Positions 1 through 64,000 of a stretch of 64,000 nucleotides of DNA are shown here, piece by piece. The stretch spans positions 5,872 through 69,871 of the forward strand of contig CAYTFC010000004.1 in assembly GCA_964436955.1 (NCBI GenBank), read 5' to 3'. The position numbers were made by a program, and so were the translations under genes. Source of the stretch: an uncultured bacterium. GTDB lineage: Bacteria; Chlamydiota; Chlamydiia; Chlamydiales; JAJFMA01. The notes beneath the pieces were generated by a model. That model had not been told where the DNA came from and made no database searches. It was given only the letters and a program-made list of their open reading frames with translations. Position 1 is the first letter of the stretch. The number at the start of each line of letters is the position of its first letter.

Positions 1-244
1 CCATTTCGGATGGCACAATATCCATGATTCGTCGGGTGATCCCGTCAGATCTATACAATTGATCCAGTTCCGCTTGTTCGAATATTTTCTCCAGGCGAAA
101 GTGAGCATTGACGTTTTTATCGCGTCCTCGCATGCCTAGCCCAGTCAGGACATTGATCCATCCATCGGCCTTGACAAATCCATCATTATGAGGAACGCGA
201 CTCTGTTCTTCAGCGGATTTTTTCTCAAAATTATACGTAGCCAT
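1..244 (-). CDS. phage portal protein, N-terminal part (gene runs off the left edge)
   Basis: Hand translation of the minus strand from ATG at 244-242 (SD gggag just upstream) is open to position 1: MATYNFEKKSAEEQSRVPHNDGFVKADGWINVLTGLGMRGRDKNVNAHFRLEKIFEQAELDQLYRSDGITRRIMDIVPSEM. The W-x-N-x-x-TGLG...DK...eL..LYr...i.rrIvD pattern matches my recollection of DUF1073/HI1409-type portal N-termini. It is absent from the ORF track because it is truncated. Confidence 0.55.
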   Translation of the reverse strand, partial: MATYNFEKKSAEEQSRVPHNDGFVKADGWINVLTGLGMRGRDKNVNAHFRLEKIFEQAELDQLYRSDGITRRIMDIVPSEM

Positions 245-506
245 ATACTCCCAAGAGTTAGAGATCAAAATGATACTTGGGGAAGATGGGTACTTGGTGG
301 CAACGGCGAGAAAATCGTCGTCTTTGTGTCGATGAGTGTTTGATTTCAGCGTCCCTCCTGAAAAAGAGGGGAGCTTTTCTAAAAATCACCTTATCATAGT
401 TTTACAAAAAAATAATAGTGAAGAGTTTGTGAAACAGCTGTTTCGTAATTCAAAAAGGGTAATTGGTCAAACAAAACTTTGCGTGTTCCGTCATGTTTAC
501 ATCTCT

Positions 507-552
507 AAAACCGGCGGAAAAAACATTGTTTTGTGTTTCATCCGCCGGTTTT
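507..552. terminator. strong stem-loop, bidirectional terminator-like
   Basis: aaaaccggcgga (507-518) pairs perfectly with tccgccggtttt (541-552). The loop is 22 nt, with an A-run on one side and a T-run on the other. Confidence 0.5.
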
Positions 553-592
553 ACTGTTTACTGATACTTTTTTTATACTCTAGAAGGCATCT

Positions 593-670
593 ACAAATCG
601 ACAAATGTCATTTTGCGGATCAATTTCATTATCATAACAATTATCTACAAAATAACATTTGTCGATTTGT
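593..670. repeat. perfect 16-bp inverted repeat (acaaatcgacaaatgt / acatttgtcgatttgt) with a 46-bp spacer
   Basis: Read directly at 593-608 and 655-670. The core CAAATCGACA recurs at 10769-10906. Confidence 0.8.
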
Positions 671-863
671 GGATTGATTTTTTCCGAGATCAAGGTTTTG
701 CTGCATCCATAAATTCTCTAAAACCTACCCATCTAAATTTAGTGGGTTGATTTTGGAGAATTCATTACCATGCCTACATACATGTTTATATGGTTGTATA
801 TAAACATTATTTCAAATATGTATAGGATAACCAAAGAATTCCAAGCCGAGGAGGTGGTTGCCT

Positions 864-1094
864 ATGAGAGAACAAGTGGTAAGACTAAGTTTTGACATAT
901 CTGTACATGAACATGCGTTGCTAAAGTCTGCTTGTGCTGAGGCTATGATACCCATGAAAGATTTTTTGCATGATTTGGTATTGAGAGGAATACAGGAACT
1001 TAAGGAAAAGAAATCGCGCGAAAAATCAAAAGAGTCAAAAGCGGGCAAGCTCGAAACGAAGACACTTGTTGAATGTGTAAAAGATGACGCTTGA
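864..1094 (+). CDS. small ribbon-helix-helix (CopG/ParG-like) DNA-binding protein
   Basis: ATG at 864 is preceded by SD gaggaggtgg. The N-terminal strand-helix-helix pattern VRLSFDISVHEHALLKSACAEAMIPMKDFLHDLVLRGI parallels the 56-aa ORF at 45390-45560 (RITLECSPETRKAIRIMAAQNDKSMNDFILSIVLEKM). Confidence 0.55.
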   Translation: MREQVVRLSFDISVHEHALLKSACAEAMIPMKDFLHDLVLRGIQELKEKKSREKSKESKAGKLETKTLVECVKDDA

Positions 1095-1140
1095 AGTCGA
1101 TAAATTTTACACAAAGCATAGCTATAGAGGATTTTCATTC

Positions 1141-2397
1141 ATGGGTGTAAAAAATTGGAAAAGATTATGTTATTTCGTTTGTGTTTCCTTCTTCCTATAT
1201 TTTCCTTGTGAGATTTTTTGCGAAACAACTCTTTCTTTTGACGAAGCAGTATCCAAAACTTTATCCCTTTCTCCCAAGCTTCGCATCGCCAATAGTGAAA
1301 TAAATGGAAAGGCTGGGGCTCAAACTCAAAGTCGACTCTATCCAAATCCAGTAGCGGGTTACAGTGTTGAAAATGTCTTTGGGAATAAGAATTGGCAAGG
1401 TTGGGAGGCTGCAGAATCGCGATATGAAATTGCTCAACTAGTAGAATTGGGTGGGAAAAGGGGATTCCGATATCAAACAGCAAGATTTCAATTCTATGCC
1501 GCACAGGCGGGATTTGAAGCCAAGCAACTTTTCCTTCTCAATAGACTTTTAAAATTATTCACTTTAGTTGTTGCCTCCCAAGAGAATCTCGCGCTAGCTG
1601 TAGACCAAACGAAAGTTGCGGAAGAAGTCTATAAGACAGTAACCGCAAAAGTCGAGGCGGGTAAAGTTTCTCTAATCCAACAAAATAAAGCAGAAATTGC
1701 TCTTTCAACAGCTCAGATCAACTTAGAGAAAGCTAAAGCGGACTTTTCTAAAAATAAAGAAAGGCTTTCGATTTTATGGGGATATTCCTGTCCTGATTTT
1801 GATAGAGTCAGTTTTCCTTTTTATGAAATTAATTTACCAATTCCTTTCGAAGAATGTCTATCTGATTTAAGAGGAAATCCTGAACTTTTGCGATCTCAAA
1901 TGGAGCACCTTGCAGCTCATCAAAATTTAAATTTAGAAAAATCTTTAGCTATTCCAGATGTGACAGTAATACTTGGATACAAAACACTTCAAGATACAGG
2001 AAATAAAGGGCTAATCCTTGGAGCTTCTATTCCTATCCCACTTTTTAATCAGAATCAAGGAAATGTACAGAGAGCAAGGGCTCAAACGCTTAAAGCTCAT
2101 GATCAGTATATTGAACTTGAGCTTGCTTTAGAAAATAAACTCTCTATCGCGCATAAAGAGTTAGTGAGAGCCTACAATGAAGCAGAGCGGATAAGATCTA
2201 CAGTGCTTAAAGCGGCTTTCCAATCTTTTGAACTAGCTCAAGAAGGTTATAAGGAAGGAAAATTTGAATACTTAGACATGCTCGATTCTCAAAAAACCCT
2301 TTTTGAAGTTAGAGAAAGATACATTCAAGCCGTGCTAAATTATCATAAAAGCATAGCAGATATAGAATATTTAAATACACAGGAAGATGGGCTATGA
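1141..2397 (+). CDS. czcC: outer-membrane factor of a heavy-metal RND efflux system (CzcC-like)
   Basis: I place the start at ATG 1141 (SD agagga at 1125-1130), which gives a signal-like N-terminus MGVKNWKRLCYFVCVSFFLYFPCEIFC. The protein has a TolC-family two-repeat coiled architecture. It is the first gene of a C-B-A order, and ATGA overlaps the next gene. Confidence 0.8.
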   Translation: MGVKNWKRLCYFVCVSFFLYFPCEIFCETTLSFDEAVSKTLSLSPKLRIANSEINGKAGAQTQSRLYPNPVAGYSVENVFGNKNWQGWEAAESRYEIAQLVELGGKRGFRYQTARFQFYAAQAGFEAKQLFLLNRLLKLFTLVVASQENLALAVDQTKVAEEVYKTVTAKVEAGKVSLIQQNKAEIALSTAQINLEKAKADFSKNKERLSILWGYSCPDFDRVSFPFYEINLPIPFEECLSDLRGNPELLRSQMEHLAAHQNLNLEKSLAIPDVTVILGYKTLQDTGNKGLILGASIPIPLFNQNQGNVQRARAQTLKAHDQYIELELALENKLSIAHKELVRAYNEAERIRSTVLKAAFQSFELAQEGYKEGKFEYLDMLDSQKTLFEVRERYIQAVLNYHKSIADIEYLNTQEDGL

Positions 2398-3614
2398 AAA
2401 TGAAAATATTTTATTCGATTACAGGGATAGCTCTTTTAATGAGTAGTATAGTGGCTTGGCAGTTTTGGTCATCATCTCCACTAAAAAAAGAGACTGCTTC
2501 TTTAGAAATAGCCGAAGCAAACCCTCATGGTCATATTGACGAGCATGGCCATAGCGAAGAAAATATTATTCCACTTTCATCGGATCAAATCAAAGATTTG
2601 GGAATTCAAACAAAAATAGCAGGTCCTGGAGAATTATCTGTGACCATTTCCACTAGAGGAAAAATTATTTTGCATCCAGATAAGCTAGCTCACATTTTGC
2701 CTAAAATCTCTGGGGTTGCTAAAGAAGCTCGAAAAAACATTGGAGATCGAGTTAAAGAAGGTGAAGTCTTAGCTATTTTGGAAAGTCGTGAAATGGCTGA
2801 TATCAAAGCGAATTATTTAGCAGCTAAAGAGAAAGAGAGCCTTGCCCTTTCTCTTTTAGACCGTGAAAAACGTTTACATGAAAAGAAAGTTTCTGCTGAA
2901 CAGGATTATTTAAATGCAAAATCAGCTTATGTAGAAGCTAAAATTAATGTTCAATTATCCGAACAAAAACTCCATGCTTTTGGGATTGAGGATGAAGAAA
3001 TCAAAGAGCTTTCTAATGAACATAACCCTGATTTAAGACTTTACGACATCCGATCTCCTATGGATGGAATTGTGATCGCTCGTCACATTAATAAGGGGGA
3101 ATTTATTGAAAATACGACGACGATTTACGAGATTGCTGATCTTAGCATCATCTGGATAGAGATCGGGATATATCCAAAGGATCTTGTGAGGGTAAAAGAG
3201 GGACAAATGGTGGATATTTCTCTTCCTGTAGATGGAAAGATCGCACAGGCAAAAATAATCTATCTTAGTCCGATCATTCAAGATGAAACTATAACGGCTA
3301 AAGCTGTAGCCGAATTGACAAATCCGAGTGGAAACTGGCGCCCTGGTTCCTTTGTTAAGGTAAATATTGCAACTGAAAATGTTTTTGTTCCCCTTGTCAT
3401 ATCTAAAGAGGCGATTCAAGAGATCGAAGGCAAAGATTTTGTTTTTGTAAAAGTACCTGAAGGTTTTGAAAAAAGACAAACCCAAGTAGGTGTTAGCGAC
3501 GATAAAAACGTTGAAATTCTTTCAGGCTTAAGTGCAGGAGAAGAATACGCCTCTTCAAAAACATTTTTATTGAAAGCTGATTTAAGCAAAAAAGAAGCGG
3601 AGCATGAACACTGA
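2394..3614 (+). CDS. czcB: membrane-fusion (HlyD-family) subunit of heavy-metal RND pump (CzcB-like)
   Basis: N-terminal TM segment, His-rich HGHIDEHGHSEE, a coiled-coil hairpin and a beta-barrel C-terminus. TGATG overlaps czcA. Confidence 0.8.
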   Translation: MKMKIFYSITGIALLMSSIVAWQFWSSSPLKKETASLEIAEANPHGHIDEHGHSEENIIPLSSDQIKDLGIQTKIAGPGELSVTISTRGKIILHPDKLAHILPKISGVAKEARKNIGDRVKEGEVLAILESREMADIKANYLAAKEKESLALSLLDREKRLHEKKVSAEQDYLNAKSAYVEAKINVQLSEQKLHAFGIEDEEIKELSNEHNPDLRLYDIRSPMDGIVIARHINKGEFIENTTTIYEIADLSIIWIEIGIYPKDLVRVKEGQMVDISLPVDGKIAQAKIIYLSPIIQDETITAKAVAELTNPSGNWRPGSFVKVNIATENVFVPLVISKEAIQEIEGKDFVFVKVPEGFEKRQTQVGVSDDKNVEILSGLSAGEEYASSKTFLLKADLSKKEAEHEH

Positions 3615-6600
3615 TGATTGAAAAAATTCTAAGATTTTCTATCCACTATCCTCTGGCTATCATTCTATTCACCTTAGTCGTGACTGGATTTGGTATCTAT
3701 TCATTTATTCGTCTTCCGATAGATGCTGTTCCAGATATCACTAACAATCAAGTCCAGATCAATACAACGTTACCAGGATTTTCTCCCATCCAAATAGAAA
3801 AACAGGTGACTTATGTCATTGAAACCGCATTAGCAGGCATCCCTGGCCTACAGATGACGCGATCTATTTCTAGAAATGCTTTTTCTCAAGTCACCGCTAT
3901 TTTTGATGATGATGTGAATATCTATTTTGCTCGGCAACAAATTAATGAACGCCTAAGTGAAATCAAAGAAAACCTTCCACAAGGTGCAGATCCAAGAATG
4001 GGACCTGTATCTACAGGACTGGGTGAAGTTTATATGTGGACTGTAGATTTTAAGCATCCTAATGGAAAAGGAGCAGAGATTAAAGAAGGTTCACCTGGCT
4101 GGCAAAAAGATGGGAGGTATCTAACTCCAGAAGGTCAATTCTTAAGCACAGATATTGAGAAAGCTTCTTATTTAAGGACAGTTCAAGACTGGATTGTCAA
4201 GCCACAGTTAAAGGGAGTTAAAGGATTAGCTGGTGTCGATTCTATTGGAGGATACGTCAGACAGTATCACGTAGAACCAAACCTTGAGCGTATGATTGCT
4301 CTTGGTTTAAGCTTTGATGACATTATTTCTAGCTTAAAAAAAAACAATGCCAGTGTTGGACCTGGATATATTGAAAAGAAGGGAGAAAGCTTACTTATCA
4401 AATCGGATGAGCGTTTAGATGCTCCTATCCAAATCGAAACCATTGTTTTAGCGACAATAGAAGGTATTCCCATTCGAGTCAGGGATATTGCGGAAGTGAT
4501 CATCGGAAAAGAGATGCGGACAGGTAGTGCTAGCAAGGACGGTCATGAAGCTGTAGTTGGGACAGCTTTGATGTTGATTGGAGCAAATAGCAGAACTGTA
4601 TCTCAAGCCGTAGATGAAAAGCTCAAAGAAATCAATAAAACGCTTCCTCCAGATATCGAAGCCAAATCTGTTTTAAATCGTACCAAACTTGTAAATGCAA
4701 CCATTAAAACGGTGGTAAGCAATCTAGGCGAAGGAGCCATTCTAGTCATTGCCGTTTTATTTTTATTTCTAGGTCAATTTAGAGCAGCATTGATTACTGC
4801 TATGGTAATTCCTCTCTCCATGCTTATGACCGCCACAGGTATGGTTCAGTCCAAGATTAGCGGGAACTTAATGAGTCTTGGCGCTATTGACTTCGGTTTA
4901 ATCGTTGATGGTGCTGTGATTATTACCGAAAACTGTTTAAGGAGATTGACGCAGAAGCAACATGAGCTTGGAAGAACTTTAGAGCTTAGTGAGCGTCTGC
5001 AAGAGGTTTTAACAGCAAGCAAAGAGATGATTCAGCCAACTGTATTTGGACAAGCCATCATTATCACCGTTTATATTCCTATTTTAACTCTTACAGGAGT
5101 TGAAGGAAAAATGTTTCACCCTATGGCCATGACAGTCATTTTCGCTCTGGTATCAGCATTTGTGCTTTCCCTTACCTTTGTACCCGCCATGATCGCTGTT
5201 TTTGTTAAAGGTCATTTAAAAGAGAAAGAAAATAAAATAGTTGAGTACTCAAAAAGGATTTATAGCCCGATTTTAGATAAATCCTTGAAATTCCCTTGGT
5301 GGACTATATCTTCCGGCGTTGTCATTTTTGCCCTGTCTCTTATCTTATTTTATCAACTAGGGCAAGAATTTGTTCCAACTCTTGATGAAAGAGACATTGC
5401 AATGCATGCAGTGCGAATCCCAAGCACTTCCCTCACTCAATCAACTGAAATGCAAACCATGGTTGAGAAAACGATCAAGAAATTTCCTCAAGTTGCTTAT
5501 GTATATTCTAAAACAGGAACTGCAGAAATGGCTTCAGATCCGATGCCACCTAATGTTTCTGATACATTCATCATTCTTAAACCAAGAGAGGAGTGGCCAG
5601 AGCCTAATTTAGACAAAACAAACTTGATCGAACTGATCCAAACTGAAGTAAATAAAATACCAGGAAATAACTATGAATTTACTCAACCTATTGAAATGCG
5701 ATTTAATGAATTGATTTCTGGAGTAAGAAGCGATTTAGCTGTGAAGATTTATGGAGATGATTTTGACGTTATGCAGAGAGCAGCAGATCATATTGCTAAT
5801 ATTCTTAGAAAAATTCCTGGATCAGCTGATGTTAAAATAGCTCAAACAAAAGGATTACCTGTTTTAGACGTGAAGATCGACAGAGAAGCAGCCAGTCGCC
5901 TAGGTATTAATGTTTCTGAAGGATTAGATGTTTTAGCTATAGCAGCGGGAGGGGGAAAAGCAGGACAAATTTTTGAAGGTGACCGTCGCTTTGATATATT
6001 GGTTAGACTTCCAGAAACACAGCGGGAAGATATTAAGGCATTAGGAAACCTACCAATTCCACTCCCTGTAAAGGAAAATTCTGGAAATAAGACCAAGGCG
6101 CATTTTCCTTATGTCCCTCTAAGTGAAATAGCTGTTCTCAAAGTTTCTGATGGGCTGAATGAAATTCGTCGAGAAGATGGAAAGCGTTTTATTGCAGTTC
6201 AAGCCAATGTACGTGGCAGGGATTTAGGCTCTTATGTCGAAGATGCTAAGAAAAAAATTCAAGATGAAGTCAAGATACCTGATGGATATTGGCTCAATTG
6301 GGGTGGACAGTTTGAAAATTTGATTTCAGCTAGACAACGTTTGTTTATTGTTGTTCCAATTTGTCTAGGATTAATTTTTCTTCTACTATATACCGCCTTT
6401 AACTCGGTACGCTATGCACTATTAGTTTTTAGTGGGGTTCCTCTTGCTTTAACAGGCGGAATCGTTGCTCTCTGGATAAGAGATATGCCTTTTTCAATTT
6501 CTGCAGCCGTTGGATTTATTGCTTTATCTGGAATAGCTGTTCTCAATGGACTTGTTCTCATCACATATATTAATCAGCTTCTAGCCGAAAAAGATGACCT

Positions 6601-6865
6601 TAATTTAGCCATAAAAGAAGGATCCCTAACAAGGCTTCGTCCAGTTCTCATGACAGCTTTAGTGGCTTCCTTAGGGTTTGTTCCAATGGCACTTGCGACT
6701 GGAACAGGGGCTGAGGTTCAAAAACCTTTGGCGACAGTCGTCATTGGCGGATTGATTAGCTCAACCCTTCTAACCCTAATTTTGCTACCTGCTCTTTATC
6801 ATACTTTTTCTCCCGCTCACTATAAGAAAAGCAAATACTTAACTTCTAATGGAAATGGTAAATAA
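3614..6865 (+). CDS. czcA: heavy-metal efflux RND transporter, CzcA family
   Basis: 1083 aa. The N-terminus MIEKILRFSIHYPL...LPIDAVPDITNNQVQINT...VSTGLGEVYMW and the later NLMSLGAIDFGLIVDGAVIITEN closely parallel Cupriavidus CzcA as I recall it. Confidence 0.9.
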   Translation: MIEKILRFSIHYPLAIILFTLVVTGFGIYSFIRLPIDAVPDITNNQVQINTTLPGFSPIQIEKQVTYVIETALAGIPGLQMTRSISRNAFSQVTAIFDDDVNIYFARQQINERLSEIKENLPQGADPRMGPVSTGLGEVYMWTVDFKHPNGKGAEIKEGSPGWQKDGRYLTPEGQFLSTDIEKASYLRTVQDWIVKPQLKGVKGLAGVDSIGGYVRQYHVEPNLERMIALGLSFDDIISSLKKNNASVGPGYIEKKGESLLIKSDERLDAPIQIETIVLATIEGIPIRVRDIAEVIIGKEMRTGSASKDGHEAVVGTALMLIGANSRTVSQAVDEKLKEINKTLPPDIEAKSVLNRTKLVNATIKTVVSNLGEGAILVIAVLFLFLGQFRAALITAMVIPLSMLMTATGMVQSKISGNLMSLGAIDFGLIVDGAVIITENCLRRLTQKQHELGRTLELSERLQEVLTASKEMIQPTVFGQAIIITVYIPILTLTGVEGKMFHPMAMTVIFALVSAFVLSLTFVPAMIAVFVKGHLKEKENKIVEYSKRIYSPILDKSLKFPWWTISSGVVIFALSLILFYQLGQEFVPTLDERDIAMHAVRIPSTSLTQSTEMQTMVEKTIKKFPQVAYVYSKTGTAEMASDPMPPNVSDTFIILKPREEWPEPNLDKTNLIELIQTEVNKIPGNNYEFTQPIEMRFNELISGVRSDLAVKIYGDDFDVMQRAADHIANILRKIPGSADVKIAQTKGLPVLDVKIDREAASRLGINVSEGLDVLAIAAGGGKAGQIFEGDRRFDILVRLPETQREDIKALGNLPIPLPVKENSGNKTKAHFPYVPLSEIAVLKVSDGLNEIRREDGKRFIAVQANVRGRDLGSYVEDAKKKIQDEVKIPDGYWLNWGGQFENLISARQRLFIVVPICLGLIFLLLYTAFNSVRYALLVFSGVPLALTGGIVALWIRDMPFSISAAVGFIALSGIAVLNGLVLITYINQLLAEKDDLNLAIKEGSLTRLRPVLMTALVASLGFVPMALATGTGAEVQKPLATVVIGGLISSTLLTLILLPALYHTFSPAHYKKSKYLTSNGNGK

Positions 6866-6867
6866 TC

Positions 6868-8745
6868 ATGAATTTATCCCAAGATACCAAATTTCGATGG
6901 CTTATCTTTTCTCTAGTCTTAGTAGCAGTATTTGAGGTTCTCTCTTTATCAGGTTGGGATTTACCACATGTAATAGCTATTCCTTTATTTTTATCTATTA
7001 TTCTTTTTATTGGCCATCACACCTTGCTTGAAGGATTTCAAGCTCTATTCCAGTTAAATTTCAAAAGTATCAATTTTCTAATGACAATTGCTGTAATAGG
7101 AGCTTTCTACCTAGAGAAATATGAAGAAGCCGCGATTGTGATTGTTCTGTATAACCTTGCCGAAAAACTTGAAGACCTTGGAATACAACAAAGTAAAACA
7201 TCTCTTAGCAGCCTGGCAGAAAAAATGCCTAAAACCGCCTTTATCAAGGGAAGGGACTATCCTATTCCGGTTAGTCAAGTAAAGATTGATGATGTGCTAG
7301 TGGTTAAGCCGGGAGAAATGATTCCTTTGGATGGCAAAGTACTTTTTGGATTTACAGCTGTTGATGAAGCAACGATCACAGGCGAGCCTATAGCAAAAGA
7401 CAAAATGATAGGGGATTTCGTTTTTGCTGGGACTTTGAATAAACAAGGTTATATTGAAGTTCAAGTGACTAAACTTTCAAAAGATACCACACTGGCAAAG
7501 ATTCAAGAGATCACTCTTAAAGCCTTTGAAGCGAAAGCACACACACAGAAATTTATTGAAACTTTTTCAAGTTACTACACTCCTTCTGTCATTCTCTTGG
7601 CCTTTTTATGGATGATCATCCCACCCTACTTTTTCTTAACTCCTTTTAATCAGAGTTTTCAGAATGCCTTAACTTTGCTCGTCATTGCTTGCCCCTGTGC
7701 CTTAGTTATATCTACTCCTGTATCGATCTATTCAGCACTCGGAAACGCAGCAAGTAAGGGTATTTTGATTAAAGGAGGTCGGTACTTAGAGGCTATTGGA
7801 AAAATCAAGGCAATTGCCCTAGATAAAACTAGAACTCTTACGTTTGGAAATCCAATCGTTACGGACATCATCCCTTTTGGATCTCATACAAAAGAGCATC
7901 TTTTAAGTTGCGCTGCTGGTATTGAAATTCAATCGGAACATCCACTTGCTAAAAGTATTGTTCAAGCAGCTAAAGCAGAAAAATACGTACCACATTCTGT
8001 AGAAAATTTCCAAATAAAAATGGGCAAAGGAGCCCAAGCTGATTGTCTAGTATGTGAAGATAAACATCACTGCATAGGAAAATTAGAATTCATTTTAGAA
8101 GAACATCATGTCCCCCAAGAAGTTATTGAAAAAATGGATTTATTACAAAAAGAAGGAAAAACTGTCATCCTCATCTGCACTCACAAGGAAGTAGAAGGGG
8201 TAATAGGACTCTTGGATGAGGTTCGTCCAGAAAGTAAACAGGTAATCCTAAACATTAAAAGTCTTGGAATCATTCCTGTGATGTTAACAGGAGACAATCC
8301 CACATCTGCCCAGGCGATAGCTAAAATGGTAGGTATTGCTGATGTGAAGTCTAGCCTTCTTCCCGAAGACAAAGCAAAGGAAATACAAACCCTCTTAGAT
8401 AAGTACAAATCTGTCGCCATGGTAGGGGATGGGATTAATGATGCTCCCGCTTTAGCTCTTTCTAGCGTTGGTATTACGATGAGCGAATTGGGAAGCGATA
8501 CCGCTATTGAAGCAGCTTCGATTGTTATTCTTAGCGATTACTTAAATAGAATTCCATTCTTAATCAAGCTAGGTAGAAAAGCTCTTCAAACAATCCGATT
8601 GAACATATTTTTAGCCATAGCGATAAAACTCGTTTTTATCTCATTGGCATTATTTGGAATGAGCAACTTAGCGTTAGCCATTTTTGCTGATGTCGGGGTC
8701 ACTGTGATCGTTATCCTGAATAGTTTGAGGCTCGCGCATGCTTAA
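6868..8745 (+). CDS. P1B-type heavy-metal-translocating ATPase (Zn/Cd/Co-type, no N-terminal metal-binding domain)
   Basis: Motifs present: TM CPC (IACPCALVIST), TGEP, SEHPLA, MLTGDN and GDGINDAP. The phosphorylation motif reads DKTRT (7822-7836) instead of DKTGT. There is no CxxC HMA domain at the N-terminus. Confidence 0.85.
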   Translation: MNLSQDTKFRWLIFSLVLVAVFEVLSLSGWDLPHVIAIPLFLSIILFIGHHTLLEGFQALFQLNFKSINFLMTIAVIGAFYLEKYEEAAIVIVLYNLAEKLEDLGIQQSKTSLSSLAEKMPKTAFIKGRDYPIPVSQVKIDDVLVVKPGEMIPLDGKVLFGFTAVDEATITGEPIAKDKMIGDFVFAGTLNKQGYIEVQVTKLSKDTTLAKIQEITLKAFEAKAHTQKFIETFSSYYTPSVILLAFLWMIIPPYFFLTPFNQSFQNALTLLVIACPCALVISTPVSIYSALGNAASKGILIKGGRYLEAIGKIKAIALDKTRTLTFGNPIVTDIIPFGSHTKEHLLSCAAGIEIQSEHPLAKSIVQAAKAEKYVPHSVENFQIKMGKGAQADCLVCEDKHHCIGKLEFILEEHHVPQEVIEKMDLLQKEGKTVILICTHKEVEGVIGLLDEVRPESKQVILNIKSLGIIPVMLTGDNPTSAQAIAKMVGIADVKSSLLPEDKAKEIQTLLDKYKSVAMVGDGINDAPALALSSVGITMSELGSDTAIEAASIVILSDYLNRIPFLIKLGRKALQTIRLNIFLAIAIKLVFISLALFGMSNLALAIFADVGVTVIVILNSLRLAHA

Positions 8746-8759
8746 AAAAATGTCACCCC

Positions 8760-9080
8760 TTGAAAGCGGAAGGAGACCTCTGCGATGGAGAGATTATCGA
8801 TTTCTGCCGCTTGGGAAGCAGTATTAAAAAATGCGACGCTAAGACACCGATGATTGGGATAACAATGGACGATCCATATAAAATGGATCAGCGAGCCGGA
8901 GTTTTCCTTCGGTCATTGCAGGATTTAGAACGTTGTGTTGATGGATGGAGCGTTAAGCCTTGTGCAGGGAAAATATTTTCTCTCAATATGGCGGATGACG
9001 GTACTATACAATCGCCTCATCGAATTCTTTTAGGACAGGTAGAAACTGCAAGAAATCCGAAAATTCCTATGGGACTTTAG
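8760..9080 (+). CDS. hypothetical protein, possibly a gene remnant
   Basis: The ORF has a TTG start and no clear SD. It lies between the ATPase and a repeat-rich spacer. I recognise no motif with confidence. Confidence 0.2.
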   Translation: MKAEGDLCDGEIIDFCRLGSSIKKCDAKTPMIGITMDDPYKMDQRAGVFLRSLQDLERCVDGWSVKPCAGKIFSLNMADDGTIQSPHRILLGQVETARNPKIPMGL

Positions 9081-9227
9081 TGACGCTTGTTTAAGCTCAC
9101 CTTCTAGAAGGGGTCAAAAAATAGTTCACAAAAAGCCAAGTCTGCTTTTGCTGCTACTTTTTACATCTTAAAAATCGAGCATTAAACAGCCTATTTTGCT
9201 GTTTCCTGCTACTTTTTTTAATACATA

Positions 9228-9271
9228 AATCAAGCAGCAAACGGCTATTTTATCGATTTGCTGCTTGATTT
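9228..9271. repeat. perfect 15-bp inverted repeat aaatcaagcagcaaa / tttgctgcttgattt upstream of the AAA ATPase gene
   Basis: Read directly. It is preceded by direct copies of tttgctg..ctgctacttttt at about 9143-9215. It lies 50 bp upstream of ATG 9321, so it is a possible operator. Confidence 0.7.
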
Positions 9272-9320
9272 TTCTTTCTATCCTAAGTATGCTCGTGCCA
9301 TAAGGAATGTAGGAGTTAAA

Positions 9321-10751
9321 ATGAAACCATCTCAGTTTATAGGACGTGAAGCCGAAATGACTCGGCTTAAAGGGCTTTTAGAAAAAAAAAGCGCTAGCCT
9401 TATTGTTGTCAGGGGTAGAAGACGTATTGGAAAAAGCAGGCTTCTTTCAGAATTTGGAAAAGAAATGAAAAGCTACTTCTTTTCTGGAAATCCTCCGGTT
9501 CGCAAAACAACAGCCCAAACTCAGCGAAATGACTTTGCACGTCAGCTTGAGAGAGCAGGTATCCCTGGTGTTAAGCCAGATGATTGGAGTAATCTCTTCT
9601 GGTATCTCTCCAAGGAAACTAAAAAAGGTCGAGTTCTTATTGTATTCGATGAAATCTCATGGATGGGAGGAAAAGATCCTCATTTTCTAGGACACTTGAA
9701 AACTGCTTGGGATATGTATTTTAGCAAAAATCCACACTTAATTATTGCGCTTTGTGGATCCGTATCTTCATGGATTGAAAAAAATATCCTAAGCAATACA
9801 GGATTTTTGGGAAGAATTACCCTCGATCTTGTGCTTGAAGAGCTTCCATTAGAGGTTTGTAATGCTTTCTGGCATCCAAAAGAAAAGCGTATTACTCCTT
9901 ATGAAAAGTTCAAGCTGTTATCCGTAATAGGAGGTGTTCCGCTTTATTTGGAACAAATCAAACCAAATCTTCCTGCAGAGCGAAATATCCAAGATCTCTG
10001 TTTTACTAAAGGAGGATTGCTTGTACGTGAATTCGATGAGATATTCTCTGATCTTTTTTCTCGTACTAAAGCTAGACATAAAGAAATTGTCCTCTGTCTT
10101 GCCAACGGTCCAAAGGAGCTTGTTCAAATTTGCAATGAATTAGGGAAAAGTGTGGGGGGGATATTCAGTAAACATTTAGATGAATTGGTAAAAGCAGGCT
10201 TTGTAAAAAGGGACTTTACATGGGATCTAAAAAATGGAAAAGAAGGAAAACTAAGCCGTTATCGATTAAGTGATAATTATTTACGCTTTTATTTGAAATA
10301 TATATCTCCTAATCGTTCTAACATCGAAAAAGAAAGTTTTTCCACTTTAATAACCCAACTTCCTGGATGGGAAGGTATCATGGGATTACAGTTTGAGAAT
10401 CTTGTTGTCCATAATAGAAAAACTCTCTGGAAGATGTTAGGTATCTCTCCAGAGGAAATAATAATGGAAGGCCCATTTTTTCAAAGTCACACGACTAAGC
10501 AAGCGGGATGTCAAATTGACTATATGATCCAAACTCGCTTTCTTAATCTATATGTATGTGAGATTAAATTCTCTAAGGGTCTTGTCGGTAATAAAATCAT
10601 TGAGGAAATGGAGAACAAAATAAAAAAATTGAAAATCCCTAGAAACTGCTCCATCAGACCTGTGCTTATTCATGTTAATGGGGTGGAGGAGAGTGTTTTG
10701 GATGAGAGATATTTTGATAAAGTAATCGATTTCGGACAACTTTTAGAGTGA
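9321..10751 (+). CDS. AAA-type ATPase with C-terminal PD-(D/E)xK-like module (Arch_ATPase/DUF234-like architecture)
   Basis: Start at ATG 9321 after SD aggag (the track start at 9258 lies inside the palindrome). Walker A is GRRRIGKSRLL and Walker B is VLIVFDEISWM. The C-terminus QIDYMIQT...LYVCEIKFSK looks like a D...ExK nuclease core. Confidence 0.65.
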   Translation: MKPSQFIGREAEMTRLKGLLEKKSASLIVVRGRRRIGKSRLLSEFGKEMKSYFFSGNPPVRKTTAQTQRNDFARQLERAGIPGVKPDDWSNLFWYLSKETKKGRVLIVFDEISWMGGKDPHFLGHLKTAWDMYFSKNPHLIIALCGSVSSWIEKNILSNTGFLGRITLDLVLEELPLEVCNAFWHPKEKRITPYEKFKLLSVIGGVPLYLEQIKPNLPAERNIQDLCFTKGGLLVREFDEIFSDLFSRTKARHKEIVLCLANGPKELVQICNELGKSVGGIFSKHLDELVKAGFVKRDFTWDLKNGKEGKLSRYRLSDNYLRFYLKYISPNRSNIEKESFSTLITQLPGWEGIMGLQFENLVVHNRKTLWKMLGISPEEIIMEGPFFQSHTTKQAGCQIDYMIQTRFLNLYVCEIKFSKGLVGNKIIEEMENKIKKLKIPRNCSIRPVLIHVNGVEESVLDERYFDKVIDFGQLLE

Positions 10752-10768
10752 TATTTAACTTTTTTACT

Positions 10769-10797
10769 CCCGAAATCGACACATTGCTGATTTCGGG
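10769..10797 (+). terminator. hairpin immediately after the ATPase gene
   Basis: cccgaaatc (10769-10777) pairs with gatttcggg (10789-10797) around an 11-nt loop. It lies 18 nt after the stop codon. Confidence 0.5.
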
Positions 10798-10821
10798 ATC
10801 AAAATTTTGGTTCATTTTTCG

Positions 10822-10906
10822 ATCCCCAAATCGACATTTGCAGATTTATGGACACATTTGAGTTCTGAAAAAAATCAGCAAATCTGCAAAATGTTGATTT
10901 GGGGAT
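10822..10906. repeat. imperfect ~26-bp inverted repeat sharing the CAAATCGACA core
   Basis: atccccaaatcgacatttgcagattt (10822-10847) compared with the reverse complement of 10881-10906 (atccccaaatcaacattttgcagatt). Confidence 0.7.
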
Positions 10907-10981
10907 GGATCACTCTTTAATATTCCTTCCGGAAGCATTGACATAAATTAATCATAAAAGCATTAAACAATTGCGTCATTA

Positions 10982-11335
10982 TCAAGAGAAACGAGGCGTA
11001 TACTCAAGATCATTTTTGCTGGTCAATTTATGGTTATCTCCTTGCTCATATTGAGAATCGTTGATTAGCACTTTGAATTCACATAAATTAAATGACTTGT
11101 AAGTTTCCCAAACCCATTCGTTAGGCCGTGTATTCATTAACATTATTCCCTTATCCCAGCTGAGGTCAGCCCCGCTCCCTCTAATAAAAATACTATTGTT
11201 AAATCCCACATCATAATGAATCACAACACGAGTAAGCTCAGCTTTTGCTTTCTTTTTATCATTAGTTTGAACAGGACTAGAAGTTGTTGAATTTGTTTCT
11301 GATGGCTTTAAGGGTGCGTTTTTTGTAAGTACCAT
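10982..11335 (-). CDS. small protein with a putative starch/glycogen-binding (CBM-like) domain
   Basis: The C-terminal 75 aa (VVIHYDVGFNNSIFIRGSGADLSWDKGIMLMNTRPNEWVWETYKSFNLCEFKVLINDSQYEQGDNHKL) have the aromatic/beta pattern of starch-binding modules. It sits directly downstream of glgC. Confidence 0.4.
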   Translation of the reverse strand: MVLTKNAPLKPSETNSTTSSPVQTNDKKKAKAELTRVVIHYDVGFNNSIFIRGSGADLSWDKGIMLMNTRPNEWVWETYKSFNLCEFKVLINDSQYEQGDNHKLTSKNDLEYTPRFS

Positions 11336-11373
11336 ACATATCTCCTTTTAAATTTTCTAAGAACTTCAGTGCA

Positions 11374-12702
11374 TCACAAAATAAATCCATCCGGTAGATG
11401 AGTCCCACGAGGGACAACGATAATCCCATCTCGAATACAAATTTTATCGTTACTATAATTCATCAATTTATCTTTGTTTATCAGCCGGACGTTATTTCCT
11501 ATACACACATTTTTATCGATGATAGCGTGATCAATGATGCAGTTTTCTCCGATCATGGGATTGCTTGGAATGCCTTCATAACGTATTGGAGAAGAATAAA
11601 AATCATTACCAATGATGTAGCTATTCTTAATGATTGAACCTTGCTTAACAATCGACCGCAATCCAATAATGCTATTGCTAACCTCTGCGGCTTGAACCAA
11701 AGATCCATCACAGATAATAGCATTCGTGATCGCTGAGTTAATGATCTTGGGAGCTGATAAATAATGTTGTCTGAAAAAAATATGTTTTTTTTCTTCGCAA
11801 CAATTGAATTCAGGATTAGACGACGTCAGTGCAATATTGGCTTTGAAAAATGATTCAATAGTGCCGATGTCTTCCCAATAACCGTTATGAGGATAAGCAA
11901 AAACATTTCCTTGGCCGACTTTAGTTGGAATCAGATGTTTACCAAAATCTTCTCGAGGATCGCATTGGAGCAAATCTAATAATGCTTGTCGCTTGAATAC
12001 ATAAATCCCCATCGAACCAAGAAATTGTCGTTTGCCAATCTCTCCTCCAGCCATCTTCTCCAGAGTATTTGACGGGAGGCGCAATTGATTTAAAAGTTCT
12101 TGTTCTTGAGGTTTTTCATAAAATTCAGTAACCGAGTAATCTTCGTTTAATTTCATGATCCCCATGCGCTTTGCATCTTCCTCATTTACAGGTAGTGCTG
12201 CAATTACCAGGTCAGCAGAGGTCTCTTTAGCAAAATCAATGATGTGTTGGAAATTCATGTTATAAATTTGATCGCCCGACAAAATAAGAAAATACTCTGC
12301 AGGAGTTTCAGTAAAGTAATGCAGATTTTGTCGAATAGCGCATGCTGTTCCCTGAAACCATAATTTATGCGTGTGTTTTTGTTCTGCTGATATTAGCTCA
12401 ATAGCAGAAGAAAAAAATGCACCTGGATGGTAAGTGTTAAAGATGTGCTGGTTGAGTGAGGATGAAAGATATTGAGAAATAACGAAAATTTTAGGGCAAC
12501 CCGAGTGAATGGCATTAGAAATAGGAATATCAATCAACCGATATTTACCACCAAAACACACAGCTGGTTTACATCGGGTATTTGTAAGTGGGTCAAGCCG
12601 TGTACCGTTTCCACCTGCAAGAATAATTGTGGTGACACAATTCATGGCCACTGATATCTTGGTTTTTCTCGGTGAAAGGCAACATTCGGCCATTTGTGTC
12701 AT
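11374..12702 (-). CDS. glgC: glucose-1-phosphate adenylyltransferase (ADP-glucose pyrophosphorylase)
   Basis: ILAGGNGTRLDPLT nucleotide-binding loop, the FGGKYRLIDIPISN and WFQGTA.AI motifs, and a C-terminal left-handed beta-helix region. The true start may be M20 (12645). Confidence 0.85.
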   Translation of the reverse strand: MTQMAECCLSPRKTKISVAMNCVTTIILAGGNGTRLDPLTNTRCKPAVCFGGKYRLIDIPISNAIHSGCPKIFVISQYLSSSLNQHIFNTYHPGAFFSSAIELISAEQKHTHKLWFQGTACAIRQNLHYFTETPAEYFLILSGDQIYNMNFQHIIDFAKETSADLVIAALPVNEEDAKRMGIMKLNEDYSVTEFYEKPQEQELLNQLRLPSNTLEKMAGGEIGKRQFLGSMGIYVFKRQALLDLLQCDPREDFGKHLIPTKVGQGNVFAYPHNGYWEDIGTIESFFKANIALTSSNPEFNCCEEKKHIFFRQHYLSAPKIINSAITNAIICDGSLVQAAEVSNSIIGLRSIVKQGSIIKNSYIIGNDFYSSPIRYEGIPSNPMIGENCIIDHAIIDKNVCIGNNVRLINKDKLMNYSNDKICIRDGIIVVPRGTHLPDGFIL

Positions 12703-12872
12703 TGGGGACCTTGGGTTCTTTAGGGTAAATAATAATTTTTATTTAACACATAGCAATTTTTAAACGAAGACAATTCCCTCTATTTCCTTCACTGTAGGCA
12801 ATTAAGGGATGTCAAATTCTGCATAATTTGAATTCACGTGTTATGCAATCCGCTCTTGCGTTCAGGAAACTT

Positions 12873-13856
12873 CTAAGATATTAAATTTACTTTTTTACTC
12901 GCATTATCTGCGCGCGAGGACTTGTCATAAGCATAAACCATTTCTGCGGTGGAATGCCCTGTTACACGCATGATATCGCTGTCTTGGAATCCTTGCTGCT
13001 TAAGGTAGGTGACAGCGGAAGCTCTCAACACGTGTGGAGAAACTTTAAATGGAATTCCAGCAGCCTTCCCAGCTTTTGCAAAAGTTACAGCTACCTGATT
13101 GATCATGACAGAATTTCCCGATCTGGTTACAAATACCTGACCCGTTCTTTCTCCAATGTAGTCTTTAAGGCGCTTCATGATGCTCTCTGAATATGTAATC
13201 ACAGTCTCTTTCTTGAGCCGTCTCATTTTCGACTGAATAAATGTAATCTCACAGCGCTCCCAATCAATTTGGTTGGTTTGCAAGGAGAGCACTTCATTAA
13301 CCCTCTTGCCACCTTGTAAGATCACTTTTCCAATCAAGCAATCGCGAGGATTGATCTTCTCTAGTTCTTTGAAGAATAGAATCCACTGCGCTTGAGTCAT
13401 CGCATGTGTTTTAACCTTCTCATATACGCTAAAGAAGGTCTTTGCGTTTCCTTCTTTATTTGGAATGGCCTTTTTTATCACACCTTCAAGACGACGGCTC
13501 AAAAATCCCGTAAATGAAATATAACAGGCGGCGCGTGCTTGTCTGGTAGATTCTGCCCAATCCTGAAAAAGTTTGATACGGTCAATAATGCCTTCATGAT
13601 TGATCAGCGCAAACTGTTGTAAGCTGATTAGGGGATTAAGCCATCCGAATTCGACCAATTTTTTCATGCCGGATCTATAGCTAAGCTGCGTTTTTGGACT
13701 TAAAGTCGTCAGCCAATAGGAAATGGCTTCTTCGACAGAAATCTCATCCAATTTCTTCCAGACCAAATTAGCTTTGAAAGAGGCGGCTTGCTCATAGGTC
13801 TCCAAATTGGAGGGAATAGGAAGCTCCAAAACTGCTGGCATTAGAGTCATAGCCAT
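12873..13856 (-). CDS. tyrosine recombinase/integrase
   Basis: Catalytic pattern R (GKRVNEVLSL), HxxR (HVLRAS) and H...Y (GHSTAEMVYAYDKS). The N-terminus is a SAM-like core-binding region. Confidence 0.8.
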   Translation of the reverse strand: MAMTLMPAVLELPIPSNLETYEQAASFKANLVWKKLDEISVEEAISYWLTTLSPKTQLSYRSGMKKLVEFGWLNPLISLQQFALINHEGIIDRIKLFQDWAESTRQARAACYISFTGFLSRRLEGVIKKAIPNKEGNAKTFFSVYEKVKTHAMTQAQWILFFKELEKINPRDCLIGKVILQGGKRVNEVLSLQTNQIDWERCEITFIQSKMRRLKKETVITYSESIMKRLKDYIGERTGQVFVTRSGNSVMINQVAVTFAKAGKAAGIPFKVSPHVLRASAVTYLKQQGFQDSDIMRVTGHSTAEMVYAYDKSSRADNASKKVNLIS

Positions 13857-14032
13857 TGCTTCCTTTCACAAAGACCTTCGAATAATTTTTTATACTCTTC
13901 TCTGCACATCACTTCTTGGATGGGGGAACTTGGCTCGGTCTTGATGATGGTAAGATCAATTTTTTTCTGAGATTTTTTCGTTTCAGGAATTTTTTCATGA
14001 GACTTTGAGTCTTTGGGTTCATTTTTTGGCAT
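13847..14032 (-). CDS. small basic hypothetical protein upstream of and overlapping the integrase start
   Basis: Start at ATG 14032 after SD gaggtg (the track's longer 93-aa form has no SD). It overlaps the integrase start by 10 nt. An excisionase-like role is only a positional guess. Confidence 0.3.
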   Translation of the reverse strand: MPKNEPKDSKSHEKIPETKKSQKKIDLTIIKTEPSSPIQEVMCREEYKKLFEGLCERKQWL

Positions 14033-14262
14033 CGACACCTCAACTTGTTTATAAGCGGCTTTATAAACAAGAAAAGATAGCTCAAAAAATCTTTCGTGGC
14101 AACTTGAAGTTTTGATGGTTACAAACATTTTACAGCAAGTCGCTTTAGCTATTCCATATTTAATGCGTTTTTCAATCTTTAATGCTAAATGCCTATTGAC
14201 CTCTAATCGCCTTATCTTTTATACCTCTTATTTCTACCTCGTTAAGGAGGCTAAGTAATGAC

Positions 14263-14520
14263 ATGAGCGAAGAAGTTCAAGAGCTAGTACAGCAAACCAC
14301 TAAAGATATCAGTAGCCAAGATGATCAATTAGTAGTCAGTCGCCGCAACAAGAAAAAAATCAAAGCTACTATTTATCTGACCGAGGAAGCAGAGCAAGCA
14401 TTTACTGAGCTTTATATCCATCGCTTGCGCAAAGATAGAAAGATCGACCGCTCGGTCATTGCTTGCGATGCCATTCAGATGCTTTACGAAAAAGAATGTC
14501 TGGAAGCTGCTTCGAATTAG
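14263..14520 (+). CDS. ribbon-helix-helix DNA-binding protein (paralog of the ParA-partner C-terminus)
   Basis: KATIYLTEEAEQAFTELYIHRLRKDRKIDRSVIACDAIQMLYEK aligns with KMTFNLTEDIYKAFNDLYANRMLQGRKTEKSEMICEAIQWLIKM of ORF 43957-44463. Confidence 0.55.
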   Translation: MSEEVQELVQQTTKDISSQDDQLVVSRRNKKKIKATIYLTEEAEQAFTELYIHRLRKDRKIDRSVIACDAIQMLYEKECLEAASN

Positions 14521-15377
14521 AAGAATGCGTTTTCTTTCAGCCATTGGTTCAGGACTGAAATCACATCCTCTATCGATTCAGGCAGTTTGAGAGCGCCTTT
14601 TTTCGCTTTGATTTTTCTACGGTAGGGAGTCCAGTTTTTCTCAAGCGTTTCTAAAGCATCCATGCCGAATGCAACCGGTAGTTTCTTCAGAAGAGTTTTT
14701 CTGTGGTGGAAAACCAGCTGGACGGCTTTCTTTGCAAGAGAGCTGTCGAGAACATCTAAGCGAACTAGCGAGTACAGGTCATGGAAATCTTTCATCCTGG
14801 TGTTGCCTCCTCCTCTGAAAACAACCGTTTCTAATTTCTCTGCAAAAATGAATTCCTTCGGATAGCAATGCAGAGAAATTCTGCTTTCAAAGAGAGGGCC
14901 TTTCGATGTGGCAGTCAAATCCATGGGATATTCAATTGGCTCCACGCGGTCGCCGAATCCTAAATCCATGCGCATGACCGTCTTGGTGGCGCCGAACAAT
15001 GCCTGCAGCGTAATTTCAGCTCCTGTGTATGCGAGCTGCGAATGATCGAGGATCTTGATTTTAGCCACTTCGAAGGCAAAGCTATCATTAGCATTGATAT
15101 CGCAGATCGCTTGCAACACAGTTCTTAAAGACTCTTCAGTATTCGATAGCTTTTGAATGAAGAAGTCAAGATCCTGCGTCTCCCTTCCAAGATGGATGTA
15201 TTTTGCCAGGAGGGATCCTCCTTTCAGAACAAATTTTTCCCTGTAAATAGAACGCGCTAAACGGGTCAAAAATCTCTCTAAGATCAGATTCCTCCAAAGT
15301 TCTGCAAAGGTTGTTTCCCGCTCCTTGGCCAGTGCTTTGATTTTCTCTTTGATTGATTGTTCGATTGCAGATTTCAT
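14517..15377 (-). CDS. abiEii: AbiEii-type nucleotidyltransferase toxin (type IV TA / abortive infection)
   Basis: FVLKGGSLLAKYIHLGRETQDLDF nucleotidyltransferase motif, size 286 aa, and a 4-nt overlap with the upstream AbiEi-like gene. Confidence 0.75.
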   Translation of the reverse strand: MKSAIEQSIKEKIKALAKERETTFAELWRNLILERFLTRLARSIYREKFVLKGGSLLAKYIHLGRETQDLDFFIQKLSNTEESLRTVLQAICDINANDSFAFEVAKIKILDHSQLAYTGAEITLQALFGATKTVMRMDLGFGDRVEPIEYPMDLTATSKGPLFESRISLHCYPKEFIFAEKLETVVFRGGGNTRMKDFHDLYSLVRLDVLDSSLAKKAVQLVFHHRKTLLKKLPVAFGMDALETLEKNWTPYRRKIKAKKGALKLPESIEDVISVLNQWLKENAFF

Positions 15378-15970
15378 AGTGTAAACGCCGAAATGTAAGG
15401 AGTTAAGTCGACTCTAAGCTTCTTCGCATATCTTAGAAGCTTGTCGATATCCGGTTTTCTATCTTTGCTTGTCTTTAAATAAGCTTGCAAGGCCTTTAAA
15501 GCGGTTTCCTTGTCCAGATAGCGGAAAGAGTCCACGACAGTCCGTTCCCGATCGAAAATTTTGAGCTTCTGGCTGCCGATTTTAATCGTGGTCTGTCCAA
15601 AAGAGATGTTCCGCATCCGGACGATGTGAGCATTTTCCCTGGCAGGGGAGGTGGTGGCATGCGGAATAGCAATCCAAAATTCCCTCATGATTTCATCCGT
15701 TAAACCGTAATAGCATAGAGCAGAAATGAGACAGATGACCCCATTCGGGATGCTCAAAGTAGTAACCGCGAGATCTTCCCATTCGAATTCGGAGTCAAAA
15801 TCAAGGTCGGTGATTTTATACATCCCTTTGCTGACCCGCTCGATCTGCCCCTTCGTGCAAAAATAGGCAAGCATCCGGGGAGGGATTCCTGCTTTCCTTC
15901 CTTCTGCGGAAGAAAAAACTGCTTTTTTGGACAGCGCTTTGAGCGCGGCTGAGTACTTGGATCTTATCAT
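15374..15970 (-). CDS. abiEi: AbiEi-type antitoxin/transcriptional regulator
   Basis: N-terminal winged-HTH (FSSAEGRKAGIPPRMLAYFCTKGQIERVSKGMYK) and a C-terminal AbiEi domain. It is translationally coupled to abiEii. Confidence 0.7.
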   Translation of the reverse strand: MIRSKYSAALKALSKKAVFSSAEGRKAGIPPRMLAYFCTKGQIERVSKGMYKITDLDFDSEFEWEDLAVTTLSIPNGVICLISALCYYGLTDEIMREFWIAIPHATTSPARENAHIVRMRNISFGQTTIKIGSQKLKIFDRERTVVDSFRYLDKETALKALQAYLKTSKDRKPDIDKLLRYAKKLRVDLTPYISAFTL

Positions 15971-15976
15971 ACCCGT

Positions 15977-16025
15977 AATGTAACAGAAAAACCCATTAAC
16001 GGCAACTGGGTTTTTCTGTTACATT
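15977..16025. promoter_or_regulatory. perfect 18-bp inverted repeat directly upstream of abiEi (candidate AbiEi operator and/or terL terminator)
   Basis: aatgtaacagaaaaaccc (15977-15994) pairs with gggtttttctgttacatt (16008-16025) across a 13-nt spacer. It starts 7 bp from the abiEi start codon. Confidence 0.6.
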
Positions 16026-16074
16026 TTCACTCGTGGAATTCATTAATAAATCTTTTTAAAATAAGGATGTTATA

Positions 16075-17424
16075 TCAAAGAGTTGTCAAAGCGGTCAGGT
16101 CATATGTCGAATCAGTAAGCATCAAAAAAGCACCGCTCAGAGCATCAACAATATCATCATGGCTTCCTTCAGGGAAATTTTCCACCTCTCTTAAAAAATC
16201 TTCGTTCCAGGACGCCTGCAGGATCTTGATATTTCCAGCCTCTGCCTGAGAAGAGACAGGGAGAGCTCTCGTTACTTTGTCCTGGGTAGCTTTGAATGTC
16301 TTCACGTTATACCCTTGAAGCATTCTAACGAGATAATCTGCTTCGCTTATTCCAGCCTGGCCAGGATCCTGCTCGATACCAATCCTTATCGAAACGCCAT
16401 CTTGACTTGCCGTATTTTTGATGGCATTTTGAACCCCTAAAGGACTTTGCTGAATTCTTACCATATCGGTGATGTACAAGATGTTATTTTTATCCTTTTC
16501 AAGACGCAGCCCGACAGTATAATCCGGGTCATTGCTTTCAGTCTTTTTCGTTGCAGCTCGATCCCAATAGCGTACAGCTTTTAAACCTCCTTTTGGAATG
16601 GCTTTGACGACTTCAAAGAAGCTTCTCTGGAAGAACATGCCAGCTGTTGGTCGCACATTCCAATTTCCCATTAGCAGCTGCTCGCGTTCAAATCGAGGTA
16701 ATGCTTTAAGGTTCGCGAGATATCCCGGATCTTTTTCAAGCAGGATTTTATTGTCATGCACAGTTGATGCCACAAAGGAAACACTCTTAGGCAGGCAGCT
16801 CGGATCCTTTTCTATCAATTCTTCGCGGCTAGATCCCCAAATTGTTTGGTCATTCTGAATAAAGAACCAGCGAGTCTTTCCACTACGTGAGGGGATTGGG
16901 TATCCCGATTTTTCATCAATCCACCACGAAATAAATTGCCGGACCCAGGAGTCTGTATCCGGGTTGGTGGTGGCTCTAATATAGGGTTTCACTCCGCAAG
17001 TGGACCGATTCCTTGAGAGCATATAGACAAATTGCTGCCATGAAAAATGAGTTAGCTCATCAAACCCGACAAGGGGAATCTGTGAGCCTTGCCAGTCAAA
17101 GCGTGTTTTATCATGCTCTAGGTGAGCGAATTTGACTTTGCCATTTCCTTGGAAATCCCATTCAAGAGTGGACTCCTTAGGAGTTCCGTTCGCATGAACA
17201 AAAAGTTCGCAGCTTGTATCCCATAAGCCGCCTGGATTGCGGACTTGAGTGCTGTTTCTTCTGAATATTACAGCAGAGAATCCGGGAACATTTCTATGTC
17301 GCAGGCATTCCATTAAAAGAGCCCAAGTTTTGCCGCCTCCAGCAGCTCCACCATAAATGACAATATCCGCCGAAGCATTCAAGAACTGGTATTGAGGACC
17401 TTTCTGAGGTATGATTTTAGGCAT
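16075..17424 (-). CDS. terL: phage terminase large subunit
   Basis: Walker A is IYGGAAGGGKTWALL and Walker B is PLVGFDELTHF. The C-terminus has RNaseH-like nuclease motifs (RYWDRAAT, DPDYTVG, SHDDIVDAL). It overlaps terS by 8 nt. Confidence 0.9.
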   Translation of the reverse strand: MPKIIPQKGPQYQFLNASADIVIYGGAAGGGKTWALLMECLRHRNVPGFSAVIFRRNSTQVRNPGGLWDTSCELFVHANGTPKESTLEWDFQGNGKVKFAHLEHDKTRFDWQGSQIPLVGFDELTHFSWQQFVYMLSRNRSTCGVKPYIRATTNPDTDSWVRQFISWWIDEKSGYPIPSRSGKTRWFFIQNDQTIWGSSREELIEKDPSCLPKSVSFVASTVHDNKILLEKDPGYLANLKALPRFEREQLLMGNWNVRPTAGMFFQRSFFEVVKAIPKGGLKAVRYWDRAATKKTESNDPDYTVGLRLEKDKNNILYITDMVRIQQSPLGVQNAIKNTASQDGVSIRIGIEQDPGQAGISEADYLVRMLQGYNVKTFKATQDKVTRALPVSSQAEAGNIKILQASWNEDFLREVENFPEGSHDDIVDALSGAFLMLTDSTYDLTALTTL

Positions 17425-17905
17425 GGGGGTCCTCCACTTTTTCTTCTATGCAGTCGCCTCTGCCGTTATCGGGAATGTAAATCTGAACAGGATCTTCTCC
17501 TTTGACAATTGTTTCTGTGACAATAGTTTCTCTTTGGCCAAGCCATATTTTTCCAAGCCAGATAGCCATGGTTGCGCTGTGCTCAGCTTGCTGAAATTGA
17601 TAACGGCGAAGGGAGAGTTTATGACGCCCATTGCACCTTTTTCTTAGCTCCGCAAAACCCATACCAAAAGCCTCCCTCAACCTTCGATCCAAGGTATCGA
17701 CGCTGACTCGAAAAGAGCCCGCAATTTCTTCAGCTGTCGCTTGCATTTCAGTCCAATAAAGCACTTGATCAAGATTGATCTCTTTTGCAGGCACGATTCC
17801 TTTCCATTCAGCAGGAGGGGAGTTCGGGTCCACTGGAGGTTTAACCGTTTTCTTAGGCCGGCCGTTTGGCCGGCCTGTAGGCTTTCTAGGCATAATCTTC
17901 ACCAT
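17417..17905 (-). CDS. terS: phage terminase small subunit (HTH)
   Basis: It lies directly upstream of terL. It has a basic N-terminus, an HTH (TAEEIAGSFRVSVDTLDRRL), and the motif SATMAIWLGKIWLGQRE typical of small terminases. Confidence 0.7.
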   Translation of the reverse strand: MVKIMPRKPTGRPNGRPKKTVKPPVDPNSPPAEWKGIVPAKEINLDQVLYWTEMQATAEEIAGSFRVSVDTLDRRLREAFGMGFAELRKRCNGRHKLSLRRYQFQQAEHSATMAIWLGKIWLGQRETIVTETIVKGEDPVQIYIPDNGRGDCIEEKVEDPHA

Positions 17906-19214
17906 TCAACTTAATGTTGCATGGCTCGTTTCTATGCAGCTTGTACTTTCTATAACGATCGACAATGACATCGCAATATTTAGGATCGAGCTCGCAACCG
18001 AAACATCTGCGGTCCAACTGCTCTGCTGCGATTAGCGTTGTCCCGGAGCCTAGGAAGAAATCGAATACAATATCGTCCTTCTTCGAACTGTTATTGATAA
18101 GATAGCCAATTAACGGGATCGGCTTCATGGTCGGATGCTCCGCATTTCTCTGCGGCCTATCGAATTTAAGAAGGGTGGTTTGCTTGCGATTATTATACCA
18201 TCGATGCTTCTCTCCCTCTTTCCAGCCGTAAAGCACAGGATCATGATCACTGTATTCTTTGCCTCCGAAGAGGACCGGCTCGTGCTGCCATTGATAATCT
18301 TGCCGTCCAAGAACAAGGGAATTCTTAAGCCAGATAAGACACTGCGTCATTTTTAAGTTTGCCTCTCGGAAAAACCGGCGGAATTTTTCCCCTTCAGAGT
18401 CGGCATGAAATACATAGATCCCAGCTCCTTCTTTCATGAATACGAAAGCATTCACATAGAAATCTCGCAAAAGAGATTCGAAGTCTTCATTTGAGAGATC
18501 GTCATTTTTGATGGTAAGCTTCTCTTTTGTGCCTCCTTTGTAAGCCACATTATACGGAGGATCCGTAATGACAAGATCAATCAGTTCTGACTCAAGCACC
18601 TTTTCGATATCGCCATGAATTGTGGCAGATCCACAGATTAGCCGATGTTTTCCCAAATCATAAATATCGCCAGGCTTAGACTTTGGTTCCTCGGGCAATT
18701 CTTCTTCATAGCCATCATCAATCGCTTCAATCTTTTCGGGGTCTTTGAACTGAAGTTCAGTTTCGGTAAATCCCCAATTGAACAAATCTTTTACCTCCCA
18801 TTCATTGGCTAAACGCTCCCAATCCCATTCCCCTGAATTCTTATTGCTGCGAATAAGATATTCTTCAGCTTCCCTGGAAGAAAGCTGCCGGTTTGGAACC
18901 CGCACTTCGATTTTTTCTTTTCCACGACCTAGTGCTTTCATAGCTTTAACTCTCATGTGGCCAGCCAAAATAGTATTATCTAGATTGACGACGATGGTTT
19001 CCACATAGTTAAAGCTTTTTAATGATTGCTTTAGCTTTTCCATCTGATCTTTTGTGATCTTGCGAGGATTTTTCTCATGATCTTTGAAGTCTTTGATCTG
19101 CCTGGTTTCCGTATGCCATACCAGCTCCTCTAAAGTGATTTCGGATTCTTGTGCCGGCTGGGTCTCAATTTCGACTGTCTGGACCTCCGCATTCTTGGTT
19201 GTGCTCTTTGCCAT
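17886..19214 (-). CDS. ParB-N-domain-fused DNA methyltransferase (N6A/N4C class, orphan)
   Basis: N-terminal ParB/Srx-like domain (IVVNLDNTILAGHMRVKAM). The catalytic motif is ITDPPYNV and the SAM motif is FDFFLGSGTTLIAAE. No cognate endonuclease is nearby. Confidence 0.85.
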   Translation of the reverse strand: MAKSTTKNAEVQTVEIETQPAQESEITLEELVWHTETRQIKDFKDHEKNPRKITKDQMEKLKQSLKSFNYVETIVVNLDNTILAGHMRVKAMKALGRGKEKIEVRVPNRQLSSREAEEYLIRSNKNSGEWDWERLANEWEVKDLFNWGFTETELQFKDPEKIEAIDDGYEEELPEEPKSKPGDIYDLGKHRLICGSATIHGDIEKVLESELIDLVITDPPYNVAYKGGTKEKLTIKNDDLSNEDFESLLRDFYVNAFVFMKEGAGIYVFHADSEGEKFRRFFREANLKMTQCLIWLKNSLVLGRQDYQWQHEPVLFGGKEYSDHDPVLYGWKEGEKHRWYNNRKQTTLLKFDRPQRNAEHPTMKPIPLIGYLINNSSKKDDIVFDFFLGSGTTLIAAEQLDRRCFGCELDPKYCDVIVDRYRKYKLHRNEPCNIKLNGEDYA

Positions 19215-19381
19215 CTTTCATCTCTCTGATTTATTTTTTTTCTTGTACAAGACCTGTAAACCAATTTTCTTCTAAATACCAAGTTGGTAAAAAACGATAG
19301 AAAATCGGTAGTTAAGTTTTAAGAGAGTAATTGAGAAAGGGGAGTAGAGAGGGTAATTGAGTAGAAGCCTAATGGCCTGAT

Positions 19382-19723
19382 TTAAACTTTGCTGACAATT
19401 TCAATGGTGATTGGATATAAATCCTCGACCATCTTTCGTTTTGTCTGGCTTAAAGCCGTATCTTTTCCTTTAGTATCAATAAAGCTTATTTCACCATTTG
19501 CATAAAAAACTTGAAAATCACAAACATATCGCACTTTTCCAGGGAGGTCAAAGGGGATTTGTCTTAGAAAAAACAAAACCTCTCCTGCTTTTTGAAGGAT
19601 TTGGAGCTTATCGTAATACCTTCGCTCTAATTTCGATGGGAATTTTTTACCATCCCTCTCGCAAGGAACTGCACCAAATTTATGCTTTGGTCTCCCTTTT
19701 GGTCTAAAAAATTGTATAGTCAT
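19382..19723 (-). CDS. DUF1064-like small phage nuclease (resolvase-like)
   Basis: 113 aa. The pattern FPSKLERRYYDKLQILQKAGEV..F.RQIPFDLPG..YVCDFQVFY.NGEISFIDTKG matches my recollection of DUF1064. Confidence 0.5.
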   Translation of the reverse strand: MTIQFFRPKGRPKHKFGAVPCERDGKKFPSKLERRYYDKLQILQKAGEVLFFLRQIPFDLPGKVRYVCDFQVFYANGEISFIDTKGKDTALSQTKRKMVEDLYPITIEIVSKV

Positions 19724-19886
19724 TTGATATAGGCATGCTCCTCTGATATTAAAGAATTTTTATTCTGTCAGATTTTTTGATTTTCTTGCATCTACATATT
19801 GAATATACGCGTGGTAAAGTGCATATGTCCATTTTACATGCAATTTGGCGAGATTAAGATGAAAGTGACAGATTTAAGGAAAGATG

Positions 19887-19914
19887 AAATAGGGAAACAG
19901 CTGTTTCCCTATTT
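19887..19914 (-). terminator. perfect 28-bp palindrome, terminator-like, after the lipoprotein gene
   Basis: The sequence aaatagggaaacag|ctgtttccctattt lies 28 nt downstream of the stop codon at 19942. Confidence 0.55.
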
Positions 19915-19941
19915 AGAATGACGGCTGCTGCTTAGAGAATT

Positions 19942-20145
19942 CTAATTATCAGAATCATCTTGAGGAGTAGGTAAGCCCTTCATTCTGGGACCTTCGCTAC
20001 TTCTTTTAGAGCTTGGAGCATTTCTAGTCGCTACAATACCCTTCATGCGCGGTCCTTCAGGGATATTTTGATAATCGTAAGTTTGACAACAGCATCCTTG
20101 AAGAATGGGTAGAAGTAAAAGAAGTAAGTGAGAAAATTTCGACAT
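19942..20145 (-). CDS. small lipoprotein with an internal EGPRMKG repeat
   Basis: Signal peptide plus lipobox (LLLLLPILQGC). EGPRMKG occurs twice. Confidence 0.5.
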   Translation of the reverse strand: MSKFSHLLLLLLPILQGCCCQTYDYQNIPEGPRMKGIVATRNAPSSKRSSEGPRMKGLPTPQDDSDN

Positions 20146-20154
20146 AAGCAGTCC

Positions 20155-21027
20155 TCATTTTTGATGCTCTATAAGATTGGTATTTAATCGAAGCCAATCG
20201 TTAATCTTCATTAGAACCTGAGAAATGTCAATGGGTAGGTTGGCTAAATTCTCTGCACGCAAATTTTTTAGATACTCGCTCCAGAAATTTTGCATTCTCG
20301 ACATCTCGTCCTTCTCATATGCAATCGGCAAAGAAAGGACGGTCTCCCGATGCTCGAATACCGTGCGTATAATCCCTTCTAAATTAAGGAATAGCGGCAA
20401 TTGTGAAGAGGATATCATGGAATAAAGGTCGTGAAAGTCTTTCATGCGGCTATTAAAGGACCCTCGATGGACAATCGTCTCTAATTTTTCAGCAAAAATA
20501 AACTCCTTTGGATAGCAAGATAGCTTTACACTGCTTTCAAAAAGAATGCCTCTAGAAGATGTAGTAAGAGGAATCGAATATTCAATAGGTTCTACAACGT
20601 CTCCAAAGCCAATATCTATAGCAACTTTAAACCTAATATTGCCAAAATATGCAATCATCGCTACTTCAGCTCCTGGATATCCCATATGAGGATGGGCCAG
20701 TTCGCTTACTTTAAGCTCTTGAAAGATAAATCCATCTTTAAGGTCAATGCTTGCGATTTCCTCAAAAATATTCCTTGATTCTCCAACTCCATTACTCAAG
20801 CTTTGTGCGAGAAAATCGAGATCGCTTGTTTCTCTCCCAATTTCGATATATTTGGAGAGAAGAATACCGCCTTTTAAGACAAAATGCTCACGGAAATTCG
20901 ACTTAGCCAAACGCACGAGAAAGCGCTCAAGTGTGAGATTCTGCCAAAGATCAGCGGGATCTCGATTTTTTTCTTTCGCGATAGCTCGCAGTTTTGCTTT
21001 AAATGATTTTTCTAAATCCGACGTCAT
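20155..21027 (-). CDS. abiEii: AbiEii-type nucleotidyltransferase toxin, second copy
   Basis: About half of positions are identical by eye to the 14517-15377 product (FVLKGGILLSKYIEIGRETSDLDF; CYPKEFIFAEKLETIV; RMKDFHDLYS). Confidence 0.75.
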   Translation of the reverse strand: MTSDLEKSFKAKLRAIAKEKNRDPADLWQNLTLERFLVRLAKSNFREHFVLKGGILLSKYIEIGRETSDLDFLAQSLSNGVGESRNIFEEIASIDLKDGFIFQELKVSELAHPHMGYPGAEVAMIAYFGNIRFKVAIDIGFGDVVEPIEYSIPLTTSSRGILFESSVKLSCYPKEFIFAEKLETIVHRGSFNSRMKDFHDLYSMISSSQLPLFLNLEGIIRTVFEHRETVLSLPIAYEKDEMSRMQNFWSEYLKNLRAENLANLPIDISQVLMKINDWLRLNTNLIEHQK

Positions 21028-21617
21028 GTTGTATAAGATAAAATGTATGGGGTGATGTTTACACGCAAAGTCTTTGCATATGCGCCAAGTTTTTTAGGGT
21101 CTGGCTTATATTTAGTGTTCTGAAAATATCTCTGAATTGCTTTTATTGCAATTTCCTTGCTCAGATAGCGAAACGCATCAACAATACAACGCTCTCTATC
21201 AAAAATATGGACGTTATATTCACCTAAAGCAATTTCGATTCTTCCGAGCTCAGTATTACGCATTCTGACGATTCTGGTATTGGGTCGCTTTGAAGGATGG
21301 GATTCATGGGGTACTGCAATCCAGATTTCTCGCATAATCTGATCCGTCAAATCGTAGTAACAAAGCGCAGAAATCAAACAGATGACCCCATCAGGAATGC
21401 TCGCTGCAACCAATGCTAAGTTTTCCCACTGAAACTCAACTTCTGGTTCATATTGAGCAAAGCGGTAAGCTCCTGGATAAATCCTTTCTAAAGTGCCTTT
21501 TTTCACTAAATAAGCTAGTGCATGCCTTGGGACATCCTGTTTTTCTGCATCTGCTGCTGTAAAAAAAGGAACGTTAAGAAACGGATCTAATTGCTTCATA
21601 TATTTTGATTGTCTCAT
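21024..21617 (-). CDS. abiEi: AbiEi-type antitoxin/regulator, second copy
   Basis: Paralog of 15374-15970 (ALCYYDLTDQIMREIWIAVPH; IFDRERCIVDAFRYL). It overlaps abiEii by 4 nt. Confidence 0.7.
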   Translation of the reverse strand: MRQSKYMKQLDPFLNVPFFTAADAEKQDVPRHALAYLVKKGTLERIYPGAYRFAQYEPEVEFQWENLALVAASIPDGVICLISALCYYDLTDQIMREIWIAVPHESHPSKRPNTRIVRMRNTELGRIEIALGEYNVHIFDRERCIVDAFRYLSKEIAIKAIQRYFQNTKYKPDPKKLGAYAKTLRVNITPYILSYTT

Positions 21618-21904
21618 TTCTTAAATCTACAAAATCTACCCGTTTAAGTCAAATGGGTTGTTCTTGAAGAATTTATCGTTGACGTCAAATCAAAAAAGAC
21701 TTTATAAGACAAGTAAGGAATATGCACAAAGAATTTTAATATTTGATGCAATGATAGCGTTTGTCATTGATTTTCAAAGACATGCATACTCATGGTTTTA
21801 TAAATGAGCGGTCAAAATCAAGCAAATTTGGGGGAAATCGCCGCTATTAAGGGAAGCGCCGCCCTTGATGCCTCTTGCCAAAAACATAGCTATAGGCGCG
21901 ATAT

Positions 21905-23200
21905 ATGATTAAGACTATAGGTTTTGGGCTACTTCTTTTACTTTGTTCATTAAGAACATTTTGTATTGCTGACGACAATATCAATTTTTCTCCTCTTCAA
22001 TTGAATGTTCTAGTAGATGAAGTCATTCGTCGAAATCCAAATCTTGATGCAACGCGTTTAAGAATTCAAGCTGCACATGAAGTTGTTCACAGAGTACAGG
22101 TGCTTGACGATCCTCAAGTAATGATCACGTCTGATCAAAATAAATTTCATAAGACTAGTGACTTTACCCCTATGATGGACTATGAGATTAGCCAGGTGAT
22201 TCCCTTCCCTGGCAAGCTGCGCTTGAAGGGAGAAATTGCACGGCAAGTCATGTTACAGCAACAGAGCATACAAATTACGACCTATCGCGAGCTCATTCGA
22301 CAAACCAAATTACTTTACTATCAATTATATACTAATGCTGTTTCTATAAGAATTAATACAGATAATTCTAGCCTTGTTAATGCGCTAATTGAAGATAGCA
22401 TGGCACTGTATCGATCTGGAAAAGGAGAATATGTAGATACAATTAAGATGCAGTTAGAGCTACAAATGCTAGAAGAACAGCGTCTCATGCTTGAATCTGA
22501 AAAAGTAATGTTCAAGAGTATGCTAAATGCTTTATTGAATCGTTCTCCCAATGAAGCTTTAGGTGACCCGATAGCCTCTTTTACCAAACCATTTCAACTC
22601 TCATACATTCAAGCCGAATCAATTGCCTTAACTTCGCGATCAGAACTTCATCGAATGCAAGCGATGGTCATGGAACAGGAAAAAATGGCGCAGCTAGCAC
22701 GCCGTAACTACTATCCCGACTTCGAATTGGGTGTAGCATATGAAAGAATGAATAATAATTTTGATGGTCATGTCGATGATGCCATAATGTTCAAGGTAGG
22801 GTTTAATCTTCCGATTTGGATTCCAGAAAAACAAGCAAGAGAAGTGCGTGAGGCACGTGCTAATGCTTTTGCGAACCAGAAGGAATTGGAAGGGATGAAA
22901 GCCATGATCTCCGGAAAATTGAAGGAGCTACTTGCGAAACTCAAATCTACTGATGATAAAATTTCTCTCTATAGAGATGGAATTTTACCAAAGGTCAAAG
23001 AAGCATTCTCAGCATTGCTCTCTTCCTTCCGTTCTGGTGAAGGAAAGTTTGTGCTTCTGCTCGATACATGGAGACAAGCGTTTAATGCTGAACTTGAGTA
23101 TGAACGATTTCTTTCAGAGCGCGAAATCATCATAGCAGAACTAGAGCGTGCAATGGGTATGACATTGGAGGAGATCTTATGCGACTATACGATGCGATAA
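21905..23200 (+). CDS. outer-membrane factor of a Cus/Czc-type RND system
   Basis: Signal peptide, TolC-family repeats, and first position in a C-B-A operon. Confidence 0.75.
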   Translation: MIKTIGFGLLLLLCSLRTFCIADDNINFSPLQLNVLVDEVIRRNPNLDATRLRIQAAHEVVHRVQVLDDPQVMITSDQNKFHKTSDFTPMMDYEISQVIPFPGKLRLKGEIARQVMLQQQSIQITTYRELIRQTKLLYYQLYTNAVSIRINTDNSSLVNALIEDSMALYRSGKGEYVDTIKMQLELQMLEEQRLMLESEKVMFKSMLNALLNRSPNEALGDPIASFTKPFQLSYIQAESIALTSRSELHRMQAMVMEQEKMAQLARRNYYPDFELGVAYERMNNNFDGHVDDAIMFKVGFNLPIWIPEKQAREVREARANAFANQKELEGMKAMISGKLKELLAKLKSTDDKISLYRDGILPKVKEAFSALLSSFRSGEGKFVLLLDTWRQAFNAELEYERFLSEREIIIAELERAMGMTLEEILCDYTMR

Positions 23201-24366
23201 AAGGTGTGATCGTAGCGTTTTTTATGGCGATTACGGTTATAAGCTGCCAATCCGAGCAAAAACCACAGGAGCAGAAATCAGAGCGGAGCGATAAATCTAC
23301 AAGTATGTCGAATATGGAAGACATGCCTCCTCCGGGATATGTGGAAGTGAAGATCGATCCGCAGCGTATCCAACTCTTTGGAGTGCGTACAGAAAAAATT
23401 ATTTCTCGAGAAATAAACAAGTCTATTCGTGCTGTGGGCATTGTTGCTGCTGATGAAAGGCGTGTCGCAAATGTTCAAACAAAGTTTAGTGGATGGATTG
23501 TCGATCTCTATGTGAACTTCACCAACCAGACTGTCAATCAAGGAGAGCCTTTATTTTCTGTCTATAGCCCCGCTCTTCTTGCCACTCAAGAAGAATACAT
23601 AATCGCGAAGAAAGGTTCAAAGAATCAACTTAAAGGGACTTTTGGTGAGGAATACTCCCGCACAAATCAGAAACTTCTTGAATCAGTCAGGCAACGCTTA
23701 GAATTATGGGATATTCCCCAAGAAGAAATAGATCGTTTAGATCGACAAGCTATCCCCATGAAAACGCTTACCATCCGTTCTCCTATCAATGGAATTGTGT
23801 TACAGAAAAATGCTTTTGCTGGGATGAATGTTGAACCAGGCATGAATATCTTTACTGTTGCCGATCTTTCTCACGTTTGGGTATTGGCGGATATTTTTGA
23901 ACAAGATATCGCCTCTATTCGCATTGGGCAGCAAGCAACTTTGACAATGAATGCTTATCCTGGAAGAACTTTCGAGGGACAAGTTGATTTTATTAATTAT
24001 GTCCTTGATCAAACGACGCGAACGACAAAGCTTCGCTTTGATTTCAATAATACGGAAATGCTTTTGAAACCAGGCATGTACGGGGTTATTGAGTTAACGA
24101 TCCCGATAGGATTTGTATTGGCTCTTCCTGAAGCAGCAGTTATCGACACCGGAACAAAAAAAATTGTATTCATTGAAAAAACACCAGGTTTTTACAGACC
24201 TATTGAAGTACAACTAGGCGCCAAAGGAGGAGGCTACTATCAGGTTTTAAAAGGTTTAAATGAAAATGACTTAGTGGTAACGAGCTCCCAATTTTTGATG
24301 GATTCAGAGAGTCGGATCCAAGCCACTGGAGGGGGAATGCAAGGAATGGAGATGGATAAAAAATGA
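23179..24366 (+). CDS. cusB: membrane-fusion protein, CusB-like
   Basis: Lipoprotein-type signal (ITVISC), an N-terminal Met cluster (MSNMEDMPPP) and the HlyD-family fold pattern. ATGA overlaps the RND gene. Confidence 0.7.
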   Translation: MRLYDAIKGVIVAFFMAITVISCQSEQKPQEQKSERSDKSTSMSNMEDMPPPGYVEVKIDPQRIQLFGVRTEKIISREINKSIRAVGIVAADERRVANVQTKFSGWIVDLYVNFTNQTVNQGEPLFSVYSPALLATQEEYIIAKKGSKNQLKGTFGEEYSRTNQKLLESVRQRLELWDIPQEEIDRLDRQAIPMKTLTIRSPINGIVLQKNAFAGMNVEPGMNIFTVADLSHVWVLADIFEQDIASIRIGQQATLTMNAYPGRTFEGQVDFINYVLDQTTRTTKLRFDFNNTEMLLKPGMYGVIELTIPIGFVLALPEAAVIDTGTKKIVFIEKTPGFYRPIEVQLGAKGGGYYQVLKGLNENDLVVTSSQFLMDSESRIQATGGGMQGMEMDKK

Positions 24367-27300
24367 TCGCTTCCATTATTGAGTTCTGCGCAAGGAATCG
24401 TTTCATTGTTGTGATTTGTACAGCATTGATATTGCTTTGGTCTGCCTGGGCGATTCATAAAAGCCCCATCGACGCTCTCCCCGATTTATCAGATACGCAG
24501 GTCATCATTTTTACTGAATGGATGGGACGAAGTCCAAATTTGATCGAAGATCAGATTACTTATCCCCTTGTGACGACTTTTCTTGGAGCTCCCAAAGTCA
24601 AACTCGTGCGTGGCTTTACAATGTTTGGCATGTCTTTTGTCTATGTTATCTTTGAAGATGGCACAGACATCTATTGGGCCAGAAGCCGTACTTTGGAATA
24701 TTTATCTAAAATGCAAGGCAGGCTGCCGCCTGGAGTTACGCCTCAAATGGGTCCTGATGCTACAGGTGTGGGTTGGGTCTTTGAATATGCTTTGGTCGAT
24801 GAGTCTGGAAAATACTCCTTGCAGGAACTTCGCAGCTTTCAAGATTGGTATTTGCGCTACTGGTTGACTTCTGTACCAGGAGTTGCGGAAGTAGCCAGCG
24901 TTGGAGGATATGAGAAAGAATACCAAGTGGAAATCGATCCCGTTAAATTGCAAGCTTTCGAACTCTCCTTAGCCGACGTTAAGCAAGCTATTGACCAATC
25001 AAATTTAGATGTGGGTGGGCGCGTCATCGAGCTTGCGGAACATGAATATGCGGTTAGAGGACGAGGTTATATTACAGATAAAACCATGCTTGAAAAAGTT
25101 GTGGTCGGAACAGATGGTAAAGGAACACCAATTTTAATCAAAGACATTGCCCATGTGCAAATTGGCGGCAATATCCGACGGGGTTTAGTTGAATTAGATG
25201 GTGAAGGGGAAGTGGTCGGCGGCATTGTTGTGATGCGCTATGGAGAAAATGCGAGAGAGGTGATCAATCGCATTAAGGCAAAACTTGAAGAAATGGCCTC
25301 ATCATTCCCACCAGGCGTTAAACTCATTACGACTTATGATCGCTCCGGACTCATCGAACATTCAATGGCAACACTTTCTGAGGCGCTAATTGAAGAAATT
25401 ATCATCGTCTCAATCATCATTATGCTCTTTCTGTTTCACTTTAGATCAACACTTGTCGCCATTATCACCCTTCCTATAGCTGTAATGGTCTCATTTATCC
25501 CGATGTTTTATCAAAGTCTGACTGTAAACATCATGTCACTCGCCGGAATTATTATTGCTATCGGTGACGTTGTAGATGCTGCAGTTGTTATGACAGAAAA
25601 TGCACATACTAAACTGGAAGCGGCAAACGGACAAGGGGATAGAAATGAAATTATCATCCAAGCTGCCAAAGAGATTGGGCCAAGTATCTTTGCTACTCTA
25701 TTAGTGACAGTGATTGCATTTTTGCCTGTTTTCACTTTGCAAGCTCAAGAAGGACGACTTTTCTCTCCACTAGCATTTACTAAAACATACGCGGTCGCTT
25801 TTGGAGCTATTTTAGGCATCACATTAGTCCCTGCACTAATGGTCACCTTTATCCGCGGTAAAATTAGACCTGCCATGAAAAACCCGATTAATCGCTGGAT
25901 GGTAGCTATTTATCGACCGCTCCTGAATTTCTGTGTGAAATTCCGTTATCTTGTTGTTGTTCTTGCTATTATAGGTTCATTAATCACTATCCCTGTTTTT
26001 ATGCGTCTCGGTTCTGAATTCATGCCACCTCTAGATGAAGAAACCATTTTATTCATGCCGATCACAGTCCCTGGCATTTCCATAGAGGCCGCAAAGGAAC
26101 TCCTTCAACTTCAAGACAAAATTTTAAAATCTTTCCCAGAGGTAGAAAGAGTATTTGGTAAAGCAGGAAGAGCAGAAACCTCGACCGACCCTGCCCCACT
26201 TTCCATGACAGAAACGGTTGTGATGCTAAAGCCTAAATCCGAATGGCGTTCGGGGATGACCAAGGAAAAATTGGAAAAAGAAATGAATGAAGCTTTGAAA
26301 ATCCCAGGCGTACAAAATGCCTTTACCATGCCGATCAAAGCCCGTATTGATATGTTGACCACAGGAATTCGAACTCCTATTGGCATTAAAGTGTTTGGAA
26401 CAGATCTTTTTAAAATCAATGAAATCGGCCAGGAGCTAGAAGGAATTCTCAAAATGGTGCCAGGCACGCGCAGTGTATATGCAGAACGAGAGATTGGAGG
26501 ATTTTTTATCGATTTTATTCCGGATCGCGAAGCCATTGCGCGCTATGGCCTCAGGCTTATGGATGTTTTTGATGTGATTGAAACAGCCATCGGTGGTTTG
26601 GATGTTACCACCACCATTGAAGGGCGTGAGCGCTATAAAATTAATGTGCGTTATCCTCGCGATCTTCGCAATGATATTGAGAAATTACGCAATGTCCTTG
26701 TCCCTATTCCTAAGCAGCAAGGTGCACAAGGAGCGGGAATGAGTGGAGAAAAACAAGCGATGAGTGGAGGAAAAGTGGCGCAGGTTCCATTAACCCTTCT
26801 TGGAAAAGTCGAAGCCGTAATGGGTCCTCCCATGATCAAAGATGAAATGGCCTCCCTTAACGGCTGGGTCTATGTGGATATTGAAGGAAGAGATATTGGC
26901 GGCTATGTAAAGGAAGCAAAGGAAACGGTGAATAAGAATCTTAAACTTCCTCAAGGTTATTATCTCAAATGGACCGGGCAATATGAGTTTTTAGAGCGCA
27001 TTCAGGCACTTATGCTATGGGTCGTTCCTCTTACGATTCTGCTTATTGCCATTATTCTATACTTTAATTTCAAAGGAATTGCTCAAACCCTCATCGTCAT
27101 GCTTTCAGTCCCTTTTGCTGCAATCGGCGCAATCTGGCTGATGTATTCGCTAAGCTATAATACCTCTGTAGCTGTCTGGGTGGGAATGATTGCCTTATTG
27201 GGAATTGCAGCCCAAACTGCATCGATTATGATGGTTTATTTAGAGGAAGGATATGAGAAGTGGAAAATAGAGGGGAAACTAACAACTGTTGCTGAACTTG

Positions 27301-27551
27301 AAACAATGACCGTTGAGCACGGGACTTATAGGATTCGTCCTCTCATCATGGCAGTCGCTTTAAATATTTTTGGAATGCTACCCATTATCTGGAGCACTGG
27401 TGTTGGTTCGGATGTTGCTAAACGCATTGCAGTTCCTCTTTGGGGCGGTTTGCTCTCACTTACCTTTCTCACAATTTGCGTTATCCCTGCTATTTACGTC
27501 ATTTGGCGAAGTTTTCATCTAAAAAAGAAGCCAACACAACCAAACACTTAA
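24363..27551 (+). CDS. cusA: Cu(I)/Ag(I) efflux RND transporter, CusA family
   Basis: The N-terminal 150 aa (..NRF.V......W..W.I...P.DALPDLSD.QVII.T...G..P..IE.Q.TYPL.T....P....VRGF..FG.S.VYVIFEDGTD.YWARSR.LEYL...QG.LP.GV....GPDATGVGW..EYAL) track E. coli CusA as I recall it. Confidence 0.85.
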   Translation: MIASIIEFCARNRFIVVICTALILLWSAWAIHKSPIDALPDLSDTQVIIFTEWMGRSPNLIEDQITYPLVTTFLGAPKVKLVRGFTMFGMSFVYVIFEDGTDIYWARSRTLEYLSKMQGRLPPGVTPQMGPDATGVGWVFEYALVDESGKYSLQELRSFQDWYLRYWLTSVPGVAEVASVGGYEKEYQVEIDPVKLQAFELSLADVKQAIDQSNLDVGGRVIELAEHEYAVRGRGYITDKTMLEKVVVGTDGKGTPILIKDIAHVQIGGNIRRGLVELDGEGEVVGGIVVMRYGENAREVINRIKAKLEEMASSFPPGVKLITTYDRSGLIEHSMATLSEALIEEIIIVSIIIMLFLFHFRSTLVAIITLPIAVMVSFIPMFYQSLTVNIMSLAGIIIAIGDVVDAAVVMTENAHTKLEAANGQGDRNEIIIQAAKEIGPSIFATLLVTVIAFLPVFTLQAQEGRLFSPLAFTKTYAVAFGAILGITLVPALMVTFIRGKIRPAMKNPINRWMVAIYRPLLNFCVKFRYLVVVLAIIGSLITIPVFMRLGSEFMPPLDEETILFMPITVPGISIEAAKELLQLQDKILKSFPEVERVFGKAGRAETSTDPAPLSMTETVVMLKPKSEWRSGMTKEKLEKEMNEALKIPGVQNAFTMPIKARIDMLTTGIRTPIGIKVFGTDLFKINEIGQELEGILKMVPGTRSVYAEREIGGFFIDFIPDREAIARYGLRLMDVFDVIETAIGGLDVTTTIEGRERYKINVRYPRDLRNDIEKLRNVLVPIPKQQGAQGAGMSGEKQAMSGGKVAQVPLTLLGKVEAVMGPPMIKDEMASLNGWVYVDIEGRDIGGYVKEAKETVNKNLKLPQGYYLKWTGQYEFLERIQALMLWVVPLTILLIAIILYFNFKGIAQTLIVMLSVPFAAIGAIWLMYSLSYNTSVAVWVGMIALLGIAAQTASIMMVYLEEGYEKWKIEGKLTTVAELETMTVEHGTYRIRPLIMAVALNIFGMLPIIWSTGVGSDVAKRIAVPLWGGLLSLTFLTICVIPAIYVIWRSFHLKKKPTQPNT

Positions 27552-27561
27552 GGAGATGACG

Positions 27562-30270
27562 ATGGAACCGAAAAAAATAAATACATGGTGGAATCAATCT
27601 CCTGAAGAAATTTGCCGCAATCTTAAAACAGATCTTCACCGAGGATTATCTAGAGAAGAAGCAGAGAAACGACTGCAAGAATTTGGGCCTAACCAACTGC
27701 CCGAACAAAAAAGGGTTTCTCCTCTTACATTGCTTATCAACCAATTCTCAAGTTTCATTGTTTGGACTTTAATAGCTGCAGCCTTTATCGCCGGCTTCTT
27801 AGGTGAATGGGTGGATGCGACAGCAATTGGTGTGATTGTCGTTCTTAACGGACTCCTTGGTTTTTTTCAAGAATTTCGAGCTGATAAATCTCTTGCTGCT
27901 TTGCGCAAGATGGCCACTCTAACTTCTAAAGTCATTCGAAACGGAGAATTGCAAACGCTCCCTTCTGAAAAAATTGTCCCCGGAGATCTCGTTTTGATTG
28001 AGGCAGGTGATCGAATTCCTGCAGATGGGAGAATCATTCAATCAATTGAGTTGTCAACACAGGAAGCAGCTTTAACCGGTGAGTCCATGCCGATTCATAA
28101 AATTGCAGACCCATTAGAGAAACCAGATCTTTCAGTTGGCGACAAGAAAAACATGGGATTTCTCGGAACGGTTGCTGTCAGTGGAAAAGGCTACATGATT
28201 GTCACAGAAACCGGCCTTCAAACAGAACTTGGCAAAATTGCTTCGCTTTTACAGGGGGGAAGAGAAGAACAGACACCTCTTCAAATTCGACTAGAAGAGT
28301 TGGGACATCGTTTAGTGTGGATTTGCTTGGGAGTCGTGGCTTTAGTTTTTGCATTAGGTTTCTTTCGAGGGCAACCCTTGGTTGAAAATCTCCTTATTTC
28401 CATCAGTCTTGCTGTTGCCGCCATTCCGGAAGGCCTTCCTGCTATTGTGACAATAGCCTTATCCATTGGCGTTCGTAAAATGGCAAAGCGCAATGCACTA
28501 GTTCGTAGGCTCCCCTCTGTTGAAACATTAGGATGTACGAGTGTTATTTGTACGGATAAAACAGGAACCCTAACGCAAAATGAAATGATGGTTAGATCGA
28601 TTTGGGTAAATGGTTCATTTGTGGATGTAATGGGAGTGGGATATAACCCTGAGGGTGATTTTAAAGTCAAAGACGCCAAAATTAATTTCCAGGATAATCC
28701 TGAGCTGATCATGGCTCTCAAAATCGGCACTCTATGCAACAGTGCGGAGCTGCATCAAAATCCTGAAAAAGGGTGGAGTATTGCTGGGGATCCAACGGAA
28801 GGGGCTCTTTTAACGGTGGCTGGAAAAGCCCAGCTTTTTAAACAAGATTTGGAGCAGAAGAACCCTATACTCGGTGAAATTCCTTTTGACTCTGAGAGAA
28901 AGAGAATGAGTATGGCAAGGCAAACAGACGAGGGCTCCATGCTTTTTACCAAAGGAGCTACTGACGTTATTCTAGCTCATACTGAGTTCATTCTTCTTAA
29001 TGGTAAGGTCGAACCTCTAACGGATGAGCGTAAAAAAAGTATTTTAGATGCAAATGCTTCTCTAGCAAGCCAGGCGCTTCGGGTACTCGCCGTAGGCTAT
29101 CGTCCTTTGCCACAAGAAGTAAAAATCGATCAATCGATTGAAGATCAACTTATTTTGGTTGGACTGATCGCTATGATGGATCCCCCAAGACCTGAAGTGA
29201 AGAAATCCATCGAAACCTGCAGAAATGCAGGGATCACCACTGTAATGATTACGGGCGATCATAAGGAAACAGCTGTTGCAGTGGCCAAGGAACTCAATTT
29301 GATGAAAGAGGGCGCCTTAGCCGTAACCGGGGCTGAACTCGAACAGATGGATGATCAACACTTAAAAGACAATGTGCGAAACATAGCCATCTATGCGCGC
29401 ACTTCTGCTGCCCATAAATTAAGGATTGTCCGTGCCTGGAAATCGCTTGGAGAAGTCGTTGCCATGACCGGAGATGGCGTCAATGATGCACCTGCTATCA
29501 AAGAAGCAGATATCGGTGTGGCCATGGGCATCACAGGGACAGATGTCACAAAAGAAGCTTCCGACATGGTGATTTTAGACGATAATTTTGCTTCCATTGT
29601 TAATGCCGTTGAGGAAGGACGTGGGATTTACGATAACATTATTAAATTTGTCAATTATCTCATGTCCTCAAATATTGCCGAATTGCTTGTTATTTTTATG
29701 GGTATGCTGCTTGGCTTTAGAGATCCATTAGGGAATCCTTTCGTTTCTCTTTCGGCTATTCAGCTTCTATGGTTGAATCTTGTCACAGATGGCTTTCCTG
29801 CAATTGCACTAGGGCTTGATCCTGTCGATCCAACTGCCATGAATCGTCCTCCAAGAAAATCTTCAGATTCCATTTTTCCTTTACGATTTGCCGTTCAATT
29901 ATTCCTGACAGGTTTTGTGATTGCGGCTGGAACTCTTGCCGCTTGTCATTTTGGTCTAAGCCAAAGTGCAGAACTGGCTCAAACAATGGCATTCACAACC
30001 TTGGTCGTATTAGAAATTGTCAGAGTCCAAATGGTGCGATCCCAATACCATATGAGTATTTTTTCGAATCCCTATATCATCTTAGCTTTGGCTAGTTCAC
30101 TTCTACTCCATCTACTTGTAGTTTACACTCCATTCCTACAAACAATCTTCGGAACAGTCCCTCTTAATTTAACCGAATGGGGTGTGATTTTGACAGTTGC
30201 CATTGTGGTATGGGTCATCAGCACTTTCATAAATTTTTTATTCAAAAAACCACAGTTACAAAAAAGTTAA
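27562..30270 (+). CDS. P2-type (SERCA/PacL-like) cation-transporting ATPase
   Basis: N-terminal Cation_ATPase_N pattern (GLSREEAEKRLQEFGPN), TGES, TM4 IPEGLP, ICTDKTGTLTQNEM and TGDGVNDAPAIK. There is no CPC motif. ATG 27562 has better SD spacing than 27556. Confidence 0.85.
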   Translation: MEPKKINTWWNQSPEEICRNLKTDLHRGLSREEAEKRLQEFGPNQLPEQKRVSPLTLLINQFSSFIVWTLIAAAFIAGFLGEWVDATAIGVIVVLNGLLGFFQEFRADKSLAALRKMATLTSKVIRNGELQTLPSEKIVPGDLVLIEAGDRIPADGRIIQSIELSTQEAALTGESMPIHKIADPLEKPDLSVGDKKNMGFLGTVAVSGKGYMIVTETGLQTELGKIASLLQGGREEQTPLQIRLEELGHRLVWICLGVVALVFALGFFRGQPLVENLLISISLAVAAIPEGLPAIVTIALSIGVRKMAKRNALVRRLPSVETLGCTSVICTDKTGTLTQNEMMVRSIWVNGSFVDVMGVGYNPEGDFKVKDAKINFQDNPELIMALKIGTLCNSAELHQNPEKGWSIAGDPTEGALLTVAGKAQLFKQDLEQKNPILGEIPFDSERKRMSMARQTDEGSMLFTKGATDVILAHTEFILLNGKVEPLTDERKKSILDANASLASQALRVLAVGYRPLPQEVKIDQSIEDQLILVGLIAMMDPPRPEVKKSIETCRNAGITTVMITGDHKETAVAVAKELNLMKEGALAVTGAELEQMDDQHLKDNVRNIAIYARTSAAHKLRIVRAWKSLGEVVAMTGDGVNDAPAIKEADIGVAMGITGTDVTKEASDMVILDDNFASIVNAVEEGRGIYDNIIKFVNYLMSSNIAELLVIFMGMLLGFRDPLGNPFVSLSAIQLLWLNLVTDGFPAIALGLDPVDPTAMNRPPRKSSDSIFPLRFAVQLFLTGFVIAAGTLAACHFGLSQSAELAQTMAFTTLVVLEIVRVQMVRSQYHMSIFSNPYIILALASSLLLHLLVVYTPFLQTIFGTVPLNLTEWGVILTVAIVVWVISTFINFLFKKPQLQKS

Positions 30271-30285
30271 TAGGAATAAGACATT

Positions 30286-32694
30286 ATGGAACAGTTTACA
30301 GCTCTAGAATCAACTTTGGATCAGGAAGAGCTTAAAGAATCTCTTACCCCCTTAGAAATAAATAAGATCGATGCTTATTGGAGAGCTGCAAACTATCTTT
30401 CTGTGGGGCAAATTTATCTGCTAGATAATCCGCTTCTTAAAAAACCTCTCTCACTTCAACATATTAAGAGAAGGCTTTTAGGACACTGGGGAACAACACC
30501 TGGGTTGAATTTTATTTATGCCCATCTCAACCGTCTAATCAAAGCCCATGATCTCAACATGCTCTTTTTGGCTGGTCCTGGGCATGGTGGACCAGGGGTT
30601 GTCGCTAATGTCTATCTTGAGGGCACGTACTCCGAATTCTATCCAAACATCTCTCAAGACGAAGAAGGAATGAAGAAGCTCTTCAAGCAATTTTCTTTTC
30701 CTGGGGGAATTCCTAGCCATGTCGCACCTGAAACACCCGGATCAATCAACGAAGGAGGAGAACTCGGATATGTACTCTCACATGCATATGGAGCAATATT
30801 TGATAATCCCGATCTCATCGCGTGCTGCGTAGTCGGAGATGGAGAAGCTGAAACTGGACCGCTCGCAACGAGCTGGCATTCTAATAAATTTATCAATCCC
30901 ATTCATGATGGTGCTGTACTCCCTATCCTCCATCTAAATGGCTTTAAAATTGCCAATCCTACAGTGCTTGCTCGGATTGATCGAGATGAATTAGAAGACC
31001 TCTTCCGTGGCTATGGTTATAATCCCTATTTTGTTGCCGGATCAGATCCCGAAACTATGCATAAGCTGATGGCGGCAACACTAGATATTGTGATTGCTGA
31101 AATTAAGGAAATTCAACAGCTCGCACGTGTAAAAAATATCAGCAAACGGCCTCGCTGGCCAATGATTATTCTGCAAACGCCGAAAGGGTGGACCGGTCTT
31201 AAAGAAATTGATGGAAAGCAAGTTGAAGGTTCCTGGCGCTCACATCAGGTCCCATTTACAGACTTTGCCACTAATCCAAGTCGATTAAAACTTCTAGAAG
31301 ATTGGATGAAAAGCTATCGACCAGAGGAACTCTTTGATGAACAAGGTAAGTTCAAGCCCGATCTGGCAGAGTTGGCTCCACATGGTACTCGTCGAATGGG
31401 ATCTAATCCACATGCCAATGGTGGAATTTTATTAAGAGATCTGCGCATGCCTAATTTCCGCGATTATGCTGTTTCAGTGACTAAGCCTGGAATCGTTGAA
31501 GGAGAAGCCACGCGTATCTTGGGTCGCTTTTTGCGTGATATTATGAAACTGAATATGGACAGTCGAAATTTCCGTGTGATGGGGCCTGATGAGACCGCTT
31601 CAAATCGACTAGAGGCCTTGTTTGAAGTTACTGGGCGTGCATTTGATGGAAAGATCTATTCCAGTGATGATGATTATCTTTCACCAGATGGAAGGGTCAT
31701 GGAAATGTTAAGCGAACATATGTGTCAAGGATGGCTTGAAGGTTATCTTTTGACGGGAAGACATGGTTTGTTCTCTTGCTACGAGGCTTTTATCCATATT
31801 ATCGATTCGATGTTCAATCAACATGCAAAATGGTTGAAGACAACACGACGTATCCCTTGGCGCCGGCCGATTGCTTCATTAAACTATCTTTTAACTTCAC
31901 ATGTGTGGCGTCAAGATCACAATGGATTTTCTCATCAAGACCCTGGATTTATCGACCATGTCGTGAATAAAAAAGCTGAAGTCATTCGAGTGTACCTACC
32001 ACCAGACACAAATACACTACTTTCAGTGGCTAATCACTGCCTAAAAAGCAAGAACTACGTCAATGTGATTGTCGCTGGAAAACAACCAGCCCTTCAATAT
32101 CTCACTATGGATGAAGCTGTTCAACATTGCTCTAAGGGTATTGGAATATGGAAATGGGCCAGCAATGACTTTGACAATGAACCTGATGTGGTCATGGCTT
32201 GTGCCGGTGACGTTCCTACCATGGAAACTTTAGCTGCTGTAGACTTGCTTCGACGTCATGTTCCTGATTTAAAAGTTCGTTTTATCAACGTCATCGATTT
32301 GATGGTCCTTCAGCCGCAAAGCGAACATCCCCATGGTCTTTCAGATCAAGAGTTCGACGAAATATTTACAACAGATAAACCGATTATTTTTGCTTTCCAT
32401 GGTTACCCTTGGCTAATTCATCGTCTTACATATAGAAGAGCAAACCACAAAAATCTTCATGTTAGGGGATATAAAGAGGAAGGGACAACGACTACACCTT
32501 TTGACATGGTCGTTCTCAATGATCTCGATCGCTTCCATTTATTTGTTGATACAGTGGAAAGAGTGCCGCGATTTTCCAAGAGGACTGCTTACATAAGAGA
32601 ATTGGCAGAAAGCAAATTACTGGAACACAAAAATTACATTCAAGAGTTTGGGGATGATCTTCCAGAAATTCGTGACTGGAAATGGCCTTATTAA
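30286..32694 (+). CDS. xfp: xylulose-5-P/fructose-6-P phosphoketolase
   Basis: 802 aa. Motifs characteristic of phosphoketolases: [30 protein letters not shown] and GDGEAETGP. Confidence 0.9.
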
Positions 32695-32705
32695 AGGAAA
32701 TATTA

Positions 32706-34097
32706 ATGACTAAATTACAAGTAATCGGAATAACAGCCCTCTCTCTTTTTATTTCTAGCTGTGCCCGTGTGCCGCATGGAAGTGAGGAGCAAGTGGTGGG
32801 CATCGTGCAAGAACGGATTGGAAAAGAAGTTCTCTGGAATCACTCTTGTTACGAGGATCCATGTATAAAAGCTTACATACAAGATCTAGTGTATCAAACG
32901 CTTACATCTGAGTCGGTTGTCCAAATTGCTCTTCTGAACAATCCCCAAATTCAAGCAACATTTGAAGAGCTTGGAATTGCTCAAGCAGATTTAGTTGAGG
33001 CTGGTCTTCTTTCCAATCCCGCTTTTGAAGTCGAGGTTCGCTATCCTCACGTAAAAAAATTAAGAACTAATATTGAATATCTTGTAACAGCGACATTCCT
33101 AGATATTTTCTTGGTGCCTCTTCGTACAAGATTGGCAACAGCAGAACTCGAACAGGCAAAACGCAGAGTTACCAATGAGATTTTAAATTTAGCCTTTGAG
33201 GTCAGACAAACTTATTATGAACTCTTAGCTGAACAGCAAAAGCTCAAATACACGAGATCTATTGTCGAATTGACAAGTATTCATGGTGAAATTGTTTCAA
33301 GACAAAACATAGTAGGAAATGTCAATCGTCTCGATTTTCAGCAAGTGCAGGCTAGATTGTTAGAAGCCAAACTGGAAATCGCCAAAGAACAAACTAAAAT
33401 TATTCGTCTTAGAGAGAAATTAAATAGACTCTTGGGTCTTAGCGAAGAAGTCTGCCTTCGTTTACCAGAAGAAATCCCAGAAGAGATCGATTACCAAGGG
33501 TTTGATCTTTGCGCCTTAGAATCGATTGCTTTAGAAGAAAGACTAGACCTACAAGAAGCACGATTTGAAGTCATTCGATTAAGTCGAATGCTTGGGCTAA
33601 AAGATTGGTGGACATTTACAAACCTAAAAGCTGGCCTTGCCGGTGAGCGCGATCCTGATGGATTAAACTTAGTGGGTTATGGAGTATCAGGAGAAATTCC
33701 AATTTTCAACTTTGGGCAAGCCGCCAGAATGCGCATTTTTGCTCAACTTAGACAAGCCCAAGATCGTTTTTTAGCCTTAGAAATACGCATTCTTTCCGAG
33801 GTAAGAGAAGCCCATAAACTTCTCATAAGCGATTTAGGAATGATCAATGATTATCGAGGGGGAATCATTCCTTTGCAAAGTAAAATCCTTAGTTCTTCAG
33901 AAGAATTATATAATGTAATGGGTCTTGGCGTTGATCGTCTTTTAGAAAACAAACGTCAGGAATTAGAAGCCTATCGAAACTATCTTGAAATTCTTAAAGA
34001 TTACTGGGTAGCACGAGTCCAGCTTGATAAAGCATTGGGAGGTTATTTATTTCGCTTATTATCTCAAGACGGTTGCATCGAAGGAGCTATAGAATGA
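32706..34097 (+). CDS. outer-membrane efflux lipoprotein (TolC/CusC-like)
   Basis: ATG 32706 gives MTKLQVIGITALSLFISSC (lipobox). The protein has OMF repeats, and ATGA overlaps the oxidase gene. Confidence 0.7.
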   Translation: MTKLQVIGITALSLFISSCARVPHGSEEQVVGIVQERIGKEVLWNHSCYEDPCIKAYIQDLVYQTLTSESVVQIALLNNPQIQATFEELGIAQADLVEAGLLSNPAFEVEVRYPHVKKLRTNIEYLVTATFLDIFLVPLRTRLATAELEQAKRRVTNEILNLAFEVRQTYYELLAEQQKLKYTRSIVELTSIHGEIVSRQNIVGNVNRLDFQQVQARLLEAKLEIAKEQTKIIRLREKLNRLLGLSEEVCLRLPEEIPEEIDYQGFDLCALESIALEERLDLQEARFEVIRLSRMLGLKDWWTFTNLKAGLAGERDPDGLNLVGYGVSGEIPIFNFGQAARMRIFAQLRQAQDRFLALEIRILSEVREAHKLLISDLGMINDYRGGIIPLQSKILSSSEELYNVMGLGVDRLLENKRQELEAYRNYLEILKDYWVARVQLDKALGGYLFRLLSQDGCIEGAIE

Positions 34098-35932
34098 AAA
34101 CTTGTTTTACCTTTTTAGGACTTTTTACCGCTTGCGCGCTTTATGGCCAAATGAATCATAACATGAGTTCGCCTAACTCTAAGATGGATCAATCTAACAA
34201 GCCTATTGAAGAAACAATGCAAGGAATGGACCAATCTCAAATGCAGAGTATGGATCATTCTAAGATGCAAAATATGCCTATGCAAGAGCACCAGCAAATG
34301 ATGCAGAAAAATCAAATGGATCAAATGGAGAGAAACGAACAAAACATCCAAAAAAGCCGAGAGGGTGCCAAAAATGAGGATCAGCCCACAAAAGGAATCT
34401 TAAGGTATCCATCTGTCATCACACCTAATGTGGGTTCTCTTCCATGGAAAATGGATGGCGATGTAAAGGTATTTCACCTTATTGCCGAACCAATTCGTAG
34501 GGAATTTGCTCCTGGCTTTTGGGTTAACTGTTGGGGTTATAATGGATCAACTCCAGGTCCTACTATTGAAGCTGTCGAAGGAGATCGAGTCAGAATCCTT
34601 GTAACAAATAAACTAAATGAGCCTACATCCGTTCATTGGCATGGAATTATTTTACCAAATGGTATGGATGGAGTCGCAGGTTTGAATCAAAAAGCCATTC
34701 CACCTGGGGACACCTTCAAATACGAATTTACTCTAAAGCAAAATGGTACATTTATGTATCACTCGCATTCGGATGAGATGACTCAAATTGCTTTTGGCAT
34801 GGAAGGTTTTTTCATTATCCATCCACGTAACGGCGATGATCCACCAATTGATCGTGATTTTGCAATCTTTTTACATGAATGGCGAGTTCCAATGGGAGCT
34901 AAAACACCCAATCCATTCGAAATGCTCGATTTTAATTTATTTACTTTCAATAGCGTTTTATATCCTACTACCGAGTCGTTAGTTGTTAAAACTGGTGATC
35001 GGGTACGCATTCGCTTTGGAAATGTCATGATGAACACTCACCCTATTCATATACACGGGCATGAGTTCTTAGTAACAAGAAAAGGAGGTAAAAGGCTTCC
35101 TCCTGCTGGACAATCTAGCGAAGTTACAGTGCTTGTTGCTCCAGGCGAAACAAGAGATATCGAATTCATTGCAGATAATCCTGGAGACTGGGCCCTGCAT
35201 TGCCATAAATCCCATCATGTCATGAATCAAATGCAACACGATCTTCCAAATTTAACAGGAATAAACAAGAAAGGGATCGAAGAGCGAATTAAACAATTTT
35301 TCCCAGACTTTATGGGCTTAATGAATATCAATGGAATGGGGGATATGTTTGAAATGTATGGATCTAAAGAGATGATGGACATGGGATTTGAAATGAAATA
35401 CCCATCAAATCTCTCACCAATCGGCAGTCCTGGCCCATTTGGTGTCATTGAAATGGGTGGCATGTTTACCATTTTCAAAGTTAGGGATAATTTAACCAGC
35501 TATGCTGATCCAGGTTGGTACCAGCATCCTCCAGGAACGGTCGCTGAATCTATTGACAATGGAAAAAATATGAACCAGATGAAACATCAAGATCATAATA
35601 TGAATACGATGAATCCTCTTGGAATGAAACAAAATATGGGATCAATGGATCATGATATGCAAAATATGAAAGGGATGCAAATGCAAAATTCACCCCACAA
35701 TATGAACACGGTCAGCTGGTTTAGTCAAGAAGAGGATCAAAAAGAACCGCATGGTCAAGAAAATACCAATTGGATGCAGAGTAAACCTGAAGACAGTATG
35801 GGCGGCCATATGGGTGGACATATGCCTGGTGGGCAGAAGAAAAATATGAGTCCGAATATGCAGGGGATGTCTCATGATATGGATATGCCCAACATGAATG
35901 AGAATCTAATGCAACAACACCAAGGACACTAA
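34094..35932 (+). CDS. multicopper oxidase (CopA/PcoA-like) with Met/His-rich tails at both ends
   Basis: SD aaggag precedes ATG 34094, and there is a signal peptide. Copper-ligand motifs: HWHG, HSH, HPIHIHGH and HCHKSHH. Long M/H/Q-rich tracts flank the core (MDQSQMQSMDHSKMQNMPMQ; GGHMGGHMPG..MSHDMDMPNM). Confidence 0.85.
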   Translation: MKTCFTFLGLFTACALYGQMNHNMSSPNSKMDQSNKPIEETMQGMDQSQMQSMDHSKMQNMPMQEHQQMMQKNQMDQMERNEQNIQKSREGAKNEDQPTKGILRYPSVITPNVGSLPWKMDGDVKVFHLIAEPIRREFAPGFWVNCWGYNGSTPGPTIEAVEGDRVRILVTNKLNEPTSVHWHGIILPNGMDGVAGLNQKAIPPGDTFKYEFTLKQNGTFMYHSHSDEMTQIAFGMEGFFIIHPRNGDDPPIDRDFAIFLHEWRVPMGAKTPNPFEMLDFNLFTFNSVLYPTTESLVVKTGDRVRIRFGNVMMNTHPIHIHGHEFLVTRKGGKRLPPAGQSSEVTVLVAPGETRDIEFIADNPGDWALHCHKSHHVMNQMQHDLPNLTGINKKGIEERIKQFFPDFMGLMNINGMGDMFEMYGSKEMMDMGFEMKYPSNLSPIGSPGPFGVIEMGGMFTIFKVRDNLTSYADPGWYQHPPGTVAESIDNGKNMNQMKHQDHNMNTMNPLGMKQNMGSMDHDMQNMKGMQMQNSPHNMNTVSWFSQEEDQKEPHGQENTNWMQSKPEDSMGGHMGGHMPGGQKKNMSPNMQGMSHDMDMPNMNENLMQQHQGH

Positions 35933-36517
35933 ATGAACAAGCAATTAATTTTGGGTTTATTGTGTATGTTGTGCTTTACAGTTCTTTTTGGCCATGAAGA
36001 GCATAAAAGTATGGAGGAGAGCAAAACTCCACAAGAAAGCATCACTCCCTCTTCAGGTCAACCGACTGTTAAGCATTTTGGTGGTAGGCCATTAACTTGG
36101 ACGCAATGGGTCGGAAGCTTTCATTTTATTTTTCTACACTTCCCTCTTGCTTTGATCGCAATGACTGCTATTTCTGAGTTTTTATTTACTTGGTTCCAAA
36201 GGCCTATTTTTGATTATTCCTCTCGATTTATGTTAATTGCAGCGGCTGTTTTTTCGGTTCCTACGGCTTTATTAGGACTAACTTATAGTTATACAGCCTC
36301 TTATAGTGGAATACTTGCTGATTTCATTTGGTGGCATATGTGGTTTGGAATAGCAACTGCTGTATTTGCAATCATTGTGGCTTTTCTTCGGGAACGATTA
36401 GGAAGAAGTAAGCTTTACTTTACAAGTCTTTTTCTCTTGTTCCTGTTGGTAAATATCACAGGATATCTCGGAGGAGGAATGACATTTGGGCCTTACCACA
36501 TGTATCCTCCTCTTTAA
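35933..36517 (+). CDS. membrane protein, DUF2231-like (4 TM)
   Basis: N-terminal signal, then HEEHKSMEE. FHFIFLHFPLALIAM is typical of DUF2231. It sits inside the copper cluster. Confidence 0.45.
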   Translation: MNKQLILGLLCMLCFTVLFGHEEHKSMEESKTPQESITPSSGQPTVKHFGGRPLTWTQWVGSFHFIFLHFPLALIAMTAISEFLFTWFQRPIFDYSSRFMLIAAAVFSVPTALLGLTYSYTASYSGILADFIWWHMWFGIATAVFAIIVAFLRERLGRSKLYFTSLFLLFLLVNITGYLGGGMTFGPYHMYPPL

Positions 36518-36539
36518 CCAAACCAAAATGGAGTGTTTT

Positions 36540-36920
36540 ATGGAAAATAAAGGAAATAACAAAGAAAACAATAAAGGATGCTGTTCAACACATGCTTCCT
36601 TTCCTCAAACAGATTCTAAAGAAATGCAAAAATTAATGGAATGCATGAGCGTTTGTGCTGCTTGTTCCAAAATGTGCATTGATCAAGGTCAAAAGAAAAC
36701 AGCAGCTTTATGCGCTGAATGTGCTGACGTATGTTCTCTAGCAATAAAAGCTCAAAGCAATCAGTCAGAATTTCAACATCAGATCATGGACCTTTGTGCA
36801 CAAATATGTCGAAAATGTGCAGAAGAATGCAAAAAAATGAAAGTTGACCACTGTCAAGAATGTGCAGAAGTTTGTACTCGCTGTGCTGAGTCTTGTTCAA
36901 CAGCTCATAGCCATCATTAA
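36540..36920 (+). CDS. Cys-rich four-helix-bundle copper-binding protein (DUF326-like)
   Basis: Repeated CxxxCxxC-type spacing (CMSVCAACSKMC, CAECADVC, CAQICRKCAEEC, CQECAEVCTRCAESC). The start is either 36540 (SD ggag) or 36528. Confidence 0.7.
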   Translation: MENKGNNKENNKGCCSTHASFPQTDSKEMQKLMECMSVCAACSKMCIDQGQKKTAALCAECADVCSLAIKAQSNQSEFQHQIMDLCAQICRKCAEECKKMKVDHCQECAEVCTRCAESCSTAHSHH

Positions 36921-36925
36921 TCCTC

Positions 36926-36961
36926 AAGAAAGCCTTAAGATATTTACCTTAAGGCTTTCTT
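36926..36961 (+). terminator. 14-bp stem hairpin after the copper cluster
   Basis: aagaaagccttaag (36926-36939) pairs with cttaaggctttctt (36948-36961) around an 8-nt loop. It lies 6 nt after the stop codon. Confidence 0.6.
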
Positions 36962-37005
36962 AGAAATAGCCAATAGGCAGTTTTAATATTTTATGGGAGA
37001 AATAA

Positions 37006-37551
37006 ATGGATAGTGAAACCATCGCCTACTTCTCAATGGAAATTGCTCTTGAGGAGGGAATTCCTACTTATAGCGGCGGTTTAGGCGTTTTAGCTGGAGA
37101 CATGCTGCGTTCTGCCGCTGATTTAAAACTGCCAATTGCCGCCGTCACACTCCTTTATCGTAAAGGGTATTTCTATCAAAAATTAAATTCCCAGGGAATC
37201 CAGAGCGAAAGGCCTGTGGAATGGGTGGTATCCGACTTTCTAGAAGAGCTTCCTCAACGCATAGAAGTAAGCGTTGAAGGTAGAAAAATTCAAGTGAGAG
37301 CCTGGCAATATAACATTACAAGCAAAGAAGGATATAGTATTCCTGTCTATTTATTGGATACCGACTTGCCTGAAAACAGTACCTGGGACAGAACTTTAAC
37401 CGATTTTCTCTATGGAGGCGATCAATATTATCGATTTTGCCAAGAGATCGTACTGGGGATTGGGGGCGTTAGGATCTTACGCTCTCTCGGCTATGATCAA
37501 ATTAGACGATTTCATATGAATGAAGGGCATGCAAGTCTCTTAACTCAGTGA
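37006..37551 (+). pseudogene. glgP: alpha-glucan (glycogen) phosphorylase, N-terminal ~180-aa fragment only
   Basis: [38 protein letters not shown] and [12 protein letters not shown] match the GT35 N-terminus. The ORF stops just after the NEGH motif, whereas full-length enzymes are several hundred residues longer. Confidence 0.7.
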
Positions 37552-37961
37552 CTAACGAAAAAAATCCACATAAAAACCGGCTCATTAAAGCTTCGCCACT
37601 TTTGGTCGATGAAATCACTCGTACAGCCTATACAAGACTTCAGAGTAACCATTTCTATACTTTCTTATGTTAGTCTCAGTATTCTTTTACAGTATTATGT
37701 CCCAGAAGTCAAATATTTATGAACGGTTTTCAAAATACTGAATTTTTTTGACGATATCCATCACAAAAAAGAACCATGATTCAATGATTACTGTGTTTGA
37801 GCTACTTAGGAAATCCGAGAAGGAGAAAAATGTTTCTCATTATAACGTAAAATTCAACTCCTCTGCTAAAGCCAGAAATATTTTTTTCCGTATACCCAGC
37901 TTTCTGGATGCCCAACCTTCCAATTGTTTGTTAGTCCAGATTCCTGGGAATTTTTAGCGGT

Positions 37962-39931
37962 GTGCATGAGAAAGGTCGATTTTGTTTACATGTGTTTACA
38001 AGTACGAGCTATGGTAACCTGAACAAAATTTGGCACCTTCCCAAAAATGAAAAACAGGCAGATTTATCGTGTAAATCATTGTTTAAAAAAGCTTTCATGT
38101 GCTTTTACAACATGTTTAAAACAATAATGAACTTAAAACAGCAACGAATCTCTGTCATCAAAATCTTGTGAACAAGAAAGGTCGATTTTGTTTACACTGT
38201 TTACAAAAAACTTTCCATGGATTGAGGGCGACTGCACATATAACCGATCTTCGTAGCTTTAGGGGTCAGTCTTGAACAAGTCATCAACGCGGCGAAGGGA
38301 CCTGCATAACTACTTACTTGGAAGGCGCTAACAACTTAAGAAGGCGACATAGGGGGCGGATCACCCAACCAAAGGGTGTGATGCAGAAATCTTGCGATCC
38401 AAGTCAGGTAGACGGCGTTTCTGACCATCTACCATGACTCAAATTCACTTAGGGGCATAGTTATGTCATCTAGCCACAAACTGCTGGTATAAGAAGCTCA
38501 ATTAACCACCATCATCGTCAATTTCGGAAGCTGGCTGTAGCCGATCGCCTGAATGTAGTTCAAAGACGAAAGCCCGAATAACATTTCGGAGATCATTCAG
38601 CCGACGGAGAATATCACCAAACTAGAAAAAAATGAGAACTCTTCTGTCTGGCAAGAAAGATAATCATTAACTCAGCTCTTTGCTTCCTGAAAAAATGTTA
38701 CTGTGATTAAGAGGGGGCGGTTTTTGTGATTCAGATCAGTCGATTTTGTTTACAAAAAAAGGAAATCACAGGAGATGTTGTGAATGACGGGGGTCGGTTT
38801 TGTTGACAACTGTTTACAAGAACTTGACTCAGTCCTATTTTCTATCCCACATTGTGATCTAAAGAAGTTTTCAGATAAGACGAAAAAACAGATTCAAAAT
38901 AAAATTAGCTCGTGTGAGTCAGGAAGGTCGCTTTTGTTTACATAGGTTTACAAACTCTTTCCTGAATTCAAAAATCTTTCGTTGAAAGTACTAAAAAATC
39001 TATTCTTACTCTAATGAGAGAGCTTTTTTATACTTCTCTGATATAAAAAAAACATTGTTACTTTCCGAAGCTGTCAAGGAGTTGCGTATTCAATATTGTG
39101 AATGATGAGGGTCGATTTTGTTTACACTGTTTACAAGATGTCATTTTAATGAGCAAGGACCTCGACCTAGCACCTTAATTCTGCTTTCTGAGCCTTACAC
39201 AAGCAATACCAAAGTGATTTGGAGTCTTTGCCGTCATGATCAATAATTGCTAATCGAGTACAGAAAAGTGGTTTGTACAAATCCTTTGTTTTTTCTGAAA
39301 ATAGGTTAGTCACACATTCGGAAGGGTTAGCCAGATATTGAGTTTTTCTCGAGAGTAAAGGGTAGTCACTGACCTTTTCAAAAACTATATGTTTGACTTA
39401 TTTCTAAATGTTAAATGCTTTTTTGCTAAATTTTTGCAATTTGCACGCTTTTTTCTCCTGTTTCATGCGAAAACATATTGCAATAGGTAAAAGAGGAAGG
39501 GCGCGGCTTTGATAAAAGGAAATGCTTTAGGCAAGTTATCTTTATTTTCAGATGGGTTTTTTTTGGCTCTCGGAGCGAAGCGGGAGAGAGCCTGTTTACT
39601 GCGAAGCTGTAAACATTTTATATTCTAGTTGAATATAATTAGGGTTGTTTACTTAAGGATAAGTCTAACAAAATAAGGGACTTGCAAAACAGCCTGGGAT
39701 TGAGAAGGGGCGGTCTCGTGAACGAGAGGGGGCGGTATTGAGATTGAGGACGGGCGATCCTGTTTACAAATAGGGTATTTTCAGTGCATAAGAAGGGTCG
39801 ATTTTGTTTACAGTGTTTACAAGAATTAACCCTTTTTTTGAATATCAATTTCCACCTAAGTTTCTAGTGTTTAAGCGCATAAAAATGGATATTCCTTTGT
39901 GATTCAGATAGGTCGCTTTTGTTTACGAAAA
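37962..39931 (+). repeat. iteron field / candidate plasmid-type replication origin
   Basis: Direct repeats with consensus GTGAnnnAnnAGGGTCGATTTTGTTTACAnnGTTTACAAG lie at 37962-38002, 38168-38207, 38726-38754, 38780-38820, 38914-38954, 39098-39137, 39784-39823 and 39899-39931. Degenerate copies lie at 38703-38725 and 39699-39770. All have the same orientation. An inverted core tgtttac..gtaaaca sits at about 39593-39616, and an AT-rich stretch at about 39380-39470. Confidence 0.8.
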
Positions 39932-41569
39932 TTTATCAGCAAATGCCCTCACTTTGTCAGAGACTTCTTTTGTAATGTGCCTCTTTTCATTTAAGAGAAA
40001 ACTGACCATTTGCCCAGTGATGCCAAGATGATTACCAAATTGCCTAACGTTAAGTTTGGATTTTTTGTATATCTCCTTAAATTCTTCAATGCCAAGGGTT
40101 TTATCTTCTTTTTTCTCTAGTGCTGGTATTTCTCTATTTGCTTGTACGAGTCTTAATTCTTGCCCTAACCACTCAGGTGGAGTAAGTGTAAGAGAACAAC
40201 TAAAAGGATCTGCACATTCAGAAGGCAAAAACTTTTCTCCTGTGTGAGACCAGTCTCCTAAGTATCCATGCTCTTTCATATAGCTAAGCTCGGACTCTAG
40301 AGATCTAAGGTCTCTCATCTTATATCTTCCTGATGGATCTAAATCGCACCAGTCCATTAAGCTGCGAATGGATATTTTCTGTTGAGGGTTCATTCTCCAG
40401 AAAATGGCCAATAATGGAGTTAGGTAAATTGTAAGAGGATGCTCACGATGGTTCTCCTGAGCAATTTTCTTTAGAAGTTTGGTATATTTGGCAGATTGTC
40501 CATCTTTTGGTTCAAATGCATTTTTATACCAAAAATCAGTCGCTCTCAGCTTGATTTTTTCATCAATGATAACCTTATCGAATATCTCTTGCCTGAATCC
40601 ATCGATGCTAAAAAGGCGTTCTCCCTGGATGACCTCTTTTTTTCCCTCTTTTTTTCTAGCCGTGATAAAAAGACTCTGAAAGACTCTGATAATCTCGCTT
40701 GCAGTCTTCTTTAATTCATGATCATAGGTGCCATTAGCCTTTTTTCTATGACCCAGTCTTGCTAGATGATCATTTACACTCCAAATGAAATGGCCCTTTC
40801 TAAAATTTTCTTCTAGGCCAATTAAGAAACCTAGAAGATGCCGCAGTCCTTCAGCACCAAATGTGCGCTTGATATAAAGGGCTAAGCTAACCTCTCTGAA
40901 GTGAATGTCAGATTTGAAAAGCGAAATGTCAATTTCAGCCTGCGCTTCTACTTTTGGATTATCGCTTACGACTGCAATATATTTTTCTTCAATCGTTTCC
41001 CGTCCATTAAGATAGGAAGCAGTTTTTTCGACTTTTAATATTGAAGACAGGAATTCCTCAGCCTCTTTTTGCTCTATTGCAGTCCATTCGGAATGAGGCT
41101 TGCTTAACAGTCTTCTTGGAATCATATCTGGCTTTCCGGCAAACATGGCAAGCAACGTAAACATGAGAGCATGCGATGGAAGAGCAAATGTGTCTTTATT
41201 TGACGATTGGTCGATAATGTTTTGAATAGCCTCTTCTATAAGAGAGCGTTGAGCGGTAGGACCCATCTCATTAAGGATATTCTTCAAAGAGACAAGTTGA
41301 TTTGGAGAAAAGCTCTGTATGGGCGATATGGCGGATTCCCATTCTTGTTTTTCTGAGGATTTTATTTTAAGCGACATGCCAAGTAGTTGCATGTCTTCAA
41401 CAGAGTCTAAAATTTCGACGGTTTTTCCCGTTTTTTTATCAACGACGTGGAGTTGATAACTTGTTTCCGTATCCTTTGGAGGGATAATGAGCTCACCGAC
41501 AAGCGGAATTGAAGGCTTTTTTACTTTTTTTGATTTCATTTTTTCTTTGGTAGTGTTCATATCGCTCAT
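39923..41569 (-). CDS. putative replication initiator / iteron-binding protein with C-terminal HTH
   Basis: The C-terminal XRE-like HTH is LNVRQFGNHLGITGQMVSFLLNEKRHITKEV. It lies between the primase-helicase gene and the iterons, and its stop codon lies inside the last iteron. The function is inferred from position only. Confidence 0.4.
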   Translation of the reverse strand: MSDMNTTKEKMKSKKVKKPSIPLVGELIIPPKDTETSYQLHVVDKKTGKTVEILDSVEDMQLLGMSLKIKSSEKQEWESAISPIQSFSPNQLVSLKNILNEMGPTAQRSLIEEAIQNIIDQSSNKDTFALPSHALMFTLLAMFAGKPDMIPRRLLSKPHSEWTAIEQKEAEEFLSSILKVEKTASYLNGRETIEEKYIAVVSDNPKVEAQAEIDISLFKSDIHFREVSLALYIKRTFGAEGLRHLLGFLIGLEENFRKGHFIWSVNDHLARLGHRKKANGTYDHELKKTASEIIRVFQSLFITARKKEGKKEVIQGERLFSIDGFRQEIFDKVIIDEKIKLRATDFWYKNAFEPKDGQSAKYTKLLKKIAQENHREHPLTIYLTPLLAIFWRMNPQQKISIRSLMDWCDLDPSGRYKMRDLRSLESELSYMKEHGYLGDWSHTGEKFLPSECADPFSCSLTLTPPEWLGQELRLVQANREIPALEKKEDKTLGIEEFKEIYKKSKLNVRQFGNHLGITGQMVSFLLNEKRHITKEVSDKVRAFADKFS

Positions 41570-43911
41570 TTTTTCTCTTTTAGTGTAGACAAGGGCCTGT
41601 CAAATACCAAAGAGATGGTTTGATTGGATGGGCCATTGCGGTTTTTAAGGACAACAAAATCGAGGTCCACAGTTCTACTCATTAGGGATTCTCCCTTGCT
41701 GTCTGATTTTTCTTTAGCGTCATTCCAGATACCTAAAACAAGTTTAGCATCGTTTTCAATATCCCCAGCTTCGCGCAAATTATCGAGGCGTAAAACTTCT
41801 TGCTTGGTGTTTCCCCTTCCAAATTGTGCTCCAAGAATGATCGGAACTGAATTGAATTTTGCTGTTTCCAGAATTGTTTCAGAGATTTTTTGCAGTTCTA
41901 GCTGTCTTGTAGAGGATTTTCCTTTGAATTTTATTTTTTGAATATAATCAATGAAGATTGCCCCCATTTTTCCACGTTCTTTCAAACTGGCGATGACTTT
42001 GCTTAGGTCATCCACAAAATAAGGAAAATCACTGACAACCAATCTATGGCTTTCAGTCAGGGATTGAAGAAGAGCAACTCCTTCATTGATCTTAGGATTT
42101 TTTGTAAAACCCCCTCTCAGATATCCTTCTAGGTTGCCAAGGTTATTGGCTTCATTGATAAATTCCCCTGTTAGGATATTCAGAACTTTTAAAAGAATTT
42201 GATTTTTAGGTTCTTCGTAAGAGAAAAAGTAAAATTCTCTATCTGGGTAGAGTTTGACCATATTAACGAAAAAATTAAGCAAAGCTGTTGTTTTTCCATG
42301 CGAAGGTCTTCCAGCAATAATGGTGATGGCTTCTTGAGGGATTTGAATGGTAGCATCAAGCGATTTATATCCAGTTTTCAAGCCTTCTTGAATAGATGAC
42401 AAATCTTGTTTTAGGTTTTCTACAGTATAGGGCTTAAGCAGAAAGTCATCTTTTTTATGCTCTTTTTTTACTTGAGAAAGAATCTGCTCGGCTTTCTTTA
42501 TTTCTCCGAGTGAAATAAGCTTTTGAGCCTCTGCAAGGGATTTTTTGTAATTTTCATCTTCCTCTTTCTTTTTTTGCTCTTTTAGGGATTTAGCCATAAT
42601 GTCATCAATCTCATTAGGACTAAGATTGAAAATTGCTTCCATTTCTTGCTTAAAGATACTCTTGTCTAAAGCATCTTCAATTTTAACATATTCTTTGGAG
42701 GCTCTTCCTAATGCAGAATAACGACCCATGTCAGTGTTTAGGTCGTCTTTATAAGCAAGATAAGAAGGAAGCCATCTCGCTCGCGATTGAGCTTTTTCTT
42801 TGATCAATTTTTTTAATGCGTCATGACCGTTAGATTTGACGTATTCATCCGGATCCTTAAACGGGCTGAGAAGATGAGGAGGAAGAATAAATGCTTTGAT
42901 TCCGTTTGCCTCTAAAATGTCCGAGGCTTTTTTAGCCTTTTCAATAGATCCAATCTCCCCTTTGCTATCCTTAGAATCATTGTCAAAAATAATGACGACA
43001 CTTTCTATTTCATAAATCCTTAAACTTTCGAGGTGCTTAGAAGATAAGTCCCCTTGACCGGTTGCAACGATATTTTGAATTCCAAGGCTAGGGAGATAGG
43101 CAGCATCTGGAAGCCCTTCGACGAGAAGAAGCTGGCTTTCGCGTTTGCATTTATAAATGTTGAAGAGATCGTCTTTTTTGAGACCAGCTGTATAGCTCCA
43201 TCTATAAAGCTTTCCATCGGAATCAGGAACACCTTCTTTAATGGTTGCTCTTTTTGCGAAGCCTAATATTTTTCCGAACTTGTCTCTATAAGGAAGTGCT
43301 GCTCTAAAAAGATCTCCGCCTGCGCCATTGAGTTTAATTTCGCTTATTTCGTGATGTCTTTCTGGAGGAAGCTGAGACCTTAGATGCTCTCTTATTTGCG
43401 CGTCCTTAGGCCAATACATCCATTCTGTCGTCAAAAGCTTTGCAGCATCATACCCCCTTACTTCAGTCAGATATTGAAATGCTTCTTTTCCTTCTTTCTT
43501 TGCGAGCATGGTTTTCCCATATTCGAAGACCAATTCATACAGGTTGGCGAGAGCGTAAGATTTTTTAGTCTCAGGAGCAACGGGGTTATGTTTATGCAAC
43601 TCGTCTAGTAAATCACAACGAAAGGTTTCTGCTAGATATTTGCATGCATCCACATAGCCAAAGCCTTTTTCCCTTTGGACAAGTTCTATTACATCAAAGG
43701 ATTCATTACAGCTAAAGCAATGAAATTGACTCCATCCAGAACCTAGCCTAAAGCATTGACCAGTTTTTGACTCATGCCCTGAAATGCATTTTCCAACCAA
43801 ATAACCGCCAACGCGCTTGAGATTTAATTTATGATGGAGGTCTAGATGTTCAGCAACCTCCTCAATGCGTATAGAGGCCTTTAGTTTTTCTTTTACCAAA
43901 TTGTCAATCAT
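41566..43911 (-). CDS. bifunctional primase-helicase (zinc finger + Toprim + DnaB/RecA-like helicase)
   Basis: CHC2-like finger (CISGHESKTGQCF...HCFSCNESFDVIELV), Toprim (LLLVEGLPDAAY...IIFDNDSKD), Walker A (GRPSHGKTT) and Walker B (IFIDYIQKI). Confidence 0.85.
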   Translation of the reverse strand: MIDNLVKEKLKASIRIEEVAEHLDLHHKLNLKRVGGYLVGKCISGHESKTGQCFRLGSGWSQFHCFSCNESFDVIELVQREKGFGYVDACKYLAETFRCDLLDELHKHNPVAPETKKSYALANLYELVFEYGKTMLAKKEGKEAFQYLTEVRGYDAAKLLTTEWMYWPKDAQIREHLRSQLPPERHHEISEIKLNGAGGDLFRAALPYRDKFGKILGFAKRATIKEGVPDSDGKLYRWSYTAGLKKDDLFNIYKCKRESQLLLVEGLPDAAYLPSLGIQNIVATGQGDLSSKHLESLRIYEIESVVIIFDNDSKDSKGEIGSIEKAKKASDILEANGIKAFILPPHLLSPFKDPDEYVKSNGHDALKKLIKEKAQSRARWLPSYLAYKDDLNTDMGRYSALGRASKEYVKIEDALDKSIFKQEMEAIFNLSPNEIDDIMAKSLKEQKKKEEDENYKKSLAEAQKLISLGEIKKAEQILSQVKKEHKKDDFLLKPYTVENLKQDLSSIQEGLKTGYKSLDATIQIPQEAITIIAGRPSHGKTTALLNFFVNMVKLYPDREFYFFSYEEPKNQILLKVLNILTGEFINEANNLGNLEGYLRGGFTKNPKINEGVALLQSLTESHRLVVSDFPYFVDDLSKVIASLKERGKMGAIFIDYIQKIKFKGKSSTRQLELQKISETILETAKFNSVPIILGAQFGRGNTKQEVLRLDNLREAGDIENDAKLVLGIWNDAKEKSDSKGESLMSRTVDLDFVVLKNRNGPSNQTISLVFDRPLSTLKEKK

Positions 43912-43956
43912 GCTCAGTCCCCGTCAGACTTCTCTCAAAGCCAACTATTTCTCTGT

Positions 43957-44463
43957 TTATTGTGTTTGTTGTTCTTCTTCCATTTTGATGAGCCACTGAA
44001 TGGCTTCGCAGATCATTTCAGATTTTTCTGTTTTCCGTCCCTGCAGCATCCGATTTGCATAAAGATCATTGAAAGCTTTGTAAATGTCTTCAGTCAAATT
44101 AAAGGTCATTTTATAGGTTGGAATTTTTTGTGTTTGCTGTTTTGTAGTTGGAAATATGGTTGTTGGCCGGGTTGTTTGAGTTTCTTGTTTGACATCCGGA
44201 TTAGTTTCCAACTTTCCATTTTGTTGGATTGTTGTGTGGCCAGCTTTATTGTTAAGCGATTGGCTTATTTCCTGGAAAGATGGACTTCCAGCTGGGTGGG
44301 AATCTGGCTTGTTTTCTAGTTGGTTTGCTGGCTGGATTGTTTGTTTGCTTTCTGGTTTCCCTTCTTTCTGGTTGTCCAGCTTCCCAACCGGTTGATTATC
44401 ATACATTTCATCTATTGATAACTTAGCTTTTTTCTTAATTTCACTAATTCCTGACATATGCAC
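43957..44463 (-). CDS. ParA partner: centromere-binding-like protein with a C-terminal RHH and a low-complexity Q/P/N/K N-terminus
   Basis: It overlaps the parA stop by 20 nt. The C-terminus YKMTFNLTEDIYKAFNDLYANRMLQGRKTEKSEMICEAIQWLIK has the RHH pattern. Confidence 0.55.
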   Translation of the reverse strand: MHMSGISEIKKKAKLSIDEMYDNQPVGKLDNQKEGKPESKQTIQPANQLENKPDSHPAGSPSFQEISQSLNNKAGHTTIQQNGKLETNPDVKQETQTTRPTTIFPTTKQQTQKIPTYKMTFNLTEDIYKAFNDLYANRMLQGRKTEKSEMICEAIQWLIKMEEEQQTQ

Positions 44464-45226
44464 CTAACCTTTCCATTAGTTCGTTTGTAAAATCATGGTA
44501 AGCCTTAGCGCTTGAACAATTAGGATCGAAATCGAAAATTGCTTTAGCTGCTTCTTGTGATTCCTTCAATTTCACGTTTTCAGGAATTCGTGTATTGAAG
44601 ACTTTTTCTCCGAATAGATCATTAATGGCGTCGTATATTCTTTTGGAATGATTAGTAGACATTTTGAAGAAAGTGAATAAGACTCCTAGAATTTCAGCAC
44701 GATGATTGACCAATTGACCGACTTTCTTATTTGTTCGGTTGATGGTATCCATGAAATTCTGCATTCCAGCTAGGTTGAAGTAGTCCAGCCCAACAGGCAA
44801 TATAATATAATCGGCTGCCAATACAGCATTTGTAAGAAGAGTTCCAAACGTAGGGGAGGTATCAATGATTATATAATCATAGGTGAGATCGACTAGTTTT
44901 GAACGAAGAGCAAATTCTTTAGCTTGAATTTGAGCGAGTTTAACATCTGCTACAGCTAAAGAGACATCTGAAGGGAGAATGTGGAGGCCTTCTATATAAG
45001 TGTCTTGCACGATATCTTTGACTTCGCATTCTTCTTGGCAAAGCAATTCAGCAATCGTTTGACGATTCTCTGTTTTGATTCCTAGGCCTATTGTGGAGTT
45101 GCCTTGCGGGTCTAAGTCTATCAATAAGACTTTCTTGCCAGCATAAGCTAAACCAGCCGCAAGGTTGATGCTAGAGGTCGTTTTCCCGCATCCTCCTTTT
45201 TGATTGGAGATGGCTATTTTGAACAT
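44444..45226 (-). CDS. parA: ParA/Soj-family partition ATPase
   Basis: Deviant Walker A (NQKGGCGKTTSS), plus LLIDLDPQGN and IIIDTSP. Confidence 0.9.
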   Translation of the reverse strand: MFKIAISNQKGGCGKTTSSINLAAGLAYAGKKVLLIDLDPQGNSTIGLGIKTENRQTIAELLCQEECEVKDIVQDTYIEGLHILPSDVSLAVADVKLAQIQAKEFALRSKLVDLTYDYIIIDTSPTFGTLLTNAVLAADYIILPVGLDYFNLAGMQNFMDTINRTNKKVGQLVNHRAEILGVLFTFFKMSTNHSKRIYDAINDLFGEKVFNTRIPENVKLKESQEAAKAIFDFDPNCSSAKAYHDFTNELMERLGAYVRN

Positions 45227-45389
45227 TGATTGAGTCCTTGGGTTAAATGAGTCCGTAAGCCACCAATCTAATCCAGTCGCCTATTTAAGTAAACAGTGAA
45301 TTGATGATTTACTGGAATCAATGATACTGCTAAGATGAGGAACATCTCAATAATGGTTATAGCAAATCGATACAAGAAGAAGGTAGAAA

Positions 45390-45560
45390 ATGGCTAAAAA
45401 ACCTGTTAAAGAACTGCCTGAGAAGCCAAAAAGGGCTCGAATTACTTTAGAGTGTTCCCCTGAAACGAGAAAAGCGATCAGGATTATGGCTGCTCAGAAC
45501 GACAAGAGCATGAATGATTTCATTCTTTCAATTGTACTAGAAAAAATGAATGTGAAGTAA
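45390..45560 (+). CDS. 56-aa ribbon-helix-helix protein, divergent from parA (not in the ORF track)
   Basis: Hand translation gives MAKKPVKELPEKPKRARITLECSPETRKAIRIMAAQNDKSMNDFILSIVLEKMNVK. SD aaggtag precedes the ATG. It is a paralog of ORF 864-1094. A hairpin at 45592-45622 follows. Confidence 0.55.
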   Translation: MAKKPVKELPEKPKRARITLECSPETRKAIRIMAAQNDKSMNDFILSIVLEKMNVK

Positions 45561-45660
45561 ATGTCCGGTGCCTAGTCGTTCTGATTAGGCTCGTTTCTCT
45601 TTTTTAAAACGAAAGAGAAACGCTGCTTCCCTTTATAAAAAATAAATTATTTATAACCAA

Positions 45661-45810
45661 AACTGGATGGCTTATTTTCTGGACACCCATCTGGTTGGAT
45701 AGTAAGAATGGCGGGTGGTTGTCTGGCTTTATGGATGTCCAGATCTGTGGCTTGTTGGTAGTCTGGCTGGTTTAAAAGATTTCCAGATGGATGGTTGGGT
45801 TTCTGGTAAT
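45661..45810. repeat. cluster of degenerate TCTGG(N)TGG / CCAGA repeats upstream of the parA region
   Basis: Examples read directly: aactggatgg, ttctggac, atctggttgg, gtctggct, tccagatctgtgg, gtctggctgg, tccagatggatgg and ttctgg. No ORF spans this stretch. Confidence 0.6.
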
Positions 45811-45902
45811 CCATTTACATGTTTAAATGGAATTCCATAAACCCAACCATATTAGTTTCATTGTATTATGTCTTGCGAATGATTTCAAATTCTTATTTTA
45901 TT

Positions 45903-46346
45903 CTATTGAACTGAGGCTGCCGCGGATTTTTCTTTCATTTTTAAATCATAGCTTATGACTTTATTGTCTATTTGTTCCGGTGCTAGCCCGGACATTAAAG
46001 CATGTTCGTTTAAGCAAGCTTGATAATTGGGATCAGCGTTATTCTTTAAAGTGGCAAGTGTTTCTAGGTTAGCAGGGGGGATTGCAACATCTGTGTGAGA
46101 GTTAATGAATCCTTTTACAGCTTGCCAAGTGACTAATGTTCTATGGGGAACAATGGGTGTATAAAAAGGATCCATCCCTTCCACAGAAACTAAAACTTTA
46201 GTTGATTCGATGTGATGCAAAATGTTGGGTGATCCATCCGTGTGAACGATTTCTAACGATCCGTAGCATTTCGCATCGAAATCAAACGAGATCTGCTTGC
46301 CAGGGTAAATGCTTTTAAAAAATTCTTTGGCTTCATAGTAGTTCAT
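45903..46346 (-). CDS. hypothetical protein, last gene of the fibre operon
   Basis: Start at ATG 46346 after SD aggag (MNYYEAKEFF...). The track's 186-aa form would overlap the upstream gene by 107 nt. Confidence 0.5.
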   Translation of the reverse strand: MNYYEAKEFFKSIYPGKQISFDFDAKCYGSLEIVHTDGSPNILHHIESTKVLVSVEGMDPFYTPIVPHRTLVTWQAVKGFINSHTDVAIPPANLETLATLKNNADPNYQACLNEHALMSGLAPEQIDNKVISYDLKMKEKSAAASVQ

Positions 46347-46356
46347 TTTTTTTCTC

Positions 46357-47031
46357 CTAAATAAAATAGCCTGTTGAAAATTGGTAACCGCCATTGTTGG
46401 TAACACTGTCTTGAGTAGTAATTCCTGCTCCATAAGCATATGCACGATAAACTGTAGAGGCAATTTGCGCTTGAATATTCGATACGTAGAAAGTGCCTAC
46501 ATTTCTATAGGCACCTGCCACTATTTGGCCAACTCCTAATCCATCATTTCTGACAGTGAAGGGGAGTCCTCCGATATTCACAATGCCTGTTCCTGTGTTA
46601 GTTTGCGTAGATGAGTTATAAACTATGTGGCATACATTTCCCATTCTTTGATAATAGCCAAATTGGAAAAAATACACTCCAGAACCAGCTGTGGTTGCTC
46701 CAGTCAAAGTCGGAGTGAATGTGCCTTCTGAAAAAGTTGACAGAACGTTCGTTCCTGAATTAAAGGATATCCCAGAAAACCAAATATTTCCTGTGGATGG
46801 ATCAGCCGTTAAAACAGTGGATCCAGAAGATGGGTCTATTGTTCCACTTGCTGCGTGAGTAATCTTTAATCGATTTGAATCACTAAAATCGACACCCATT
46901 GAATACGAACGTGTTGTCCCTATGGATAGTTGATACCAAACATCACTAGAAACTGTCGGTTGAGTGACTGTTGCTGAATTGATGATTTTAGCTTTATATA
47001 GCGTATTGTTATCAGAATTATTGATCGCCAT
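46357..47031 (-). CDS. tail-fibre-like protein with the shared MAxNNS N-terminus
   Basis: The N-terminus MAINNSDNN resembles the four upstream fibre genes. The composition is Ser/Thr/Gly-rich and beta-type. Confidence 0.5.
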   Translation of the reverse strand: MAINNSDNNTLYKAKIINSATVTQPTVSSDVWYQLSIGTTRSYSMGVDFSDSNRLKITHAASGTIDPSSGSTVLTADPSTGNIWFSGISFNSGTNVLSTFSEGTFTPTLTGATTAGSGVYFFQFGYYQRMGNVCHIVYNSSTQTNTGTGIVNIGGLPFTVRNDGLGVGQIVAGAYRNVGTFYVSNIQAQIASTVYRAYAYGAGITTQDSVTNNGGYQFSTGYFI

Positions 47032-47094
47032 GTGTTTACCTCAATAAAGCCCGTAAACTTCAAATTTAGGGCGGCTAGCTTTACCAGACATTTT

Positions 47095-47166
47095 CTTGGA
47101 TGTCTGGGTGTCTGGATGTTTGGAATTCCAACTATCTGGATTCCTGGTTTCCCAACCATCAGATTA
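47095..47166. repeat. nine tandem 8-bp units (consensus TCTGGATG) in an intergenic spacer
   Basis: The units read cttggatg|tctgggtg|tctggatg|tttggaat|tccaacta|tctggatt|cctggttt|cccaacca|tcagatta. An inverted copy ccagacat lies at 47084-47091. Confidence 0.75.
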
Positions 47167-47218
47167 TCAACGTTTACTTCACGTTGAAAGTCACAGGAAA
47201 ACATATTTTAATCCGATT

Positions 47219-48121
47219 TTAAAAAAATTCATACACCCAAATTTCACCGCGAGCCCCATTTCCTGCAGCAGCTCCATTGCTGACACTATCAGTTCCTCCT
47301 CCGCCACCGCCTCCACCCCCACCAGGTGTTCCTCCCGTTCCTCCAGGAGCAGGCGCCGCTCCACCACCACCACCTGTTCCTGTACAAAATACGCCGCCAG
47401 AAGTAATAGATGTATTTGGAGTTCCGTTTCCGCCATTTTGAACAATATTAACAACCCCTCCAGACCCACCATTTGAGATGACAGATGGCGAAGCCGCCCA
47501 TGTTCTTATATTTCCTCCGCGACCTCCATTAAAGCGAGTATTTCCCGTATTCAATCCTCCGCCACCTCCAGCACCCCCACCTCCTAGGCAAGAGCCTAAT
47601 CCAGTAGCGTTAGGCGAGTCCTCACCATTATTCGCAGCCCCCACGGCTCCACTTCCTCCAGCTCCAGCAACTTGAACAGCATAAAAATTGCTGAGAACAT
47701 ATGGAGCACCTCCTCCAGATCCACCCCCTCCATTTAATCCTCCACCTCCGAATGAGCTGATACTTGGACTATAAGTGAAAATGTTTCCAAAAGAAGTGAT
47801 TCCTGCAGCTGACCCATTATTTCCATTTGTACTATTTGTTGTTTGTGTTGAGCCTCCATTTCCACCAGCTCCAATAGTCACAGTTTGAGTGACTCCTAGC
47901 GAAGAGGCATCGCATTGATAAATGAACATACCAGAGCAACTACCACCGCCACCGCCACCGACGTTTGTTCCAGAAGCTCCTCTTCGTCCTCCACCGCCTC
48001 CGCCTCCACCACCCCAGCCAACAATCAAAGCAGAAGTCGTTCTAGAATCTTTAGTCCAAGATCCTGAAGCGGTGAATTTGGTTATTTTTGAACTTTTATT
48101 TATAGAATTATTGACTGCCAT
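47219..48121 (-). CDS. glycine-rich fibre-module protein, paralog 3
   Basis: N-terminus MAVNNSINKSSKITKFTASGSWTKDSRT..GWGGGGGGGGG and C-terminus ARGEIWVYEFF. About half the residues are Gly. Confidence 0.7.
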   Translation of the reverse strand: MAVNNSINKSSKITKFTASGSWTKDSRTTSALIVGWGGGGGGGGGRRGASGTNVGGGGGGSCSGMFIYQCDASSLGVTQTVTIGAGGNGGSTQTTNSTNGNNGSAAGITSFGNIFTYSPSISSFGGGGLNGGGGSGGGAPYVLSNFYAVQVAGAGGSGAVGAANNGEDSPNATGLGSCLGGGGAGGGGGLNTGNTRFNGGRGGNIRTWAASPSVISNGGSGGVVNIVQNGGNGTPNTSITSGGVFCTGTGGGGGAAPAPGGTGGTPGGGGGGGGGGTDSVSNGAAAGNGARGEIWVYEFF

Positions 48122-48147
48122 ATCTAAACCTCAATGGATCCATATAA

Positions 48148-49023
48148 TTAGAAATGTTCAACGATTATTATTTTACCAGCAGACCCTGTGCCACCTGCTC
48201 CTGAATTGGCTTGCGCGGATATTCCACCACCACCTCCGCCACCAGCACCTCCAGGATTACCTCCATTTCCACCAGTTCCTCCTGTCGCTCCAGCTTTCGC
48301 TCCTCCGCCACCACCGCCAGCCGAACCACCGCAAACCAGCCCTCCGCTAGTAACGGCAGTATTGCCATCTCCACCATTTATGGTACCTGTTTCTATGCCT
48401 GCGGTTCCACCAGCTATATAAGTTACGCCATTTGAATTATTAATTGCCCCGCCAGCTCCTCCAGATCTTGCAGTAACAGTATCGCCACCACCGCCGCCAC
48501 CACCCCCTGTAGGTGAAAAAGTAATTACTGCTGCTGGGGCATCTCCTGCGGTATTTCTTCCAGAGCCACCTGGATTAGTTACAACAGAGGCAATAGCATA
48601 TGAAGTGTTTAATCCTCCCCCGACACCATTGATGCCAGATGAAGTTGTGCCACCTTGACCAGCAGCTCCACCAACAGCTATCATGTTTCCAAATGTCGTA
48701 TTACCTCCTGTAGTTCCATTATTACCGTTTGTTGCATTCACTGTTTGGGCTACCGCCCCACCAGCGCTAGCTCCTATTGTATAAGACTCTGTGGATCCAA
48801 AAAATGAAGAAGGGGCAGCAAAATATCCTGAGCCTCCTGAACCGCCGCCACCGCCTCCTGAAGATGAAGCACTAGTTCCTTTTCTTCCGGAAGCTCCACC
48901 ACCACCGCCTCCCCATAAAAATACTTCTATCCACTGCGTACGAGCATCCTTTGTCCATGTGCCAGAACTAGAAGTATAGGTAGTGACTTTAATTGAACCG
49001 TTTATACTGTTATGTGTAACCAC
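48148..49023 (-). CDS. glycine-rich fibre-module protein, paralog 2
   Basis: N-terminus MVTHNSINGSIKVTTYTSSSGTWTKDARTQ..LWGGGGGGASG and C-terminus SAGKIIIVEHF. Confidence 0.7.
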   Translation of the reverse strand: MVTHNSINGSIKVTTYTSSSGTWTKDARTQWIEVFLWGGGGGGASGRKGTSASSSGGGGGGSGGSGYFAAPSSFFGSTESYTIGASAGGAVAQTVNATNGNNGTTGGNTTFGNMIAVGGAAGQGGTTSSGINGVGGGLNTSYAIASVVTNPGGSGRNTAGDAPAAVITFSPTGGGGGGGGDTVTARSGGAGGAINNSNGVTYIAGGTAGIETGTINGGDGNTAVTSGGLVCGGSAGGGGGGAKAGATGGTGGNGGNPGGAGGGGGGGISAQANSGAGGTGSAGKIIIVEHF

Positions 49024-49039
49024 ATGGATTCCTCCCTAA

Positions 49040-49339
49040 TTAGAATGGCTCTAACTCTCCTTCTAAATTTATAGATAAAATACTTGCTCCTAACCGTGCT
49101 TTAGCCTCGTTATAAGCAGCTTCTCTCTCAGCTTTGCTAATATCATCCTCCGGTGGTTTCATAATAGAAAGAGGTCTTACATAATCTTGTAAGTCTTCCA
49201 TCCAAATATCACCCATTCCAGCTTCATGGGTTTCTTTTACTGAGTAACCTGCTGGAGGCTGCCATTCAGTCACTCCATCCCACATAATGACGTTGGAAAC
49301 CCGATTATTTTGATCTATGACTGCATATCTACTGCTCAT
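49040..49339 (-). CDS. small acidic hypothetical protein between glycine-rich paralogs 1 and 2
   Basis: 99-aa ORF tightly spaced within the operon. I recognise no motif. Confidence 0.45.
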   Translation of the reverse strand: MSSRYAVIDQNNRVSNVIMWDGVTEWQPPAGYSVKETHEAGMGDIWMEDLQDYVRPLSIMKPPEDDISKAEREAAYNEAKARLGASILSINLEGELEPF

Positions 49340-49348
49340 AATTTCTCC

Positions 49349-50224
49349 TTAAAAATATTCAAAAACCCACAATTCACCGCGTCCGCCATCTCCACCTTTT
49401 CCAGAGTTAAATCCGTTAATTGAAACACCACCTCCTGCACCACCGCCTGATGGGGATCCACCAGATCCTCCTGCACCACCTACCGACCCAGAACTAGATC
49501 CACCACCACCTCCTCCAGTGCCTCCAATAATATAGTATGACGAACTAGCTGCGTTGTTTCCTGCACCACCACCGATGCCAGCCGCTCCCGCTGTTCCGCC
49601 TGCCAATAAAACAGATGAATTTATATGCAATATGTCCCCACCTTTTCCACCCCCAAATGTTGTATTTGTGTTGGTAGTGCCACCACCACTTCCACCACAA
49701 GTTCCGGCGTAAATCATAGTTTTATTTTGACCAGCAACACCTGCTGCTCCCACTCCCCCTAATTGGCCGTCATTTGCGATGGTCACAGGAGAACCATAAA
49801 CGACAGATAATTTAGCCGTACCAGCAAATCCTTGACCGCCTGCTTGTCCACCAAATCCTCGACCCCCACCAAAGACCTGGAAAGAACCAATAGAAGTTGT
49901 TCCTCCATCTCCACCTGCATTTCCCTGTGTTGAATCAACCGTAATTGATGGTCCACCTGTACCACCTGCGCCAATAGTTACAGTTTCAACAGCTGCTAAA
50001 CGAGAGGCTTCCATTGTCTGAATAATAAATGGCCCCCCAGCTCCGGAACCACCACCACTTTTTGAATTTGTCCCAGAAACACCTCTTGGACCACTTCCAC
50101 CACCACCTCCGCCACCCCACCCAATCAAAGTAACTATTTTAGTGCGTGGATCTTTAGTCCAAGTTCCTGAAGATGTAAACTTGGTTAGTTTGCTGGTATT
50201 ATTGATCGAATTTTGCGTTGCCAT
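49349..50224 (-). CDS. glycine-rich fibre-module protein, paralog 1
   Basis: N-terminus MATQNSINNTSKLTKFTSSGTWTKDPRT..GWGGGGGGGSG and C-terminus GRGELWVFEYF. Confidence 0.7.
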   Translation of the reverse strand: MATQNSINNTSKLTKFTSSGTWTKDPRTKIVTLIGWGGGGGGGSGPRGVSGTNSKSGGGSGAGGPFIIQTMEASRLAAVETVTIGAGGTGGPSITVDSTQGNAGGDGGTTSIGSFQVFGGGRGFGGQAGGQGFAGTAKLSVVYGSPVTIANDGQLGGVGAAGVAGQNKTMIYAGTCGGSGGGTTNTNTTFGGGKGGDILHINSSVLLAGGTAGAAGIGGGAGNNAASSSYYIIGGTGGGGGGSSSGSVGGAGGSGGSPSGGGAGGGVSINGFNSGKGGDGGRGELWVFEYF

Positions 50225-50248
50225 TCATTCTCATTAAGGAAGTTTTAA

Positions 50249-50917
50249 TTAGACAACGGTTAAGTTTCCGACTGCGCTTAAAACTCTCCATGTATTATTA
50301 GCAACCACGCATAGACACTCTAAAGCATCTCCAGCGTCTGTCGAAGCTAGGCTTCCTCCAACTCCAGCAGTTGTTGCCACATTTCCAAATTTAACTGTTT
50401 GGGATGCATTTTGTGCCAATAACCAACCGCCTGCACCATTTCCGGCAATCCTGAAAACGGTTCCTTGTGCTGCTGTGGCTGGGAGAGTTAAAGTGCATAA
50501 AGAGGCATTATCTGCTATATAGCCGGTATTAACAGCGATTGCTTGAGAAGTGCCGGTTACATCTACCCATGAAGAAACGCCGCCACTGCCACCAGAGGAG
50601 GCAGCCCATTTAACACCTGAAGTCTGAGAAGAATCGGCTGTCAAAACAAAATTGTCTGTTCCAACTGTCAGAGGGGTGAATGTACCTGCTCCTGTGCCAA
50701 CAAGGACAACTCCTTTCGCAGTGTAGTCAGCAAAGCCTATTAAGGTATCTGCTGCTCTGTTTGGAAATGTATAGGTGCCTGCTCCTGCAAATCCTTGTGT
50801 AAAGGTCATATCGCCTGAGCCATTAAATGTTGCGGTCCTTTTTGTAGTACCGCCGCCAAGACTAAATCCAACCGATAGATTAGAGATATCTAGGTTAACT
50901 GATGAATTTTGAGCCAT
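50249..50917 (-). CDS. tail-fibre-like protein with the shared N-terminus
   Basis: N-terminus [10 protein letters not shown]. The [15 protein letters not shown] motif is common in phage fibre proteins. Confidence 0.55.
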
Positions 50918-51113
50918 TTTCTTGCCTCTTGTTAATTTTTAAACGAAACTCATATCGAGTTGTTTTCACCGTTCTGGTGATATTACAAATTGATTTCTGA
51001 CAATATTTGAGTCTTTGAATATATGAGTTTCTGTCTAAATTTTTTGAGCTGTCAAAATAGGCTACCTTCGAAGTAAAAATTAACGCTGAGAAGTATAGAG
51101 CCCAATATTCCGT

Positions 51114-51479
51114 TCATTTTTTAGAGCTGATTTGTTTTAATTTTTGTTTTGGTTTGTTATTTATTTTTGGCGCTTCCAGGAGTTTGACTTCTTGGGCGAT
51201 GTATTGCTGGCTTTGAGTAATCAATTGGCTCAGTGAGCTTTCAATAATAAGAAATTTATTTCTCATTTCTTCTATTGCTTGCTGAAGTGCAAATATGCGA
51301 TTGACTTCGGTTTGTTGCTGGAGGAGTAATCTTTTAGGAGCGCAATCTTTAATGACTTTTGGTTGACCCTGCCCATTTTCTTGCCACCAGGACTCCAGAT
51401 AATTGGGACAATCTTTTTCCGAAGAACATAGTTTTGCCTTTACGAAAGGACAATTTTCACCGCATGAAGTGCATTCCAT
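51114..51479 (-). CDS. Cys-rich N-terminus plus coiled-coil small protein
   Basis: MECTSCGENCPFVKAKLCSSEKDCPNY...DCAP (7 Cys in the first 47 aa), followed by heptad-like LQQQTEVNRIFALQQAIEEMRNKFLIIESSLSQL and a basic tail. Confidence 0.5.
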   Translation of the reverse strand: MECTSCGENCPFVKAKLCSSEKDCPNYLESWWQENGQGQPKVIKDCAPKRLLLQQQTEVNRIFALQQAIEEMRNKFLIIESSLSQLITQSQQYIAQEVKLLEAPKINNKPKQKLKQISSKK

Positions 51480-51495
51480 TGAGTTACCTATTTAG

Positions 51496-52110
51496 TTAAG
51501 CTTGTTTTTGACATAAAATTCCTACGACTGCCAATGGCCTCCAAGTGGCTCCATGATTGTGGGGCTGAGAAGCTCCTATTGCATTTGAAGAACTATTCAT
51601 CCCTTCTGTTGTTCCTTGTCTTGGTCGTTGATTTTTGGCTCCGTGGGCATAATGTGAACTTGTATTGCTTTGATCAGAACCAAAGAAATACTGGTGAGTA
51701 TGGTTGGGGATTTGATTAATGGTTAGGCCGACACCAGGCTGCTGCCAAGTTCCTGCTACAGTATTACCTGCTGGTCCGTAAAGACCGCCTCGAAGAGCTA
51801 AAACGCAATCCCCCAAAAAGTTGATTGGCAGCCATCCATCTGGAGCAACGTTTTGATAAAACCAGCATAAGGTTCCTGCTGGAAAACCAACCTGATCAAA
51901 TCTAATCTGATAGTTGCTTGTAGCGCGCCTTATCATAAAAAGATCGCTCGCTACAGCTGATCCATTAGGTAATGTTGGGAAGAGAGAAATATCAATCGTT
52001 CGAACTTTATCAATGGTCACTTGTTTATCGGTTAATCCCTGGCGAATGATCGTTGTATCCCCATCATCTGCAACCGAAGCGACTGGTAAACCTGGAATCT
52101 GTACTGACAT
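51496..52110 (-). CDS. tail fibre protein with phage Tail-Collar-like domain
   Basis: Start at ATG 52110 after SD aaggag. NQIPNHTHQYF and GASQPHNHG resemble collar-domain fibre motifs. Confidence 0.6.
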   Translation of the reverse strand: MSVQIPGLPVASVADDGDTTIIRQGLTDKQVTIDKVRTIDISLFPTLPNGSAVASDLFMIRRATSNYQIRFDQVGFPAGTLCWFYQNVAPDGWLPINFLGDCVLALRGGLYGPAGNTVAGTWQQPGVGLTINQIPNHTHQYFFGSDQSNTSSHYAHGAKNQRPRQGTTEGMNSSSNAIGASQPHNHGATWRPLAVVGILCQKQA

Positions 52111-52118
52111 AAATCTCC

Positions 52119-52601
52119 TTAAGGTGTTGGGTACGTTTTTGTCTGGCCCCAAACAAGAATATCTGTAGCTGTACCGCCATTAACGATTTGATTTCCTGCC
52201 AAAGTTCCTGCCCCAAGAGTCAATGTATTATTCGAAACGACTGTCAAAGTAGGTGCTAATCCTGGTTTTTTTGCTCCAACGGCAAAAATGTATCGAGTGG
52301 GGTTGGCTAAATCTACGGCGGTTAGAGTGATCAAAGTTCCGGCAGTTCCGTCATAAGGGAAAAGACCTACGCCGTTTCCATCGGTCAAAATAGCTAATTC
52401 CTCTTGCTGTTTTAAGAAGGCCAGCCAGCGATTTGTGTATCTTCCCAACCAATTGAACCAATTTCGAGGTGGAAATTCTAAACGAGCCCAACCTTCTAAT
52501 TTTTTTTCAGTAGGCGGTTCAAGAACGTTGTTTTGCCCTGATATTGGATCTACAACATCATTTTCTGCCCATTCAGGTAAAATTGTAGGTTTAAGCACCA
52601 T
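52119..52601 (-). CDS. tail fibre protein (N-terminal fibre-attachment type)
   Basis: PEWAENDVVDPISGQNNVLEPPTEKKLEGWARLEFPPRNWFNWLGRYTNRWLAFL is a common phage fibre N-terminal pattern. Confidence 0.6.
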   Translation of the reverse strand: MVLKPTILPEWAENDVVDPISGQNNVLEPPTEKKLEGWARLEFPPRNWFNWLGRYTNRWLAFLKQQEELAILTDGNGVGLFPYDGTAGTLITLTAVDLANPTRYIFAVGAKKPGLAPTLTVVSNNTLTLGAGTLAGNQIVNGGTATDILVWGQTKTYPTP

Positions 52602-52611
52602 TGTTAACTCC

Positions 52612-53367
52612 TTAAGGTATTGGCGGCTGCGAGCCGTTAAACATGATGACTTCGGCTAATTGTCCAGCCCCTGTCGTATCAATTGGGGTTCCAAATTCGG
52701 CAAAGCCTCCTCCAAAAGTTGGATTTGTTACTCTGCCTGCTTGCACAGCTAGAAGATCGCCTGTATTAATTTCTAAATTTTCCAAATCAAATGGATTAGC
52801 TTCATTAGGTGCGACAAGAAGTAGATCTTCGACGGGGTCCCCGCTAAAAACAAAAGGAAGCGGAACATTGTAAGTTGCAGTAATGGGAGTGTATTGAACG
52901 CCTGCTGGACTGACAGATTGAATAGCAGTAACAAGTTGGTCGGGAGGATTTGGAAATACCAGACCATCAGTGGACATTTGAAAAGCTGCGGGATAATATT
53001 CATGGTAACGGATTTTATTCGCTTTTGTGAGGAATTTGAGAACGGTAATGACTTCTTCAGGCGTGCCATTTGCCTTATTTATAAAAATTTGAAACTTCAG
53101 TCTTTCTCTGTAATCTTCATCGGATTCATTTGGTAAACGCGCGAGACCAAGAATTTCACCAAGTCCATCCAACTGCGCTCCAATTGAGGTTTCCAAGGAG
53201 CGTTGAAATTTTAAGTCTTGATCGACATTGTCTATTTCTTGCATTGACTTGACAAAGGCGCGAATAAACCTTTGAAAACGGCTATATTCTCCATCAACGA
53301 GACTTTGCTGAAATTGACCTGCTAAAAGGGCAATGGCTCTTTGAACGTGATTGGCTATTCTAACCAT
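52612..53367 (-). CDS. baseplate wedge / fibre-adaptor protein (gpI / Mu gp48-like position)
   Basis: It lies directly downstream of the J-like gene. LDGLGEILGLARLPNESDEDYRERLKFQIFINKANGTPEEV resembles DUF2612/DUF2313-type proteins. Confidence 0.5.
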   Translation of the reverse strand: MVRIANHVQRAIALLAGQFQQSLVDGEYSRFQRFIRAFVKSMQEIDNVDQDLKFQRSLETSIGAQLDGLGEILGLARLPNESDEDYRERLKFQIFINKANGTPEEVITVLKFLTKANKIRYHEYYPAAFQMSTDGLVFPNPPDQLVTAIQSVSPAGVQYTPITATYNVPLPFVFSGDPVEDLLLVAPNEANPFDLENLEINTGDLLAVQAGRVTNPTFGGGFAEFGTPIDTTGAGQLAEVIMFNGSQPPIP

Positions 53368-53425
53368 GTCACCCCCTCAAACAGTAGGGTCAACCATTTT
53401 GTTGGCGTCAGCATAATGGTTGTTA

Positions 53426-55414
53426 TCATACTGTCACCGTGATTCTTGTTAGATCAAAGACGGAGATTTCATTTTCTGCGATGACGATATCTGCTGTACC
53501 AAATAGGGGAGTATCCCCTGGTTCATTCGTGGATGCAATTTGCATCACGCCGCTAGCGATTCCGGGAACACTAAAAATTTGAGCAAGGACGCGTTGCAAT
53601 AGAACGTCTATGCCTATGCCTAAAGTAGATCCATAGGTGTTAATGGCTGCTGCCACTAAGTCTTGACCATTTGGAGGAAATACTTCCTCAGCATATAGGG
53701 TTAAGGTAACCGTAACCCAAATGTAGATTGGAGTGGGGCGGCTAAAATTGATGACTTGGAATTCGCCTTGTGAGTCGGTGATGGTAAACGCAGTATTCCC
53801 GAATGTTTGGATACCTGCTGGTTTCGTGGTCCAGATTTTATTTGCGACGTCAGCATCAGTGCCTCCTTGTACGACAGCTTCAAAACTTTTTGGAACTCTT
53901 CCGCCTTTAATAACCGCCGTCGCTTGTGAAGCCCCTCCGCTGACGGTGAAATCATTGGGGATCATTGTTACTTCGATAGCGGTTGCCATATCCATAGTGA
54001 TGGTTCTATTGGCTGTCCCTCCAACGCTTGCAGTAACAACTTCAGGCTGATTTTGAATCAAAGCAGCAATTACGCTCATGGTAGCCAAATGAGAAGTCGC
54101 AAAGGTGACGGTTGGCAAAGTCGTACCATTTAAAACGACGACTATGGTGTTGCCTGTGACCAAATCTTGATTTAATACGATCAAAATTGGTTCTTGAGTC
54201 AAGGTACTATTTTCGAAAACTAAAGCAGATATTACTCCAGGTACTTGCTGAAGCAATCTTGCTCTTATAGATTCAACTGTTCCAGCTCCCAAGAGTCGAA
54301 GCGAATTGTTTCGACGTATTCTTAATTCCGCATCCGTTTCAATGAAACGACCTGTCACTCCAGCTTTAAGATTATTTATTGATATCCAACCTGAAATAGG
54401 AGTGAGGATTTCGGTCAATGTATTGACAGGGGCAGCGATTGGACCAAAATCTTGGGATAGAAAAACAACAGGAGTAGATTGGGCAGTGATGCTTAAATTA
54501 GTTCCAACAGCGATGGAAAAGGGAACGTCTGACTCATCGGCATTGATGGTTATAGTTCCATCCATATTATCTATGGCCGTCACAGGTTGAACCCCAGCAT
54601 TGACTACGGAAGCAAGGGCTGCTGTTAATGCGTTATTTGATGCTGGGATTTGATAAGTAATTGCATAAGTAGGTTGGCTTGCTCCGCCTGTGATCACGAT
54701 TGAATTGACTATGGCATTGAATCCAACATTTGGAATGATGGTGATAATATTTGGATTTGTTGGTGTTGCAGAAAGAACGGCAGGGGAAGTGGAAATCTGC
54801 GCAGCTAATAGAGCCAAAGTCGTGTTGTTATTCGTAGTAAAAGGAACCGCTGCTAATTGAACTCCATTGATGGTGGCAACTATTGAATTTGAAGTAACAA
54901 AACTCCCTGTAAAAGTGACGATAGGCAGCGAATATGAAAAGGCTTGATTGTTGATTAGAGCCGTATAAATTTGAGCTGCCAAAGCGCTAACCTGAATAGT
55001 TGCGGATGCTGCCTGTGTTCTTGTAATAATCGTGTTTTGTTGAGCAAAGAAAACAGCTCCGGTATCGGGGATTCTAGCGAGGGCTCCTTGATTGATAAGA
55101 GTGCCATCTAATCCAGCGCAGACGCCTATAACTCTAGTTTGTTGAGCGGCAAGTCGAGTGATGCCATTTAATTGAACGACGTTATCGAGGCTGATCCCTT
55201 CCGCGAAGTTGGGATATTGGCTGAAATAAACATCCTCCATATTTTCCCAAAGATCGGCTAATACTTTTGAAAATACTCCGATTTGCTGGCCAAATATAGA
55301 TTGCGGATCTAAGTTGATATCGCCAAATTCTGCGAGCAGCTGATTTTCTAAATCAGTTTGAATATCGACTAATCGTTTAGCTTTAAATCCCTGAGCGGTT
55401 AAACCAAATGTCAT
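53426..55414 (-). CDS. baseplate J-like protein with large inserted repeat modules
   Basis: It lies downstream of the gp25-like gene. The J-like core is FIETDAELRIRR...LLGAGTVESIRARLL. At 662 aa it is about twice the usual J size because of the insertions at aa 166-305 and 416-505. Confidence 0.7.
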   Translation of the reverse strand: MTFGLTAQGFKAKRLVDIQTDLENQLLAEFGDINLDPQSIFGQQIGVFSKVLADLWENMEDVYFSQYPNFAEGISLDNVVQLNGITRLAAQQTRVIGVCAGLDGTLINQGALARIPDTGAVFFAQQNTIITRTQAASATIQVSALAAQIYTALINNQAFSYSLPIVTFTGSFVTSNSIVATINGVQLAAVPFTTNNNTTLALLAAQISTSPAVLSATPTNPNIITIIPNVGFNAIVNSIVITGGASQPTYAITYQIPASNNALTAALASVVNAGVQPVTAIDNMDGTITINADESDVPFSIAVGTNLSITAQSTPVVFLSQDFGPIAAPVNTLTEILTPISGWISINNLKAGVTGRFIETDAELRIRRNNSLRLLGAGTVESIRARLLQQVPGVISALVFENSTLTQEPILIVLNQDLVTGNTIVVVLNGTTLPTVTFATSHLATMSVIAALIQNQPEVVTASVGGTANRTITMDMATAIEVTMIPNDFTVSGGASQATAVIKGGRVPKSFEAVVQGGTDADVANKIWTTKPAGIQTFGNTAFTITDSQGEFQVINFSRPTPIYIWVTVTLTLYAEEVFPPNGQDLVAAAINTYGSTLGIGIDVLLQRVLAQIFSVPGIASGVMQIASTNEPGDTPLFGTADIVIAENEISVFDLTRITVTV

Positions 55415-55773
55415 GTTAGTAATTCCTGCGTTATTGTGATCTGCCCTTGGACAGTGTCCACAGAGAAAGTCACGGAATAAATACGCCGTGTATCGTCAAA
55501 ATTACTTGTGAAACTGAGAATTTGGTTTACACCTCGAGTAGAAAGAATCTCTTGCTTGAGAACGCTTTCCATTCGAATTTGATTGGGGGATTTGATGAAA
55601 AAATCTTGATAATAGGAAACGCCTGCAGTGATATCTAAGAACCATTCTCCCAAAATAAAGCGCAAGCGAATGGCTAGATTTTGAGCGATCTGGTCTTGAT
55701 CCTCAACGAATTGCAAGTCAAAATCTTGTAAGAGTAAATCGCCAGTTGTTGTGTCTAGCGCTATATCTTTCAT
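55411..55773 (-). CDS. gp25/GPW-like baseplate wedge protein
   Basis: 120 aa. LRFILGEWFLDITAGVSYYQ is the typical GPW/gp25 pattern. It overlaps the J gene by 4 nt. Confidence 0.7.
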   Translation of the reverse strand: MKDIALDTTTGDLLLQDFDLQFVEDQDQIAQNLAIRLRFILGEWFLDITAGVSYYQDFFIKSPNQIRMESVLKQEILSTRGVNQILSFTSNFDDTRRIYSVTFSVDTVQGQITITQELLT

Positions 55774-55860
55774 GAAGCCTCGTTAACTCAAAAACGTTTC
55801 CTAATACGTTTACAGATGGGTATTTGAGTTAATTAAGGCTATTGGATACTTGAGTAGTTT

Positions 55861-56511
55861 TTAAGGGATTGTACCCTTAAGAGCATCTATAGATGCTTTC
55901 AATGAGGCATATGTCGGCACAGTGCCTTGGAATATTGGGTTTCCAACTGCGGTTGTCACCGAGGTTGTCAAGATTCCTAGTATTTTACTGACAATATCGA
56001 GAACTTCTGTAGAGCTGTTCCCGATCGCCACTTTACCAGCAGTTTCAATTTGAATGTCACCACTTTCTTTGATTCTTATATTAGAGCTTTTATAAGTTAA
56101 AAGCACGTCCGAGTTGTTCTCAGCTAAAGAATTTTCTGTAAAAGGAAAAAGCCCCATGATCGCAACAGCATCGGATAGGTCGAATTTCCTTGGATCGTTG
56201 GGTGCTACATTGCCTCCTACTGATTTCCAAAGATCTGTACTCCTTTCAATAAACAAAAGCAAGCAGGTGTCGCCTTGAACAACTGGAAAAGTCAAACTAG
56301 CACCGCCTGCTTTTGGAAAAATTACTGGGACATTACTTAAAATAGGCAAATCCAATGTTGTCCCATCTAAATAACTCTTTTTCAAAGCCGGTTGGATTTC
56401 AGCTTTTTGCTTCGTATAGTCATAGGAAACGATGACTCCTGGCAAAGCGGTATGGACATCATAAAGCTGAAATTGAATTGCTTGTCTTAAAGCATCAGTG
56501 ATCGTCGTCAT
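55861..56511 (-). CDS. baseplate central spike (gpV / Mu gp45 / Gp138-N-like)
   Basis: LYDVHTALPGVIVSYDYTKQKAEIQPALK...VPVIFPKAGG..LTFPVVQGDTCLLLF has the OB-fold spike N-domain pattern. Confidence 0.6.
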   Translation of the reverse strand: MTTITDALRQAIQFQLYDVHTALPGVIVSYDYTKQKAEIQPALKKSYLDGTTLDLPILSNVPVIFPKAGGASLTFPVVQGDTCLLLFIERSTDLWKSVGGNVAPNDPRKFDLSDAVAIMGLFPFTENSLAENNSDVLLTYKSSNIRIKESGDIQIETAGKVAIGNSSTEVLDIVSKILGILTTSVTTAVGNPIFQGTVPTYASLKASIDALKGTIP

Positions 56512-56729
56512 TCTTCATCACCCTGTGCTATTGTTAAACAATCAAGGAGTCCATCCCGGACTTTAGACAAAGCCCAACCTAATTCTTCTAAGCCGTCATC
56601 GTTATTTAAATAATGATTTACAAACCGATCCCTTTTATATCGATCGCCCCAACCACAAAATTCAATATTTAGTAACTGGTCGAGCTTTTCTCTTATTCTT
56701 CCTAAATCTTCTAAACGTTCTGCTTTCAT
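56508..56729 (-). CDS. small baseplate-module protein
   Basis: ATG 56729 makes an ATGA overlap with the upstream stop. The track's TTG-extended form is unnecessary. Confidence 0.4.
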   Translation of the reverse strand: MKAERLEDLGRIREKLDQLLNIEFCGWGDRYKRDRFVNHYLNNDDGLEELGWALSKVRDGLLDCLTIAQGDEE

Positions 56730-57589
56730 ACTAAAATCACTTCCATTATTGATCGCCAATTTGGACCGAATAAATCTCCCTCATGCTTTATAGAAAATAC
56801 CGCATAAGGTCCATTAAGTCCGATTCTTTCAGATTTGATATTGAGCCTATCACCAGGGAGAATATCAGGGCGAAGAGTGGTTTGAACGATATATCCAGTT
56901 CGCGGGCCATCCAGATATACAGCCGCTCTCTTATCTGTATAGCGCTGAGGAATTCCGATCATGCCAGTGTCGGCATTGATTTCTATGGCTGGTTTTGAAG
57001 TGGTTCCATATTGAGGGATGATTTGAAGCTTTCCATTTTGAACGCTCCATCTTAGACCGAGTCTTAAAACTGCTTTGTCTAGGGCATTTTTACCCATTCC
57101 AGCATATTCGAACCCTTGCTCATAAACAACATTGTCAGTAGCAGTAAACTCAGAAATAGATAGCCCAAGTTGATCGGCGATCGTTTGGACAACCTGACGG
57201 ACTGGGACCTTTTCCTTGAAGCTAACGGTAATAGATTTCTGGTTAAGAATTTTTTCTCCGTCTCCGCAATCAAGTGTAGTGACGATTTCTGGCTGATCAT
57301 AGGCATGGCTGACTTGGGTGGTATTACCAATGAAAAGCAATTGTTCGCCCGCGTCTTCTCGATACCCGGCGGATAAGATAACTTGGTCTCCATAATCTTT
57401 GATCCTGTTCCTATTTTCTTGACTGAGGTTCCAAATTTTTACAGATGCTGTATTGGTTGACCAGCTCAAATTCTTCTGAATAGAAAAGGAAATGCGAAGA
57501 GCTGAAAGCTTAATTGTTCCAATATAGCCATTGAAAGTATTGTTTCTCAATCCAACTTCTACGGATGCTATTCGATCAAATCTGGCCAT
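56726..57589 (-). CDS. baseplate hub-like protein
   Basis: LRISFSIQKNLSWSTNTASVKIWNLSQENRNRIKDYGDQVILSAGY matches the common hub/XkdQ-like pattern. The position between the tape measure and the spike agrees. Confidence 0.5.
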   Translation of the reverse strand: MARFDRIASVEVGLRNNTFNGYIGTIKLSALRISFSIQKNLSWSTNTASVKIWNLSQENRNRIKDYGDQVILSAGYREDAGEQLLFIGNTTQVSHAYDQPEIVTTLDCGDGEKILNQKSITVSFKEKVPVRQVVQTIADQLGLSISEFTATDNVVYEQGFEYAGMGKNALDKAVLRLGLRWSVQNGKLQIIPQYGTTSKPAIEINADTGMIGIPQRYTDKRAAVYLDGPRTGYIVQTTLRPDILPGDRLNIKSERIGLNGPYAVFSIKHEGDLFGPNWRSIMEVILV

Positions 57590-57910
57590 TTAAGCGAACT
57601 CCCCGAGAGAATAATAGATGAGTTCAGTAACCTCGCCCATGTCTAGACGTTGAATTTTTCCTTCTCCTCCAATGATGTTTTGGCAAACGATATCTCCTGT
57701 GGGTTTGCCATCATTGACATATTGAGAGGTTAAGTTATAGTTAGCGACGACTTTTATCCCAAGGATGATGGGAACTAAATCGCGAGTTAGAATGTCCATG
57801 ACCCAGTATTCATTCATTGCGTTCCATCTAAAAGATAAAACAAATGTTTGATTAGCCAATTCAATTTGTTCTTGCCATTGGGCGGGTTCTTTAAAAGGAA
57901 TAATTTGCAT
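57590..57910 (-). CDS. small baseplate/tail protein
   Basis: 106 aa. FVLSFRWNAMNEYWVMDI pattern. It is contiguous with its neighbours (start overlaps the upstream stop by 1 nt; its own stop abuts the next start) in the operon. Confidence 0.4.
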   Translation of the reverse strand: MQIIPFKEPAQWQEQIELANQTFVLSFRWNAMNEYWVMDILTRDLVPIILGIKVVANYNLTSQYVNDGKPTGDIVCQNIIGGEGKIQRLDMGEVTELIYYSLGEFA

Positions 57911-58554
57911 TACACCACCCCTAAGATTAAATTTTTGCTGGATAATACGTTAGGGAGAATCGTGGGTTGCACAGAGATCAAGGATTGAACGCCTACATTA
58001 ATCCCGCTTGAGGCCTGATCTTTTAGACTATTGACAGGATCATTTTGAATAAGGGGATAATTGGCGTTGGACGCCACAATGTCTCGAGGAATTTTGTTTT
58101 GCACTCCACCGAAAACATTTCCTTGATCAAGTTGCAATCTAACGCTTGTATCTATGATGAGCCTTTGTAATTCGATGGTAAAAGTTAAAGACTGCCCTGT
58201 CTTTATATCTCTGGGTACATCTAAAACAGTAATAGCCATGTTTTGATACACTTTTAAACCTGTGACCACGGTCACAGGCAACCTTGATTGATGAAGGGCG
58301 ATGAGACGGTTAAATGCATCAATTGAGCGATTAAAAGGGGCAAAAATACTCAGTGGAGTATCTGAAACAAGGCCGACCAACACTAAAACGTCGGGTTCGT
58401 TGATAATATGATCCGATATGATTGTGCCATCTTCAATCGGATAGTTTGTTACGCGCGAAGAGAAGCGATGTTCTTCCCGAATGGTAACATCTAGATCGAT
58501 TGACCCAACTTTTGGGCTAGGATATTTTTTTCCAAATAGCAGAGATAAAACCAT
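57910..58554 (-). CDS. tail/baseplate protein following the tape measure (Dit-like pattern)
   Basis: DLDVTIREEHRFSSRVTNYPIEDGTIISDHI...VVTGLKVYQNMAI resembles the family with motif hPvEdG..isDh. Confidence 0.4.
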   Translation of the reverse strand: MVLSLLFGKKYPSPKVGSIDLDVTIREEHRFSSRVTNYPIEDGTIISDHIINEPDVLVLVGLVSDTPLSIFAPFNRSIDAFNRLIALHQSRLPVTVVTGLKVYQNMAITVLDVPRDIKTGQSLTFTIELQRLIIDTSVRLQLDQGNVFGGVQNKIPRDIVASNANYPLIQNDPVNSLKDQASSGINVGVQSLISVQPTILPNVLSSKNLILGVV

Positions 58555-59660
58555 TACTCCACCTGAGGATTGTTGTTATAGATTTCCCTAATCTTATCTA
58601 TGAAAGCATTGTCAAAAGCTTCATCGAAAGACTGGCGAATAGCGATTTGCTGCTGATCAGTCGTTCCTGCAGGAATCTGCATATCGACTTTAGTATTGAT
58701 ATTGAAATTGGCTGGAAGCTTGCCTTGTTTTTGTTGTTCTACTAAGGCATTGAAAAAGAAAGCGTCTTCTTCGTCAACTTTCCTTTTAACCATATTAAGA
58801 GTTTCACCGCCGAATAATTTGGCAACTTCTTCGGTTATCGCATCCGCAATAAACGAAAATCCACCCTTAATTCCTTCTGTGGAAAAGACATCTGCAATCA
58901 CTCCAAAGCCTTTAAAAGCATCTCCATTTAAAATCTGGGTGAATATTCCAAGCGCTTCAGTGATGGCAGGCAAGAGCTTAACTACGAAAACCTCTGTCAG
59001 TTGTGTCAGCTGATTTTTAAAAACCGCTAGATTTCGAGAATATTGGCTTAGACTTGGGATTCCATCTTTCAAGGCCTTAGCATATTCGGTATGTTTTTCT
59101 GTCAGCAATCCAATGCTATCGCCGGCTGCCTTGGCGAAATCTATATATTTTTGGGCGTCTTTTTCACCGAAGAAAGCGACAGCAACCTTTAATTTATCTC
59201 GATCATTGCTGAGAGTATTAATGTGCTTGAGGATGTCGATAAATAATTGATTGGCATTCTTCAATTCACCAGTGAAATTATCTCTAATTTCTATCCCTGT
59301 GTAATAAGCGATTTCTTGAAGCTGTCCCATTCCCCATTGAGCATCTTGAAGCATTTTATTCAAACCGGAAATGGCAGCATCAAAATTGCTTGGATCAATT
59401 CTAAATTCTTCGGCAGCCTTTCTTAACTTGATAAATTCTTCGAATGAAATGCCAATACTCTTAGCGAGATCATTGGCATCCAATGTGGCATTTGCAATGT
59501 CATTGAAAAAGTCTAGGGTTTTAGCAACGAATGCAGTTGCAGCTGTTGCTGCAATAGCAAATTTTGTTTTAAACCCTATGATTGTACGATTAAATTGCTC
59601 AACGCCTCTTTGATCGACTTGAAAGCCTAATCTAGTGACTAATTCTCTAACGACTGTCAT
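58554..59660 (-). CDS. tail tape measure protein (short, 368 aa)
   Basis: It lies immediately after the frameshifted chaperone pair. The composition is helical and Ala/Lys-rich, with AATAATAFVAKTLDFFNDIANATLDAN. Confidence 0.7.
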   Translation of the reverse strand: MTVVRELVTRLGFQVDQRGVEQFNRTIIGFKTKFAIAATAATAFVAKTLDFFNDIANATLDANDLAKSIGISFEEFIKLRKAAEEFRIDPSNFDAAISGLNKMLQDAQWGMGQLQEIAYYTGIEIRDNFTGELKNANQLFIDILKHINTLSNDRDKLKVAVAFFGEKDAQKYIDFAKAAGDSIGLLTEKHTEYAKALKDGIPSLSQYSRNLAVFKNQLTQLTEVFVVKLLPAITEALGIFTQILNGDAFKGFGVIADVFSTEGIKGGFSFIADAITEEVAKLFGGETLNMVKRKVDEEDAFFFNALVEQQKQGKLPANFNINTKVDMQIPAGTTDQQQIAIRQSFDEAFDNAFIDKIREIYNNNPQVE

Positions 59661-60293
59661 TTCTTCGACCTTTCCTTTTAGATTCTTCCATCAGGTCGAG
59701 TCGCATATCCAGCAAGGCATTTGCCCTCAACAGATCATCTAGATTCCATGTGCGCTCGATTTCCTCTAAAGAGGCTATTCCTTCTAATACTAACCGCCAG
59801 AGAAGGAACTCATCTTTTAATTCCGTATGGAGGTTTTTCTCGTATCTGGCTGACGATTCTGCGGCATCGGTGTTGCTTCCTTGAATAGGCCTCCAATACC
59901 GCTCTCCCCAAAAAAAGAACCGAAATTGCAATCTACCACGAAGGCCAAGACCTGCATCAAAGTAGGTAGATCACCTGCAAATTCAACATCTATTACAGAA
60001 TCGGTTAATTCCATTCCCTCTTTTCTGACTCCTTGGCATAGCTCAAGGACTAAACTTTCAAATGTTTTGTCATCCAATTGGGACATTAAAGATTCAATAG
60101 CTTTGACAGCTTCTCCTTTTGAAAAAGGAAGCCCAGCCATGCTTTGATCTTTGCCTCCAGGAAGGAATAATTGAGCCAAAGCAGGTCCAAAGATACGCAA
60201 AAGCTTTGCCTTCATTCTTAAAGCTCTTCTAGCGGGTAACTGAGTACAGGTATAAACCGATCCATTGATTTGTTTTTCTCGTGTTTCAATCAT
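59647..60293 (-). CDS. tail assembly chaperone pair (G-like 59817-60293; G-T-like fusion through a -1 frameshift to 59647)
   Basis: Two overlapping ORFs sit between the tube and tape-measure genes. The second is in the -1 frame relative to the first. A slippery T TTT TTT lies on the minus strand at 59916-59910. Confidence 0.75.
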
Positions 60294-60727
60294 TAGACGT
60301 TTACTCCATTGCTACCAACGAAGACGTCCAGATCAACTAGATCAAGAACCCAATCGCGATTAGCTAAATCTTTACCGAATTCAGAAGATGGATATTTCTT
60401 CACCCAGCCAGTAGCACTGAAATAAAGGGAATTTCCGCTCAAGTCTTTGATTAAGATCGGGACAACTCCGGCATTGGTTAATTCATCAATGTTAGCGAAG
60501 CCTGAAAGTACGTCGTTACTTGGACTCGATTGCTTTAAGGTGAGCGTCATATTTCCAGAGCGATTGTTACTTTTGATACGCGTGCTTGTACCATCCGCGC
60601 CAGTAACCTTCGCCCATTGATCGTCATCTCTATCAACTGTTAAAAAAGTTCCATCAGCGAAGCCGCTCATAGGAATCCCGCCTACTGTAATAATGACCTG
60701 CTTAGGGTCATAAGTTCTTACTGACAT
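60293..60727 (-). CDS. tail tube protein
   Basis: 144 aa, directly after the sheath gene. The pattern VIITVGGIPMSGFADGTF..V.R..D....V.GADG....I.S.NRSG.MTLTLKQSSPSN is typical of the tube family that accompanies DUF3383-type sheaths. Confidence 0.65.
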   Translation of the reverse strand: MSVRTYDPKQVIITVGGIPMSGFADGTFLTVDRDDDQWAKVTGADGTSTRIKSNNRSGNMTLTLKQSSPSNDVLSGFANIDELTNAGVVPILIKDLSGNSLYFSATGWVKKYPSSEFGKDLANRDWVLDLVDLDVFVGSNGVNV

Positions 60728-60744
60728 AATTATCTCCTAAGTAT

Positions 60745-63156
<2,412 letters not shown>

Positions 63157-63167
<11 letters not shown>

Positions 63168-63339
63168 CTTCTACCCCATACAACACAAGAACTGAATGAA
63201 GCTCGAAGCCTTGCTGATAATAGGTGTCATATTTGACATCGAATAATTTCCATGCATTGGCTGTCAATTCATTGAGGAAGTCATTGAGCCTGTCTTCTAA
63301 CGTCATAAAAGAAGTGTCTGAAATAATTTTTGCTTTCAT
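63157..63339 (-). CDS. small hypothetical protein in the neck module
   Basis: 60-aa ORF that overlaps the next gene by 11 nt. Confidence 0.35.
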
Positions 63340-63356
63340 GGTTTTTCAATTCCTTT

Positions 63357-63713
63357 TTATTGTCCTTCGAGCCTTAAGACTAAGTATTTATAATGGTTTA
63401 CCAACCCCATTGCCGGTGCGTTTTGCCATGGAAAAACCTGAACCACTTCAAAAGTTTTCCCGAAGAAAAGAACAAGGTCTGGATTTACACTCGTGACCGT
63501 GTTAATGAGGGTCGAGGTAAAAAGCTTATAGCCTTCTGAATCTCTTCTTGCCTCTGGCAGCTCCTGCATTTCTTCACCCTTCATGGGCTGGATGCTGGAA
63601 GTTATTTGAGTATCTGTGTAAGCGCCATCAATCCAGCGCCCATTCGTATAACCTCCGCTTTGAAAGCGACGAAGTATTACTGGAGAGCGAAAGATTTCAA
63701 ATGGCGATGTCAT
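63357..63713 (-). CDS. head-tail joining/closure-like protein
   Basis: 118 aa. The assignment rests on position and on a general head-closure-like pattern (IQPMKGEEMQELPEARRDSEGYKLF). Confidence 0.4.
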   Translation of the reverse strand: MTSPFEIFRSPVILRRFQSGGYTNGRWIDGAYTDTQITSSIQPMKGEEMQELPEARRDSEGYKLFTSTLINTVTSVNPDLVLFFGKTFEVVQVFPWQNAPAMGLVNHYKYLVLRLEGQ

Positions 63714-63976
63714 TTGAGCTCCACCTTATAGCGTACTGACTGCACCATCTGACCGAAGTCAATTAAAGGCTTGGAGCTTTTCTTAATAGCAATAGTCCTT
63801 GGAGAATTGGGAGGGGAAACAATTGCACGGATCTTTTGAACAATCAGTTTTGTCATTAGCTGTCCTATCAATCCTAAGGATTTTTCTGCTGTTCTTTTAC
63901 CGTCCAAAATTTTAGTGTATTCGCCTTGTATCGCATTATTTATTAATGCCTTGTTCTCATCGAAGCTTGTAGACAT
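63710..63976 (-). CDS. virion-morphogenesis/tail-completion-like protein
   Basis: SPPNSPRTIAIKKSSKPLIDFGQMVQSV resembles Mu gpG/HK97 gp10-type completion proteins. It overlaps the next gene by 4 nt. Confidence 0.35.
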   Translation of the reverse strand: MSTSFDENKALINNAIQGEYTKILDGKRTAEKSLGLIGQLMTKLIVQKIRAIVSPPNSPRTIAIKKSSKPLIDFGQMVQSVRYKVELK

Positions 63977-64000
63977 AAAGGGTCTAGCTGGAATGGTATT

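What the first reader, a model, noticed from the sequence alone, without database searches (positions are those of the whole stretch)
1..17905. Packaging module is split: terL and the portal gene are separated by 15.8 kb of cargo
In tailed phages the portal gene almost always follows terL directly. Here terL ends at 16075 and the portal-like ORF starts at 244 on the same strand. Between them lie an AbiE pair, an RHH gene, an integrase, glgC plus a CBM protein, an AAA ATPase, a P1B ATPase and czcCBA, several of them on the opposite strand. Either the late operon has been broken by insertions, making the phage defective or domesticated, or this junction is a tolerated cargo hotspot.
Basis: partly seen in the sequence, partly recalled or inferred. 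Interest (0 to 1): 0.7.

Follow-up and report, generated by a model that had tools for sequence, protein, structure and literature searches.

The report
Chlamydial phage-plasmid with split packaging genes
The window is most of a circular 70-kb plasmid of amoeba-dwelling chlamydiae that carries a complete tailed-phage gene set, in which the DNA-packaging enzyme gene and the portal gene have been held apart, throughout the whole lineage, by a plasmid recombinase gene around which metal-resistance, defence and glycogen genes keep being swapped in and out.

Summary
terL (16075-17424, minus) and the first 81 codons of a 485-aa portal gene (1-244, minus) are separated by 15,830 bp of cargo. The junctions recur in contigs from at least eight independent samples, so this is not a chimera.

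The window is a permuted piece of a circular 70,138-bp element. It is related to the known megaplasmids of Protochlamydia massiliensis (92 kb) and Criblamydia sequanensis (89.5 kb, about 87% nucleotide identity). It combines ParA, a primase-helicase and iterons with a complete myovirus module.

- **The split is clade-wide.** All 19 informative close relatives (TerL at least 87% identical) have a chlamydial plasmid Pgp7/8-type recombinase after terL. Where the portal is visible, it lies 3.5 to 25.7 kb away.
- **Outgroup phages are unsplit.** In 12 of 12 outgroup contigs (TerL 68-77%), portal follows terL within 36-85 bp.
- **Cargo turns over quickly.** It differs even between elements with identical TerL.
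- **The phage genes are not decaying.** dN/dS is 0.00-0.07 for the main virion and packaging genes and at most 0.3 for any gene.

"Tolerated cargo hotspot" is supported and "decaying phage" is not. Virion production is untested, and the element probably exceeds its inferred T=7 head capacity.

The parts
1..244 (-). First 81 codons of the portal gene. The full protein is 485 aa and continues off the left edge of the window.
   Evidence: It matches PHROG 146 (E 7e-6). It is identical to the N-terminus of the 485-aa PF06381/TIGR01555 portal on contig ERZ909576 k127_412385.
245..775 (-). Upstream region of the portal operon. It holds the palindrome at 431-444, a hairpin at 506-553 and an inverted repeat at 589-674.
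   Evidence: Bases 2-683 align to the region upstream of portal in the Criblamydia plasmid at 78% identity. The last ~60 nt before the ATG are conserved across 8 relatives. A -35/-10-like match lies at 422-393 on the minus strand, but promoter-like matches are no more frequent than in shuffled sequence.
431..444 (.). Perfect 14-nt palindrome GAAACAGCTGTTTC, copy 1, 187 nt upstream of the portal ATG.
   Evidence: There are two exact copies in the window, and none of 100 shuffles reached the observed 4 matches at up to 2 mismatches. It is conserved with 1 mismatch at the same place in the Criblamydia plasmid.
776..8755 (+). Cargo module 1: a small RHH-like ORF (858-1094, label unconfirmed), czcC (1084-2397), czcB (2394-3614), czcA (3614-6865) and a P-type ATPase (6868-8745).
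   Evidence: Pfam gives OEP, HlyD_D23, ACR_tran and E1-E2_ATPase plus Hydrolase. The whole block is 85.5% identical to Criblamydia plasmid 27005-34985. There it lies on the other side of the packaging block, next to DUF1064.
9258..10751 (+). AAA ATPase with a C-terminal HTH, a PDC-S27 candidate defence gene. It is part of the conserved wedge.
   Evidence: PADLOC PDC-S27 matches at E 2e-82 over the full length. Pfam gives ATPase_2 and AAA_16. It lies between int and portal in L019, L021, L028 and L048.
10982..12702 (-). Cargo module 2: a 117-aa protein of unknown function (10982-11335) and glgC, ADP-glucose pyrophosphorylase (11374-12702).
   Evidence: Pfam gives NTP_transferase and LbH_GLGC. 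The module is present in L017 and L022, absent from the minimal relatives, and replaced by other genes in L074 and the Criblamydia plasmid.
12873..13856 (-). Tyrosine recombinase of the chlamydial plasmid Pgp7/8 family. It is the anchor of the wedge.
   Evidence: Pfam Phage_integrase matches at E 8e-21. tblastn gives 50% identity over 96% of its length (E 1e-91) to C. psittaci 'virulence plasmid integrase pGP8-D', 59% to the Waddlia plasmid and 57% to the Simkania plasmid. It follows terL in all 19 informative ingroup loci.
13847..14520 (.). Two small conserved wedge ORFs: 93 aa (13847-14128, minus) and 85 aa (14263-14520, plus).
   Evidence: Both are conserved next to int across the ingroup in tblastn. 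Neither has a family match.
14517..15970 (-). Cargo module 3: AbiEii (14517-15377) and AbiEi (15374-15970), an abortive-infection / type IV toxin-antitoxin pair.
   Evidence: Pfam gives AbiEii (E 7e-35) and AbiEi_4. PADLOC gives AbiEii (E 2e-69) and AbiEi (E 1e-79). The pair is present in roughly half of the ingroup loci. It is only 48-50% identical to the second pair at 20155-21617.
16075..17424 (-). Terminase large subunit (TerL).
   Evidence: It matches Terminase_6N and 6C and PHROG 979 (E 4e-164). dN/dS against the Criblamydia plasmid is 0.024.
17417..17905 (-). Putative terminase small subunit (162 aa).
   Evidence: The assignment rests on position. It overlaps the terL start, and homologues of 32-35% identity sit directly upstream of terL in outgroup phages. 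It has no family match.
17886..19723 (-). ParB-N / N6-N4 DNA methyltransferase (17886-19214) and a DUF1064 resolvase-like protein (19382-19723). This is the start of the packaging block.
   Evidence: Pfam gives N6_N4_Mtase and DUF1064. PHROG 498 and PHROG 190 also match.
19887..19914 (.). 28-nt perfect palindrome AAATAGGGAAACAGCTGTTTCCCTATTT, 171 nt upstream of DUF1064. It sits at a synteny breakpoint.
   Evidence: It is the longest perfect palindrome in the element. Homology to the Criblamydia plasmid breaks at window 19847/19941 and plasmid 26937/27005, on the palindrome in both. It is conserved about 170 nt upstream of DUF1064 in 9 or more relatives.
19941..37551 (.). Second cargo region on the other side of the packaging block. 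It holds a second AbiE pair, a second RND metal-efflux system, a P2-type ATPase, a phosphoketolase, an OEP, a multicopper oxidase, DUF2231, DUF326 and a truncated glgP.
   Evidence: Pfam matches. Synteny blocks against the Criblamydia plasmid.
37956..45226 (-). Plasmid maintenance module. It holds an iteron-like array (37956-39931), a 548-aa protein (39923-41569), a primase-DnaB helicase (41566-43911) and ParA (44444-45226).
   Evidence: Repeat families D1, D2 and D4. Pfam gives DnaB_C, Zn_ribbon_DnaG, Toprim, AAA_31 and CbiA. NCBIfam matches to ParA/RepA and dnaG/DnaB are below their cut-offs.
45903..64000 (-). Myovirus tail and neck genes: fibres, baseplate, spike, hub, Dit-like protein, tape measure, chaperone, tube, sheath and terminator. 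The head genes follow in the 6,138 bp missing from the window.
   Evidence: Pfam and PHROG matches, plus the gene tables. The region is 96.3% identical to the Criblamydia plasmid. dN/dS is 0.00-0.07 for most of its genes and at most 0.3 for any.

Best explanation
The window belongs to a circular ~70.1-kb phage-plasmid of environmental chlamydiae (Parachlamydiales). It is a hybrid of two parts. One is a ~40-kb simple myovirus. The other is chlamydial plasmid backbone: the Pgp7/8 recombinase, ParA, a primase-helicase and iterons.

In the common ancestor of this lineage a small wedge came to lie between terL and portal. The wedge consists of two small ORFs, the Pgp7/8-type recombinase and a PDC-S27 ATPase.

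The wedge cut the packaging/structural gene string into two units. One is DUF1064-methylase-terS-terL. The other is portal-head-tail, which must be transcribed on its own. Once that was tolerated, the interval became a permissive landing zone.

In the window three further modules sit at three different points of the wedge:
- an AbiE pair;
- glgC plus a 117-aa gene;
- an 8-kb RHH-czcCBA-P-type ATPase cassette.

Relatives carry other modules, or none, at the same points.

**Shown here:** the anatomy, circularity, clade-wide conservation of the split, rapid cargo turnover, and purifying selection on all phage genes.

**Inferred:**
- the portal operon uses its own promoter;
- cargo exchange is helped by the adjacent recombinase and/or by the repeated palindrome;
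- the element still makes particles.
For: **Circular element.** Locus L007 (contig ERZ909576 k127_412385, 70,265 bp) joins window end to window start through 6,138 bp at 100% identity. That gives a period of 70,138 bp, which is the contig length minus the 127-bp k-mer overlap.

**Known plasmid family.**
- About 87% nucleotide identity to Criblamydia sequanensis plasmid 1.
- 99-100% identity to the two stretches fetched from P. massiliensis contig CCJF01000003.1. The source paper describes that contig as a circular plasmid at about 2 copies per chromosome (PMC5583166).

**Gene sets.** Plasmid functions are.

**The split is a derived, clade-wide trait.**
- 19 of 19 informative ingroup loci have the 85-aa ORF and int after terL.
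- terL-to-portal gaps are 3.5, 3.9, 4.6, 5.2, 6.0, 7.1 and 9.1 kb in relatives, 15.8 kb in the window and 25.7 kb in the Criblamydia plasmid.
- 12 of 12 outgroup loci, and the closest cultured phage (Rhizobium phage RHph_N28_2), have terL and portal adjacent.

**The wedge gene is plasmid backbone.** It is 50-59% identical to the Pgp8-type integrases of Chlamydia, Waddlia and Simkania plasmids. Koestlbacher et al. 2021 place the integrase of these megaplasmids in the pgp7/8 family (PMC7846284).

**Hotspot behaviour.**
- Contigs with identical TerL carry different genes after int, and homology stops 17 nt after the int stop codon.
- Cargo modules are exchanged between the two sides of the packaging block in the window compared with the Criblamydia plasmid.

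**Not decaying.** dN/dS is 0.024 for terL, 0.068 for portal, 0.024 for the capsid protein, 0.000 for the sheath, 0.007 for the tube and 0.031 for the tape measure. ORF lengths are unchanged.

**Read-through is unlikely.** About 9.9 kb of the interval (858-10751) is coded on the opposite strand.
Against: - No virions have been reported for the cultured hosts in the papers read here.
- No lysis genes or clear repressor were recognised.
- The capsid protein's best solved homologues are T=7 heads: T1 (E 5e-40) and Pam3 (E 1e-29; 54.5 kb). Outgroup contigs are 41-44 kb. A 70-kb genome, and the 80-98-kb relatives, may therefore not fit in one head. That argues against a fully autonomous phage life cycle.
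- Promoter-like matches upstream of portal are no more frequent than in shuffled sequence.
- No att-like direct repeats bracket the cargo.
- The role of the recombinase in cargo capture is untested.
Confidence: 0.75

Rival explanations
1. Domesticated or capsid-outgrown element. The phage genes are kept by selection, but the 70-98-kb replicons no longer fit the ancestral T=7 head. Particles, if made, would carry sub-genomic headfuls in a gene-transfer-agent-like way, or serve another host-beneficial role. The element would propagate essentially as a plasmid.
For: - The capsid protein is homologous to T=7 capsids of phages with roughly 49-55-kb genomes.
- Outgroup contigs cluster at 41.1-44.5 kb.
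- The backbone is about 40 kb against about 30 kb of cargo.
- Relatives span 69.5-98 kb although their capsid proteins are 96-99.7% identical to the window's where compared.
- The element is maintained as a plasmid at about 2 copies in culture.
- No lysis genes were recognised.
Against: - The T number was not measured, and the completeness of the outgroup contigs was not verified.
- terS, a methylase and DUF1064 are retained, as in ordinary phages.
- Purifying selection is equally compatible with a normal phage whose head is larger than inferred.
Confidence: 0.3
2. Defective prophage remnant. Insertions broke the late operon and the phage genes are dead passengers on a resistance plasmid.
For: - The interval holds 15.8 kb of unrelated genes, mostly on the opposite strand.
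- Earlier papers treated the phage genes as a minor 'phagic' fraction or a 'putative prophage'.
- A chromosomal copy (L028) does have a truncated portal.
Against: - dN/dS is 0.00-0.07 for the main virion and packaging genes, and at most 0.3 for any gene.
- There are zero amino-acid changes in the 628-aa sheath despite dS of 0.13.
- terL dS of 1.06 shows long co-divergence under constraint.
- All ORFs are full length.
- The same split is kept in all 19 informative relatives.
Confidence: 0.07
3. A single recent insertion of an integrase-borne genomic island, or an assembly chimera, between terL and portal of an otherwise ordinary phage.
For: An integrase lies inside the interval. The GC content of 1-13 kb (0.35-0.41) is lower than that of the packaging block (0.42-0.46).
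Against: - No flanking direct repeats and no tRNA were found.
- The integrase with its small ORFs is present in every ingroup member, including those with a gap of only 3.5 kb.
- The cargo sits at three separate points.
- The junctions are reproduced in dozens of contigs from at least eight samples and in a finished isolate plasmid.
Confidence: 0.03

Closest known systems
Megaplasmids of Criblamydia sequanensis CRIB-18 (LK031773, 89.5 kb) and Protochlamydia massiliensis / 'Diamant' (CCJF01000003, 92 kb); the related R. massiliensis pRm2 (80 kb) is known from the literature only
   Same: - The backbone is the same: ParA, primase-helicase, Pgp7/8 integrase and the whole myovirus module.
- Nucleotide identity is 85-96% to the Criblamydia plasmid. 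It is 99-100% to the two stretches of the P. massiliensis plasmid that were fetched.
- terL and portal are also split there, by 25.7 kb in the Criblamydia plasmid.
- Both carry metal-efflux cargo.
   Different: - The window's element is smaller (70.1 kb). It lacks the ars operon and several metabolic genes.
- The two big efflux cassettes are on opposite sides of the packaging block compared with the Criblamydia plasmid.
- It carries glgC instead of the glucoamylase-to-glgP genes.
- The published descriptions call the phage genes '7% of proteins of phagic origin' or a 'putative prophage / phage group'. They do not call the plasmids phage-plasmids, and they do not mention the split.
Phage-plasmids such as P1 (own knowledge: Lobocka et al. 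2004; Pfeifer et al. 2021)
   Same: - A circular low-copy replicon with ParA-type partition, its own replication genes and a full set of myovirus virion genes.
- A Cre/Xer-like tyrosine recombinase.
- Late genes lie in several separate operons, and in P1 pacAB is not next to the portal gene.
- Accessory cargo is carried.
   Different: - There is no detectable sequence relationship.
- The host is Chlamydiota.
- Cargo makes up about 43% of the replicon and probably exceeds the head capacity.
- The recombinase is the chlamydial plasmid Pgp7/8 type and sits between terL and portal.
Pam3-type 'minimal myophage' and T1-type T=7 heads; E217/Pa193-type tail parts
   Same: - The capsid protein, cement protein, Pam3_gp18, sheath, tube, hub and terminator match these Pfam families and PDB chains.
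- The 12 outgroup relatives keep the ordinary order terS-terL-portal-MuF-scaffold-capsid.
   Different: - Sequence identity is low; the best portal match in cultured phages is 33-35%.
- The genome is 70 kb rather than roughly 41-55 kb.
- terL and portal are split.
Variable defence/moron hotspots of temperate phages (own knowledge: P2/P4 hotspots, Rousset et al. 2022; lambda morons)
   Same: Conserved core genes flank a slot whose content differs between close relatives. The content includes defence systems, here AbiE and PDC-S27.
   Different: - The slot lies inside the packaging module, between terL and portal.
- It holds multi-kb metal-efflux operons and glycogen genes as well as defence genes.
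- It is anchored by a plasmid recombinase.
Pgp7/Pgp8 integrases of the 7.5-kb Chlamydia plasmid
   Same: About 50% amino-acid identity over 96% of the length. Both are plasmid-borne.
   Different: Here there is a single copy, embedded between phage packaging genes. No Chlamydia-type 22-bp tandem origin repeats lie next to it. The iteron-like array is 24 kb away, next to the primase-helicase.

Membership tests
Phage-plasmid | Complete set of virion and packaging genes | tested here: met
   The following were recognised: terS (by position), TerL, portal, MuF, scaffold-like, cement, major capsid, neck proteins, terminator, sheath, tube, chaperone, tape measure, Dit-like, hub, spike, sheath initiator, baseplate and fibres.
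Phage-plasmid | Plasmid replication and partition functions on the same replicon | tested here: met
   ParA (AAA_31 E 3e-53), a primase-DnaB fusion and an iteron-like array of 8-10 copies.
Phage-plasmid | Extrachromosomal circular maintenance | tested here: met
   Circle closure gives a period of 70,138 bp, the contig length minus a 127-bp overlap. Relatives are published as circular plasmids at about 2 copies per chromosome.
Phage-plasmid | Production of infectious virions that carry the replicon | not testable with these tools
   Only indirect evidence is available. Purifying selection speaks for it. The inferred T=7 head capacity below the replicon size speaks against it.
Chlamydial megaplasmid family (C. 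sequanensis / P. massiliensis) | Shared backbone at high nucleotide identity and synteny | tested here: met
   Collinear blocks of 85-96% identity cover most of the element. Identity is 99-100% to the two stretches fetched from CCJF01000003.1.
Variable cargo/defence hotspot between conserved core genes | The same flanking core genes with different content in close relatives, including an empty or minimal state | tested here: met
   The minimal state has a 3.5-kb gap (L019) and other states range up to 25.7 kb. Content differs even with identical TerL.
Variable cargo/defence hotspot between conserved core genes | Content enriched in defence systems | tested here: met
   AbiEi/AbiEii and PDC-S27 by PADLOC. 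Most of the bases, however, are metal efflux and glycogen metabolism genes.
Defective / cryptic prophage | Truncated or frameshifted virion genes and relaxed selection | tested here: not met
   All ORFs are full length and dN/dS is 0.00-0.3. The feature is met only by the chromosomal copy L028, whose portal is cut at residue 336.
Integrase-borne genomic island inserted at an att site | Flanking direct repeats, a tRNA target and an empty site in relatives | tested here: not met
   No bracketing direct repeats and no tRNA. The integrase is present in every relative, including the minimal ones.
Gene transfer agent-like element | Head capacity smaller than the encoding locus; packaging of non-self or partial DNA | not testable with these tools
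   This is suggested only by homology of the capsid protein to T=7 capsids and by the replicon size.

The most novel reading that the evidence does not exclude
These chlamydial megaplasmids may be the first tailed-phage-derived transfer vehicles known for Chlamydiota.

Under this reading the phage-plasmids have outgrown a T=7 head. Their virion genes are kept under strong selection because particles move sub-genomic headfuls between chlamydiae inside amoebae. Those headfuls would include the terL-portal cargo slot with its metal-resistance, defence and glycogen genes.

The Pgp7/8-type recombinase and the repeated GGGAAACAGCTGTTTCCC palindromes would act as a cassette-exchange system built into the packaging module.
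Probability: 0.15. Interest if true: 0.85.

Novelty: new variant of a known kind. Interest (0 to 1): 0.55.

Why it matters
**For chlamydial biology.** In the papers read here, the only phages named for chlamydiae are the small Chlamydiamicrovirus group. To my knowledge no tailed phage has been described for the phylum, and its members are hard to manipulate genetically. This work recognises a widespread family of 70-98-kb chlamydial "resistance megaplasmids" as complete myovirus-plasmid hybrids whose virion genes are under strong purifying selection. It opens a testable route to a transducing vector and to horizontal transfer of metal resistance and defence genes inside amoebae.

**For phage biology.** The lineage shows that the terL-portal junction, usually invariant, can be opened permanently and turned into a cargo slot. 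Within this family the slot holds up to 25.7 kb.

**For annotation.** A split packaging module should not be taken on its own as a sign of a dead prophage.

Tried and rejected
- **att-like repeats.** I looked for direct repeats bracketing the 15.8 kb and found none. The only long pair (15658-15790 and 21305-21437, 71%) is just the two AbiEi paralogues.
- **tRNA target.** None in the window.
- **Origin repeats next to the integrase.** No Chlamydia-type tandem repeats lie there, only weak two-copy hits.
- **Promoter and terminator scans.** Scans of 1-1100 and 12700-20200 gave promoter counts no higher than in shuffles. They are used only as weak hints.
- **'RHH' and 'CBM' labels.** Pfam at E up to 1 found nothing, and terS also has no family hit.
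- **Apparent tandem duplication.** Locus L001 (an 89.6-kb scaffold) first seemed to show the tail genes twice at 93% identity. It proved to be a different variant of the element, not the window's own contig.
- **Simple rearrangement models.** Neither a single inversion nor movement of the packaging block alone explains the window-versus-Criblamydia arrangement. At least two events are needed.
- **Palindrome as a plain terminator.** In the Criblamydia plasmid no same-strand gene lies upstream of it. In L016 and L074, and at the same offset after int in L018 and L029, it lies about 310 nt inside the ORF that follows int, a DUF1016/YhcG-like gene in L074. Its role is unresolved.
- **Replication module of outgroup phages.** A primase-helicase scan of IMG/VR returned only close relatives, so it gave no information.
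- **PDB-code literature searches.** 9KMG gave nothing. 9KZJ identified phage T1.

Full report
**1. What is in the sequence**

The ORF at 16075-17424 (minus strand, 449 aa) is a terminase large subunit.
- It matches Pfam Terminase_6N (E 1e-29) and Terminase_6C (E 7e-17), and PHROG 979 (E 4e-164).
- The Walker A motif (GAAGGGKT) and Walker B motif (LVGFDE) can be read directly in the translation.

A minus-strand ORF starts at 244 and runs off the left edge of the window.
- Its 81 residues match PHROG 146 'portal protein' (E 7e-6).
- They are the exact N-terminus of a 485-aa protein on the source contig.
- That protein hits PF06381 and scores above the curated cut-off of NCBIfam TIGR01555.

The interval between the two genes is 15,830 bp. 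It contains the following genes:

| Coordinates | Strand | Gene |
|---|---|---|
| 15374-15970 / 14517-15377 | minus | AbiEi / AbiEii |
| 14263-14520 | plus | conserved 85-aa ORF |
| 13847-14128 | minus | conserved 93-aa ORF |
| 12873-13856 | minus | tyrosine recombinase |
| 11374-12702 | minus | glgC |
| 10982-11335 | minus | 117-aa ORF, function unknown |
| 9258-10751 | plus | AAA ATPase, PADLOC PDC-S27 (E 2e-82) |
| 6868-8745 | plus | P-type ATPase |
| 1084-6865 | plus | czcC, czcB, czcA |
| 858-1094 | plus | small ORF |

**2. The window is a cut through a circular phage-plasmid**

Looking up window proteins by exact sequence returned a 70,265-bp groundwater-metagenome contig (ERZ909576 k127_412385).
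- On it, window end and window start are joined by only 6,138 bp at 100% identity.
- That stretch holds the rest of portal, a MuF-like protein, a scaffold-like protein, the cement protein, the major capsid protein and neck genes.
- The period is 70,138 bp, which equals the contig length minus a 127-bp terminal overlap. This is the signature of a circular path in a k=127 assembly.

The rest of the window holds:
- a complete simple-myovirus tail and neck module on the minus strand, 45.9-64 kb;
- ParA, a primase-DnaB fusion and an iteron-like array at 37956-39931;
- a second cargo region at 19.9-37.5 kb with a second AbiE pair, a second RND efflux system, a P2-type ATPase, a phosphoketolase, a multicopper oxidase and more.

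The backbone is about 40 kb and the cargo about 30 kb.

**3. It belongs to a known plasmid family whose phage nature was under-described**

- The only PLSDB match is Criblamydia sequanensis CRIB-18 plasmid 1 (89,524 bp, circular), at about 87% identity. Collinear blocks are 85-96% identical.
- Contig CCJF01000003.1 of Protochlamydia massiliensis is 99-100% identical over the two stretches fetched. Its authors describe it as a 92,055-bp circular plasmid at about twice the chromosomal read depth (PMC5583166).
- Bertelli et al. [quoted passage not shown]
- Koestlbacher et al. 2021 identified a 'phage group' of gene families on these two plasmids and called it a putative prophage (PMC7846284).
- A full-text search for 'phage-plasmid' together with 'chlamydiae' found nothing relevant.

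**4. The split is a clade-wide, derived character**

I scanned GTDB genomes and IMG/VR with TerL and annotated the loci with a protein panel.

Ingroup (TerL at least 87% identical; mostly Chlamydiota or Parachlamydiales MAG contigs of 69-98 kb):
- In every one of the 19 loci that extend past terL, terL is followed by the 85-aa ORF and the recombinase, in most loci with the 93-aa ORF between them. The AbiE pair may or may not be present.
- Where both genes are visible, the terL-to-portal gap is:

| Locus | Gap |
|---|---|
| L019 | 3.5 kb |
| L048 | 3.9 kb |
| L028 | 4.6 kb |
| L021 | 5.2 kb |
| L020 | 6.0 kb |
| L027 | 7.1 kb |
| L047 | 9.1 kb |
| window | 15.8 kb |
| Criblamydia plasmid | 25.7 kb |

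- Seven more loci have no portal within 10 kb.
- The minimal state therefore reads: terL, 85-aa ORF, 93-aa ORF, recombinase, PDC-S27 ATPase, portal.

Outgroup (TerL 68-77% identical; IMG/VR contigs, four of them 41.1-44.5 kb):
- Portal follows terL within 36-85 bp in 12 of 12 loci.
- MuF, scaffold and capsid genes then follow in the same order as here.
- None of the wedge genes lies within 10 kb.

The closest cultured-phage TerL (Rhizobium phage RHph_N28_2, 53% identity) is also directly followed by its portal gene.

**5. What the wedge is**

- The recombinase is 50% identical over 96% of its length (E 1e-91) to the C. psittaci 'virulence plasmid integrase pGP8-D'. It is 59% identical to the Waddlia plasmid integrase and 57% to the Simkania one.
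- It belongs to a large family of about 325-aa proteins; those with a source name are nearly all from chlamydial MAGs.
- NCBIfam gives only sub-threshold Xer-type hits.
- The gene that separates terL from portal is therefore the hallmark recombinase of chlamydial plasmids. Its conserved partner is a candidate defence ATPase.

**6. Hotspot behaviour**

Relative to the minimal state, the window carries three separate additions:
- the AbiE pair, between terL and the 85-aa ORF;
- glgC plus the 117-aa ORF, between the recombinase and the ATPase;
- the 8-kb RHH-czcCBA-ATPase cassette (776-8755), between the ATPase and the portal upstream region.

In the Criblamydia plasmid that same cassette lies on the other side of the packaging block, next to DUF1064. 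The AbiE-Cus-ATPase-phosphoketolase module, which is next to DUF1064 in the window, lies on the portal side there.

Among 14 contigs whose TerL is 100% identical to the window's, one differs after the recombinase. L074 has a DUF1016/YhcG nuclease, a beta-elimination lyase, an AlaX-like protein and a LigT-like protein in place of glgC. Homology to the window stops 17 nt after the recombinase stop codon.

No direct repeats bracket the interval and there is no tRNA.

**7. Are the phage genes alive?**

Pairwise Nei-Gojobori estimates against the Criblamydia plasmid:

| Gene | dN/dS | Note |
|---|---|---|
| terL | 0.024 | dS 1.06 |
| portal | 0.068 | |
| major capsid | 0.024 | |
| sheath | 0.000 | no replacement in 628 aa; dS 0.13 |
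| tube | 0.007 | |
| tape measure | 0.031 | |
| recombinase | 0.043 | |
| ParA | 0.022 | |

All ORFs keep their length, and no gene exceeds 0.3. The genes are under strong purifying selection, so the 'broken, decaying phage' reading fails.

About 9.9 kb of the interval (858-10751) is coded on the strand opposite to the phage genes. Read-through from terL to portal is therefore implausible, and the portal operon must have its own promoter. This is an inference. The -35/-10-like match at 422-393 is not statistically meaningful. Only about 60 nt before the portal ATG are well conserved across the clade.

**8. An open problem: size**

- The capsid protein's best solved homologues are T=7 heads: phage T1 (9kzj, E 5e-40; one search identifies the entry) and cyanophage Pam3 (8hdt, E 1e-29).
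- Pam3 has a T=7, 680-angstrom head that holds a 'highly compacted' 54.5-kb genome (PMC9942802).
- Outgroup contigs are 41-44 kb, and the backbone here is about 40 kb.
- If the T number is conserved, a 70-kb replicon (80-98 kb in relatives) cannot be packaged whole. Yet the virion genes are clearly maintained.
- Either the head is larger than inferred, or particles carry partial genomes.

This cannot be settled with sequence alone. It is the basis of the main rival explanation and of the novel case.

**9. A repeated palindrome**

- GAAACAGCTGTTTC occurs exactly twice in the window. One copy is 187 nt upstream of portal. The other is the core of a 28-nt perfect palindrome 171 nt upstream of DUF1064. 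None of 100 shuffles reached the observed count.
- The extended form AAT[A/T]GGGAAACAGCTGTTTCCC[A/T]ATT recurs across the ingroup. It lies upstream of DUF1064, just after the recombinase and upstream of portal. It is absent from the outgroup.
- One synteny breakpoint between the window and the Criblamydia plasmid falls on it.
- The Criblamydia plasmid keeps only a half-site where homology ends after the recombinase.
- Some copies are hybrids of two half-site types.
- This pattern fits a recombination site.
- Against that, in several relatives the palindrome lies about 310 nt inside the ORF that follows the recombinase, a DUF1016-like gene in L074. An operator or hairpin role is not excluded.
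- I leave its function open.

**10. Verdict**

The thing itself is a new variant of a known kind. It is a chlamydial phage-plasmid whose packaging module has been permanently opened by the plasmid's own Pgp7/8-type recombinase and turned into a fast-evolving cargo slot.

Interest is moderate to good. The plasmid family is known. Its recognition as a complete, selected myovirus-plasmid hybrid, the split packaging module and the capsid-size paradox are not, and each is directly testable in cultured hosts.

Noticed in passing
window 37956-39931: An iteron-like array with 8-10 copies of a ~36-45-nt unit (GTGAnnnAGnnGGTCGATTTTGTTTACA). It lies upstream of the 548-aa ORF and the primase-helicase and is probably the plasmid origin. 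A related half-motif (GTCGATTTGT) occurs in the inverted repeat at 589-674, upstream of portal.
   Followed up: partly
window 431-444 and 19887-19914; L014 26939-26964; L016, L017, L018, L029 and others: A palindrome family specific to the ingroup. It brackets the block DUF1064...int in several relatives, coincides with one synteny breakpoint, and shows hybrid half-sites. In L016 and L074 (and at the same offset in L018 and L029) it lies inside the ORF that follows int. Its function is unresolved: recombination site, operator or hairpin.
   Followed up: partly
L001 5863-7701 (also L002, L004, L005): In the 89.6-kb variant the MuF-like minor head protein is 612 aa and carries an intein (PF14890). 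In the window's element and the Criblamydia plasmid it is 283 aa.
   Followed up: no
window 47219-50224: Three tandem glycine-rich (Gly_rich_2) tail-fibre-like paralogues of 300, 291 and 291 aa. GC is 0.46-0.49 and GC skew about -0.3. This is the least conserved part of the virion module against the Criblamydia plasmid (70-88% identity, or no hit), so it is probably the host-range region.
   Followed up: partly
L033 4922-11338 (Chlamydiae MAG JABDDC010000001.1, 143-kb contig): A small chromosomal island: integrase, a 250-aa ORF, an AAA_25 primase-like protein, an HTH terS-like protein and TerL (72% identical). Ordinary host genes follow and there is no portal. It could be a satellite-like element or a remnant. 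A similar 'genomic island with phage terminase' is mentioned for Pr. naegleriophila.
   Followed up: partly
L028 7783-16912 (OY970323.1, 2.07-Mb chromosome): A chromosomal copy of DUF1064...terL-int-ATPase-portal. The portal is cut at residue 336 and no head genes follow. It looks like an integrated, decaying fragment of the plasmid.
   Followed up: partly
L074 4688-8090 (SRR28640813): TerL is identical to the window's, but a different four-gene cargo follows the recombinase: a DUF1016/YhcG nuclease, a beta-elimination lyase, an AlaX-like protein and a LigT-like protein.
   Followed up: partly
window 37006-37551: A truncated glgP remnant. It covers 541 nt and is 92.8% identical to the 5' end of the full glgP of the Criblamydia plasmid. 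Glycogen-metabolism genes (glgC, glgP, glucoamylase) recur as cargo in this family.
   Followed up: partly
whole element against the Criblamydia plasmid: Synonymous divergence is strongly mosaic: terL dS 1.06, portal 0.48, capsid 0.06, baseplate genes 0.01. This indicates recombination between lineages within the virion and packaging genes.
   Followed up: partly
ERZ28594822 scaffold_185 (L040): A 176,291-bp scaffold carries the 89-kb variant and is about twice unit length. It may be a dimer or concatemer, or an assembly artefact.
   Followed up: no
window 14263-14520 (+): The conserved 85-aa ORF has a faint Pfam Phage_integrase similarity (E 0.036). It might be a relic of a second Pgp7/8 paralogue.
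   Followed up: no
L017, L021, L024, L035 record titles: Some family members sit in MAGs labelled Bacteriovoracaceae, Verrucomicrobia or Puia. These are probably plasmid contigs assigned to the wrong bin rather than true hosts.
   Followed up: no

Follow-up and report, generated by a model that had tools for sequence, protein, structure and literature searches.

Why should neighbouring genes that encode different proteins begin with the same few residues? The question is raised by a minus-strand gene array within a 64,000-nt stretch of DNA (the window) from an uncultured bacterium of the order Chlamydiales. A sequence-only reading had described five consecutive genes sharing a MAxxNS(I/V)N-type start. 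All five ORFs were confirmed at their coordinates (Table 1), and begin M-(A/V)-x-x-(N/S)-S-x-N; the narrower consensus did not hold for m222, which has N at position 4 and S at position 5. Nor are the genes strictly consecutive, since chap99 separates the first glycine-rich gene from the second. The array genes are co-directional, with gaps of 8–26 nt within blocks and a GAGG or AGGAG site upstream of each; TG2 has a strong GGGAGG ribosome-binding site 7 nt upstream. As DNA, the 5′ ends of the five genes are 60–75% alike and without long repeats, which points to old paralogs rather than recent duplicates.

Table 1. Features of the array and of the genes upstream (positions in the window, unless given as residues)
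Feature	Position	Strand	Description
fibN160	52119–52601	−	Tail-fibre-type N-terminus
collar204	51496–52110	−	HxH motifs
cys121	51114–51479	−	Cys-rich N-terminus
m222	50249..50917	−	222 aa; start MAQNSSVN
K domain	m222 residues 115–222		C-terminal beta-sandwich knob
TG1	49349..50224	−	291 aa; start MATQNSIN; stand-alone TNF-like plus glycine-rich protein
chap99	49040..49339	−	99-aa ORF within array, between TG1 and TG2
TG2	48148..49023	−	291 aa; GTG start, MVTHNSIN; glycine-rich paralog
TG3	47219..48121	−	300 aa; start MAVNNSIN; glycine-rich paralog
m224	46357..47031	−	224 aa; start MAINNSDN; third head type
d147	45903..46346	−	147-aa ORF directly 3′ of m224

All ATG, GTG and TTG codons on both strands of the window were scanned for [AV]xx[NS]SxN with 50 or more codons behind it. 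The scan returned these five sites and none other in the window. Among stand-alone homologs of TG1–3 taken from other sources, 13 of 22 have the strict N-terminus, against none of 150 control proteins (chap99 homologs). For m222, 793 homologs were identified, with a nearly invariant N-terminus, MA(R/H/N)NS(S/A/G)VNLDIS. Among 107 full-length homologs, positions 2, 4, 5, 7, 8 and 9 were each occupied by one residue in 96–106 sequences, positions 3 and 6 varied freely, and the peptide was nearly invariant down to ~45% identity. The N-terminal similarity, which a proper alignment had been expected to test, was thus upheld, and as judged from these comparisons the similarity of the five exceeds chance.

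Unrelated phage contigs have the same N-terminal peptide on each of the three body types; it heads TG-type, K-type and other bodies in loci L018, L025, L035, L045, L050 and L054. It stays at the extreme N-terminus despite 25–65 residues inserted before the domain (P0012, P0035, P0051). In both monomer models (TG1 and m222), residues 1–5 had pLDDT below 50, as expected of a segment that becomes ordered only on a partner. Attachment via conserved N-terminal peptides of 7–11 residues has been reported for receptor-binding proteins (RBPs) of K1-5/SP6, and modelled likewise for Klebsiella phages (PMC6872550). We consider it reasonably probable that the region is a modular cassette of distal tail receptor-binding proteins, docked via the common N-terminal peptide, in a contractile-tailed phage-plasmid of amoeba-dwelling environmental chlamydiae. 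Each protein would consist of an eight-residue peptide, M-A-x-x-(N/S)-(S/A)-(I/V/D)-N, a short stalk or none, and then a head. The peptide would serve as a plug, mounting each protein on the same kind of socket in the baseplate or fibre complex, and the five proteins would be carried on virions and bind receptors.

The peptide codons just after the start are A/T-rich (AAT, AAC, TCT, ATA), and could alternatively play a role in translation. The shared N-terminus might then have no docking role, being inherited from an ancestral gene start or kept as an A/T-rich, unstructured start that favours late-gene translation, with attachment, if any, via other surfaces. The codon choice is in keeping with such an origin, as are the true paralogy of the three glycine-rich genes and the lack of the strict motif in 9 of the 22 stand-alone homologs. 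Codon composition, however, would not yield the residue-level pattern seen in the m222 homologs, with its two free positions. The motif also heads bodies without detectable mutual similarity, marks no other ORF start on either strand of the window, and keeps its extreme N-terminal place before long inserts. We therefore regard the absence of any docking role as very unlikely.

Under the favoured reading of a peptide-docked cassette, the first head type would comprise TG1–3, stand-alone TNF-like plus polyglycine-rich domains with conserved glycine stems and variable central loops. These three proved to be glycine-rich paralogs with conserved ends, as had been proposed. Pairwise identity was 42–46% (44–46% for TG3 with TG1 and TG2), and glycine made up 32% of residues, in 11–13 Gly-rich stretches each. 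They have in common NSIN..K.T.(F/Y)T.SG.WTKD.RT and a WGGGGGG run, and end in GELWVFEYF, GKIIIVEHF and GEIWVYEFF. The statement that such domains have no established function in phage tails is outdated, as they relate to PF21722 (Gly_rich_2) and to the fold of Pam3 gp24 and of the Bxb1 gp33 brush. The suggested comparison with Pfam glycine-rich families placed TG1 (26.7 bits) and TG2 (25.1 bits) above the gathering cut-off (24.3 bits, whole-protein score), and TG3 below it (19.0 bits); TG3 scored 227 bits against the profile of family alignment A2, which includes TG3 itself. The glycine-rich family profile matched Bxb1 gp33 at E = 2.9e-10, spanning positions 28–134 of 296 only, and PDB sequence searches gave no sequence-level match between Pam3 gp24 and the TG proteins.

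The AlphaFold model of TG1 (pLDDT 86.2, pTM 0.86) has its first strand from residue 11 and no helix anywhere, and DSSP assigned most of it to neither helix nor strand, which, like the 11–13 Gly-rich stretches, would agree indirectly with a lattice of polyglycine-II helices. The beta-helix or collagen-like fold that had been suggested as a check was not seen in this model. Foldseek matched it to Bxb1 gp33 (9D93 chain Q; E = 1.9e-9, probability 1.00), to Pam3 gp24 (7YPX_A, 7YFW_a; E = 1e-5 to 7e-5, probability 1.00) and to ALK/LTK entries (E = 5e-4 to 1e-2), though TM-scores to solved structures were moderate (0.37–0.58) despite the probability of 1.00. Among predicted viral structures the model had 252 matches (E up to 0.001), some of them annotated as minor tail or tail fibre proteins. 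Elsewhere among phages, this domain forms the C-terminal end of long fibres with DUF2793, DUF5907, Phage_fiber_2 or fibritin. On these matches, TG1–3 represent an already known phage receptor-binding fold rather than an unknown domain.

Tail fibre gp24 of cyanophage Pam3, solved with its chaperone gp25 (7YPX, 7YFW), has a fold like that of the TG proteins, a TNF-like plus glycine-rich receptor-binding domain, and shares with them about a dozen Gly-rich stretches with conserved stems and variable loops. Its TNF-like and polyglycine-II domains have been described as recognising the host receptor (PMC9608196, PMC9942802), with conserved stems and variable tips (PMC9608196). In Pam3 a chaperone gene adjoins the fibre gene, and here a small, putative one (chap99) lies among the TG genes; a tail gene of the present element also matches the Pfam family that takes its name from the Pam3 gp18 plug. 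Pam3, however, has a single fibre, whereas the present locus combines three TG paralogs with two further head types. Docking of the Pam3 fibre relies on disulfides and a long helical bundle at the N-terminus (PMC9942802). This bundle and the wedge-linking Cys28 are missing in the TG proteins, which have ~10 residues before the first strand and, in all three, no Cys up to residue 60; attachment therefore cannot work as in Pam3.

Two further proteins were compared. S16/T2 gp38 (6F45), a polyglycine-rich fibre cap that determines the receptor, has been compared with Pam3 gp24 (PMC9608196). It attaches through an N-terminal domain of its own, contains a beta-helix where the TG fold has a TNF-like sandwich, and was absent from the 40 Foldseek matches of TG1 and from PDB sequence searches. 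The TNF-like plus glycine-rich domain of ALK/LTK (7LS0, 7NX3, 7NX1) is the same supradomain by fold as TG1, but it belongs to animal receptor tyrosine kinases; TM-scores were low (~0.2), and the match carries no functional implication.

The best match to the TG proteins by both profile and fold was gp33 of mycobacteriophage Bxb1, the 'tail wing brush' (9D93), likewise stand-alone, glycine-rich and close in length (267 aa), from a siphovirus of an actinobacterium, unlike the chlamydial element here. It is held on the gp30/gp31 wing, which appears to be dispensable, and not on a primary fibre (PMC12646305); no gp30/gp31 homologs were seen here. The position of gp33 indicates that a brush domain need not be an essential receptor binder. 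The TG proteins might accordingly be dispensable accessories that give weak, generic adhesion to the lipid- or protein-rich chlamydial envelope, with recognition residing in collar204, m222 or m224. In addition to the closeness of Bxb1 gp33, it would fit this proposal that deletion of the Bxb1 wing base gene lowers fecundity only modestly (PMC12646305), that brush fingers carry hydrophobic patches presumed to touch lipid-rich walls (PMC13243795; 'brush' domains are also discussed in PMC13243192), and that related elements have anywhere from 0 to 3 glycine-rich genes. Differences between orthologs of the further paralog TGx, however, were not evenly spread, but concentrated in one central segment (residues 127–170), with the Gly runs invariant. 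Such a pattern would point to a particular binding surface under selection, and a purely accessory role seems most improbable to us.

In the docked cassette that we favour, m222 would represent the second head type, an anchor-plus-knob protein. It is composed of an N-terminal half (~residues 1–110), a Gly-rich linker and the C-terminal knob, and across the family the N-terminal half is better conserved than the knob. The AlphaFold model had a pLDDT of 80 overall and above 95 in the knob. No match to solved structures was found by sequence. Foldseek returned CBA120 TSP4-N at E = 1e-6, a baseplate chain of Klebsiella phage KP1 (9f4a_LS) at 1.6e-4 and, weakly, T4 gp10 (E = 0.6). In predicted structure, m222 is similar to the anchor-plus-XD1 portion of CBA120 tailspike 4, its first ~180 residues. 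The K domain also ends proteins of 175–999 aa that adjoin glycine-rich genes in eight unrelated loci; L046 holds two fibre-then-TG pairs, and some other contigs hold two or three m222 paralogs together.

The array was compared with the branched or adapter complexes of K1-5/SP6 (gp37), G7C (gp66/gp63.1), CBA120 (TSP1-4), Klebsiella phages KP32/KP34 and the phiK64-1 groups (PMC8825819, PMC6872550). There, as here, several adjacent RBP genes have a short conserved N-terminal peptide (in those phages as short as 7–11 residues), the gene set varies between close relatives, and the CBA120 TSP4 anchor/assembly fragment is similar in fold to m222. The described peptide sequences are unrelated to the present one, and the host differs, being here a chlamydia-related bacterium. 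Those complexes bear beta-helix depolymerase tailspikes, whereas the present array has small heads of ~100–280 aa, lectin-like or brush-like.

By analogy, m222 might anchor by its N-terminal half and present a trimeric knob as the socket for the peptides of TG1–3 and m224, as K1-5 gp37 or CBA120 TSP4 carry other tailspikes. Beyond the Foldseek matches to TSP4-N and, weakly, T4 gp10, this arrangement would suit the fact that m222 is the first cassette gene and is found in every related element, and that, in the eight loci, glycine-rich genes are immediately preceded by genes for proteins that end in the K domain, L046 having two fibre-then-TG pairs. Docking of peptide-bearing RBPs at T4gp10-like domains is known (PMC8825819, PMC6872550). 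Those eight loci, however, were picked for having glycine-rich genes, and L057 retains an m222 homolog without any glycine-rich gene. A non-significant hhalign alignment (probability 2.5%) set the knob on the XD1 spacer and not on the partner-binding XD2/XD3 (PMC8825819). Furthermore, m222 has the peptide itself, its knob is the more variable half, as would be more natural for a receptor-binding head than for the socket of an invariant peptide, and its paralogs occur together in other contigs like alternative heads. On balance, we think it unlikely that m222 is the adapter.

In the cassette as we read it, with every protein docked by its own peptide, the third head type would be m224, with a different beta-rich head marked by the motif EGTFTPT...GLPFT. 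Only seven homologs were found, and the C-terminal head of ~125 aa is common to longer proteins. The d147 gene, which is called in an identical contig, is separated from m224 by 10 nt and preceded by an AGGAG ribosome-binding site; Pfam and PHROG profile searches gave no family match. The two genes occur together in L030, L032, L042, L058 and L060, and both are missing from L008, L011, L039, L061 and the Criblamydia plasmid. It is possible that d147 is a partner or chaperone of m224.

Residues 1–48 of chap99 match phrog_14370, while Pfam, NCBIfam and PDB sequence searches gave no match. Homologs numbered 182, and six of the 46 that were aligned matched PHROG tail-fibre-assembly families (1e-25 to 1e-29). 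Small chap99-related ORFs lie directly 3′ of glycine-rich genes in the unrelated loci L020 (37% identity, E = 4e-17) and L005 (E = 1.7e-5). From these sequence relationships, chap99 is probably a tail-fibre assembly chaperone for the glycine-rich proteins; at 99 aa, it is shorter than Pam3 gp25 (162 aa), a chaperone of the type marked by an N-terminal beta-sandwich resembling phage Mu Tfa. Both chap99 and d147 would assist folding, and would not be virion parts.

Near-identical elements, including Protochlamydia and Criblamydia plasmids, hold differing cassette sets. TG1 is a clean 882-nt insertion that is missing from five related elements. At the TG3 position, related elements have the other paralog, TGx (MVLRNSIN), and three retain only a TG3 remnant. 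Of the tandem triplet, whose conservation the sequence-only reading had suggested surveying, TG2 is kept in related elements wherever glycine-rich genes occur (orthologs at 91–93% identity). L057 has an m222 homolog as its sole cassette gene. In L061, a 517-aa protein is 92% identical to m222 over its first 103 residues and has a different body. ParA and primase-helicase are 99–100% identical in some elements despite the change of cassette.

The cassette lies directly 3′ of a complete myovirus baseplate/tail set, whose members include the Pam3_gp18 plug, E217 hub, a Dit-like protein, tail chaperone, sheath and a DUF2612 wedge protein. Directly after the baseplate wedge genes sit fibN160, collar204 and cys121 (51114..52601), which gave weak PHROG matches to tail-fibre or tail proteins. 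They are 74–99% identical in all related elements, whichever cassette comes next, and are candidates for the docking site. The earlier idea of a shared adaptor on divergent bodies, giving alternative or co-mounted receptor-binding proteins, is in accord with three head classes, a peptide conserved on all of them and a varying gene set; that the peptide docks is what we infer from the sequences. What is new here is the shared start together with the change of gene set between near-identical elements, the fold of the glycine-rich head being already known. Through such a common plug, heads would be gained, lost or swapped while the rest of the tail is left untouched.

The sequence-only reading had placed five ORFs with a shared start in this region, and all five were recovered on the minus strand, where they encode m222, the glycine-rich, brush-type paralogs TG1, TG2 and TG3, and m224 (table). 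In that order, the proteins start MAQNSSVN, MATQNSIN, MVTHNSIN (from a GTG codon), MAVNNSIN and MAINNSDN. The start motif M-(A/V)-x-x-N-S-x-N proposed for them was found to be common to the five, with the exception that position 5 of m222 is S and not N. The genes are not consecutive, as had been described, since a 99-aa ORF (chap99) interrupts the run. A scan of all possible start codons on both strands, requiring at least 50 codons after [AV]xx[NS]SxN, returned exactly the five cassette sites in the window.

Of 22 stand-alone glycine-rich homologs, 13 also had the peptide, as did 8 longer ones; it was absent from all 150 control proteins. Among 107 homologs of m222, down to approximately 45% identity, residues 2, 4, 5, 7, 8 and 9 were each occupied by one residue in 96–106 sequences, and residues 3 and 6 were variable. 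Unrelated contigs carried the peptide on brush-type bodies, on bodies of the knob type (the C-terminal beta-sandwich of m222) and on others (MAINNSMN, MALTNSIC, MAKINSINN, MAIRNSIN, MAKQNCVN), and homologs with inserted extra sequence retained it at the extreme N-terminus. Residues 1–5 had pLDDT values below 50 in both monomer models, TG1 and m222. Taken together, the conservation, recurrence, extreme N-terminal position and low-pLDDT pattern argue that the peptide has a function of its own. Receptor-binding proteins of K1-5/SP6 have been reported to attach to adapter or anchor proteins through peptides of 7–11 residues, and similar attachment has been modelled for Klebsiella phages (PMC6872550, PMC8825819). 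By analogy, we infer that the proteins of this cassette may dock through the shared peptide.

TG1–TG3 are tandem glycine-rich paralogs with conserved ends, as first noticed from the sequence: they align over their full length and end in G.(L/I)(W/I)(V/I).E.F. They share the block NSIN..K.T.FT.SG.WTKD.RT and a WGGGGGG run, are 42–46% identical, and contain 32% glycine, with 11–13 Gly-rich stretches apiece. DNA identity at the 5′ ends of the genes was only 60–75%, and the only long repeats in the region were Gly-codon runs. These data indicate that the paralogs are old; recent duplication was rejected on this ground, as was the idea that the 5′ ends serve as a handle for recombination.

TG1 and TG2 passed the Pfam cut-off for PF21722 (Gly_rich_2), with TG3 just under it. 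A database search identified 216 homologs of the glycine-rich family, some of them stand-alone at approximately 300 aa; in others the domain closes a longer protein that carries fibre domains (DUF2793, DUF5907, Phage_fiber_2 and fibritin). A 53-member profile matched one solved structure, the ‘tail wing brush’ gp33 of Bxb1 (E = 2.9 × 10−10). The AlphaFold model of TG1 was confident (pLDDT 86, pTM 0.86), and it matched Bxb1 gp33 (E = 1.9 × 10−9), the Pam3 fibre gp24 (10−5 and 7 × 10−5) and the TNF-like plus glycine-rich domains of ALK/LTK. Among predicted viral structures there were 252 matches at E ≤ 0.001, some named minor tail protein or tail fibre protein. Neither a beta-helix nor a collagen-like fold, the two folds that the sequence-only reading proposed to look for, was recovered from the model or its structural matches. 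The fold matched by TG1 makes up the distal, receptor-recognising portion of the sole tail fibre of Pam3, where its glycine stems are conserved and its tip is variable (PMC9608196, PMC9942802). The Pfam, profile and fold matches and the Pam3 literature thus show that the domain and its usual phage role are known, contrary to the initial view that such domains had no established function in phage tails.

Among orthologs of one TG paralog, differences were clustered in residues 127–170 and the Gly runs were invariant; the corresponding residues 130–180 were the least confident part of the TG1 model. The glycine-rich proteins may be primary receptor binders or accessory brushes. A degenerate nucleotide pattern encoding FT(S/A)S(G/D)TWTKD was used to retrieve loci with glycine-rich genes, and tandem pairs or triplets of such genes also occurred in the unrelated contigs L024/L050, L025, L046 and L052.

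For m222, 793 homologs were found, in which the first ~110 residues were conserved more than the last ~110. The C-terminal knob was predicted with very high confidence. The whole model matched the N-terminal anchor and assembly fragment of CBA120 tailspike 4 (TSP4; E = 10−6), a baseplate chain of Klebsiella phage KP1 (1.6 × 10−4) and, weakly, T4 gp10. A non-significant profile alignment placed the Gly-rich linker and knob start on the anchor/Gly-linker/XD1 junction of TSP4. We hold loosely to m222 being an anchor-plus-XD1-like protein. It may be one of the heads or an adapter holding the other heads. The knob recurs as the C-terminal domain of 175–999-aa proteins adjoining glycine-rich genes in eight unrelated loci.

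The sole cultured-phage record matching m222 is annotated as a hypothetical protein of Microcoleus phage My-WqHQDG, and the match is confined to the knob (46% identity, E = 2 × 10−19). The related element L061 encodes an additional 517-aa protein that shares 92% identity with m222 over its first 103 residues and is unrelated to it thereafter; it is a natural chimera joined at the anchor/knob junction. m224 had seven homologs only, and longer proteins share its C-terminal ~125 residues, which are marked by EGTFTPT ... GLPFT. A conserved ~110-aa protein (consensus ..LR.E..RSLAFGSIG..Y..VG) is encoded directly ahead of the first fibre gene in four unrelated contigs of 22–36 kb (L005, L035, L046 and L054), whose arrays include knob-type as well as brush-type proteins; it has no counterpart in the window.

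Searches of cultured phages gave no DNA match to window positions 46000–53500 and no protein match to TG1, the latter probably because the low-complexity filter strips the Gly runs. There were no NCBIfam matches for ten proteins of the region. Single-sequence searches of the PDB with TG1, chap99, m224 and m222 returned only chance matches to antibodies and hydrolases, and profile searches with the chap99 and m222 alignments returned nothing.

Of 182 chap99 homologs, 46 were aligned; 38 of these fall in one PHROG of unknown function, and six also match tail-fibre-assembly families (10−25 to 10−29). Related small ORFs come after glycine-rich genes in unrelated loci. The glycine-rich genes and chap99 parallel the Pam3 gp24–gp25 pair, and on this indirect evidence chap99 is a probable chaperone. 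The presence or absence of d147, a 147-aa ORF directly after m224 for which no family matches were found, always tracked that of m224, of which it may be a partner or chaperone.

In some related elements ParA and primase were 99–100% identical to those of the window, yet the cassette sets differed. The window and the identical or near-identical L001–L004, L059 and L062 carry m222–TG1–chap99–TG2–TG3–m224–d147. In L030, L032, L042, L058 and L060 the order is m222–chap99–TG2′–TGx–m224–d147, where TG2′ is the TG2 counterpart and TGx a different paralog (MVLRNSIN); L030 is cut at its upstream end and shows only TG2′–TGx–m224–d147. L008, L011 and L039 carry m222–chap99–TG2′–TGx and a TG3 remnant, and the Criblamydia plasmid m222–chap99–TG–TG, both without m224 and d147. 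L057 has an m222 homolog only. TG1 is a clean 882-nt insertion. The TG3-like 5′ remnants, 78–85% identical to window 47855–48062, sit after the second glycine-rich gene where TG3 is missing. Such turnover, with tandem glycine-rich genes elsewhere, is the pattern expected of host-range modules.

A complete contractile-tail set lies upstream of the cassette on the same strand: neck terminator, sheath (DUF3383), tube, tail chaperone, tape-measure-like protein, Dit-like protein, Pam3_gp18 plug, E217-type hub, spike, sheath initiator, a 662-aa wedge protein and a DUF2612 wedge protein. Three conserved genes separate the wedge from the five genes. Their products are a 160-aa protein whose N-terminus is of the tail-fibre type, a 204-aa protein bearing HxH motifs and a 121-aa protein. 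Six of the first 25 residues of the last are cysteines (MECTSCGENCPFVKAKLCSSEKDCPNY), and a Q/E/K-rich stretch follows; its gene directly precedes the cassette in every related element. Because Pam3 fibres are disulfide-tied to Cys-rich wedge loops, this protein could, by analogy, be a docking hub. Candidate sockets for the peptide are these three proteins, a trimer of the m222 knob, and the DUF2612 and 662-aa wedge proteins. The genes are tightly packed, with a GAGG or AGGAG site upstream of each. Only two long gaps occur in the run, one of 187 nt between TG3 and m224 that contains a 22-nt palindrome (centre GGAATTCC) and one that carries an inverted repeat. Promoter and terminator scans found sites no more numerous than in shuffled sequence. 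Downstream are ParA and a DnaG/DnaB-type primase-helicase.

Coordinates of the cassette and other features in the window and in compared records
Feature	Record	Position	Strand
m222, 222 aa	window	50249–50917	minus
TG1, 291 aa	window	49349–50224	minus
chap99, 99 aa	window	49040–49339	
TG2, 291 aa	window	48148–49023	minus
TG3, 300 aa	window	47219–48121	minus
m224, 224 aa	window	46357–47031	minus
DUF2612 wedge protein	window	52612–53367	
662-aa wedge protein	window	53426–55414	
121-aa Cys-rich protein	window	51114–51479	
Palindrome	window	47115–47136	
Long gap	window	50918–51113	
Inverted repeat	window	50934–50955, 51021–51042	
Cargo	window	1084–10751, 21905–37551	plus
Integrase	window	12873–13856	
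AbiEii-type toxin genes, ~197-aa ORF after each	window	14517–15377, 20155–21027	minus
TG3-like remnant	L039	3070–3215	
TG3-like remnant	L011	4198–4296	
TG3-like remnant	L008	3720–3821	
517-aa chimera	L061	3974–5527	
~110-aa protein (example)	L005	5110–5439	
Knob match	My-WqHQDG, OR578706.1	138922–139200	

The window is a phage-plasmid-like element of chlamydia-related bacteria, combining a myovirus tail, large terminase, ParA, primase-helicase and metal-resistance cargo. A headless tailocin was rejected, since the large terminase and neck terminator are present; no head genes were seen inside the window. The cargo comprises two RND efflux sets (outer-membrane factor, membrane-fusion protein, AcrB-type pump), two P-type ATPases, a multicopper oxidase, a phosphoketolase and an ATPase with an ArsR-type HTH. 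The window encodes copper and cation efflux systems. Beyond position 37541 the cargo varies among otherwise near-identical elements. The two toxin genes flank the terminase and DNA methylase genes. The window shared 100% identity with a 70-kb groundwater metagenome contig, 99.99% along 17.7 kb with a 92-kb Protochlamydia naegleriophila Diamant contig (PMC5010888), and 95% with a circular 89.5-kb plasmid of Criblamydia sequanensis, in whose record all genes of the cassette region carry the annotation hypothetical. Earlier work noted a ‘phage group’ among the genes of these plasmids, with nothing beyond that group (PMC7846284).

The best-supported reading of the region is a modular cassette of receptor-binding proteins sharing a docking peptide. 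The novelty lies in the peptide, the tandem array of stand-alone proteins and the chlamydial setting; in phage tails, the glycine-rich domain as such is nothing unusual. A doubtful extension would make M-A-x-x-N-(S/A)-(I/V)-N a widespread, undescribed universal plug of uncultivated phages, which would let contractile-tailed elements and ~36-kb contigs of another phage type swap brush-type, knob-type and other receptor-binding heads, here serving the first tailed phage (a phage-plasmid) known in Chlamydiota, with the cassette deciding which chlamydial lineage is entered. Should the peptide be a docking plug, one tail could take up different receptor-binding heads by a very small, portable handle, which would help to read host range from metagenomes and would be of use in engineering. 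In one paper, the only phages cited are Chlamydiamicrovirus, isolated from classical Chlamydia, and phages of amoeba-resisting bacteria are described as little known (PMC5010888). Given this scant record (PMC5010888, PMC7846284) and the presence of the cassette on plasmids of cultured chlamydia-related bacteria, Protochlamydia and Criblamydia, the five proteins are the first concrete candidates for recognition of a chlamydial cell by a tailed particle, and chlamydial strains in which to test such recognition exist.
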